Source: a virus
Lineage: Duplodnaviria > Caudoviricetes
Reading direction: 5' to 3' (one strand)
IMG/VR virus record: IMGVR_UViG_3300032296_001124
Span: 1 to 35,908 of that record
Length of the DNA stretch: 35,908 nt
A model generated the notes under the pieces. It searched no databases. It worked only from the letters and a program-made list of their open reading frames with translations, and was not told the DNA's origin. The position numbers and the translations under genes were made by a program. This document shows, in pieces, positions 1-35,908 of the stretch; within the stretch, counting starts at the first letter, position 1, and each line of letters begins with the position of its first letter.

Positions 1-123
1 GCAGTCCCAAGTTTGGATAGTATCGCCGCTAAAATGACCGCAATGCGTGATCAAACCATGCGTAATCAACTTAGACAAGGTGCCGAACAAACTGCAACAG
101 GTCCGGATGATTCGGCAGATGAC
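1..123. repeat. Terminal direct repeat, left copy (identical to 35786-35908); circular-assembly overlap
   Basis: GCAGTCCCAAGTTTGG...CAGATGAC is present at both window ends. Confidence 0.97.
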
Positions 124-1113
124 TCTAGCCCTGTGGCGCCCAGCGATTCCGCTGTGCCAGAAGTTGGTGATCAAAACACCGATGATATTGACAGCGACAA
201 TTTGACAGCCGATGCCCAGGAAACTGTAAGCGACGCACAATCAAATTCTACAGCAGATGAACTAATTGACTTTATTGAATTTGCCAACGACAACCCAAAC
301 GCTAAGTTTAAGTTCGTTCGCAACGGTAAGGAAGTAGTCATTGATGCTAAGAAGGCCGCAGCAATACTAGGTCAAGGATCAGCAATACACGAAGAAGCCC
401 GCCAACTAAAAGTTGAACGAGCTGAATTTGAAGAATATGTTAATGAGACCCGTGCTCGCCAAGAAGGCTTGGCATTGGCCATGGAATTTACAATTGAACC
501 ACGCTTGCAGAAAGCCTATGATGAAATTTTGAAAACTCAAAATTATCAAACAACTTTCCAACAGCAACTAGCACAGACTAGAGATCCAGCAGCTAGAGCA
601 AGGATTCAAGCCAGTATGCAACAGAATGAACAATACATTCGTCAGCAACAAGCAGCAATTGGCAAGTTGAAACCTGCTGTAGATCAATTTAGACAGATCC
701 GCAGTCAGCAAGTCAGTGAGGTTCTAGGTAACAACCGTAAGAATTTCCAAGACAAAGAATTGAAAAATGAATATGTCTTTAATGAGATTCGCGAAAAGGT
801 TGCCAAAGTATGGCCACATGCTAAACAGGAAATTATTCCCGGTGTCCCCAACATTGACCTAATCAGCAGTGATGAAAACTTGTTAAGTTTAATCCGCGAC
901 GGTCTCAAGTATAGGGACAAGCCCAATGCTAAAGCAGCAGGCGCAAGCATGGCAGCATTAACACAGCGCAAAGGTAGCTCAAGTTCAAACCGTGGCAGCG
1001 GCGACAACATTGAGAAACTTCGTGAACAAGCCAAGAGCGGCGATAAGAAAGCCGCAGACAATCTGCTAATGGCCCAACTACAGAAGTTGAGATCCAGCAG
1101 AGGTTCCCGATAA
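1..1113 (+). CDS. Capsid scaffolding protein; true start is ATG 35729 across the circular junction (~389 aa)
   Basis: Acidic disordered N-terminus, FKFVRNGKE motif and long coiled coil; lies directly upstream of the capsid gene; in frame with ATG 35729, which has an AAGGA SD. Confidence 0.75.
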   Translation, partial: AVPSLDSIAAKMTAMRDQTMRNQLRQGAEQTATGPDDSADDSSPVAPSDSAVPEVGDQNTDDIDSDNLTADAQETVSDAQSNSTADELIDFIEFANDNPNAKFKFVRNGKEVVIDAKKAAAILGQGSAIHEEARQLKVERAEFEEYVNETRARQEGLALAMEFTIEPRLQKAYDEILKTQNYQTTFQQQLAQTRDPAARARIQASMQQNEQYIRQQQAAIGKLKPAVDQFRQIRSQQVSEVLGNNRKNFQDKELKNEYVFNEIREKVAKVWPHAKQEIIPGVPNIDLISSDENLLSLIRDGLKYRDKPNAKAAGASMAALTQRKGSSSSNRGSGDNIEKLREQAKSGDKKAADNLLMAQLQKLRSSRGSR

Positions 1114-1133
1114 TTGCCTTTTAGGAGAATATA

Positions 1134-2306
1134 ATGGCAGAAATTACAACCAGTCAAATTGGTAACGGCACAACTGCTTATGGTAGTGACATCGTTGTCA
1201 AAGACTTAGATCTAGATGTATCCAACCGTGTCAAGGATGACACTCCTGTTCTAAACATGTGTATGAGCAAGAAGCGTAAAGTTAATTCTACTTTACCTCT
1301 ATGGACTGACGATATCTATCGCGCTCCTGCTGTTCAAGCACAAGTTGAAGGTGCTGTTGTTTCTACTGCTAACGCAGAAAGCAACCAGCGTTACAACTTA
1401 GGTAACTACACACAAATTTTCAGCACAACTATTGCTGCTTCTGGAACTGCTCGCGCAGTTATGCAGGCTGGTGGTGATCCCCAGGCTTACCAAGAAGTCA
1501 AGCAGTTAATTGAGCTAATGTTTGATGTGGAACTACAATTAGTTCGTAACGACCAAATCGGCACCAAGTATGCTGGTCAAACAGGCACAGCCTCTGGTCT
1601 ACCATCAGGCCAAACTGGTCGTCGTATGGGTTCTCTAAGTTCTTTCGCAGGAACATGGAGTTTCAATACAACTTCTGGTAACCTAAGCGGTCTAGATACA
1701 TTCTTCAACAACGAAGACACTGACAGTTCTACACAGATCAGTAACGCCCTACGCATTTATGCCAACGGTAACTACTACTACAACGGAACTTTCACTGACC
1801 AACTATTCAGCCCAGCACTATACAAGCAGTTAGTAACTGTTGCTGAACAGCGTTACAACGCTAAGATCCGCACAATCGTATGCCCAACAAGCCTACGCAC
1901 TTCTATCAGCGATAACATCACACAAAGCAGAGGTATCAACCGTGTTGATTCTGCTCGTGGCGATACTATCAGCACATACGAAGGTGATTTCAACTACACA
2001 TACGAAGTATTTGATAGTTGGATCATGGATCAAGTTAACCCCAACAGCATCTTCTTCTTGAACGAAGATGTAGTTCAGTGGGGTAGCCTGCGTGACCTAG
2101 GTCCTAACAACGAAGTATTCAGCAATGCTGACGCTTCTCTAGACCAGTTCATCATGGAAGGAACATTGATTGTTCGTAACCCAGCTGGTGTTGGCGTTCT
2201 AGCTAACATTGAAGCAGGCACAGCCGCACAGAGCGCACTACCAGGTCCTCGTGCTGCTGCACTAGTAAGCCGTGTCAACTTTGGCGCTGGCGATGTTACA
2301 CCTTAA
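1134..2306 (+). CDS. Major capsid protein (SU10/DUF5309-like, HK97 fold)
   Basis: Motifs DL..DVS...DTP, W.DD, GNYTQIF..TI..SGT..AV and YQ..K...EL..DVE; AGGAG SD; followed by a strong terminator. Confidence 0.88.
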   Translation: MAEITTSQIGNGTTAYGSDIVVKDLDLDVSNRVKDDTPVLNMCMSKKRKVNSTLPLWTDDIYRAPAVQAQVEGAVVSTANAESNQRYNLGNYTQIFSTTIAASGTARAVMQAGGDPQAYQEVKQLIELMFDVELQLVRNDQIGTKYAGQTGTASGLPSGQTGRRMGSLSSFAGTWSFNTTSGNLSGLDTFFNNEDTDSSTQISNALRIYANGNYYYNGTFTDQLFSPALYKQLVTVAEQRYNAKIRTIVCPTSLRTSISDNITQSRGINRVDSARGDTISTYEGDFNYTYEVFDSWIMDQVNPNSIFFLNEDVVQWGSLRDLGPNNEVFSNADASLDQFIMEGTLIVRNPAGVGVLANIEAGTAAQSALPGPRAAALVSRVNFGAGDVTP

Positions 2307-2330
2307 TCTATTATAATAGATTAATGGACA

Positions 2331-2355
2331 AAAGCCCGCTTCGGCGGGCTTTTTT
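2331..2355 (+). terminator. Rho-independent terminator after the capsid gene
   Basis: AAAGCCCGC-TTCG-GCGGGCTTT plus U-tract. Confidence 0.92.
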
Positions 2356-2373
2356 ATGGTGATTAGAACGGAC

Positions 2374-2379
2374 TAAATA
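2374..2379 (+). promoter_or_regulatory. T4-late-like promoter core TAAATA, 6 nt before ATG 2386
   Basis: TAAATA just after the terminator; no SD before the ATG. Confidence 0.65.
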
Positions 2380-2385
2380 TTAAAT

Positions 2386-2970
2386 ATGAGCGACTTCAAC
2401 AAACCTGAATATTTGGATGACACAGATCCAGAAAAGAATCATGATTACTACCGCCAAGATCATGGTGGTATGATTACCAATCACAATGGCGTAGCAGATA
2501 AGCTGTTACAAAACAACGATTTATATCGTAAGATGAAAGGTGATTGGACTAGAACAGACACTAACAAAAGCGGTAATATTATAGTTACCACTGGACGCGA
2601 AGATGGTAAGTTCTACATCAAACGCGAACAAAAGAATGCTGCTGCCATAGCACAAAGATGCCAAGCCTATCGCCGAGCAGCAGAAGCAGGCATACCGGAT
2701 CCCATGGCACCTTTAGGTGATGATGGCAACCTAACATGGAAATGGATGGACTTGCCCAATGTTGTTGCTGTTCGTATCAGCGATGATTACTTTGGTGGCA
2801 TGCCATGGAATGCATTGAAAAATGACAAGACACTTAAGGCACAATTTTACAAGGTAGTTGAACAAGAGTATCCTCAGTATGTTTGCTACCCGGGTGGCAA
2901 GCTACCAATACCCATAGATGTGCCATATCCCACAAAACGCGGGCAAAAGCGTTTCTTTGAAGGACGATAA
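2386..2970 (+). CDS. Hypothetical protein following the capsid gene (194 aa)
   Basis: Long ORF between capsid and adaptor genes. Confidence 0.8.
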   Translation: MSDFNKPEYLDDTDPEKNHDYYRQDHGGMITNHNGVADKLLQNNDLYRKMKGDWTRTDTNKSGNIIVTTGREDGKFYIKREQKNAAAIAQRCQAYRRAAEAGIPDPMAPLGDDGNLTWKWMDLPNVVAVRISDDYFGGMPWNALKNDKTLKAQFYKVVEQEYPQYVCYPGGKLPIPIDVPYPTKRGQKRFFEGR

Positions 2971-2972
2971 AC

Positions 2973-4193
2973 ATGTTCGTTATACCCACAGCCAATGATT
3001 TGGTAGATTTTATTAAAGACTTTACTGGCAGCAGCAATGACGCTGAAATAAAGCAATGTATTTTCCTCGCAGAAATGAGTATGCGTAACATTGAGTTACC
3101 TGCGCTGCGTAGTGATCCTTATGCGCCAGAAAACATTGGCATTGTGGATAGCTCGGGTAGTATTCCTATTCCCGGTGATATGAACAAACCAATCTTGTTC
3201 TTCAAGCAAGGTGTTCAATATATTACCACTGCTACTGCTACTGGCACTAGCGGACAAAACACAATTGTTTTGTCTAGCACACCGGCGCAGACATTGACCA
3301 ATGGTATGTTGGTCACAGGCACTGGCATTGCTGTAGGTGCTACAATTACTGCTACAGGTGGTGGTGGTATCGGTGACACAGTTACGCTAAGTGCCAATAA
3401 CACAGGCACAGTAAGTGGCACACTGACATTTACTACACCTCCCCCAAATCAAGGCAACAACCAAAGCCAAACTGGTCCATGGATTGTCTATGACCGTATT
3501 GGCGACAGAGACATTATTACACAAAGCATGATTGCTCAGCTATATTTGCAACCAGTGAATGTGCCCGCAGTAATCCGCGGCAAGTTCAGTGAAGTAGGCA
3601 GAAAATACAAGTTTTTGCCATATACTGCTGAAGGTGATTTAATCAACTTGTATTACTACAAAGCATGGCCCTTGCTGTTTGCACCTGTAGATGATACATT
3701 GGTCAGCGCAACTGGATCAGTAAACCCAATCAGCGGCACTGGTCCATGGCTAATTGCTATAACTGGCATGACTGACACAGATGGTATAAATGTTGGTGAT
3801 GAAATTACAGCAACACCAGGCACAGGTAGTTTAGGCACAGGATTTACCAGTGCGGTGGTAACACAAATTTTAAGCAGCACATCAATCCAAGTTAGTGTAA
3901 CAGGTGGTTCAAGCCCACAAGGTGGCACTATTACAGACATTTACATTACTGATCAAACTGTTCAAAACAACGCTGTGCTACAAACATGGGCAGAAGGTTA
4001 TGTATATGGCACACTACGCGAATACTATATCAAACGACACAACGCAGAAGACGCTGCGGTTTATCAACAAAAGTTCCAAAGTGCTTGGGACACAGTAACA
4101 GATCAAAACAACCTTGGCAAATGGAGTGGTGGACACACAAGACTAACCAGTGTTTGGCAACCTCGTCAGTATCGCCAATACAACATCAAGTAA
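2973..4193 (+). CDS. Head-tail adaptor (tail tubular protein A-like) with inserted Thr/Gly-rich beta domains
   Basis: N-terminal L...I.....D..I...I.LAE helix and C-terminal N..L......YVYGTL.E.Y typical of podovirus adaptors; position in the module. Confidence 0.65.
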   Translation: MFVIPTANDLVDFIKDFTGSSNDAEIKQCIFLAEMSMRNIELPALRSDPYAPENIGIVDSSGSIPIPGDMNKPILFFKQGVQYITTATATGTSGQNTIVLSSTPAQTLTNGMLVTGTGIAVGATITATGGGGIGDTVTLSANNTGTVSGTLTFTTPPPNQGNNQSQTGPWIVYDRIGDRDIITQSMIAQLYLQPVNVPAVIRGKFSEVGRKYKFLPYTAEGDLINLYYYKAWPLLFAPVDDTLVSATGSVNPISGTGPWLIAITGMTDTDGINVGDEITATPGTGSLGTGFTSAVVTQILSSTSIQVSVTGGSSPQGGTITDIYITDQTVQNNAVLQTWAEGYVYGTLREYYIKRHNAEDAAVYQQKFQSAWDTVTDQNNLGKWSGGHTRLTSVWQPRQYRQYNIK

Positions 4194-4202
4194 GGAACAT
4201 TT

Positions 4203-6140
4203 ATGCCAAACAATAACTCTTTATACGGATCTGTAACAAACACAGGATCAGTCAGCAGTCAAAACTACACAACGCTGTATAGTAGCAGCACAGCTGGAGT
4301 TGCTAATGGCAATTTAACCGTAGACGGCACACTGACAGTAAACGGCTGTGCCATACTAACAAACTGCACAACATTTGATTTACTGCCCACAACTGCAACA
4401 ACTATAAACTTTGGCCTTGCAGCCACAGCACTGAACATTGGTGCTAACACTGGCGTAACATTAATCAACAACCAACTTGCTACTGCCAACTATACATTTC
4501 CAGTAGCAGATGGCGTTAGTGGACAAGTTTTAGTTACAGACGGTGCAGGCACTGTAAGTTTTGCGCCAGCATCTACTGTAGGTAAAACATACAGCATTGA
4601 TTCTACTGTAACCACAGGCGGTGCAAACTTTAACTTAGTCAGCAGTGATCCTTCAACAGACACTATCAAATTTGCCAACGGCACAGGTGTTACTGTTACT
4701 GCAACATCGGCCAGTGAAATTAGTATTGCTATTGGACAAGATGTTGCCACAACTGCTAGTCCACAGTTTCTTGGTGCTACGCTGGGCAACATTACAGTTG
4801 GCATTGTAGATGACAATACGATCAGCACTACAACAGGCGACTTATACTTAACCAGTGATAACAACCAAGTTGTTATTGGACCTACCAGTGATTTAGTTGT
4901 CAGTGATGATATTATATTAGGTGATTCAATTGTTAAAACAGTTGGCGGTGACACGCTTACTATTGATAACAGTATTGCGTTTGCTCAAGAAGGTTGGCAG
5001 TTAATATTAGAAAACACAACCAATAACCAAATAAAATATCCGCTAGTAGTTACTAATGAAATCACTGGTGGTGCATTGGCCAATGGTGGCGGAACAGGTA
5101 TCAAGTATAGTGCTGAATTAGGTGGCCCTAGCTTACTGCCAATTGGTTCTACAGAATTTGTTGCCGTAGATGTAGCCACAAACAATTATGACTTTGTAGT
5201 TCAAAAACGCAATCCAGCATCATTGCCAGATCAACTACAAGAAATTTTGCGTGTTACTAATAATTCAGAAGTAATTTTAGGTATTACCAATGATACTGCT
5301 ACAGCAATTGGTATTGGCGGCAGAGTTGCAGGCAATGATTATTGGCACATTGGTGGTTATAGTATCAGCGGCACAGCAGGTAACGATGGCGCATTAGAAA
5401 TTGCTGTGGCCAATAACGGATCTGAACCAATTTTTGTGCGTCAATATACCAGTGGTGGCACAACTGGTCAGTGGCCATATGGCAATACAATATTAAGAAC
5501 ATTAACTTTATTAGGCAGCAGTGGTGAAACCATACTACCTGTAAGTTTAACATTAAATGGTTCTAGCAGCGGCAGTTCAACATTTGCTGCACCAGCAACT
5601 GGATCAACACTAAGTTATGTATTGCCAGGCACAGCAGGCGCAGCCAATACAGTTTTAACCAATGACGGTTCAGGTAATTTAACATGGGCATTACCAGGCG
5701 GTGGTGGTTCAACATTTGGTAATGTCAGCATTGGCGTAGTTACAGACAACACAATCAGCACAACCAGTGGCGATTTAGACATTACTAGCACAACCGGCGT
5801 AATCAACTTAGATACTTACACTACACTAACAGATGGTCGTTTAACCACAACCAGTGTTAGCACAGTAACATTGGACAGTTTTGCTGTGGCCACATATCAA
5901 AATGCTACATACTTTATCAATGTCAAAGACGCAGTAACAGGCGACATACAATCAACCAAAGTTGACATCATGCATAATGGCACAACTGCTTATATCAATC
6001 AGTATGCTAATATGACAACCACAGCAGATTTATCAACATTTGCTGCAACAATTTCAGGCGGCAATGTGCTATTAGAAATAACACCAGCCAGCACAAACAG
6101 CACACAGTTTACATTTAGTAGAACTGCACTAAGAGTCTAA
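4203..6140 (+). CDS. Tail fibre / virion fibre protein
   Basis: Thr/Gly/Ser-rich beta repeats (GQVLVTDGAG, NTVLTNDGSGNLTW); C-terminal LDSF....Y..A.Y.I........Q.......H.GT.AY...Y domain. Confidence 0.8.
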   Translation: MPNNNSLYGSVTNTGSVSSQNYTTLYSSSTAGVANGNLTVDGTLTVNGCAILTNCTTFDLLPTTATTINFGLAATALNIGANTGVTLINNQLATANYTFPVADGVSGQVLVTDGAGTVSFAPASTVGKTYSIDSTVTTGGANFNLVSSDPSTDTIKFANGTGVTVTATSASEISIAIGQDVATTASPQFLGATLGNITVGIVDDNTISTTTGDLYLTSDNNQVVIGPTSDLVVSDDIILGDSIVKTVGGDTLTIDNSIAFAQEGWQLILENTTNNQIKYPLVVTNEITGGALANGGGTGIKYSAELGGPSLLPIGSTEFVAVDVATNNYDFVVQKRNPASLPDQLQEILRVTNNSEVILGITNDTATAIGIGGRVAGNDYWHIGGYSISGTAGNDGALEIAVANNGSEPIFVRQYTSGGTTGQWPYGNTILRTLTLLGSSGETILPVSLTLNGSSSGSSTFAAPATGSTLSYVLPGTAGAANTVLTNDGSGNLTWALPGGGGSTFGNVSIGVVTDNTISTTSGDLDITSTTGVINLDTYTTLTDGRLTTTSVSTVTLDSFAVATYQNATYFINVKDAVTGDIQSTKVDIMHNGTTAYINQYANMTTTADLSTFAATISGGNVLLEITPASTNSTQFTFSRTALRV

Positions 6141-6154
6141 GGGGATAGTGAACC

Positions 6155-9100
6155 ATGGCTAATAAAAACTTTCAAGTAAAACACGGCCTAGAAGTAGGCG
6201 CAACAGTTACAGCAGATGCTGCCACTGGCAATATAACAACCAGCGGCGATGTTGCTGTCAATGGCGGTGATTTAACTACTAACCAAACAGCTTTTAATTT
6301 ACTCAACACCACAGCAACCACTGTTAACGCATTTGGTGCAGCTACTACGCTAGAACTTGGTGCTGCCACAGGCACTACCAATATCAACAACAACTTAGAA
6401 GTAGATGGTGATGTTACCATTGACGGTGGCGACCTAATTGTTTCTACTTCAACATTCAACTTGGCCAATACCACAGCCACTACGCTAAACATTGGTGGCG
6501 GTGCTACAACTGCTGTGGTAATTGGTAACAGCGCAGGTGAAATTGACACACCTAGTGATGTTCAACAAACTGGCAACAAGAGTTTTAGACAAGGTGATGG
6601 TCCATATTCAGGCAGCACAGATATTTTAAGAGATAACAATGGTAATGCCATAGAAGGTTATCTAGCCAGTAACAACAACATGACCACTGCTGACAGCGCA
6701 TTGGTTGTAAGAACATATGGTGGCACAACACCTACCAGTGGCGTAGCATATGGCAATGCTGGTAAACTATTCATGCAGGGTAGTCGTGGCACATCAGCTA
6801 GTCCACTAGCCATTAACAGCGGTAATGGTATTGGTTTGATATCATTTAGCAGTAACCTAGGCACTACAGCGGGCGCCGGCACGGGCACAGGATTTACTAC
6901 TGATAACAGTCCTGTTTTATTTCAACCTGGTGCTATCTACAGTTTTGCTAACCAAAACCATAGACAAACACTACAAGCAACATTTACCGGCAGTATTAGT
7001 GGAACAACGCTGACTGTTACCGCTGTGGCCAGCGGTGTAATTACAGCAGGACATGAAGTTCGTGGCACAGGATTTGATCCTACTAATGCCGGTTACACTA
7101 TTTTATACCAAAGTTCCAGCACAGCACCCAGCAATGCATTAGGCAGCACTGGAACATATGAATTATGGGCATCGCCGGGCACAATTGCCAGCAGCACAAT
7201 GACTACTGTGCAAGTTCAAGCAGGAAGTCAAATGCGTTTTCAACAGGCACATCAATTTTGGCCTTTAAATGCCAATACCTTTCAAAGTTTGACTTTTACT
7301 ACCGCTCAAGGTGGAGTTCTTAACGCTCCTTATACCAGTGTAAGATTTAGACAAAGTGACCCATATCTTCCTCAAGCAACTCGCATCATTAGAGAAATCA
7401 CTGGCGGCAACACACTAAACATTGGCACACATGGATTTACTGTTGCTGGTGCTAGTTTTACTATTATCACAGCAGGTAACCCAAATGGCTTAACCACTGG
7501 CACAACATATTTTATTGATACTATTCCCAGCACAACCACTGTCACACTACGCACAGTTAGCAGCGGTGGCGGTGCAGTTACAGGATTGACTAATGGCAGT
7601 GGGCTATTCATTCTGGCTGATGCGGCTGCTATTGCTGCCAACGGTAACCAAACACAGCCATCAAATGTGGCAGTGGCTGGCACTCGTGGCGGCCACAATT
7701 ACGCAGGAAGTTATAACGCTGACAATAATAGACAAAATGATTGGCTAGGAGAATATAGATTCACCGGTGGTTTTAGTGATTTTAGCAGCAATACTAATAC
7801 AAAAATATTTGGTCGTGCTACACAAGACTGGGCCGCAGGCAGTGCTGCTGGCAGTGAAATAGGTTTTCAATCTATAAAAAATTCAACACTAACTACTTAC
7901 ATATCAACTATTGGTGCTAATGGATCAACATTTGTCAACGATTCATTTACAATGAACAACACTCTTGCTGGCAGTATGCTCAGTGTTGACAGTAGTGGTA
8001 ATTTAACCATTAACGGTGATTTGCGTGTAAACGGCAATGATCTTCTCAACAGCAATGGCACTACAGTGATGACAATGACCACTGGCACTCCACCTAATGT
8101 GATATTTGCCGGTGACATTCGCATCAACGGAAATGATATTTTAGCCAGTGATGGAAATACTAATATCTCATTGACCAGCAATACACTGACTGCATTTGCT
8201 GGGGATATTCGTGTAAATGGCAATGACATTCAAAACAGCACTGGCACTACTGCTATTACAATGTCTACTGGCACTCCACCTAATGTGATATTTGCTGGTG
8301 ACATTCGCATCAATGGCAGCGATATCAATGCCAGTGACGGCAATACCAACATTACTTTAACCAGCAACACACTGACTACCTTTGCTGGTGATGTGCAAAT
8401 TAATGGTAATGATATTTTAAACAGTGCTGGCACCACGGTAATGACGATGTCCACTGGCACTCCACCCAATGTAATATTTGCTGGAGACATTCGCATCAAT
8501 GGTAATGACATTATTGCCAGCGATGGTAATACTAATATCTCATTGACTAGCAACACACTGACTACATTTGCTGGTGACATTCGCGTCAACGGTGGAGATA
8601 TTCAAAACCCAGGTGGCACCAATGCAATTACATTGACCAGTGCCAACGCTACAACAACCATTCGCGGTGACAGCATTGCACTTAAAGTTAACGCAGGCAC
8701 AGCAGCAACCAGTGCCAATGTTGACTACACACGCACATTTGGTGAGTTTGCCTATACCAATGCTGCTGGCTTTGCTATTGCTGCACAGAACACAATTTAT
8801 ACAATGCCCTTGGATACAACACTGAACAACAGTGGCGTAACCATAGCAAATACCGGTGACATCAACATCAATGTCTCGGGTTGGTATAAGATTATTATGA
8901 GTCTACAAGTAACACTAACAGTCAGCAACCAACCAGGACAGATTGATTTCTGGCTACGCAAGAATGGTGCGGATGTTGCCAACAGCAAAACACAGGTTGA
9001 CTTGCTCAAAGATCAAAAGTCAGTTATCAGCATGGACTGGTTGGTCAACAGCGATGGCAACGATTATTGGGAAATTGTTTATGTAGGCACAACTACAAAC

Positions 9101-9202
9101 TATGCTGACATTGACTTCCCAACTATTGCTGCTACCACAACGCCTTATGTCAGCCCACTAGCACCAGCACTACTGGTTAATGTAATTCCAGCAGGCATGT
9201 AA
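6155..9202 (+). CDS. Long tail fibre / receptor-binding protein with internal repeats
   Basis: 1015 aa; GD[IVL].[IV]NG.D repeats; C-terminal C1q/BclA-like beta-sandwich (G.Y.I..SLQ...IDFWLRKNG.DV). Confidence 0.82.
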   Translation: MANKNFQVKHGLEVGATVTADAATGNITTSGDVAVNGGDLTTNQTAFNLLNTTATTVNAFGAATTLELGAATGTTNINNNLEVDGDVTIDGGDLIVSTSTFNLANTTATTLNIGGGATTAVVIGNSAGEIDTPSDVQQTGNKSFRQGDGPYSGSTDILRDNNGNAIEGYLASNNNMTTADSALVVRTYGGTTPTSGVAYGNAGKLFMQGSRGTSASPLAINSGNGIGLISFSSNLGTTAGAGTGTGFTTDNSPVLFQPGAIYSFANQNHRQTLQATFTGSISGTTLTVTAVASGVITAGHEVRGTGFDPTNAGYTILYQSSSTAPSNALGSTGTYELWASPGTIASSTMTTVQVQAGSQMRFQQAHQFWPLNANTFQSLTFTTAQGGVLNAPYTSVRFRQSDPYLPQATRIIREITGGNTLNIGTHGFTVAGASFTIITAGNPNGLTTGTTYFIDTIPSTTTVTLRTVSSGGGAVTGLTNGSGLFILADAAAIAANGNQTQPSNVAVAGTRGGHNYAGSYNADNNRQNDWLGEYRFTGGFSDFSSNTNTKIFGRATQDWAAGSAAGSEIGFQSIKNSTLTTYISTIGANGSTFVNDSFTMNNTLAGSMLSVDSSGNLTINGDLRVNGNDLLNSNGTTVMTMTTGTPPNVIFAGDIRINGNDILASDGNTNISLTSNTLTAFAGDIRVNGNDIQNSTGTTAITMSTGTPPNVIFAGDIRINGSDINASDGNTNITLTSNTLTTFAGDVQINGNDILNSAGTTVMTMSTGTPPNVIFAGDIRINGNDIIASDGNTNISLTSNTLTTFAGDIRVNGGDIQNPGGTNAITLTSANATTTIRGDSIALKVNAGTAATSANVDYTRTFGEFAYTNAAGFAIAAQNTIYTMPLDTTLNNSGVTIANTGDININVSGWYKIIMSLQVTLTVSNQPGQIDFWLRKNGADVANSKTQVDLLKDQKSVISMDWLVNSDGNDYWEIVYVGTTTNYADIDFPTIAATTTPYVSPLAPALLVNVIPAGM
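8010..8610 (+). repeat. Tandem 186-nt (62-aa) repeat, about three copies, each with two FAGD.R.NG.D subrepeats
   Basis: ACTGGCACTCCACC recurs at 8081, 8267 and 8453. Confidence 0.9.
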
Positions 9203-9212
9203 GGAGATTAAT

Positions 9213-9368
9213 ATGCGAAAAGTATTAGTAAAAATTGTTAATGTTGATATGGAATTTGAACTAGAAGTGCCAGAGTTCTATAGAGACGAAGACATTTATA
9301 GATTAGCTAGAATACACGCTCAGCAGTTAAGTTGCGAACAATATGTTGAGTTAATAATTGAATCATGA
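9213..9368 (+). CDS. Small hypothetical protein (51 aa, MRKVLVKIVN...), absent from the ORF track
   Basis: AAGGAG SD; ATGA overlap with the next gene. Confidence 0.7.
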   Translation: MRKVLVKIVNVDMEFELEVPEFYRDEDIYRLARIHAQQLSCEQYVELIIES

Positions 9369-9634
9369 CCGAAACAGAAGATTTGTCTACCCATGTAAGT
9401 CTCTGCGAACTGAGATACAGGGCATTGGAGAAGAGACTTGATGCATTTGAACAAAGACTTTCTAAATTGGAAGATACGGTTACGGCTATGCAGAGTGAAA
9501 TATCAGCGGGTTTCACGGACCTTAAGGTTCTCATTGAAAAGCAAAACACTAGTAGAGCCACGCAGTTAACTGCCACAGTGGGTGCTGTGATTGTAGCTAT
9601 AATTGGTTTGTTAGGTTACCTTATCACGCACTGA
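9365..9634 (+). CDS. Coiled-coil protein with a C-terminal transmembrane helix (holin/XhlA-like candidate)
   Basis: Heptad pattern followed by hydrophobic VGAVIVAIIGLLGYLI; lies after the fibre genes. Confidence 0.55.
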   Translation: MTETEDLSTHVSLCELRYRALEKRLDAFEQRLSKLEDTVTAMQSEISAGFTDLKVLIEKQNTSRATQLTATVGAVIVAIIGLLGYLITH

Positions 9635-9656
9635 TTCTTATTGCTAATTAAGCAAT

Positions 9657-10190
9657 ATGAATAAGAAAAATCCCATAGTGAACTGGACCTATAGCAAACA
9701 GCATCAAGGTCTGCACAATTTAATTGATCCACGCACCGCAATTGCTAGGCAATTAAATTGGCAACGCTCTACCAGCAACATCACCGACTACACCCTACCA
9801 GAACCTGAAAACTACAACAGGGCTGTTTATAGCCCACAACCCATTGAATTTACTTGGGTCAAGTTTCAAGTTATCTACAAAGACCAATATCGCAACGCAT
9901 GGGTCACTGCTTGCCATCTCACCGCAGAAGAGTGCATAAGATTTGATGCATGGGCGCAGGACAATGACATGACCTATTGGCGACATCATAAGCCTAGAGC
10001 TTTGCGTCAACCTAGGCCAATGTTAGAGCGTGGATCAACCAAAGCAGAAATAAGTTTAGATGAACGCTTATTGACTATGGGCTACTATAAGAACTTTGTT
10101 GTTAAATATTTCAACGATTCTCCACATGTAGTGAAAAATCGTTTGGGAGAAGCAAGAGCTTGTCTCACAGACCTATTCAACGATGAATAG
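9657..10190 (+). CDS. Hypothetical protein (177 aa)
   Basis: ORF; one-mismatch promoter variant TAATTA (9645-9650) 6 nt before the ATG. Confidence 0.7.
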   Translation: MNKKNPIVNWTYSKQHQGLHNLIDPRTAIARQLNWQRSTSNITDYTLPEPENYNRAVYSPQPIEFTWVKFQVIYKDQYRNAWVTACHLTAEECIRFDAWAQDNDMTYWRHHKPRALRQPRPMLERGSTKAEISLDERLLTMGYYKNFVVKYFNDSPHVVKNRLGEARACLTDLFNDE

Positions 10191-10300
10191 GTTAGGTTAA
10201 TATAACTGTTGCACACGACCCTACTTTGCAAGTTTGCTAGGGTCTTACTAAAGTATTAGATAATATTTTAGTATTAGTCATACGCAAGTATGATTTTAAT

Positions 10301-10308
10301 TATAAATA
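10301..10308 (+). promoter_or_regulatory. Perfect T4 late promoter consensus TATAAATA driving a non-coding transcript
   Basis: Exact TATAAATA; no ORF before the next terminator. Confidence 0.7.
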
Positions 10309-10312
10309 TATT

Positions 10313-10383
10313 TGCAAAGTTTACAGACATTGCAATTTCCTATTTTGGTCAGCCCCGTTCCGCAAGGTTCGGGGCTTTTTATT
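10313..10383 (+). ncRNA. Candidate antisense small RNA 1 (anti-start codon and anti-SD)
   Basis: Between TATAAATA and a terminator; contains GACAT-TGCAATT-TCCTA, the reverse complement of TAGGA-N7-ATGTC. Confidence 0.55.
10351..10383 (+). terminator. Rho-independent terminator
   Basis: AGCCCCG/CGGGGCT stem plus TTTTATT. Confidence 0.88.
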
Positions 10384-10405
10384 TGTCAATTTATTTTGGT
10401 CAAAA

Positions 10406-10462
10406 TGTCGCAAAAATACAACGCCTTAATTAATAGACTAAAATTACCAATTTTGTTAAACT
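10406..10462 (+). promoter_or_regulatory. Early promoter 1: degenerate 18-bp palindrome plus sigma70-like TAGACT-N17-TAAACT
   Basis: TGTCGCAAAAATACAACG at 10406-10423; -35 at 10434; -10 at 10457 with extended TG. Confidence 0.55.
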
Positions 10463-10512
10463 AATACTGTTGTCAAAAGACAACATGCATTTAACAGACA
10501 AAGGAGATTCAA

Positions 10513-10797
10513 ATGCAAAAATTTACACTTAACTTAAACTCTATTAATGACAGTTTTGTAATTGAGACTGACGACAATGACACTATTAAAACAATGCGTG
10601 AGTTACAGAGTCAACTAACTTACAAACAACGACAAGACTTACTTGCAATGTTGTTGCAACGCATTGAGCGTAACTATAATGACTTTATGTCGGGTGCAGA
10701 GTCAGTGGACGATGTTGAGTTGGGCGAGTATACAAGCGACGATTTTATGACTGACTGTCTACAGGCCGCGTATACGCAACAACAAATAACTCAATAA
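10513..10797 (+). CDS. Small acidic early protein (94 aa)
   Basis: AAGGAG SD; has its own promoter. Confidence 0.8.
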   Translation: MQKFTLNLNSINDSFVIETDDNDTIKTMRELQSQLTYKQRQDLLAMLLQRIERNYNDFMSGAESVDDVELGEYTSDDFMTDCLQAAYTQQQITQ

Positions 10798-10814
10798 GTT
10801 AGTGTAAACTAACT

Positions 10815-10885
10815 AAAAGTGTGCTGTTGCGTAAAAACAACAGCGCACTTTTTAAATTGATACAAATTGAGTTTTGTGTTATACT
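10815..10885 (+). promoter_or_regulatory. Early promoter 2: palindrome TGTTGCGTAAAAACAACA plus TTGATA-N17-TATACT
   Basis: Inverted repeat 10815-10852; -35 at 10857; -10 at 10880. Confidence 0.75.
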
Positions 10886-10933
10886 GTATTTGTTGTAGCA
10901 ATAGTGCTCAACATAACACACACAGAGGATATT

Positions 10934-11227
10934 ATGGCCAAACTTAGCAAGCAACAAATGATTGAGGATCTTATTGAACTGTATAGTAGCGATGCTACTG
11001 TGAGGGATCGTATGATCCCTCAAATTAAGAACGAGCTACAGCGTATTAACGATCAAATGCAATTGGGTGCTATTGATTGGGATTTTATGCGTTTGAGCGA
11101 TGCTTTTTATCAGCGTAATCCTAGTGCGTATTTTGCAATGCTTATGAACTACTTTTTTGCTATGCGTGATTACAATTATGTGCGCGAGCAATACAACATT
11201 AACTTTAGCAAAGTTAGTGCTCACTAA
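10934..11227 (+). CDS. Small early protein (97 aa, MAKLSKQQ...)
   Basis: GAGGA SD before ATG 10934; this start fits the promoter better than 10874. Confidence 0.8.
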   Translation: MAKLSKQQMIEDLIELYSSDATVRDRMIPQIKNELQRINDQMQLGAIDWDFMRLSDAFYQRNPSAYFAMLMNYFFAMRDYNYVREQYNINFSKVSAH

Positions 11228-11234
11228 CTAAAAG

Positions 11235-11321
11235 TGTGGCAATTTAACAACTCAATAACCCTACGGCAAAGTCAAATATTGACACAAAATAATAGGTATA
11301 AATTCGGTTTGAGCATATACT
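11235..11321 (+). promoter_or_regulatory. Early promoter 3: degenerate palindrome, TTGACA (11279) and TAGGTA-N17-TATACT
   Basis: TGTGGCAATTTAACAACT at 11235-11252; TATACT at 11316-11321. Confidence 0.5.
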
Positions 11322-11382
11322 ACAAGTGTTGTAAGCAATAACGCAAGCAACAATTTTTTAACACACAGAAAGAGAGTTAGAT

Positions 11383-11772
11383 ATGAGTAAGCAAATTACA
11401 ATTGAACTGCACGAAGTTGACTTTGAGAAAACTTTTGAAGTTAGTGCTGAGTTTATTGAGCGTTGGAAAACTGAAACGCTAGCAAACGAAGAGTTTGAGC
11501 AACTAGCACAAACGATCTTGCAAAGTTTGACCGCAGAAGAACTTGCACAGTTTGAGCAAGATGTTGTAGAGTTGAACGAACGAACACGCGATGTGCCTAC
11601 AGAAGAGTTTTTTAACTACATGAAGCAGACACAAGGCTTTACAGAAGATGAGTTTGTAGCATATAAGCAAGAAGTGCTGAAACGCCATGCAACACCTTCA
11701 ACTGCAATTGACCTTATGCGTATTTGCTTGGGCTGTAGTCTTGCTGATGCAGTTGAAGACGCAGTAATTTAA
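11383..11772 (+). CDS. Acidic (Glu-rich) early protein (129 aa)
   Basis: ORF with ACACACAG/AG-rich leader like its neighbours. Confidence 0.8.
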   Translation: MSKQITIELHEVDFEKTFEVSAEFIERWKTETLANEEFEQLAQTILQSLTAEELAQFEQDVVELNERTRDVPTEEFFNYMKQTQGFTEDEFVAYKQEVLKRHATPSTAIDLMRICLGCSLADAVEDAVI

Positions 11773-11780
11773 TTGAGCAG

Positions 11781-11847
11781 AAGTGTGCTGTTGCGTAAAA
11801 ACAACAGCACATTTTTAATTGACACAAAATACACTCGGTGCTATACT
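11781..11847 (+). promoter_or_regulatory. Early promoter 4: palindrome TGTTGCGTAAAAACAACA plus near-consensus TTGACA-N17-TATACT
   Basis: Palindrome core 11789-11806; -35 at 11819; -10 at 11842 with extended TG. Confidence 0.85.
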
Positions 11848-11880
11848 AACATTATTGTAAACACACAGACGGAGATCAAA

Positions 11881-12045
11881 ATGGCATTTCTTACCAAAAC
11901 CGAAGCAGAAGCATACTTGCGTGAGTATTACGAAGACAACTACGATGACGAGACATTTGAAGAATTTCTTTCAATATTAGAAGATCAACTTGATATGGTC
12001 AGTCCCGAAATGGTCTACGCTTTTACAATCTTCACAGAGGCTTAA
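11881..12045 (+). CDS. Very acidic small early protein (54 aa, MAFLTKTEAE...)
   Basis: GGAG SD before ATG 11881. Confidence 0.75.
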   Translation: MAFLTKTEAEAYLREYYEDNYDDETFEEFLSILEDQLDMVSPEMVYAFTIFTEA

Positions 12046-12046
12046 C

Positions 12047-12196
12047 ATGTTACATGCACTTGGTTTATTTTTGATTAGTTTTATTGGACTTTTTATTTTT
12101 GTTTGGATTCGTTACTTGTGGGAGATTCGTCAGCCCGATTACTTTACCAAACACTTTGCTGAATTAGAAAAACAAAAAAATGAAAATAACCGATAA
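12047..12196 (+). CDS. Small membrane protein (49 aa, one N-terminal TM helix)
   Basis: MLHALGLFLISFIGLFIFVWIRY; adjacent to the upstream stop codon. Confidence 0.6.
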   Translation: MLHALGLFLISFIGLFIFVWIRYLWEIRQPDYFTKHFAELEKQKNENNR

Positions 12197-12344
12197 ACTG
12201 CGACTTGAACTAATGATCCGCGAACAGATAAAACAGCATGGTGATGAGTTTTATGCTGAGCTTGCTCGTATATTAGAAAAGATACAAAACGAAATGGCAA
12301 TAGACACTCGCGGAAAACCAAGTCTAAGCATAGTAAATTTGTAA
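12180..12344 (+). CDS. Small hypothetical protein (54 aa, MKITDKLRLE...), absent from the ORF track
   Basis: Open frame overlapping the previous gene and ending just before the next TAAATA. Confidence 0.6.
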   Translation: MKITDKLRLELMIREQIKQHGDEFYAELARILEKIQNEMAIDTRGKPSLSIVNL

Positions 12345-12352
12345 TTTAGGCA

Positions 12353-12358
12353 TAAATA
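12353..12358 (+). promoter_or_regulatory. TAAATA late-type promoter of sRNA 2
   Basis: CATAAATA immediately before a structured non-coding unit. Confidence 0.65.
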
Positions 12359-12362
12359 GTTT

Positions 12363-12512
12363 TACATTAGAACAGGCGTTGATCTTTTTGTATGCCATAA
12401 AAAAATCCTTTGTCTGTTTGGGTTGATTAATCTACTTCCCGTTGCCAGTTCTAATGTAGATATTGGTGCAACGCCAGTATCCAGAACCCGCCCAAGTGGC
12501 GGGTTTTGTTTT
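12363..12512 (+). ncRNA. Candidate antisense small RNA 2 (anti-start codon and anti-SD inside a large loop)
   Basis: 11-bp stem 12363-12373/12448-12458 enclosing GCCAT-AAAAAAA-TCCTTT; second hairpin 12460-12480; terminator. Confidence 0.6.
12485..12512 (+). terminator. Rho-independent terminator
   Basis: AACCCGCC-CAAGT-GGCGGGTT plus TTGTTTT. Confidence 0.85.
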
Positions 12513-12553
12513 GACTTTTATATCTAAAAGTGTTAAAATTCTGTTTACGATGA

Positions 12554-12563
12554 TAAATAAATA
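12554..12563 (+). promoter_or_regulatory. Overlapping TAAATA cores upstream of the 12584 operon
   Basis: TAAATAAATA, then AAGGAG SD. Confidence 0.6.
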
Positions 12564-12583
12564 GGCATACAAAGGAGACAATA

Positions 12584-12931
12584 ATGATAGCAAGAGGACC
12601 ACATGTAGTAGCCAAAATCCTGCACAAGGAAAGCAAATATGGCGGCTCAATCTACACAATAACTTTTATCAGTAATCACGCTGAGATCACGCACACTTAT
12701 GTTGATCCAGACAATCGCAACGCTAAAGTTTGGGCAGAGATCATTGACTTATATGATCGTGGCTATGGCATTGTGCTAAGTGATCTACGCTACAAACTCA
12801 AAGACAACAAACTAACTTACAAAAACAACACCAACGAGCCGTTGGTCAATGCCGATTCAAAAGTTAGAATATTATACGCCACGCCCAATAGACAGGAAGT
12901 TATAGACCATCTTTATGAGGTATTAAAATGA
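12584..12931 (+). CDS. Hypothetical protein (115 aa)
   Basis: AAGGAG SD; ATGA-coupled operon. Confidence 0.8.
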   Translation: MIARGPHVVAKILHKESKYGGSIYTITFISNHAEITHTYVDPDNRNAKVWAEIIDLYDRGYGIVLSDLRYKLKDNKLTYKNNTNEPLVNADSKVRILYATPNRQEVIDHLYEVLK

Positions 12932-13140
12932 TGCGAGAAAAAGTAATTGAGTCAATGATTGCATTGGCCACAGAACTACGCCAAAATGAACATGATAAAC
13001 ATGTTTACTATTATTTGGTTGAAGTTATGAGAAACTTATACGAGTATGCCTATTTCAATGACATGCACATTTGTGAAGCAGATTTATGGTTTATGTATGA
13101 TGACGATGATGCTGCTGACCTTACCAATGAACAGCAATGA
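12928..13140 (+). CDS. Hypothetical protein (70 aa)
   Basis: ATGA overlap; GAGG SD. Confidence 0.7.
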   Translation: MMREKVIESMIALATELRQNEHDKHVYYYLVEVMRNLYEYAYFNDMHICEADLWFMYDDDDAADLTNEQQ

Positions 13141-13349
13141 AAACACGAGACGAACTACTACAAGAATATTTGGATCAATTGCGTGAGCAAGTTATAATAG
13201 CTGAACCTAGCGAATATACACATGCTCGTGTAGCAATGATCAAAGACTATTTGCAAAGACCCAGCCATGAACAGCATCGGTTAATAAACTTTGAAATACA
13301 CTGGCGTGAAAAAGAACAAGCGAGTAAATACAACGATGGCAACAAATAA
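13137..13349 (+). CDS. Hypothetical protein (70 aa)
   Basis: ATGA overlap. Confidence 0.7.
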   Translation: MKTRDELLQEYLDQLREQVIIAEPSEYTHARVAMIKDYLQRPSHEQHRLINFEIHWREKEQASKYNDGNK

Positions 13350-13587
13350 GATTCCTCGCAACCTAAGCGGTCCAGAGCGTTGGGCTATTGTTGACCAAAT
13401 CACAGGCACCAACCAAAATCAAAAAATAAAAAAACAAAAATTTGGCAATCACAATTTTAAATCTTGGACTAAACATCAAAAAGACGCATACACTACGGCA
13501 ATCACAGGCATCAAACCAAACCAAGGCACTAACAAAGATCTACGAGCAGGCAGAAGCAAAGGCAGATACATCAAAGGCAACATTTAA
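13336..13587 (+). CDS. Basic hypothetical protein (83 aa, MATNKIPR...)
   Basis: TAAATA 13325-13330 lies 5 nt before ATG 13336; Lys-rich. Confidence 0.65.
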   Translation: MATNKIPRNLSGPERWAIVDQITGTNQNQKIKKQKFGNHNFKSWTKHQKDAYTTAITGIKPNQGTNKDLRAGRSKGRYIKGNI

Positions 13588-13599
13588 TTACATAGCACA

Positions 13600-13990
13600 T
13601 AAGGTTGGCGGGCCAGATAATATTCCGCTGTGGAAAAAGCTTGGAAGGTTAAATCAAGGGCACACAATAAAGAGTTTTGCTATACTCAAATAAACCGCGC
13701 TACGAAAACGCAAATACTAGGGACGAGTTTTGCGGCACTGATACAGTGAGTCGTGATAGGTAGGGAAAGCACAGAGCCCAGTAGCACTAGCGGAAAATAC
13801 CTATACCCAGGACAGGTGGATGACCTCATCAGGATGTCTTAAGATTGGGACCTAAATGGTCCCATCTTGGCTTCAAAGCCTTTCAGGATATCTCTTAACA
13901 CACCGCCAATATACTTTCAAAGAGAAAACAAAACAAGTTAATAAGCGACAGCGATTAACTTGTTTTAGATCCTGCAAGGATCTATAATAA
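13600..13990 (+). other. Large structured non-coding element (ncRNA or replication origin candidate)
   Basis: At least seven hairpins, including a perfect 13-bp inverted repeat 13930-13942/13954-13966; no credible ORF over most of its length. Confidence 0.55.
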
Positions 13991-14005
13991 GCAGATAATT
14001 TTTAG

Positions 14006-14011
14006 TAAATA
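14006..14011 (+). promoter_or_regulatory. TAAATA late-type promoter
   Basis: Upstream of the AAGGA SD of the HNH gene. Confidence 0.6.
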
Positions 14012-14036
14012 AAAGTATCACAAGAAAGGAAATTAA

Positions 14037-14474
14037 ATGGCAAACAACAAAATTACTATTGGTGCTTGGACTTGGGATACAGAACTACTTCTAAGTAAAA
14101 TCAAAGTTTATGGACCTGACGACTGCTGGGACTGGACAGGATCAACTAGTCCCAATGCAAATCTATTTGGCGCAAGAAAAAACGACAAACCACAAATGAC
14201 ACAGGCCAGTAGATTGATATGGATGACCATACACGGAGAAGACATCGCAGAACTAGAAGTAAAACATAGCTGTGGCAATAGATTCTGCACCAATCCCAAA
14301 CACATGGCCACACAGCCTAATCACTTGCGCTATCACAGAGATGGACGCCCCTTGGGTCAGCCCAAACCTAAACCACGAGAACCAGAAATAAAAACACGCA
14401 GATTGATACCTGTAGTAGAAGATTTAGTAGCAAAACAACCTAAACAAAAACAGCAACCATGGTGGAAGATATGA
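14037..14474 (+). CDS. HNH (His-Me finger, HNH_3-like) endonuclease
   Basis: CW.W.G...ASRLIW...H.CGNRFCTNPKHM motif. Confidence 0.85.
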   Translation: MANNKITIGAWTWDTELLLSKIKVYGPDDCWDWTGSTSPNANLFGARKNDKPQMTQASRLIWMTIHGEDIAELEVKHSCGNRFCTNPKHMATQPNHLRYHRDGRPLGQPKPKPREPEIKTRRLIPVVEDLVAKQPKQKQQPWWKI

Positions 14475-14725
14475 GCAGACCAGAACCCACAATAATAGCA
14501 GAAGTTGATTTGCCTAATGGACAACTTTGGCAAATAACACTGGCAGACACTGTTTACATAGTAACATATCAAGGACAGCCTGTGGGACTGAGAGTAACAG
14601 AAGGCATGGGCAATTTCAAATATAAAAAGATGAGTTATACTAATTTGGGCAGTGCTCGTAGACAAGCAAGACTGCTGAACCACAGATTCAACTGTGAAGA
14701 TTTTGAAGTAATGAGGATGGCATGA
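14471..14725 (+). CDS. Hypothetical phage protein (84 aa, MSRPEPT...YKKMSYTNLG)
   Basis: ATG 14471 overlaps the HNH stop codon (ATGA). Confidence 0.75.
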   Translation: MSRPEPTIIAEVDLPNGQLWQITLADTVYIVTYQGQPVGLRVTEGMGNFKYKKMSYTNLGSARRQARLLNHRFNCEDFEVMRMA

Positions 14726-15012
14726 TGAGCATATGGAACAGCATATTGGGCACAGGCACAGCAGCCAATTTGGGCATGAGTCTCAGTAACACAATGCAGC
14801 CTCCACCCCCTCCCCCACCTATGAATCAGCAGATGATGAATCAATACCAATGGGCTAGTCAACAGTATCAAAACTTTCCACCCAGTCCTGCACCCCCACC
14901 CCCAAAGTGGATGTATAACGGAGAATTCTGCACAGCCCAAGAATTTGCAGTTAAGATGTGGCCCGATGATGAAGAATCAAGACTAATGTTTTTATTGAAA
15001 CACCCAGAATAA
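14722..15012 (+). CDS. Pro/Gln-rich hypothetical protein
   Basis: GAGGA SD; ATGA overlap. Confidence 0.65.
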   Translation: MMSIWNSILGTGTAANLGMSLSNTMQPPPPPPPMNQQMMNQYQWASQQYQNFPPSPAPPPPKWMYNGEFCTAQEFAVKMWPDDEESRLMFLLKHPE

Positions 15013-15022
15013 GGAAACTAAC

Positions 15023-15205
15023 ATGATAATGAACAAAGACGCAGTAAAGATTCAAGCACAGGCAAAAAAGATACACACAGGTGAAATACAAGTAAAGATA
15101 GAACGCTGGGTCAAAGGTATCGGTTGGGCTACCATGGACATGTATTTTACTCCAGCAGAGTATGACAAGTTTATACAAGCAGTTGGCCATGTTGACAATA
15201 AATGA
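15023..15205 (+). CDS. Hypothetical protein (60 aa)
   Basis: AAGGA SD. Confidence 0.65.
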   Translation: MIMNKDAVKIQAQAKKIHTGEIQVKIERWVKGIGWATMDMYFTPAEYDKFIQAVGHVDNK

Positions 15206-15237
15206 AAATCAAACATTTTCTATCAAGTAAAAAAGAC

Positions 15238-15245
15238 TATAAATA
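15238..15245 (+). promoter_or_regulatory. Perfect TATAAATA late promoter of the tail/nozzle operon, within a 9-bp inverted repeat
   Basis: TATCAAGTA (15221-15229) and TACTTGATA (15244-15252) flank and overlap TATAAATA. Confidence 0.72.
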
Positions 15246-15268
15246 CTTGATAACTGTGAGAAACGCCA

Positions 15269-17434
15269 ATGGCCCAGATAAGATCTAATTACGAAGAAGT
15301 TCGCATACCATTTTCAAAAATGACATTTAGCCCAGATGTGCCTTCAACTGCACTAGGGCCTAACGAATACAACGATGGCTTGAATGTTGAAGCCGATGTT
15401 AGAGGCATACGCAGCACCGCAGGTGATCAAGCTATATTAGATGCTGTGCCTGGCACTCCAACATTTATCAGTTCAGGCTTTCGCCGCAATGGTGAATTTT
15501 GGTTTGTAGTGGCCACAGAAGAAGGACGCTGGTGGGCCAGTAACGGCACAGAGTATCAATATGATCCATTGCCTGCGCCCACATCAATGTGGTATGAAAT
15601 TACCCCTAACCCTAGCAGCCCATTCGTTGGTTACACACAAAGCACAAACATCACAGAAGCATGGAACGGCACAGTGGCTTTCTTCAATGACAGCCTAAAT
15701 GCTCCCATGTTTTGGCCCGATGAAGACAGTGCAGTAAGTCCTCCTGCCATACGCATTACACCTTACAGTAACATTGTTCCAATTGGCATATATGATATCA
15801 TTGCCAACAGCGGCACACAAAAGACCATTGTGTTTGACAATGCCTTTACTAGTTCGGGCAGCAGCATCGCTGGCACTACACTGACAATAGGCACTCTAGA
15901 CAGTGGCTCTATTGCTGTAGGACAAACAATCACGGGCACTGGCGTAACAGCAGGCACTAAGATTGTGGCCAATGTAACAGGCACGGGCGACAACAGTGTT
16001 TGGACTGTGGACATAAGTCAAACAGTAGGTGCTACCACAATTACAGGCAGTCCATTTGCCACAGCGCCTTTTGACACAGGCAGCTTTGTGCTAGTAGCAG
16101 ATGTTAGCCCACGCCAATTAAACGGCACTTGGGAAGTAGTTAGCTGCACATTATTAGATGTAACAATATTGTGTAGTGAAAATGTGCCCTATGATGATGG
16201 CGGTTCAGTGGCACCCAAATACAGTTGGAACTACAATCCTAATTGGAGCTCAGTGCATGCCAACTTTATGCGATTGTATAACAGTCCTAATGTGGGCTCA
16301 ATCCTAGTTGCAGGTAATCTAACAGCTACCAATGCTGACACAGCGGCCACAGAATTATATCCTGTAACTGTGCAATGGAGTCAAAACTTTGGATTGAATG
16401 AAGCTCCCTTGTCATGGACTCCCACTGTTAACAACATTGCTAACCAATTGGAAGTTCCACTACGCGGACCTGCGCTAGATGCTTTCCCCTGCAATGGACA
16501 GTTCTTCCTATGCTCATACTGGGACACAGTGGTGTTCAGTCCTATCAACTATGCCACAACCGCAGCGCCTATCCTAGGTGTAAGATTGTTTACACAGGGT
16601 AGAGGTTTGTTAAGTTCTAACTGCTGGGCCAACACAGACAAACTAGTCTACGGTGTTGATGCTAGAGATATTTGGGTATTCAATGGGCAGGACTTTCAAG
16701 GTATTGGTAACCAGCGTGTAAAGAATTGGTTCTACGATCAATTGGATCCACAATACTATGATCGTGTTTACATGCAGACAAACACGCAGAAGAATCAAAT
16801 AGAAATTTATTATCCTGATGCTGATGCAGTCAACGGCGTGCCCAACAAGATGCTAAGTTATCGTTATGACTTAGATTGCTGGAACGCACCTAGAGAAGTG
16901 CAGGATGCTACATTTGCTACAGAAAGTCCTATCTGGACTTACACAGCTTTACCAAGTCCAACATGGACACCACAGTTAGGCAGTAGAACTGTAGTCTATG
17001 CTAGAGGTGTTCAGGACGAAGCTATAGCACAAAAAGACATAGGTTATGACTTCTTAGGCTCGCCAATTACCAGCACATTCCGTAGAGACAATATCAAACT
17101 GTTAAAAGACTACAGTGGCAAACTAATGGTGCATCGCATATTGCCAGAAGCAGTGAACATTGGCGCAGAACCATTTACATCTACAGATGAAATAGAAATC
17201 ATTCCAAGTCCAGGACAGATTGGTATTAAAATAGAAGGTGCCAACAGCATAGGTTCAGCGCCTGCCGGCACAGTCACAGTAACAATGAATCTAGATACAA
17301 ACAATCCATGGTGCCAAATTAATCAAAATGCTTATCGTGTTAACAGCATAGAAATAACTGACACCAGCGACACAGACGCTTGGATCTGTCCTGCTGTGAC
17401 ATGGCAGTTTACACAAGTAGAGGATGATAGATGA
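15269..17434 (+). CDS. Tail nozzle / tail tubular protein B-like (beta-propeller; P22 gp10 analogue)
   Basis: 721 aa beta-rich; V.WS, IWVFNG...[10 protein letters not shown] and EI.I.YP...YRY...W patterns; precedes the ejection genes. Confidence 0.7.
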
Positions 17435-18720
17435 CAGTTCCAAAGTATCCGGTTGAGATCAGCGATCAAGAAGGTATTGTTGATGGACTCAATTATTTGC
17501 TGTCAGGCCCAGCTGGACTTGGACAGAACTTTCAAGGCTTCAGCAGTTTTAGTCCTGTTTACATTAGACCCACAGTTAGAGGACCATTCACATTACCTTT
17601 GACCACAACACTGAATACAAGTTGGACAGTGACTATACCTATCAGCAACGCAGCGCCAGTAGGCGGCAACCCTAGCAATGAAGTTATATTCACATTTGCT
17701 ACGCCGCAGACCAATCCTCCATTTCAGTTTGGAGATTTGATTGACATCACTGGCGTAATAGACACAGGCACAGACACGCCCTACGATGACTTTAACTATC
17801 GTGTGCTAAGTTGCACCACAACAGATGTCACAGTTTATACCAGCGTTGACTATGTTTGGAATACTTACAGCAGTGGCGGCGATATTATCCGTGATTTCAA
17901 TAACTTTACAATCAGCACAGACTGTAATGCTTTTGTCACTGTAACAGGTCCCACAGACCGTGTGTTCGTTACAGCACAGATTGATTTAAGTTATACCAAT
18001 GTCAGCGCAGATACTGGCGGTGGTGGCCCATATGATTTGTTAGTGCAGATTAATAGATATGTAGGCACACCCAACAGCCTAACGCAGAATAATCCCAATG
18101 ACTTTGCCTTTGACTTTCAACAAACAGTAGCGCAACAGTTATTTCCCCTAAACACAGGATCGGTAACTAGTCCAGATGAACGCACCAGCGTGTTTACCAC
18201 AGCCATTGACGGCCCTAATCTAGCGCCAGGCTTTTACTGGTATATTCTAGAAGTTGCTTTTGTCAACAAGCCAGAACAAATTGCGCCCGATGTTGTCAAT
18301 GATTTCAGCACCAACGGTTATAATTCACAGGCTGGTGAATTGGTAGAAGATGGATTCTACGCTACAGGATTAATGAGCCAAGTTCCAGCGCCGGGCACAA
18401 CTTATGCTGGTATTGCTTTGACAGGTGGATCGGGCATTGGCGCAGTAGCAGATATCACAGTGTATCCAGATCCATTGTTTCCGGGCTATGATATATCGTT
18501 GATCCTAGTTGAAGTGCCCACTCCCGGTGCAGGTTATAAGATAGGCGATGTATTCACAATACCAGGCACTAGCCTAGGTGGCACTACGCCAGAAAATGAT
18601 CTAACATTGACTGTGCTAGAAGTGCAATATATTCCATCTAACCCAGGCTTTCCTCCTGCACAATGCGGCGTCATGGTAGCCAACAACCGTAGCTTAACTG
18701 CCCAAGTGATTAAGCAATAA
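17431..18720 (+). CDS. Virion structural (tail-associated) protein
   Basis: Beta-rich; GGSG.GA...I and G.GY..GD..TI.G..LGG motifs. Confidence 0.65.
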
Positions 18721-18723
18721 ATA
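18718..18723 (+). promoter_or_regulatory. TAAATA late-type promoter
   Basis: Overlaps the upstream stop codon; precedes a GAGGA SD. Confidence 0.55.
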
Positions 18724-18734
18724 TAAGATAATGA

Positions 18735-22151
<3,417 letters not shown>

Positions 22152-22168
22152 TAGCATATTTTTACAAC

Positions 22169-22174
22169 TAAATA
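22169..22174 (+). promoter_or_regulatory. TAAATA late-type promoter
   Basis: Intergenic; precedes a GAGGA SD. Confidence 0.62.
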
Positions 22175-22194
22175 TATAGAACGAGGAAAAACAT

Positions 22195-22914
22195 ATGAGT
22201 TTCGGTAAAAGCAGTCAATCATTTTCGCAAGATCCTAAACTAACTGGAGCACAGGCTGCTCAGGTTGAAGCACAAAACAAGTTCTTTACTGAAACGCTAC
22301 AACCTCTATACAAGCAGGCAGTTACAGGAGCACAAGAAGCCAAAGATTGGGGCATGCCTGGCATTATTGCAGCAGCCCAAAACCAAGCAGGCGTTGCTCG
22401 TCAAGCACAGCAAGCCCTAGGTGAAACAGGCGAAAGTGCGCTACGCAGTGGTATAGCAGGTTTACAAAGCCTGTTTGATCCTAACTACGAGCGCAATCAA
22501 TTAATGGCAGCAATGGCGCCAGCGCAACAACAATATCAACAAAACTTAACTGGTCAGCAAATGGGCTTCGGCGGCGCAGGACAGTTAGGTTCAGCAAGAC
22601 AAGCATTGGCAGGTCGTCAATTAGCCAACGCTACACAAGCAGCACAAATGGCTGCTGCAACAGAAGCACAAAAGAATATCATGGGTCAGCGCATGGCTGC
22701 TGCCGGCACACTAGCACAGCTAGGACAAGGCGGCATGGGTCAAGCAATCGGCGCAGCTGGTGTTCCAGTTACTGCGGCAATGGCTCCACAACAACTATAC
22801 AACCAATATGCCAGCGTATTGTTTGGAACTCCTGCGGCAAGCTATGCCCTAGGACCATATGGACAGAGTGGCAGCAGCACCGGAATGAACTTCGGCATGA
22901 AGTTTATGGGTTAA
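22195..22914 (+). CDS. DNA ejection / pilot protein (Ala/Gln/Gly-rich)
   Basis: Composition and G..GS.R motif; position typical of podovirus internal virion proteins. Confidence 0.6.
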   Translation: MSFGKSSQSFSQDPKLTGAQAAQVEAQNKFFTETLQPLYKQAVTGAQEAKDWGMPGIIAAAQNQAGVARQAQQALGETGESALRSGIAGLQSLFDPNYERNQLMAAMAPAQQQYQQNLTGQQMGFGGAGQLGSARQALAGRQLANATQAAQMAAATEAQKNIMGQRMAAAGTLAQLGQGGMGQAIGAAGVPVTAAMAPQQLYNQYASVLFGTPAASYALGPYGQSGSSTGMNFGMKFMG

Positions 22915-22933
22915 TAATAAAGGTTAAACAACT

Positions 22934-25159
22934 ATGGCGTATATGCAAGACATGATGGCTAATCCAGAATTTGGTTACGAAGATGAAGAAACTCGTCGTC
23001 GTAGACTAGCCCAACAAGCACAGATGCAGCAGCCTGCTACGGCAGTTGCGCCCATTGCTCCGGCTAGAGTAGAAACCATTCCGGATGCCAGTTATACTGC
23101 ACAAATGGAAAGCGGTGGTAACTTCAATATTGGACGCCATGGTGCTAACACTACTGCAACAGGTGCTTATGGTATTACTGCTCCGGCATTCCAAGATGTG
23201 CAACGCAGAGATCCATACTTTGCTAACAAAAGTCTAGAACAACTAACGCCTGAAGAGCAGACTCGTGCTTATTCAGTAGTGCGTCAAAACAATGCAGGAT
23301 ACTTACAGAACTTTGGTGTTGAGCCCAACGATGCTAACCTACGCCTAGCGCATTTCCTAGGCGCCAAAGGCGCAGCAGATTATATCAAAGAAGGCAAAGT
23401 AAGCCCCGATGCTGCCAAGTTCAATGGCGGTGAAGAAAATGTTCGTAGAATTGCTGATGCAAGACTGCGTGGACAAGCAGCACCCAGCAGCGGCGCAGCA
23501 CAAGGTCCACAACCAGTAGCCCCAGTAGCTCCGCAACAGTTAGGTCAATTTGATCTAGCGCAAGGACAAGGCATGCCAGGCCTGCGTATGCCAGGTGTTA
23601 CTCCTGGTGTTACGCCACAGCCTGATGTTACACGCACAGCAATTGATTTTTATCAAAACGCACAAGACAATCCACAAGAATTATTGAAACTACGCAGCGA
23701 TGAAAACGCACCAGAATTCCTGCGTCGTCGTGCTGCGGATCGTGCTTACGAATTAATGGACCAAGAAGTCAAACAGCGTCAAGCACAGGAACAAGTTCAA
23801 GCTCTAACACAAGGTGTTGCACAAGGCGATCCTAAGAGTGCTAGAGAAATGAGCAAACTGTTGACACAGCAAGAAGGATCATGGGCCAAATATATTCTAT
23901 TAGGCTTTATCAGTCCAGACTTAGCCAAAGAAGAAGCAATCAAATTAGGCTTTGGTAATAAATGGCAAAGTGCTCAAACAGCAGATGGTCAAAGCGGACT
24001 TGTTGAATACAATGCTAAAGGTTTACCATTGCGTGGCGTCAAAGCAGACGGCACAGAGATGAATCAAAAAGAATTAATCAGTTACGCTACCAGTGGCGCA
24101 GCTGGCAAAGTTGCTACCAGCGGCACATTCTTCCAAACACCACAAGGACAGATCCTAAGAGCACAAAGCGATGACAAGGGCAACACAAGATTAGTTGATG
24201 CTGCCAGTGGTGCTCGTTACACAGGTTCTACACAGGGCTTGACCAGTCTTACTGAAGCAGGTGGCATGCGTAGAATGGATCGTCAACTTACCATTGACCT
24301 TGCTAAGAAACATGGACAGAATGTTCTTGAAGCAGAAAAAGAATATGTTAGCCTTAATGGACCGTTTAAGACTCCAGAAGAGCGCAGTCAGTTCCGTGAA
24401 GCATATGGATTTAGTCTAGCGCAACCCAGTGCAGCACCCGGAGTTGCTCCTAGTGCTCAAGCAGCACCCGCAGCCGGACCTAGCATGGCACAACAAGCTG
24501 CCGCAGGTAAACCAGTTGCGCCGGGCCCAATGCCTGCCGCTGCTCCAGCCCGTGCTCCTGCCGCTGCTCCAAGTCAAGTTAATGTGCCATTAGCACAGCA
24601 ACAAGCTGCCGCAGCCGGCGCTAAGAAAGCAGAAGAAGTTGTTGGCGAAGACATTGGCAAGTTAAGAGCAGGTATTGGCAAAGCAGAACGCAATGCTGAT
24701 TACTTGTTGACCAAAGTTGACCAACTATTAACACATCCAGGCTTTGAAGTCAGCGTGGGTGCCAGCGCACAGCCATTCTTCCAACTTATTCCCGGCACTG
24801 ACAAAGCAGATTGGTATGCACGATTTAAAGAAGTTCAAGGTCAGCAGTTCTTACAAGCTATTGAATCACTGCGCGGCACTGGCAGCATTACTGAAAAAGA
24901 AGGTATTGAAGCCAAAGCAGCTATTAGCCGTATGAGCACAAGCCAAAGTGAAGCAGAATTTAGGACAGCAGCACAAGACTTCCAGAACATTGTCAAGCGC
25001 GGCATTGATGCTAGCCGTAGTAAATTAGGACAAGCATCAAAGTATGGCACAGCGCCAGAAAGTGAACTAGCAGATAAAGATCGTCAAGCACTTGAATGGG
25101 CTAACAAGAATCCTAACGATCCTCGTGCTGCTGAAATTAAACGCAGATTGGGCAAGTAA
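22934..25159 (+). CDS. Internal virion / ejection protein with N-terminal lytic transglycosylase (lysozyme-fold) domain
   Basis: Catalytic ESGG, then ATGAYGIT and LAHFLG.GA motifs; C-terminal G.GSITEKEG motif. Confidence 0.75.
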   Translation: MAYMQDMMANPEFGYEDEETRRRRLAQQAQMQQPATAVAPIAPARVETIPDASYTAQMESGGNFNIGRHGANTTATGAYGITAPAFQDVQRRDPYFANKSLEQLTPEEQTRAYSVVRQNNAGYLQNFGVEPNDANLRLAHFLGAKGAADYIKEGKVSPDAAKFNGGEENVRRIADARLRGQAAPSSGAAQGPQPVAPVAPQQLGQFDLAQGQGMPGLRMPGVTPGVTPQPDVTRTAIDFYQNAQDNPQELLKLRSDENAPEFLRRRAADRAYELMDQEVKQRQAQEQVQALTQGVAQGDPKSAREMSKLLTQQEGSWAKYILLGFISPDLAKEEAIKLGFGNKWQSAQTADGQSGLVEYNAKGLPLRGVKADGTEMNQKELISYATSGAAGKVATSGTFFQTPQGQILRAQSDDKGNTRLVDAASGARYTGSTQGLTSLTEAGGMRRMDRQLTIDLAKKHGQNVLEAEKEYVSLNGPFKTPEERSQFREAYGFSLAQPSAAPGVAPSAQAAPAAGPSMAQQAAAGKPVAPGPMPAAAPARAPAAAPSQVNVPLAQQQAAAAGAKKAEEVVGEDIGKLRAGIGKAERNADYLLTKVDQLLTHPGFEVSVGASAQPFFQLIPGTDKADWYARFKEVQGQQFLQAIESLRGTGSITEKEGIEAKAAISRMSTSQSEAEFRTAAQDFQNIVKRGIDASRSKLGQASKYGTAPESELADKDRQALEWANKNPNDPRAAEIKRRLGK

Positions 25160-26136
25160 TGGCAGAGTTTGATCCAGATGAATATCTAGGCATAAAGAAA
25201 AAAGACACTGAACAAGGTTTTGATCCTGATCAGTATCTTGCTGAAACAGCACCTAGACCTGATATGGGCGAACCTAGCTCAACACTAGGTGCAGGTGGTG
25301 TTGTCAGTGCCGCTACAAGAAATATTCCTACTGGTGCAGCACAGGCAGGTAAAGTTATTGCCGGCGCTGTTGCTCCTTATGCCAAAGAAGTTGCCAAAGG
25401 CTATGTGGCCAAACCATTAACTGCCATAGCAGATGCAGTATTAATGGGCACAGGTGTTCCTCCATTGGTAGGACCAGCAGCAGGTATGATGGATCGTGCT
25501 GGTGCAGTCAAGCAAGGCATGATAGAAGCCAGCAAACAGGCCAGCATGGGCGCACCTGCACTAAGTCCAGTCAAAGGCGTGCCAACCACAGCCACAGTTC
25601 GTCCATATTTTGACATGTTGAAATCGGCTCCCGGTGAAGTTGCTGACAAGATCAGTGACATTTGGAATACACAAGGCGGTAACAATGCAGTTAAGCGTTG
25701 GTTAAACAGCGCAGAAGGACAAGCACTAAGACAATCCATACCAGAGTTTGGTGCCAATGCTGCCAAATATATTGAAGCAGCACCCAGCATGTTACAACAA
25801 GCAGGCCGCATGATGAAACCATTGGCCATGGGCGCAGCCCGTGTAGCAGGTCCAGTGGGCTTAGCCTACGATGTGTCACAGGCCATGCCATACTTAGAAC
25901 AAGCTGAAGTTGGTCGCCGCACACAAAGTGGTGAAGTTGGTCAAATGATGCGCCAAGCACGCCGCGCACAATTAAACGCACCTACTGCTGCACCATTAAC
26001 AGCACAGGAAGCAGCCAATCTAGTGGCCAGTGGCGATCAACGAATGATGCAGATATATAAAGAAGATGCTGAGATTAAGAATTTAATGCGCCGTAAGGCA
26101 GCAGAAAAGGTTCTTGGCCCAGTAGCACCAAGATAA
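25159..26136 (+). CDS. Ejection-type protein (Ala-rich; N-terminal FDPD.YL repeat)
   Basis: TAATG coupling; FDPDEYL/FDPDQYL duplication. Confidence 0.6.
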   Translation: MAEFDPDEYLGIKKKDTEQGFDPDQYLAETAPRPDMGEPSSTLGAGGVVSAATRNIPTGAAQAGKVIAGAVAPYAKEVAKGYVAKPLTAIADAVLMGTGVPPLVGPAAGMMDRAGAVKQGMIEASKQASMGAPALSPVKGVPTTATVRPYFDMLKSAPGEVADKISDIWNTQGGNNAVKRWLNSAEGQALRQSIPEFGANAAKYIEAAPSMLQQAGRMMKPLAMGAARVAGPVGLAYDVSQAMPYLEQAEVGRRTQSGEVGQMMRQARRAQLNAPTAAPLTAQEAANLVASGDQRMMQIYKEDAEIKNLMRRKAAEKVLGPVAPR

Positions 26137-26144
26137 GGACCAAC

Positions 26145-26576
26145 ATGACCACAGTAGAACAACTAACACAAGTATTCAATGACAACTTTGTTGCGTATTA
26201 TCGCAGCCATGTAGCACATGTCAACATAGTAGGACGCAACTTCTTCAGTGATCATGAGCTATTGGGTGGCATTTACGAAGAACTGCAAGGTCAAGTAGAT
26301 GTGCTAGCAGAATTATTACGCAGCCTACAGGCATTCATGCCCAATGACATTCATGCTGTAATGATGGACAGCAAAATTATGCCAGATCCTATTGAAGGTG
26401 ACAGCGATGAACTGCTGACATTTGTTAAAGATGATTTACTGCAACTCAAAGGCTGCTACGAAGAACTAATGGTAGTAGCCGAAGCAGAAGGACATGAAGA
26501 AATAGCCAATTACGCACAAGAACGCATATTGGCTTTGGCTAAACATGTTTGGATGTTGGATTCAACTTTAGGTTAA
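26145..26576 (+). CDS. dps: Dps / ferritin-like protein
   Basis: H..H.N..G..F...H......Y.......D..AE ferroxidase signature and C-terminal K..WML. Confidence 0.88.
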   Translation: MTTVEQLTQVFNDNFVAYYRSHVAHVNIVGRNFFSDHELLGGIYEELQGQVDVLAELLRSLQAFMPNDIHAVMMDSKIMPDPIEGDSDELLTFVKDDLLQLKGCYEELMVVAEAEGHEEIANYAQERILALAKHVWMLDSTLG

Positions 26577-26653
26577 GCCGTCCGGAGCACTAAGAGTAAC
26601 CTAGAGATTTTACGGCTTTCCCTCTAGGGCAACAAGGGAATTGGCAGACCCAA

Positions 26654-27154
26654 CTATGTCGTGCTCAACTCTACACGCTTATATGCATAACTACCACGCA
26701 CATCAAATCCTGCGCGAGCATGTAGTTTCAAAAATCCATCTTGCTCACGGCGCATGGTAGTGCTACAAATTATAGGACATTGAATCTGCTGTGCGAACAA
26801 TTGCCATATTTCTATCATATCTTTTACCAATTCTACTCTTAGTTTTGTTGATAGATCTAGGCCCACATGCGCCATACGAACCACAATCATTGGATCATCG
26901 CTCCATGGAGCCCGTTCGCCCGCTCGCGCCCAAGTGTATGCCAACAGTGCCTGATTGCCATCCCTTGCAACATATAGCAGTTCAGTATTGGGTTGATAGA
27001 ATTGTGTTACTACAGCAAAAGTAATATTTCTACTGTAGGCTATTGGTTCAGGACGGAAGATAGTGTCTATCTCAGTTTGGAAATGTTGTTCTGCCATGTT
27101 GACGATGTCTTGCACATCCGTGCCCACAGCAGGTCGCCAGTTATGTCTAATCAT
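26654..27154 (-). CDS. GNAT-family acetyltransferase (only minus-strand gene; start MIRHNWRPA...)
   Basis: WRPA...D...I start; ...FLKLH.RAGF motif; AAAGG SD; own TAAATA promoter on the minus strand. Confidence 0.72.
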   Translation of the reverse strand: MIRHNWRPAVGTDVQDIVNMAEQHFQTEIDTIFRPEPIAYSRNITFAVVTQFYQPNTELLYVARDGNQALLAYTWARAGERAPWSDDPMIVVRMAHVGLDLSTKLRVELVKDMIEIWQLFAQQIQCPIICSTTMRREQDGFLKLHARAGFDVRGSYAYKRVELSTT

Positions 27155-27183
27155 TGCTTTGCCTTTCAAAAGTTATCACACTG

Positions 27184-27202
27184 TATTTAACTAGTATAAA
27201 TA
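27184..27202. promoter_or_regulatory. Back-to-back divergent late promoters: TAAATA (minus, 27184-27189) and TATAAATA (plus, 27195-27202)
   Basis: TATTTA-ACTAG-TATAAATA between divergent genes. Confidence 0.78.
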
Positions 27203-27207
27203 CATAT

Positions 27208-27555
27208 ATGGAAAAGAATATGACACCCCCAGTAAAGACCGGTAAACGAGGCGGCAAGCGCGAAGGCTCTGGCCGTAAAAAAGGCAGCACTAATCTATTG
27301 AGTGCCACAGATTTATTGGCCAGCATCAAAGCTACCAGTAAAAAAGAATACGCACAAATACTAGCAGAAGATTTTGAGTTTGCTAGAAAGTATCCTGACC
27401 CCAACTTGTTGGCCAAGTATCACCAATTGATTCTAAACAAAGTTATGACCACACTTAGCACAGTAGAAGTCACTGACAGCGCAGAATCAGTTGAAGCTAA
27501 ACGACAAGCCTTTGCTGATGCATTGGCCAAAATGTCGGGGCTAAAACAGGAATAA
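27208..27555 (+). CDS. Terminase small subunit candidate
   Basis: RGGKREGSGRKKGS.N N-terminal motif common in TerS-like proteins; helical; upstream of terL. Confidence 0.55.
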   Translation: MEKNMTPPVKTGKRGGKREGSGRKKGSTNLLSATDLLASIKATSKKEYAQILAEDFEFARKYPDPNLLAKYHQLILNKVMTTLSTVEVTDSAESVEAKRQAFADALAKMSGLKQE

Positions 27556-27558
27556 ATA
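27553..27558 (+). promoter_or_regulatory. TAAATA promoter 5 nt before ATG 27564
   Basis: TAAATA-CTATT-ATG. Confidence 0.6.
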
Positions 27559-27563
27559 CTATT

Positions 27564-27722
27564 ATGCCGTTAACTAAATCAACTAGTAAAAAAGCATTCC
27601 AGAAGAATGTCAAAACTGAAATTGCTGCTGGCAAGCCCGTTAAGCAGGCTGTGGCAATCGCATACGCTACTAAGCGTGAAGCGGCTAAAAAGACTACTAA
27701 GTCAAAAGGAAAGAAAAAATGA
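27564..27722 (+). CDS. Small basic phage protein (52 aa, MPLTKSTSKKAFQKNVKTEIAAGKPVKQAVAIAY...), absent from the ORF track
   Basis: Recognisable K.S.K....NI..E...GKP.KQAVAIA pattern of small phage proteins; ATGA overlap. Confidence 0.85.
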   Translation: MPLTKSTSKKAFQKNVKTEIAAGKPVKQAVAIAYATKREAAKKTTKSKGKKK

Positions 27723-28177
27723 AAGAATCCAAAGATCAAAAGGGCGGCTTACCTTACTTTCAAGGTCCTGGTTTTAGCCGTGGCAGCGACAAGTTTGCTC
27801 ACAACCAATGGAGTGGCCACAGCAATGATGGTCGCCTAGTAAACAAAGGTCGTGGCCCTACCAAAGGCAACGAAGATCACAAGCCTATGGCTGTTGGTCC
27901 TGCAGCAACCAAGGATGCATATCGTCCTGTTCCTCAGTGCCATACACCCAGCGTTCAGCAGGGCAAAGAATTATTCACTGGCACTACACAAGTTCGTAAT
28001 CCCGGTGGCACACGCAGCTGGGATCCACAAAAGGGTCAAAACTACAAGGGCAATCCTGACAAGATCAATGTCAGTGGTTACAGTATGGGCGATGGCAAGA
28101 TGGCCAAAGGCAACCGCCCTGTTAAGAGTCCAACCAATCCCGATGGTATGAACTACGGTCCAAAGAAACAATATTGA
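27719..28177 (+). CDS. Gly/Lys/Pro-rich disordered protein
   Basis: AAGGA SD; contains GRGPTKGN motif. Confidence 0.75.
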   Translation: MKESKDQKGGLPYFQGPGFSRGSDKFAHNQWSGHSNDGRLVNKGRGPTKGNEDHKPMAVGPAATKDAYRPVPQCHTPSVQQGKELFTGTTQVRNPGGTRSWDPQKGQNYKGNPDKINVSGYSMGDGKMAKGNRPVKSPTNPDGMNYGPKKQY

Positions 28178-28187
28178 TAGGTGACAT

Positions 28188-28526
28188 ATGACAGCATATC
28201 AAATCGCAGGTCCTGCATTTACACTAGCCGCTGATGTTACACCGGCAACCGGTGATGTTACCTTCAGTGAAGTAGCAGGCAATTTAGGTGGCGGCAAGGC
28301 ACCATTGTTCTTAAAAGTAACCAACCCCAGCACCAGTGTTCCTGTTTTCTTTGACGCAAAGTTAACAACATTGACTGTGGCAACAGCAGGCACAGTAATT
28401 GGTCCGGGTCAAACTGAATTTATTCAAGTATTGACATCACAGGCTTTTCAAACTGTTTATGTTGCAGCCAGTGCGGCCAGCGCAGTAACAATATATGTTA
28501 CACCAGTAACAGTAGTAGGAGCATAA
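28188..28526 (+). CDS. Small beta-sandwich virion protein (decoration-like)
   Basis: AGGTG SD; L.V.N.....V......G..I.PG..E pattern. Confidence 0.65.
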   Translation: MTAYQIAGPAFTLAADVTPATGDVTFSEVAGNLGGGKAPLFLKVTNPSTSVPVFFDAKLTTLTVATAGTVIGPGQTEFIQVLTSQAFQTVYVAASAASAVTIYVTPVTVVGA

Positions 28527-28527
28527 C

Positions 28528-28800
28528 ATGTCAACAAATCCAATGAGCAAACCAATTAATCAAAAGCGTGGTCCACAAGTAGGCAATGCCGGTATGGGCA
28601 CCAAGCGAGCAGACTTTATGGCTGAGAAAAGCAAGACCAGCAGCGAAAAGGCTGCGTTGGCCAATATGGTCACTGATGCACTAGCAATGCGTGGTCGTGA
28701 TAACCGTAGTGCTCGCAAGCCTGGCGTAGAAAGTCTACATGACACAACCAATGTTGGTCGTGGTCCTACCAAGGGCAACGCTGGCAAGAAAAGCAAGTGA
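28528..28800 (+). CDS. Small basic disordered protein
   Basis: AGGAG SD; RGPQVGN and GRGPTKGN motifs. Confidence 0.75.
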   Translation: MSTNPMSKPINQKRGPQVGNAGMGTKRADFMAEKSKTSSEKAALANMVTDALAMRGRDNRSARKPGVESLHDTTNVGRGPTKGNAGKKSK

Positions 28801-28931
28801 AGCCAAAGAAACCTAAAGCGCCTAAGCCCATGCCCAAGGCGCCAAAGAAACCTAAGACACCTAATCCTAAATTGGGCAGTAAGAATCCTGCTGCAAGAAA
28901 AGGTGCATTAGGCGCAAGCAGCGGATATTAA
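28797..28931 (+). CDS. Lys/Pro-rich peptide (44 aa, GTG start), absent from the ORF track
   Basis: GTGA overlap; KPKKPKAPKP repeats fill the gap to the next SD. Confidence 0.55.
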   Translation: MKPKKPKAPKPMPKAPKKPKTPNPKLGSKNPAARKGALGASSGY

Positions 28932-28941
28932 GGAACATATT

Positions 28942-29871
28942 ATGAGCATGTCAAGTGGAGGCAAGTCAAGCGGCGGCAATCAGCCCAGCAACTTATCGCC
29001 TGATCAACAGAATCAAATTCAAAATCAAACAGGCAACTTCACCGGTGGCTTGAATATGACGCCCAACAACATGTATGGCACAACTCCACAAGTTGGCAAT
29101 CAACCTCCACAACAGCAGCCAGGCGGCGTTCCACAAGTTGGTAATCAAACTCCGCAGGTAGGATCGCCCGGCATTGGTGGTAATTTAACTCAACAACAGC
29201 GAGATTATTTTGATTATAAGAAAAATAATCCGCAAAGCAGTTATTATGATTATCTATCTTTTGGACCAAACGCTCAACCGGGTGATCAACTCAGTTTTGA
29301 TCAACGACAGTCTATGTTGGGTTTAAAACCGGTTTATGGTAACACTCCCCCGATGGCAACAGTTTCGCCAGAAATATTGGGCTATCAAACTGAAGCCGGC
29401 GATTATCTAGATCTAGAAGGTAATTCAATGGCACCGCCTTCATCAATGCCAAATTTGAATTCGCCCATACCTAGCAATTACGCAGGACTGGGAGATGTTG
29501 CTTTATCTAGGCTTGGTTGGAAGCCTGGCAGCCCATTGCCGGCGCCAGATGTTTTGCAGAAAGCTATAGCAGATGTGCGTCAAGGCGGTTTTGCTGGCCT
29601 AATGCAGCCTACTCCGGCACTACCTCCGCAAGTAGCACAACCTGCGCCTGCTGCTAGACTAAACCCGTTTGTTAAACCTCCGCAGGCACAAGTTGGTAAA
29701 ACAATATTGCGAGCACCAACACAGCAACAGCTACAGGCAAGACAAGCACAACAACCAGTGCGTAGACCGGCGCCAGTAGCACAGCCAAGAGTTGCACCAC
29801 AACCTGCGCCAGTGCGTAGACCCAGTGTGCAACCTCCGTTGATGCCCGGTCGCCCAATGCGTAGAAGATAA
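28942..29871 (+). CDS. Pro/Gln-rich low-complexity protein
   Basis: AAGGA SD; PQVGN repeats. Confidence 0.7.
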   Translation: MSMSSGGKSSGGNQPSNLSPDQQNQIQNQTGNFTGGLNMTPNNMYGTTPQVGNQPPQQQPGGVPQVGNQTPQVGSPGIGGNLTQQQRDYFDYKKNNPQSSYYDYLSFGPNAQPGDQLSFDQRQSMLGLKPVYGNTPPMATVSPEILGYQTEAGDYLDLEGNSMAPPSSMPNLNSPIPSNYAGLGDVALSRLGWKPGSPLPAPDVLQKAIADVRQGGFAGLMQPTPALPPQVAQPAPAARLNPFVKPPQAQVGKTILRAPTQQQLQARQAQQPVRRPAPVAQPRVAPQPAPVRRPSVQPPLMPGRPMRRR

Positions 29872-29874
29872 CAC

Positions 29875-29904
29875 TAAATACATGGTAGGACAGAATCCTA
29901 CCAT
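29875..29904 (+). promoter_or_regulatory. TAAATA promoter followed by a perfect 9-bp hairpin
   Basis: TAAATA 29875-29880; ATGGTAGGA-CAGAA-TCCTACCAT 29882-29904. Confidence 0.62.
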
Positions 29905-29931
29905 ATTACATTGCATAGTAAAGGAAATGAT

Positions 29932-30723
29932 ATGAAAAAAACCACCAAGTCTCCAGCCGAAGACAATGTATGGGACGATGTAACAGCAGAAGAAGTTCAT
30001 GCTGTAGCAGAACAAATCGCAGGTCCCGTAGATAAACCCACCCCTCCCCCAGCACTACACACAGTAGAATTTGACATGGAAGGTCTAATGACTGACTTTC
30101 CCACTGCCCGAGAACTAGAGCGTTTTGTCTACGACGAAACTGGCATTGTGCTAAACTTAAAAGGTCGTGCCAACAAACTCAAATACCAAGTTGCACTAGA
30201 TGTCTTAAATGGCAAAGAAGTTGATCCAGTGTTTACTGGCAGCGAAAATCCTTATGTTGACAAAACAGAATTAATTCCTGTTGAAGAACTACGAGATCCT
30301 CCCGCTCGTGATCCTAAACTACCTGCTCGCACAGAAGTGCAAAACTTGTTTGTCAGCAATCAAATTCCTCACACTGACTTTGAAGAGCGTGCCAAAGATA
30401 AAAAGATCAATGTTATTTTCCGCAAATACAAAAGCGGTGAAATCAGTTATGAAATCCTAGGCCCTGTTAACCAGCGTCCATTTGGCACTAAGTTAGACAA
30501 GTTTGGCCGTGAGCGTCCAGAAGTTATCAAGTGGATTGATCCACGCAAGGGCGAACAAATTGTTGTGCGTGAAGATGGCACATTGACACCGCAAGGTCGT
30601 AAACTTCGTGCCTTAATGCAGACATTCAAAGTCAACAGCAGCAACCAATGGGACACTTGGATTGACCGTGAATTTGTCAGCTTAACTGAAAACATTGCTC
30701 TAAATGTTTGGGATGACAAATGA
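29932..30723 (+). CDS. Hypothetical protein (263 aa) upstream of terminase
   Basis: AAGGA SD before ATG 29932. Confidence 0.8.
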   Translation: MKKTTKSPAEDNVWDDVTAEEVHAVAEQIAGPVDKPTPPPALHTVEFDMEGLMTDFPTARELERFVYDETGIVLNLKGRANKLKYQVALDVLNGKEVDPVFTGSENPYVDKTELIPVEELRDPPARDPKLPARTEVQNLFVSNQIPHTDFEERAKDKKINVIFRKYKSGEISYEILGPVNQRPFGTKLDKFGRERPEVIKWIDPRKGEQIVVREDGTLTPQGRKLRALMQTFKVNSSNQWDTWIDREFVSLTENIALNVWDDK

Positions 30724-31025
30724 CCTCCCCAGAAGTTCGCAACAGCATCATTGACCAAGCGCAGCAACAGCGCATGGTTCGTGATACTGTGATCATGCAA
30801 AAAGTCAATGCGGCACACAGAGAAGCGTTTAAGACACGCTTTCCTGGTCAAGTAGAACATTGTTTGAGACTAACTGCGGAACGCTTGCAGGCCATGTTAA
30901 CCAACAAGCCTGACAACCTAGCAGATCCAGCTACATGGACTGCTACAGCAGCAGAGATAGCACAACTCTGCGAAGCAATATATTATCTCAATCAAGTTCG
31001 CCAAGCCTGCCCTGTTGAGGAGTAA
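30720..31025 (+). CDS. Hypothetical helical protein (101 aa)
   Basis: ATGA overlap; directly upstream of terL. Confidence 0.75.
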   Translation: MTSPEVRNSIIDQAQQQRMVRDTVIMQKVNAAHREAFKTRFPGQVEHCLRLTAERLQAMLTNKPDNLADPATWTATAAEIAQLCEAIYYLNQVRQACPVEE

Positions 31026-31027
31026 TC

Positions 31028-32641
31028 ATGAACACGGCAGACATGCTGATGAATCGTGCTCTACGCTATGCTTTGGACGAGCATAGCTTAACCATTGATG
31101 CACTCAAAACCATTCCTGGCAAGTTAAAAAACATGCTGGAGGATTTGGCCATTGCTGTAGCCGATGACATGCGATACAACAGCTTAAAATATTTTAGGCC
31201 GTTTGAACATCAGCGAGCATTCTTTAGAACCGGCGCAGCAGATCGCCGTGGTATACTGGCAGCTAACCGAGTTGGTAAAACAACCAGCACATGCTACGAA
31301 ACAGCCATGCACCTAACCGGCATATATCCAGACTGGTGGGATGGCTATCGTTTTGATGCTCCTATCACTTGTATGGTAGCAGGCGAAGGTTGGAGTCAGG
31401 TAGCATTGGTATTGCAACAAGAACTATTAGGCACACAAGATGTTAAAATTACAGAAAGTTTGGGAACTGGCGCAATTCCTCGTGATTGTATTGTTACTGA
31501 TACTATGCGTAATGATGGAGCTAACTGTATCGGCGTTGAAATTCGTCATAAGTCAGGCGCTAACAGTTATCTCCTATTTGCCAATTACACGCAAGAGGTT
31601 AGACAACTCCAAGGTTTCAAACTTAATTTGGCTGTATTTGACGAGCAGCCACCGGATGACTTTTTCAGTGAAGTCGTTACTAGAACGGCTACAACACAGG
31701 GCAAAGTGCTTTGTTCGTTTACGCCGCTCAAAGGCCTCAACGGACTTGTCAGCAAGTTCTGGAACAGAGAGTCAGGCTACGAATACATCCGTGTAAGTTG
31801 GGATGATGTTCCTGAATATGATCCATGGGGTCAACCATTCCTGCTAATGGAAACACGCCGACAGTTAGAGCGTGATTACTTGCCACATGAACGCGAAGCT
31901 CGTATTGCAGGTAAGCCTGTTATGGGTAAAGGTGCTGTGTTCCAATTGGGCAACTGGCCCACATACAAAGCAGGCGAATTTAACTTTGCTACTATGCCCA
32001 ATATACACAGAGCTATTGCACTGGACTTGGGTTTGGTCAATGACAAAACAGTTATATCATTAATGTATTGGGATCCATATGAGAAAACAGCGTTTCTACA
32101 TAAGCAAATCGTTGTCCAAGGAGTGGAAGAAGCAGTCCCTATGCAGTATGTTAACCACTTACTTAGACCTGAAGTTTTTGGCTGTCCTATTGTTCTTCCT
32201 AGTGACGCTTCTACTCCCGGGCGCTATACTATGAGCAGTAACAGCGTTCGTGAACTATTTGAAAGTTATGAATTAAATGTAATACCTGAGCCCATTATGA
32301 ATCCACCGGATCCACAAGGGCGCAGAACAAACCACAAAGCATATGGTATCAATATGATGCGGCAAATGCTGGAGGTTGGCAGTTTAATGGTTAATGAAAA
32401 TTGCACACATTTCTTAAACGAAGCACAAAACTACTTCGTAGATGAAAAGGGCAGATTCAGCGATCCGGATGACTGTATTGATAGTGCAAGATACGCACTA
32501 CTGGCATGCTTGCAAGGCATTGCTGAACCATGGGACAACAGAACACCCGCAGAGCGGATGCGAGCCCAACGAGATAGATATGTAATGAGAGATTATAGCA
32601 ATAAAGCTGCTATAAAGAAAATATATGACCCAAACAACTGA
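31028..32641 (+). CDS. terL: Terminase large subunit
   Basis: Walker A AANRVGKT, Walker B LAVFDE, motif III FTP, nuclease IALDLG and DD.IDS.RYA. Confidence 0.96.
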   Translation: MNTADMLMNRALRYALDEHSLTIDALKTIPGKLKNMLEDLAIAVADDMRYNSLKYFRPFEHQRAFFRTGAADRRGILAANRVGKTTSTCYETAMHLTGIYPDWWDGYRFDAPITCMVAGEGWSQVALVLQQELLGTQDVKITESLGTGAIPRDCIVTDTMRNDGANCIGVEIRHKSGANSYLLFANYTQEVRQLQGFKLNLAVFDEQPPDDFFSEVVTRTATTQGKVLCSFTPLKGLNGLVSKFWNRESGYEYIRVSWDDVPEYDPWGQPFLLMETRRQLERDYLPHEREARIAGKPVMGKGAVFQLGNWPTYKAGEFNFATMPNIHRAIALDLGLVNDKTVISLMYWDPYEKTAFLHKQIVVQGVEEAVPMQYVNHLLRPEVFGCPIVLPSDASTPGRYTMSSNSVRELFESYELNVIPEPIMNPPDPQGRRTNHKAYGINMMRQMLEVGSLMVNENCTHFLNEAQNYFVDEKGRFSDPDDCIDSARYALLACLQGIAEPWDNRTPAERMRAQRDRYVMRDYSNKAAIKKIYDPNN

Positions 32642-32852
32642 CGAAAAAGCACCGCTGTTTCTATGCAGCGTAAATAAAGAAGGCATCCTATTATGTGAAA
32701 AACACGCTAAGGTATTTGAACTGGCAATGATGACAGCTAAAGTGCCGCATACTATCTATGAACTAGATGAAGAAGACACTAACACAATAGAATGTCAAGC
32801 CTGTGATTTAACAGACACACTGGAAAGACCACGCTTTATATTACCTAACTAA
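32625..32852 (+). CDS. Small Cys/His protein (C..H, CQAC; possibly Zn-binding)
   Basis: ORF overlapping the end of terL. Confidence 0.65.
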   Translation: MTQTTDEKAPLFLCSVNKEGILLCEKHAKVFELAMMTAKVPHTIYELDEEDTNTIECQACDLTDTLERPRFILPN

Positions 32853-32863
32853 AGGAGATTACT

Positions 32864-33001
32864 ATGGGAAAAGGATCAACCCCAAGGCCTTTTGATGTGC
32901 CTATGCAAAAGTTTGCAGAAAACTGGGACAAAATATTCGGTGCCAAAAAAGAAAAAGAAAAGCCCGATCAGCGTGACCACCCCGACAAGGGCAAGAAGTA
33001 A
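32864..33001 (+). CDS. Small phage protein (45 aa, MGKGSTPRP...FAENWDKIFG), absent from the ORF track
   Basis: AAGGAG SD; GKGS.PRP...NWD.IF pattern familiar from aquatic phages. Confidence 0.8.
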   Translation: MGKGSTPRPFDVPMQKFAENWDKIFGAKKEKEKPDQRDHPDKGKK

Positions 33002-33028
33002 GAGCTAGCCAACAGATAAAAAAGACGC

Positions 33029-33034
33029 TAAATA
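33029..33034 (+). promoter_or_regulatory. TAAATA promoter of the portal gene
   Basis: TAAAAAAGAC-GC-TAAATACT, near-identical context to the promoter at 15228-15247. Confidence 0.65.
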
Positions 33035-33058
33035 CTATATTAGAGGGCTGAATGAACC

Positions 33059-35350
33059 ATGTTAGATATTAAACATATACCGATTCAAGACATTAACACA
33101 AACAAGCAGATTAATGCTCGTTTTGTTAGACTGAAGAATCAAATGGATGTTAAGATGGCATCCTACTTACGCTACCTAGGCACCAAAAATGCTGTTAACA
33201 GAGCCAGTGATTATCACTATTTGTGCCTTGCTGTTACTGACTCTACTGCTCCAGTAAACGGCATTGATTACATTCACCCTAGTGTAAAACCCGTAGTAGA
33301 TTATGCCACCGCAGTTATTGCCAAAGGCCTTATGCCCAATGGCGAAGTAAACTTTGAATTTGTGCCCGATAACGAAGCAGATGAAGACGCAGCCCGTCAA
33401 GCCTCTAACATGGTTCATAAAGTTATCAACCAAATGAATGATCCGCACTTTATTCTAGAGCGTTGGATTATGGATGCAGCCATGCACAAGAATGGTATGA
33501 TGATGATTAAACCTGTGCGTGAGTTAATTACACGCTATGTAGAAATACAGGGCACACAGGATCAACTACGAGCCTTTGAACAACAAGCAGCAGACAGTGG
33601 ACTAACAGCCACACGCCAAAGCCGCAGACAAGTAACTGTTGACATGCAAAGCGTATTGGCAGAAGTGCAGCAGTTAATGGGCGAACAAAACATGGCGTTT
33701 GCTCGTGAACAACTAGATGGTAGAATTGCACAACTACAAGAACTGCCAGAAGACCTAGATCTAGCAGCGCAAGAAACAGAAGCACAAACAACACTAGATG
33801 GACAGATTGCAGACAAGCAGGCTGTGTTAGATGACGCTATCGCTCGCAACACAATCTACAAAGCCAAATATAAATTAACTGGCTACAGTATCAACATTAA
33901 GTTTCATCCTATTGCACAGCATTATTGGATCTGTGATCCTACTGTGCCAGAAATGAAGGATCAACCATTCTGTGGTTATTACGATCCAATGACAATTCAA
34001 GAAGCAGTAGAACTATATCCTGGTATCAGCGACCACTTAGAAGAATTTGAGCAGTATGCTGAATACAATATGAACGGCGCTTACCAAGCAGGTAGCGTAT
34101 TGAATAACTTAGCCATACATGCTCGTGACAGCGTGCCTGTTATGGGTATTCCTGTCAGTAGCGCAGCATCAGCTGATCCTGACAGCAGACAAGTAAGTAT
34201 CGTTACAGTATGGAACCGTTATGACATTGACGGTGACGGTGAATTAGAACTCGTTGAAATCATTTACAGTGGCAGTTATATTATCAGTGCCCGTGAAGTG
34301 GAGTTTATCCCTGTAGCTAACATGTGTCCAAAACCATTACCAGGTAACTTCTATGGCATGAGTATCGCTGAATCGGTGATACCGATGCAGGAATACGCTA
34401 CCAGTGCGGCTCGTGCTGAAATTCAATTAGGTCTGTTAACTGCCACTCCCCGTATTGGTGTTAAGCCTGATCGCCTAGACTTTGAAATGTTGCAGGATGG
34501 CGAAGCTGCTATCTTTATTTTAGATAGTAAATTTGATCCCAGCAAAGACATTTACCAAATTCCTCCTCCCAGTGGCAACCTAGCGTTCCTAGAGCAGGGC
34601 ATGAACCGTATTCAACAAGATACAATGAGCATGATTGGTATGACTACACCACAGGATGTATTCAACCCAGAAGTTATGGCTGCTGGTAACAGTGGTATCA
34701 AACTACAATTAGCACTGACACCAAACCAAATTATTCAAGACAATACTGTGCGTAATGCCGCAGAAGGCCTAAAGCAAGCACTATGGCTAACATGGCGCAC
34801 ACTGATTCAGTATGGCGATGATTATGGCGTTAAAAAACTAGCGCAGGAAAGTCATCCTAGCAAAACAGCAGAGTTCTTAGACTTCCTATCTTGGGACGAC
34901 ATGAACTTCTGTGATCGCAAGCAGATTCAAATTGAACTAGCAATTGGTATGAAGAGCGAAGAAAACAGTCTTGCTCGTTTACAGATCATTCAAAAGTGCC
35001 AAACAGATTTATATCAAACTGTGCAGGCCATGGCTGCTAGTGGCGCACTGACACCTGAAGTATACAAGAAAGTTAAGAAGCCATTTGCCGATACATTGTA
35101 TGTGCTAGGTGTCAAAGACTGTGACACATACTTGCCCAGCGATGATGAAGTCATGCAAATGATTCAAGCTTCACAGGCAGCACAACAGAACAAACAGCCA
35201 AGTCCAAGTGATCAAAAGGATCTCAGCGCAGCCGCGTTGAACCAAGTCAAAGCACAACAAATTGCTGCTGAGATTGAAGGCATTGATCCAGAGACACAAT
35301 TAAACTACATGAGTCTCGCAATGGGTAAAGCACAAGATTACGGCCATTGA
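33059..35350 (+). CDS. Portal protein (P22/SU10-like)
   Basis: 763 aa after terL; F.P....D...A..A....., DA...KNG and D.DGDG.LE...P.P..FYG.S motifs. Confidence 0.9.
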   Translation: MLDIKHIPIQDINTNKQINARFVRLKNQMDVKMASYLRYLGTKNAVNRASDYHYLCLAVTDSTAPVNGIDYIHPSVKPVVDYATAVIAKGLMPNGEVNFEFVPDNEADEDAARQASNMVHKVINQMNDPHFILERWIMDAAMHKNGMMMIKPVRELITRYVEIQGTQDQLRAFEQQAADSGLTATRQSRRQVTVDMQSVLAEVQQLMGEQNMAFAREQLDGRIAQLQELPEDLDLAAQETEAQTTLDGQIADKQAVLDDAIARNTIYKAKYKLTGYSINIKFHPIAQHYWICDPTVPEMKDQPFCGYYDPMTIQEAVELYPGISDHLEEFEQYAEYNMNGAYQAGSVLNNLAIHARDSVPVMGIPVSSAASADPDSRQVSIVTVWNRYDIDGDGELELVEIIYSGSYIISAREVEFIPVANMCPKPLPGNFYGMSIAESVIPMQEYATSAARAEIQLGLLTATPRIGVKPDRLDFEMLQDGEAAIFILDSKFDPSKDIYQIPPPSGNLAFLEQGMNRIQQDTMSMIGMTTPQDVFNPEVMAAGNSGIKLQLALTPNQIIQDNTVRNAAEGLKQALWLTWRTLIQYGDDYGVKKLAQESHPSKTAEFLDFLSWDDMNFCDRKQIQIELAIGMKSEENSLARLQIIQKCQTDLYQTVQAMAASGALTPEVYKKVKKPFADTLYVLGVKDCDTYLPSDDEVMQMIQASQAAQQNKQPSPSDQKDLSAAALNQVKAQQIAAEIEGIDPETQLNYMSLAMGKAQDYGH

Positions 35351-35360
35351 TTTTTTTAAC

Positions 35361-35366
35361 TAAATA
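35361..35366 (+). promoter_or_regulatory. TAAATA promoter of the head operon (hypothetical, scaffold, capsid)
   Basis: Intergenic; 10 nt before ATG 35377. Confidence 0.62.
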
Positions 35367-35376
35367 GATATAGCAT

Positions 35377-35718
35377 ATGATAAACGAAGATAGCATAGAT
35401 TTTTTTAATAGTCGTCTTACAGCAGATTTAAGTCAATTGAAAAACATGACACCTGCACAACAGGATCGTGTAAGACACTATGGTAGCCAGGCAGAAGCAT
35501 TGTTAAAGAATAGAGACTTTGCTATGTTTGTGCATCATTACAAGTTTCAGTTAGCAGATGAATTAGCGGCCATTCGCGGTCATCTGCCAGACGACAACGC
35601 ACAGCGAGTTGGCTTAGCCAATGAACTTGCTGGCATTGACAATTTTGTTAACAGTCTTAAGAAGGCTGTTTACATTAAAAACCGTATTGGTAACACTAAC
35701 GAAGTGCCCAATACTTAA
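35377..35718 (+). CDS. Hypothetical protein between portal and scaffold
   Basis: G..A..LL....F pattern typical of the post-portal gene. Confidence 0.75.
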   Translation: MINEDSIDFFNSRLTADLSQLKNMTPAQQDRVRHYGSQAEALLKNRDFAMFVHHYKFQLADELAAIRGHLPDDNAQRVGLANELAGIDNFVNSLKKAVYIKNRIGNTNEVPNT

Positions 35719-35728
35719 AGGAAAATAA

Positions 35729-35908
35729 ATGGAAACAACGACAGTCAGTCCTAACAGCACACCCGCTGCGGCCACTGAACAAAGCGCAGTCCCAAGTTTG
35801 GATAGTATCGCCGCTAAAATGACCGCAATGCGTGATCAAACCATGCGTAATCAACTTAGACAAGGTGCCGAACAAACTGCAACAGGTCCGGATGATTCGG
35901 CAGATGAC
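35729..35908 (+). CDS. N-terminus of the scaffolding protein (continues at position 1)
   Basis: AAGGA SD; ATG 35729 is in frame with ORF 13..1113. Confidence 0.8.
   Translation, partial: METTTVSPNSTPAAATEQSAVPSLDSIAAKMTAMRDQTMRNQLRQGAEQTATGPDDSADD
35786..35908. repeat. Terminal direct repeat, right copy
   Basis: Identical to 1-123. Confidence 0.97.

Follow-up and report, generated by a model that had tools for sequence, protein, structure and literature searches.

The stretch of viral DNA analysed here, 35,908 nucleotides in all and referred to as the window, raises the question of how a phage that encodes its entire virion could express its late genes and leave its host when no sigma factor, RNA polymerase or endolysin can be detected in it. 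Gene truncation does not account for this. The lake phage, as it is called below, has a 36-kb genome that closes as a circle of 35,785 bp, in agreement with the preliminary description, and its record is classed as having direct terminal repeats and being 100% complete. A contig from sequencing run X1, which may itself be the source of the record, spans 8000-14793 with zero differences. Gene calls were made with a simple in-house caller, and homologous sites and loci in the counts below are not independent of one another. The layout of the genome is as follows.

1-123: terminal repeat, with a copy at 35786-35908 that is 100% identical
35729-35908, plus strand, continuing across the join to 1113: start of a scaffold-like gene, a core gene in both clades compared below, its presumed function drawn from its place between portal and capsid
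1134-2306, plus strand: major capsid protein (SU10_MCP, HK97 type), with no TAAATA of its own; the closest upstream box is at 35361
2374-9202, plus strand: head-completion and tail-fibre genes (2386-2970, 2973-4193, 4203-6140 and 6155-9202), headed by TAAATA at 2374 and 2381; the C-terminal domain of the 4203-6140 product matches cyanomyophage tail-fibre/baseplate proteins
9365-9634, plus strand: XhlA/holin-like small protein with a coiled coil and a membrane segment, below the Pfam cut-off and with no adjoining endolysin
9657-10190, plus strand: accessory gene, present in 9 of 18 relatives, with a predicted ferredoxin/PII-like alpha-beta arrangement (best Z 4.7)
10513-12344, plus strand: six small orphan genes that form an exchangeable early region
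12554-13587, plus strand: TAAATA-headed small genes (12584-12931, 12928-13140, 13137-13349 and 13336-13587)
13593-13900, plus strand: structured non-coding element, core at 13764, common to giant gp55-encoding phages
14006-15205, plus strand: HNH-like nuclease (14037-14474), the gene 14471-14725 and two small genes, headed by TAAATA at 14006
15240-26576, plus strand: tail nozzle-like, tail, low-complexity and ejection-protein genes, headed by TAAATA at 15240, 18718 and 22169 and including a Dps/ferritin-like gene (26145-26576)
26654-27189, minus strand: sole minus-strand gene, with the sole minus-strand TAAATA (27184-27189) 35 nt ahead of its start
27197-33001, plus strand: TerS-like gene (so labelled from a sequence motif and position), basic low-complexity genes, 263-aa core gene and large terminase (31028-32641), headed by TAAATA at 27197, 27553 and 29875
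33029-35718, plus strand: portal (33059-35350) and a 113-aa core gene, headed by TAAATA at 33029 and 35361

A complete virion and a putative late-promoter word

Head, portal, terminase, tail and ejection genes are all present, so the claim of a full virion and packaging set stands, and so does its counterpart that polymerase, primase, helicase, SSB, integrase, RNAP and sigma factor are undetected; neither endolysin nor tRNA was found in the genome. The Pfam names of the capsid and portal derive from Kuravirus (phiEco32/SU10), which has its own sigma factor and DNA polymerase; neither was detected in the lake phage. Scans for a hidden sigma factor with Pfam, PHROG and NCBIfam were negative, gp55 families were found in none of 25 clade A records, a purpose-built gp55 profile gave nothing better than E 5.4 when 26 genomes were scanned in six frames, and its profile-profile comparison with 19 families gave a probability of at most 2.6%. 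Sigma70_r2 had no match even in five giant contigs, so this family is blind to gp55. The proposed inspection of the small ORFs for hidden folds covered two uncharacterised proteins: the model of the 263-aa core protein (mostly beta, pTM 0.45) had no PDB match at E <= 0.001 and no usable Atlas match, and the matches listed for the predicted fold of 9657-10190 include no sigma and no Rep, which does not in itself exclude either.

All 15 TAAATA sites and the two gene-internal copies reported earlier lie where they had been placed, and two further tandem copies (2381 and 12558) bring the total to 19, 18 on the plus strand and one on the minus strand. Their number is that expected by chance (19 against a mean of 25.8, with 92 of 100 shuffles reaching 19), but their placement is not, as had been predicted. 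Fifteen of the 19 lie within 70 nt before a start codon, a zone holding 4.4% of positions (binomial 1.5e-17; five of the start coordinates used were 1-3 nt off), where TAAATA is the top hexamer of all, above Shine-Dalgarno words; 13 of the 45 genes carry an upstream copy. In coding DNA the word is avoided, with no antisense copies against 13.9 expected (300 synonymous shuffles, lowest 7) and three sense copies against 10.9 (reached by 1 of 300 shuffles), while non-coding plus-strand DNA holds 12 against 2.7 expected (2,000 shuffles, highest 9). The boxes at 18718 and 27553 start on the TAA stop of the preceding gene, and those at 10303 and 12353 precede short non-coding stretches rather than genes.

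A -10-like box in sense orientation upstream of late genes is the arrangement of a T4-type late promoter. As in T4 late transcription with gp55, gp33 and gp45 (PMC2988020), no -35 element is conserved: information is at most 0.14 bit outside -3..+5 in 213 distinct sites, among which TTGACA-like words upstream of the box number 13 versus 6. The lake phage differs from T4 in having the box without gp55, in a core reduced to TAAATA and in many predicted leaderless starts: 98 of 383 sites in the clade comparison below read exactly TAAATA-N5-start (for example the box at 13325 before the ATG of 13336-13587), few are spaced at 14-23 nt and a second mode lies at 25-35 nt. Nor is the full T4 octamer TATAAATA enriched (3 copies versus a mean of 1.35; 17 of 100 shuffles). 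The preliminary form (TA)TAAATA has to be corrected, since the usual prefix is A/G-C (AC 53, GC 38, GA 23 and TA 19 of 215 sites); this fits instead the variant reported for the late box of the T4-like phage Aeh1 (PMC2988020).

Promoter gain and gene loss in the family

In IMG/VR, 560 stretches match one capsid query. The lake phage and its 80 close relatives (clade A; genomes of 33-40 kb that encode tail, fibre and ejection proteins) are sister to the clade that includes MW202484 (Podoviridae sp. ctfne034), sharing the same head, packaging and tail core with a 61% identical capsid, but the MW202484 clade has a lambda-like early region and an endolysin and makes no use of TAAATA. TAAATA heads 380 of 1,419 genes in clade A, with at least two such genes in 79 of 80 loci, versus 22 of 1,364 genes and 2 of 80 loci in the sister clade B; reverse-complement controls gave 73 and 28, respectively. 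Clade B keeps a lambda-like primosomal initiator, Sak/Erf recombinases, RusA and a spanin, and an endolysin (GH19 or phrog_7) was found in 23 of 28 clade B genomes versus none of 20 in clade A. The gain of the promoter thus coincides with the loss of endolysin and initiator, and the earlier suggestion of borrowed lysis is thereby supported.

Replication follows a different pattern. The absence of replication genes, and with it the idea that replication is borrowed, holds for the lake phage, for which borrowing is plausible, but not as a rule across the family: a Prim-Pol and a helicase are encoded by 9 of 18 near-complete clade A relatives and a PolA-like protein by four more. The PolA-like label of two relative families comes from visual inspection for motifs and from an Atlas lead of 0.75, and a PDB sequence search with them returned no match.

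An autonomous phage would account for such a genome if a small early protein were an unrecognised activator letting host RNA polymerase read TAAATA, if the host replicated the DNA and if a lysis protein had gone undetected. Small phages without a polymerase exist, 13 of 18 relatives have a replication protein, and the lake phage has a holin-like gene, a stretch of the ejection protein that by eye resembles lysozyme, and orphan early genes with sigma-70-like promoters. The latter lie at 10857-10885 and 11819-11847, each behind a copy of a 34-nt palindrome, in a promoter scan whose overall yield of 15 does not exceed the 19.6 expected by chance. That half of clade A has its own primase-helicase and that the six orphan early genes could include such an activator both count against dependence. 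Autonomy is nevertheless unlikely. The activator of a family-wide promoter should itself be family-wide, but no early gene is conserved throughout clade A, and the only genes present in 18 of 18 clade A and 0 of 8 clade B genomes (Dps-like, TerS-like and basic low-complexity) all lie in the TAAATA-headed region. Furthermore, the promoter arrived as endolysin and initiator were lost, and autonomy does not explain the presence of the giant-phage DNA and genes described next.

A structured element and genes shared with giant phages

Of 80 loci sampled for the covarying element at 13,593-13,900, 78 have giant-phage surroundings. Its position there is fixed, with the gp55 gene lying about 4 kb upstream in all five long giant contigs; the giant phages that bear it are aquatic and about 350 kb in size, and the full set of element copies numbers about 790. 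Two-sided changes occur in 11 of 29 pairs of its fold (matched by 1 of 500 shuffles), and 49 sequences show 22 covarying pairs, with 445 G-U against 67 A-C. The gene 12584-12931 is also found directly upstream of the element in another locus (G079), and 14471-14725 has matches in 13 of 50,697 phage records, all of them jumbo phages of 284-469 kb. The gp55 phages also use the promoter word itself, TAAATA heading 34 of 157 genes in one contig (G026), so that at the sequence level gp55 giants and clade A share a promoter motif much as virophages share one with their giant virus.

Because giant gp55 phages share DNA and genes with clade A, borrowed late transcription is supported. The lake phage is a complete phage of podovirus type that probably (at a probability of about 0.7) depends on a co-infecting giant phage for a gp55-type sigma factor and, likely, for lysis. 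Of the earlier proposal of a T4-like helper, late expression from a gp55 phage is supported by the clade contrast and the shared DNA, while the T4-sized helper gives way to giant phages of the Phosso/PA5oct-like kind, which are the likely candidates. The prefixes commonest before TAAATA in the sampled giants are GA, CA, AA and GT, a mismatch with clade A which means that none of them is the matched helper. Reads from four runs contained short pieces of other copies of the element in X3 and X4 and no identifiable helper. At the Phosso syntenic site a 1-kb gap is followed by RNase HI, with no match to the element profile. PA5oct ncRNA004 was considered as a counterpart and rejected, as it is not adjacent to the PA5oct RNase H gene; the main text of the PA5oct paper mentions neither gp55 nor TAAATA.

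The element may also bear on replication. It is an RNA-sized unit of several hundred bases with a conserved predicted fold, as in ColE1-like origins, and it occupies the slot where 9 of 18 relatives place Prim-Pol and helicase; only 2 of the 18 carry it, both without Prim-Pol, which chance alone would give about 1 time in 4. It lies 4-5 kb from the main strand switch, where the skew flip follows gene strand, and a fourfold-site skew test, which was not discriminating, placed no origin at it. That the element is an RNA-primed origin usable by the helper replisome is put forward as a candidate reading with slightly less than an even chance. It is unmatched in Rfam and, by blastn, in cultured phages; a first degenerate pattern was discarded, its 11 true copies among 119 loci all being already known. 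Three core words of the element are absent from six supplement files of PMC10690425, whose files 1, 2 and 4 lay outside the search and may list it, and the main text of a 2026 preprint on non-coding space contains none of five terms.

Several small-phage lineages carry the element, including unrelated small siphovirus-type contigs with the same TAAATA strand bias and accessory genes. This distribution would also suit mobile cargo acquired in a common host, with TAAATA as a binding site or terminator-linked word instead of a gp55 promoter, a reading to which the two boxes on TAA stops and the chance-level total lend themselves. It is very improbable given the strict sense orientation, which extends to the one reversed gene, the antisense avoidance, the N5 spacing and the use of TAAATA at the head of genes in gp55 phages.

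With dependence on a giant phage as the preferred reading, the particle would inject its own DNA and host sigma-70 polymerase would read the small early genes, while the late genes would stay silent until the giant phage brought gp55, its clamp and its co-activator. Late transcripts would then begin a few bases past TAAATA, roughly one in four right at the ATG, and the phage would build its own heads and tails and exit when the helper lyses the cell. The start of replication would be modular, using Prim-Pol and helicase or the PolA-like protein in relatives and the captured helper element in the lake phage. A facultative exploiter, persisting alone as a slow episome until the giant's sigma triggers a burst or acting as an anti-giant-phage defence of its host, would differ from this solely in the phase before the helper arrives. 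The primase-helicase of 9 of 18 relatives, the early sigma-70 genes and the HNH-like nuclease under TAAATA would suit such a life, but searches of 44 proteins of the window and 113 of relatives brought up no integrase, partition or repressor family, and a single 3.2-kb clade A piece occurs in 185,579 species genomes, making it a distinctly poor prospect. GTDB gave two matches, that piece, which falls in an Actinomycetota bin, and a contig of the sister type, binned as Dechloromonas; integration was seen in neither, and so no host is named.

Known satellites and implications

A satellite with its own virion has precedent in MiniFlayer and the virophages. Virophages have a double-jelly-roll virion and eukaryotic hosts, and their dependence is established by experiment, whereas the lake phage is tailed and bacterial, with an SU10/HK97 capsid and portal, and would limit its borrowing to a sigma subunit that serves host RNA polymerase, its dependence being deduced from sequence. 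What they have in common is the logic: Sputnik and mavirus likewise encode their own capsid, use promoters that the giant virus also has and that its transcription machinery reads, and carry captured giant-virus genes (PMC11172284). The Streptomyces satellites MiniFlayer and MulchRoom have their own terminase, portal and capsid and an HNH gene, lack primase and replicase, and exploit a large virulent helper; they differ in their 15-17 kb size and, in the parts of the source covered, in showing no helper promoter, with MiniFlayer binding the helper neck and MulchRoom having siphovirus-like long tails and an integrase (PMC10690885). Ando, Aci01-2-Phanie and cf-PICIs also need a helper despite their own capsid (PMC13587820, PMC11476376), but they borrow tails, whereas the lake phage has its own and appears to borrow transcription and lysis. 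Integrated elements such as P4, PICI, PLE and the I55 island, which parasitises the jumbo phage JPTI55 (PMC12772148), show the reverse division of labour, with an integrase and helper capsids; the lake phage circle is complete without an integrase and encodes its own capsid, portal, terminase, tail and ejection genes. Literature searches turned up no account of clade A, of the element or of a phage that encodes its virion yet borrows gp55.

A wider picture, with slightly less than an even chance, is of a lake guild of bacterial virophages, complete-virion podo- and siphovirus lineages that gave up late regulator and lysin and were rewired to the giant gp55 promoter, some swapping primase-helicase for a structured RNA origin stolen from giant phages; the small copy would then reveal the replication origin of the giant group. 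If dependence is true, an abundant, lytic-looking podovirus family consists of parasites of giant phages, which would alter the tally of such genomes in freshwater virus ecology, bear on why clade A resists isolation and provide a bacterial counterpart to promoter sharing by virophages. The analysis also offers a way to recognise hidden satellites from sequence (a helper promoter without the matching sigma), a 300-nt candidate origin or regulatory RNA for a widespread giant-phage group and, in the autonomous clade B, a natural before-and-after comparison.

Virion genes and an orphan early region

The record is classed as complete with direct terminal repeats, and the window closes as a circle of 35,785 bp with a 123-nt terminal repeat. 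Scans against Pfam, PHROGs and NCBIfam found SU10-type capsid and portal, large terminase, tail, fibre and ejection proteins, bearing out the preliminary description of a closed circle with head, tail and packaging genes, as well as Dps-like, HNH-like nuclease and holin-like proteins. No polymerase, primase, helicase, SSB, integrase, RNA polymerase, sigma factor, endolysin or tRNA was found in the window (44 proteins against Pfam and PHROGs, 28 against NCBIfam). The virion region includes two genes of note:

18747-22151, Gly/Thr/Pro-rich virion-region protein of 1,134 aa with long tandem codon repeats
26145-26576, Dps/ferritin-like gene, fixed in 18/18 genomes of clade A (the window and its close relatives)

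The slot of the former is highly variable in length between relatives, and in the sister clade B another Dps-like family lies in a similar place to the latter. The long tail-fibre gene has three repeats at 186-nt spacing (8006-8645). The early genes are orphans, with a single match, for one of the six, among the loci compared. At least half of the sampled words of 26100-35785 are present in lake-water runs from six studies, and in three of those runs, compared with 8000-16500, the structural flanks were covered and the early region was mostly uncovered. A 34-nt near-perfect palindrome occurs twice (10811-10850 and 11781-11820), each time immediately upstream of a strong sigma-70-like promoter, and is a possible operator or terminator.

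TAAATA boxes and the search for an activator

TAAATA, the candidate T4-type late promoter, had been described as heading nearly every non-early unit. Its total count in the window, 19, is not above chance (TATAAATA occurs 3 times), but its placement upholds the claim: 15 of the 19 copies fall in the 70 nt ahead of a start codon, a score that no other hexamer reaches, and antisense copies are absent from coding DNA (0 vs 13.9 expected). The sole reversed gene carries the sole reversed copy. No -35 signal was detected in 213 distinct sites, and the preceding bases are mostly A/G-C or A, the A/G-C type being a variant reported for Aeh1 in an excerpt of a T4 late-gene review (PMC2988020). Spacing to the start is exactly five bases in 98/383 sites and 25-35 nt in a second cluster, as expected if messages are either leaderless or carry a leader long enough for ribosome binding; in the giant-phage loci sampled, short spacings peak at 10 nt (18 sites). 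Judged by these sequence features, the clade-A box behaves like a gp55 promoter. Two short non-coding stretches headed by TAAATA are candidate late small RNAs, with no Rfam match above noise:

10303-10385, terminator-like hairpin at its end (10357-10375)
12353-12510, terminator-like hairpin at its end (12482-12508)

A capsid query in IMG/VR returned 560 related stretches, of which the best 80 (83-100% identity) were used as clade A, together with 17 of the longest records. Clade B comprised 80 loci found with the capsid of MW202484 (GenBank), which is 61% identical to that of the window; the MW202484 genome encodes SSB, Erf, Cro, RusA and a lysin of chitinase type. Genes in both sets were called by one simple method; TAAATA heads 380/1,419 genes in clade A vs 22/1,364 in clade B, and at least two such genes occur in 79/80 vs 2/80 loci; seven whole clade-B genomes have 1-3 each among 55-69 genes. 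Of 96 proteins selected from these seven genomes, 64 were scanned: six genomes have a primosomal initiator, and the set also includes Sak or Erf, endolysins, Holliday-junction resolvases and a spanin. A GH19 or phrog_7 endolysin is present in 23/28 clade-B vs 0/20 clade-A genomes. Gain of the box thus accompanies loss of the lysin and lambda-like early module, a single, unrooted evolutionary contrast rather than a set of independent ones.

The phage might instead be autonomous and encode a hidden activator, for example a small novel protein among the orphan early genes, but this reading is unlikely. Two gp55 PHROG families had no match in MW202484 or any of 25 clade-A records. The same families detected Phosso, a cultured jumbo phage, and 3/17 partial contigs of giants, and gave one further weak match interrupted by stops. 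A profile from eight gp55 sequences gave a best E of 5.4 across six frames of 26 genomes, in line with the earlier statement that no sigma factor was recognised, and profile-profile comparison with 19 families gave probabilities of at most 2.6%. Two window proteins without known function were folded, with no sigma or initiator among the listed matches. The genes present in 18/18 clade-A and 0/8 clade-B genomes (24 families tested) all lie inside the TAAATA-headed region. Late expression of the window phage is probably helper-dependent (probability about 0.72).

A structured element also found in giant phages

The strongest link of the window to giant phages is non-coding:

13,593-13,900 (+), structured element, 73% identical over 222 nt to the relative G018

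Its core retrieves an estimated ~790 stored stretches, and a profile search confirmed it in 128/129 tested; Rfam gave no match to it. At 78/80 flanked loci the order is fixed (nuclease subunit, SbcC-like ATPase, small gene, homing-endonuclease-like gene, element, convergent baseplate hub), and gp55 lies ~4 kb upstream in 5/5 long contigs tested. The element has a conserved fold: two-sided changes occur at 11/29 pairs in 10 sequences (1/500 shuffles; slid controls 0-5), with the structure taken from the same alignment as tested, and 49 sequences have 22 covarying pairs, in which G-U outnumbers A-C by a wide margin when read on the + strand. At the site that the element occupies in aquatic giants, Phosso has a non-coding gap of 1 kb (229759-230772; L581:9760-10773) with RNase HI after it; the element profile found no match there.

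Protein-level links are also present. Among 50,697 records of cultured phages, the gene at 14471-14725 (present in 12/18 relatives) has 13 matches, all of them to jumbo phages (Phosso, PA5oct and kin, SCTP-2); in IMG/VR it occurs mostly in large-phage contigs, estimated at ~350 kb. A tail-fibre domain matches cyanomyophage fibres.

Five small element-bearing contigs (G075-G079; L594-L599) lack the clade's terminase type. By eye, four encode heads and tails of siphovirus type; TAAATA is strand-biased in all five (e.g. 9 vs 1, 13 vs 3), and they have accessory genes in common with podovirus clade A, making them a candidate second satellite lineage. In a midpoint-rooted element tree a single group on a long branch (support 1.0) unites the window, G018, G078, G079 and locus L328, while G075 and G076 adjoin the giant L327, and G077 is nested among giants, which suggests more than one capture. 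Given its abundance and fixed position in giants, the element appears to have moved from giant to small phages. The small gene immediately upstream of it in G018 (L109:6034-6303) also occurs in some giant loci (e.g. L483:3433-3711), so that the two apparently travelled as a pair.

Replication slot and relation to known satellites

The reported absence of replication genes is true of the window but not of its family: between tail fibre and tail nozzle genes, 9/18 genomes carry Prim-Pol and one of three helicase types. The element occupies this slot in 2/18 and nothing was recognised in 3/18; 4/18 relatives have a stand-alone PolA-like protein of 360-490 aa, a lead only, from motifs:

L102:1587-3071, PolA-like motifs
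L100:15851-17266, PolA-like motifs
L088:9653-10753, PolA-like motifs
L114:3840-4913, PolA-like motifs

Because Prim-Pol, PolA-like protein and element never overlap, albeit in small numbers, the element can tentatively be read as a replication origin; a regulatory or decoy RNA is as likely. In two giant contigs the main strand switch and the skew flip are 4-5 kb away from the element, a pattern confounded with gene direction, and a fourfold-site skew test gave no discrimination.

Excerpts of published accounts describe satellites with their own capsids, namely MiniFlayer and MulchRoom (PMC10690885), Ando (PMC13587820) and Phanie (cited via PMC11476376), a satellite island of a jumbo phage (PMC12772148), and virophages whose promoters are common to them and their giant virus (PMC11172284). 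No account of such a virophage-like tailed phage was found in the literature searched; supplements of PMC10690425 and of a 2026 preprint may list the RNA. The window phage would resemble virophages in its proposed promoter sharing with a giant but, unlike them, is a tailed bacterial phage with a complete virion gene set.

What the first reader, a model, noticed from the sequence alone, without database searches (positions are those of the whole stretch)
12353..12512. sRNA 2: same CAT-N7-TCCT anti-RBS design, in a stem-closed loop, with in-genome complements
TAAATA is followed by an 11-bp stem enclosing GTATGCCAT-AAAAAAA-TCCTTTGTCTGTT, then a hairpin and a terminator. The CAT-to-TCCT spacing (7 nt) is identical to sRNA 1. 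Bases 12406-12418 are perfectly complementary to AACAGACAAAGGA (10493-10505), the RBS of the first early gene. Bases 12387-12396 complement GGCATACAAA (12564-12573) next to the SD of gene 12584. This suggests a late-expressed RNA that shuts off translation of early genes or a helper mRNA starting ATGGCA. The two sRNAs bracket the early island.
Basis: partly seen in the sequence, partly recalled or inferred. Interest (0 to 1): 0.82.

Follow-up and report, generated by a model that had tools for sequence, protein, structure and literature searches.

The report
Helper-triggered phage RNA silencing early genes
This small bacterial virus and many of its relatives carry a conserved folded non-coding element whose exposed loops match the ribosome-landing sites of the virus's own small accessory genes, so it is likely a late-made RNA that switches those genes off once a co-infecting giant phage would supply the missing transcription factor.

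Summary
The coordinates and both complements are exact. The window is a complete 35.9-kb podophage. No late sigma factor, PolA or PolB was found in it or in 24 related records. A TAAATA + long closing stem + inner hairpins + terminator module occurs in 16 of 21 genomes and in 25 distinct versions, with compensatory stem changes. No Rfam family reaches threshold. The conserved parts are a YGCCA loop and unpaired UCC(C/U)U; the exact CAT-N7-TCCT spacing is in only 4 of 25. The window RNA's five best predicted targets among 33 starts are small accessory genes (10513, 10934, 9213, 11881, 12584). Across genomes, each RNA fits its own accessory-gene starts better than other genomes' starts (p=0.004; about 0.05 per clade), with no such fit for virion genes. 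The 24-codon ORF is not conserved. Best reading: a trans-acting antisense RNA, likely transcribed by a jumbo helper's sigma factor, that represses the phage's own early genes. Expression, helper and repression are untested; a helper-mRNA target remains open.

The parts
12353..12358 (+). TAAATA box, inferred late promoter (17 on + versus 1 on - in the window); start of RNA inferred at about 12362-12364
   Evidence: same box before jumbo-phage late genes; T4 late box lies about one helical turn upstream of the start (PMC2988020, passages)
12362..12512 (+). predicted small RNA, about 150 nt
   Evidence: fold z = -6.2; 25 architectural homologues
12363..12373 (+). 5' arm of the closing stem, pairs with 12448-12458
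   Evidence: one close-relative haplotype (three runs) changes 12367, 12369 and 12371 and its 3' arm keeps the pairs: two Watson-Crick swaps and one wobble, read by hand
12385..12403 (+). hairpin 1 with the family YGCCA loop (anti Met-Ala start at 12392-12398; also anti-GGC)
   Evidence: GCC unpaired probability 0.98 in the window; GCCA in 19 of 25 modules versus 2.2 shuffled
12404..12424 (+). hairpin 2: anti-Shine-Dalgarno UCCU plus 11-nt loop 12409-12419 complementary to the ACAGA-type leader of the early genes
   Evidence: no listed change in this stretch in the haplotype
12448..12458 (+). 3' arm of the closing stem
12459..12481 (+). downstream hairpin with a GCAAY loop, shared with several relatives; role unexplained
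12482..12512 (+). intrinsic-terminator-like hairpin (11 pairs) and U tract
10493..10505 (+). best predicted target: leader and SD of gene 10513-10797 (13 bp, about -16 kcal/mol net of opening costs)
10922..10938 (+). predicted target: SD and ATGGC start of gene 10934-11227, behind sigma70-like promoter 10857-10885
11865..11887 (+). predicted target: leader/SD (10 bp, two G-U) and ATGGCAT start (7 bp) of gene 11881-12045, behind sigma70-like promoter 11819-11847
12564..12575 (+). predicted target: leader and first SD bases of gene 12584-12931 (12 bp, two G-U); altered in two close relatives
9194..9212 (+). predicted target: SD region of small gene 9213-9368 (19 bp with several G-U)
10303..10382 (+). 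sRNA 1: second TAAATA-led hairpin plus terminator, without the long closing stem
   Evidence: z = -4.85
12324..12398 (-). 24-codon ORF with SD; judged a by-product of the antisense design
   Evidence: not conserved; one-base indels at 12374 in two close relatives
14471..14725 (+). gene shared with PA5oct-like jumbo phages; pointer to the likely helper type
   Evidence: 38-39% identity, E 6e-11 to 2e-10, to PA5oct-like phages and Phosso; TAAATA upstream in 18 of 18 distinct jumbo starts

Best explanation
The element is a conserved, stem-closed, multi-loop non-coding unit behind a TAAATA box that likely makes a trans-acting antisense RNA, likely transcribed only when a co-infecting PA5oct-like jumbo phage supplies its late sigma factor, and predicted to pair through its exposed loops with the ribosome-binding and start regions of the phage's own early accessory mRNAs and block their translation. 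Shown: the sequence architecture, its conservation and covariation, the absence of a detectable late sigma factor or DNA polymerase in the family, and a statistical excess of pairing to own accessory-gene starts. Inferred: that TAAATA is a helper-read late promoter, that the RNA is made, that the targets are early genes, and that pairing represses them. The scaffold (closing stem) is conserved while loop seeds differ by lineage and track local gene starts, so it would work as a re-programmable off-switch at the early-to-late transition.
For: Structure: 27 of 623 TAAATA sites lead into a stem of 9 or more pairs versus 3.0 shuffled; 11 of 25 pairs show two-sided changes in a 5-member subfamily, 0 of 500 shuffles as high and slid controls near zero; compensatory changes in a close relative of the window. 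Seeds: GCCA 19 of 25, TCC(C/T)T 21 of 25, both in antisense order 15 of 25 (shuffle means 2.2, 4.4, 0.2), mostly unpaired; sense A(A/G)GGA 0 of 25. Targets: the window RNA's top 5 of 33 starts are accessory genes. Cognate beats non-cognate for accessory starts in 16 genomes (p=0.0037; window left out 0.0057; single helices 0.0002), not for conserved virion genes (p=0.98), and not after loop shuffling (8 runs, p 0.07-0.87); 9 further loci p=0.011. Pairings of -9 kcal/mol or better: own accessory 12 of 238, own core 1 of 231, other genomes' accessory 53 of 3570, jumbo 59 of 6816. Long perfect matches in separate lineages: 14 nt (G009, methyltransferase), 11 nt (G013, primase) and 13 nt (G013, unknown), 11 nt over the start codon (G003, G008), 10 nt (G006, primase). 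Helper: late sigma in 0 of 25 podophage records and 3 of 4 jumbo records.
Against: No expression or repression data. With one genome per clade (n=9) the cognate test weakens to p 0.017-0.13, median about 0.05. The test was devised after I had seen the matches, and the 9 further loci had been viewed. Only 7 of 16 genomes have an own accessory start at -9 or better, and plain longest-complement tests were at chance in most relatives (6 of 27 tests below 0.05, three of them one clade's motif). Close relatives keep the loops while the island holding three of the targets is replaced or skipped, and the 12564 site is changed. The invariant YGCCA loop is not explained by variable own targets. The module was not found in 5 of 21 genomes. 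Covariance models from relatives hit the window's element at the right coordinates but not significantly (E 0.39 and 0.21). The energy model is my own simplified script, not IntaRNA. The PA5oct paper reports TATAATA and TTGAC motifs, not TAAATA.
Confidence: 0.55

Rival explanations
1. The RNA is an anti-helper weapon: the invariant YGCCA loop plus UCCUU pairs with helper late mRNAs that start SD-N7-9-AUGGC (capsid, sheath, tube, baseplate), and own-genome matches are secondary or reflect genes taken from the helper.
For: The loop stays constant while own accessory genes turn over. The jumbo tail tube starts ATGGC in 31 of 33 distinct starts, all with AGGA and TAAATA; capsid, sheath and wedge starts also rank high for the GCCA-TCC fragment. 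Eight terminator loops are anti Met-Thr-Lys, a frequent start of a jumbo small-terminase-like gene (PHROG hit weak, E 0.0097). Precedent: SviR.
Against: Jumbo starts pair no better than background (59 of 6816; late ones 11 of 1696); late versus other ranks p=0.054. Exact-pattern scans gave scattered hits. The pattern is generic (41 of 909 jumbo starts), and the phage's own capsid gene has it in 16 of 20 genomes without covariation. The four jumbo records are not known to be the real helpers, so this test is weak.
Confidence: 0.22
2. The RNA is a protein-binding decoy: repeated YGC(C/A)A-type loops and UAUCCU strands titrate a host or helper RNA-binding protein or nuclease rather than pairing with mRNA.
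For: Similar loops (YGCCA, YGCAU, GCAAY, UGCCG) recur two to four times per module, and GCAAY loops have no start-codon reading. Five of 19 GCCA loops are not followed by T (by eye).
Against: It does not predict the antisense order and spacing of GCCA and UCC (15 of 25), the 10-14 nt matches to own starts, or the cognate excess that disappears on loop shuffling.
Confidence: 0.12
3. The RNA represses host mRNAs (for example defence genes) that have strong SD and Met-Ala starts.
For: The seeds are generic enough to fit many bacterial starts (inference).
Against: The full window pattern gave 13 scattered matches in unrelated genomes among 185,579 species; the host is unknown, so no real test was possible.
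Confidence: 0.06
4. The functional unit is the minus-strand 24-codon peptide, or the element is an untranscribed relic of an inverted start-site duplication.
For: The ORF has a good SD and ATG.
Against: In 12 other GCCAT modules the frame is 2 codons in six and 5-42 unrelated codons in the rest; one-base indels at 12374 shift it in two close relatives; promoter box and terminator are on + and the stems covary.
Confidence: 0.05

Closest known systems
C4 antisense RNA of phages P1/P7 (described in PMC5320573, passages read)
   Same: Small phage RNA with a closing stem and inner stem-loops; loops pair in trans with the phage's own mRNAs, one over the ribosome-binding site and one giving specificity; conserved scaffold with variable loops.
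   Different: No Rfam match at threshold; C4 is cut from a precursor by RNase P and maintains lysogeny, whereas this element has its own late-type promoter and terminator and would act at the lytic switch, on several unlinked accessory genes.
SviR of the Vibrio cholerae satellite PLE (bioRxiv 10.1101/2022.04.08.487710, passages read)
   Same: Satellite sRNA induced by helper infection, peaking late, with separate seeds, pairing with 5' UTRs of the satellite's own operons and of helper genes.
   Different: PLE is an integrated satellite that uses helper particles; here the element sits in a virion-complete podophage with terminal repeats. No sequence comparison to SviR was run. Helper targets are shown for SviR and not found here.
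MiniFlayer / MulchRoom satellite phages (PMC10690885, passages read)
   Same: Encode their own capsid and packaging genes, have terminal repeats, lack key replication genes and depend on a large virulent helper.
   Different: Streptomyces system of 15-17 kb; no regulatory RNA or borrowed late sigma factor appears in the passages read; helper dependence here is inferred only.
T4-type late promoter read by gp55 (PMC2988020, passages read)
   Same: A short TATA-type box about one turn upstream of the start, found here before virion genes and before the RNA.
   Different: The phage encodes no detectable gp55-like protein; the box is TAAATA with a variable preceding base (the T4 consensus itself is recalled, not read).

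Membership tests
Any Rfam family (incl. C4) | Covariance-model match at gathering threshold | tested here: not met
   Window: 5 weak hits, none over 12353-12512. Ten relative loci: only one tRNA.
C4 antisense RNA | Closing stem enclosing stem-loops with exposed antisense loops | tested here: met
C4 antisense RNA | RNase P processing from a precursor; control of lysogeny/immunity | not testable with these tools
   No RNA data; own promoter box directly upstream argues for a primary transcript (inference).
Trans-acting base-pairing sRNA | Independent promoter and intrinsic terminator, no conserved ORF | tested here: met
   (terminator found in 22 of 25 modules)
Trans-acting base-pairing sRNA | Accessible seeds complementary to target translation starts beyond chance | tested here: inconclusive
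   Met for the window (0 of 150) and for 16 genomes (p=0.004), borderline per clade (median about 0.05), strong in 7 of 16 genomes only.
Trans-acting base-pairing sRNA | Expressed RNA that changes target protein level | not testable with these tools
   needs RNA-seq and reporters
TAAATA closing-stem RNA family defined here | TAAATA + stem of 9 or more pairs starting within 1-5 nt + YGCCA loop + UCCY 4-14 nt later + terminator | tested here: met
TAAATA closing-stem RNA family defined here | Significant hit to models built from relatives | tested here: inconclusive
   Correct coordinates but E 0.39 (R1, second hit) and E 0.21 (R2, top hit)
Virion-complete satellite phage | Own capsid, portal, terminase; no DNA polymerase or late sigma factor | tested here: met
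   some relatives do carry primase/helicase genes
Virion-complete satellite phage | Cannot multiply without a helper | not testable with these tools
   uncultured; host and helper unknown

The most novel reading that the evidence does not exclude
A family of virion-complete satellite podophages uses one modular RNA, switched on by a jumbo helper's late sigma factor, as a two-way translational switch: lineage-specific loops silence the satellite's own early genes while the invariant GCCA loop and anti-SD strand dampen the helper's Met-Ala-starting structural mRNAs.
Probability: 0.25. Interest if true: 0.88.

Novelty: new variant of a known kind. Interest (0 to 1): 0.7.

Why it matters
If true it adds an undescribed, covarying RNA family (no Rfam match; nothing on it in paper searches) and a simple way for a helper-dependent phage to sense its helper: the borrowed late sigma factor turns on virion genes and, through this RNA, turns off early genes. 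Few phage or satellite sRNAs have known targets; here targets, seeds and compensatory changes are specified and testable in ordinary reporter assays. A fixed scaffold with swappable loop seeds that track local gene starts is also a natural example of re-programmable antisense control.

Tried and rejected
Rfam: no family. Expression: no RNA holder listed among public runs, which says nothing either way. Helper through the tail fibre: no relative found; through Dps: only family members and one distant cyanophage; through a relative's GroES-like gene: uninformative. Exact external target patterns: 119 and 83 viral loci and 13 genome loci, no dominant family. Loose module pattern scan: sampled 2 of 64 parts, 121 loci, one known member and no clear new one. 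Own capsid or terminase as target: no covariation with the loop. My first reading after (target external, own-genome matches chance) was dropped after accessibility-aware and cognate tests. MAFFT alignments of divergent members were unusable. Model R2 found nothing in 9 further podophage and 4 jumbo records, but that search had no positive control. Generic sigma70 model was uninformative. Atlas and PHROG searches gave no function for the window's target genes or for ORF 14471. Minus-strand RNA as a CsrA-type sponge was considered and rejected because promoter box and terminator are on +. Rows dropped: L055 and L010 from the 26 stems (coding repeat; leader with SD), and two non-module stems; G015's module was added. 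In one search two start positions were a few bases off; one search uses the right starts.

Full report
Observation. All coordinates hold. The region folds into an 11-bp closing stem (12363-12373 with 12448-12458) that encloses two hairpins, followed by a third hairpin and a terminator; z = -6.2. Hairpin 1 exposes GCC of the anti-start sequence 12392-12398; hairpin 2 exposes the 11-nt loop 12409-12419, most of the 13-nt complement to 10493-10505. No Rfam family covers it.

Context. The window is a complete virus record with direct terminal repeats: SU10-type capsid and portal, large terminase, tail fibre, holin-like gene, HNH nuclease and Dps. TAAATA occurs 17 times on + and once on -, mostly just before virion genes. 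Late-sigma, PolB and PolA models match 0 of 25 podophage records; the late-sigma models match 3 of 4 jumbo records. ORF 14471-14725 has homologues in PA5oct-like jumbo phages; in jumbo relatives this gene and the tail tube carry TAAATA in 18 of 18 and 33 of 33 distinct starts, and in PA5oct itself 18 of 42 structural versus 16 of 78 other genes examined do (my sorting by annotation). I infer a helper-dependent phage that borrows a late sigma factor. Two earlier unchecked notes on similar genomes, and one on a prophage, say the same; they are not independent evidence. Runs laid that hold close relatives are labelled lake or freshwater metagenomes.

A family. In 154 loci anchored on the 721-aa virion gene (plus the window) 26 distinct TAAATA-plus-stem sequences were found; 24 were kept and one added from a whole genome, giving 25. 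Stems of 9 or more pairs follow 27 of 623 distinct TAAATA sites against 3.0 shuffled and 6-8 at random positions. The module is in 16 of 21 genomes examined whole, one copy each, usually beside the variable gene region. Stem arms differ in sequence yet pair; a five-member subfamily shows two-sided changes in 11 of 25 pairs (small and related set, structure derived from it). A close relative of the window, one haplotype in three runs, changes three bases of the 5' arm and keeps the pairs while the loops show no listed change. A model from five members recovers untrained modules exactly from their TAAATA (E 8e-6 to 0.2) but the window only weakly, so the window is a divergent member by architecture and motif. 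Inside the stem GCCA is in 19 of 25, TCC(C/T)T in 21 of 25, both in antisense order in 15 of 25; exact CAT-N7-TCCT in 4 of 25; two modules have neither motif. Ten relative loci gave no Rfam match except a tRNA.

The peptide alternative. The minus-strand ORF 12324-12398 exists but the equivalent frame is two codons long in 6 of 12 other modules and unrelated in the rest, and one-base indels at 12374 shift it in two close relatives.

Targets. Plain longest-complement tests first suggested chance in most relatives, and I looked outside. Exact patterns found no dominant viral or bacterial family. Jumbo tube, sheath, wedge and capsid starts fit SD plus ATGGC, but so do 41 of 909 jumbo starts and the phage's own capsid gene, without covariation. 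Accessibility-aware pairing changed the picture. The window RNA's best five of 33 starts are 10513 (-16.2), 10934, 9213, 11881 and 12584, all small accessory genes; the own capsid start scores -0.9. Three of them lie behind the three best sigma70-like promoters of the region, and the island genes share an ACAGA-type leader that matches loop 2; two start with ATGGC, matching loop 1. Swapping RNAs among 16 genomes, each fits its own accessory starts better (p=0.0037; 0.0057 without the window; 0.0002 with single helices), with no such effect for conserved genes (p=0.98) or loop-shuffled RNAs. Nine further loci give p=0.011 (two are close kin). With one genome per clade the result is borderline (0.017-0.13). 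Strong pairings are 5.0% of own accessory pairs, 0.4% of own core, 1.5% of foreign accessory and 0.9% of jumbo pairs. Separate lineages show 10-14 nt perfect matches to own primase, methyltransferase and unknown genes, and in two modules lacking CAT the GCC loop matches an AAAGGC-type ribosome site over 9 nt. Against this: only 7 of 16 genomes have a strong own target, the test was post hoc, the energy model is simplified, and close relatives keep the loops while the island is replaced and the 12564 site changes.

Mechanism. Most likely (0.55): early genes are read from sigma70-type promoters; when a jumbo helper supplies its late sigma factor, TAAATA promoters fire, including this one; the closing stem protects the RNA and presents loops that pair with early translation starts and block ribosome loading. 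Every step from transcription onward is inferred. Rivals: helper late mRNAs (0.22), protein decoy (0.12), host mRNAs (0.06), peptide or relic (0.05).

Comparison. It works like C4 of P1/P7 (scaffold with variable antisense loops over ribosome-binding sites; PMC5320573, passages) and like SviR (helper-induced satellite sRNA with several seeds; bioRxiv 2022.04.08.487710, passages). It is not a member of an Rfam family by test; SviR homology was not tested. The host phage resembles MiniFlayer in genome logic (PMC10690885, passages). PA5oct (PMC7318152, passages) has four annotated ncRNAs; I did not compare them, and its promoter supplement, which may bear on the TAAATA claim, was not read. Paper searches returned nothing describing this RNA or this phage group; the library lacks most subscription journals.

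Verdict. A real, conserved, undescribed structured RNA element; new variant of a known kind; interest 0.70.

Noticed in passing
window 10817-10852 and 11781-11816; 10796-10823 and 11211-11238: Two pairs of near-identical palindromic repeats, the first pair directly upstream of the two best sigma70-like promoters; possible operators or terminators of the early island.
   Followed up: no
terminators of the modules, e.g. L014, L036, L331, L103: Terminator loops are long (mean 10.7 nt) and 11 of 22 hold CAT versus 1 of 21 other terminators; several match the start codon region of a nearby own gene over 9-11 nt. The window's own terminator loop is short and lacks this.
   Followed up: partly
L002:7653, L023:4572, L051:4517: Other TAAATA-led leaders fold an anti-SD strand over the next gene's SD in cis across a long hairpin, suggesting a second way of muting early genes on late transcripts.
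   Followed up: no
window 26654-27169 (-): The only conserved minus-strand ORF (171 aa; family in 18 of 21 genomes); no PHROG hit.
   Followed up: partly
window 26145-26576: Dps/ferritin-like gene conserved in 18 of 21 genomes; all 56 viral loci found were contigs under 40 kb.
   Followed up: partly
window 12554-12559: Gene 12584 has both a sigma70-like promoter (12511-12539) and a TAAATA box, and the predicted target site would be the very 5' end of the late transcript.
   Followed up: no
window 10303-10382: The sRNA 1 loop resembles the loop of the G010 module (one base differs over 11), hinting at a shared target type.
   Followed up: no
G001-G021 accessory regions: Primase/helicase, DNA methyltransferase, glycosyltransferase and GroES-like genes come and go among relatives; the window has no recognisable replication gene.
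   Followed up: partly
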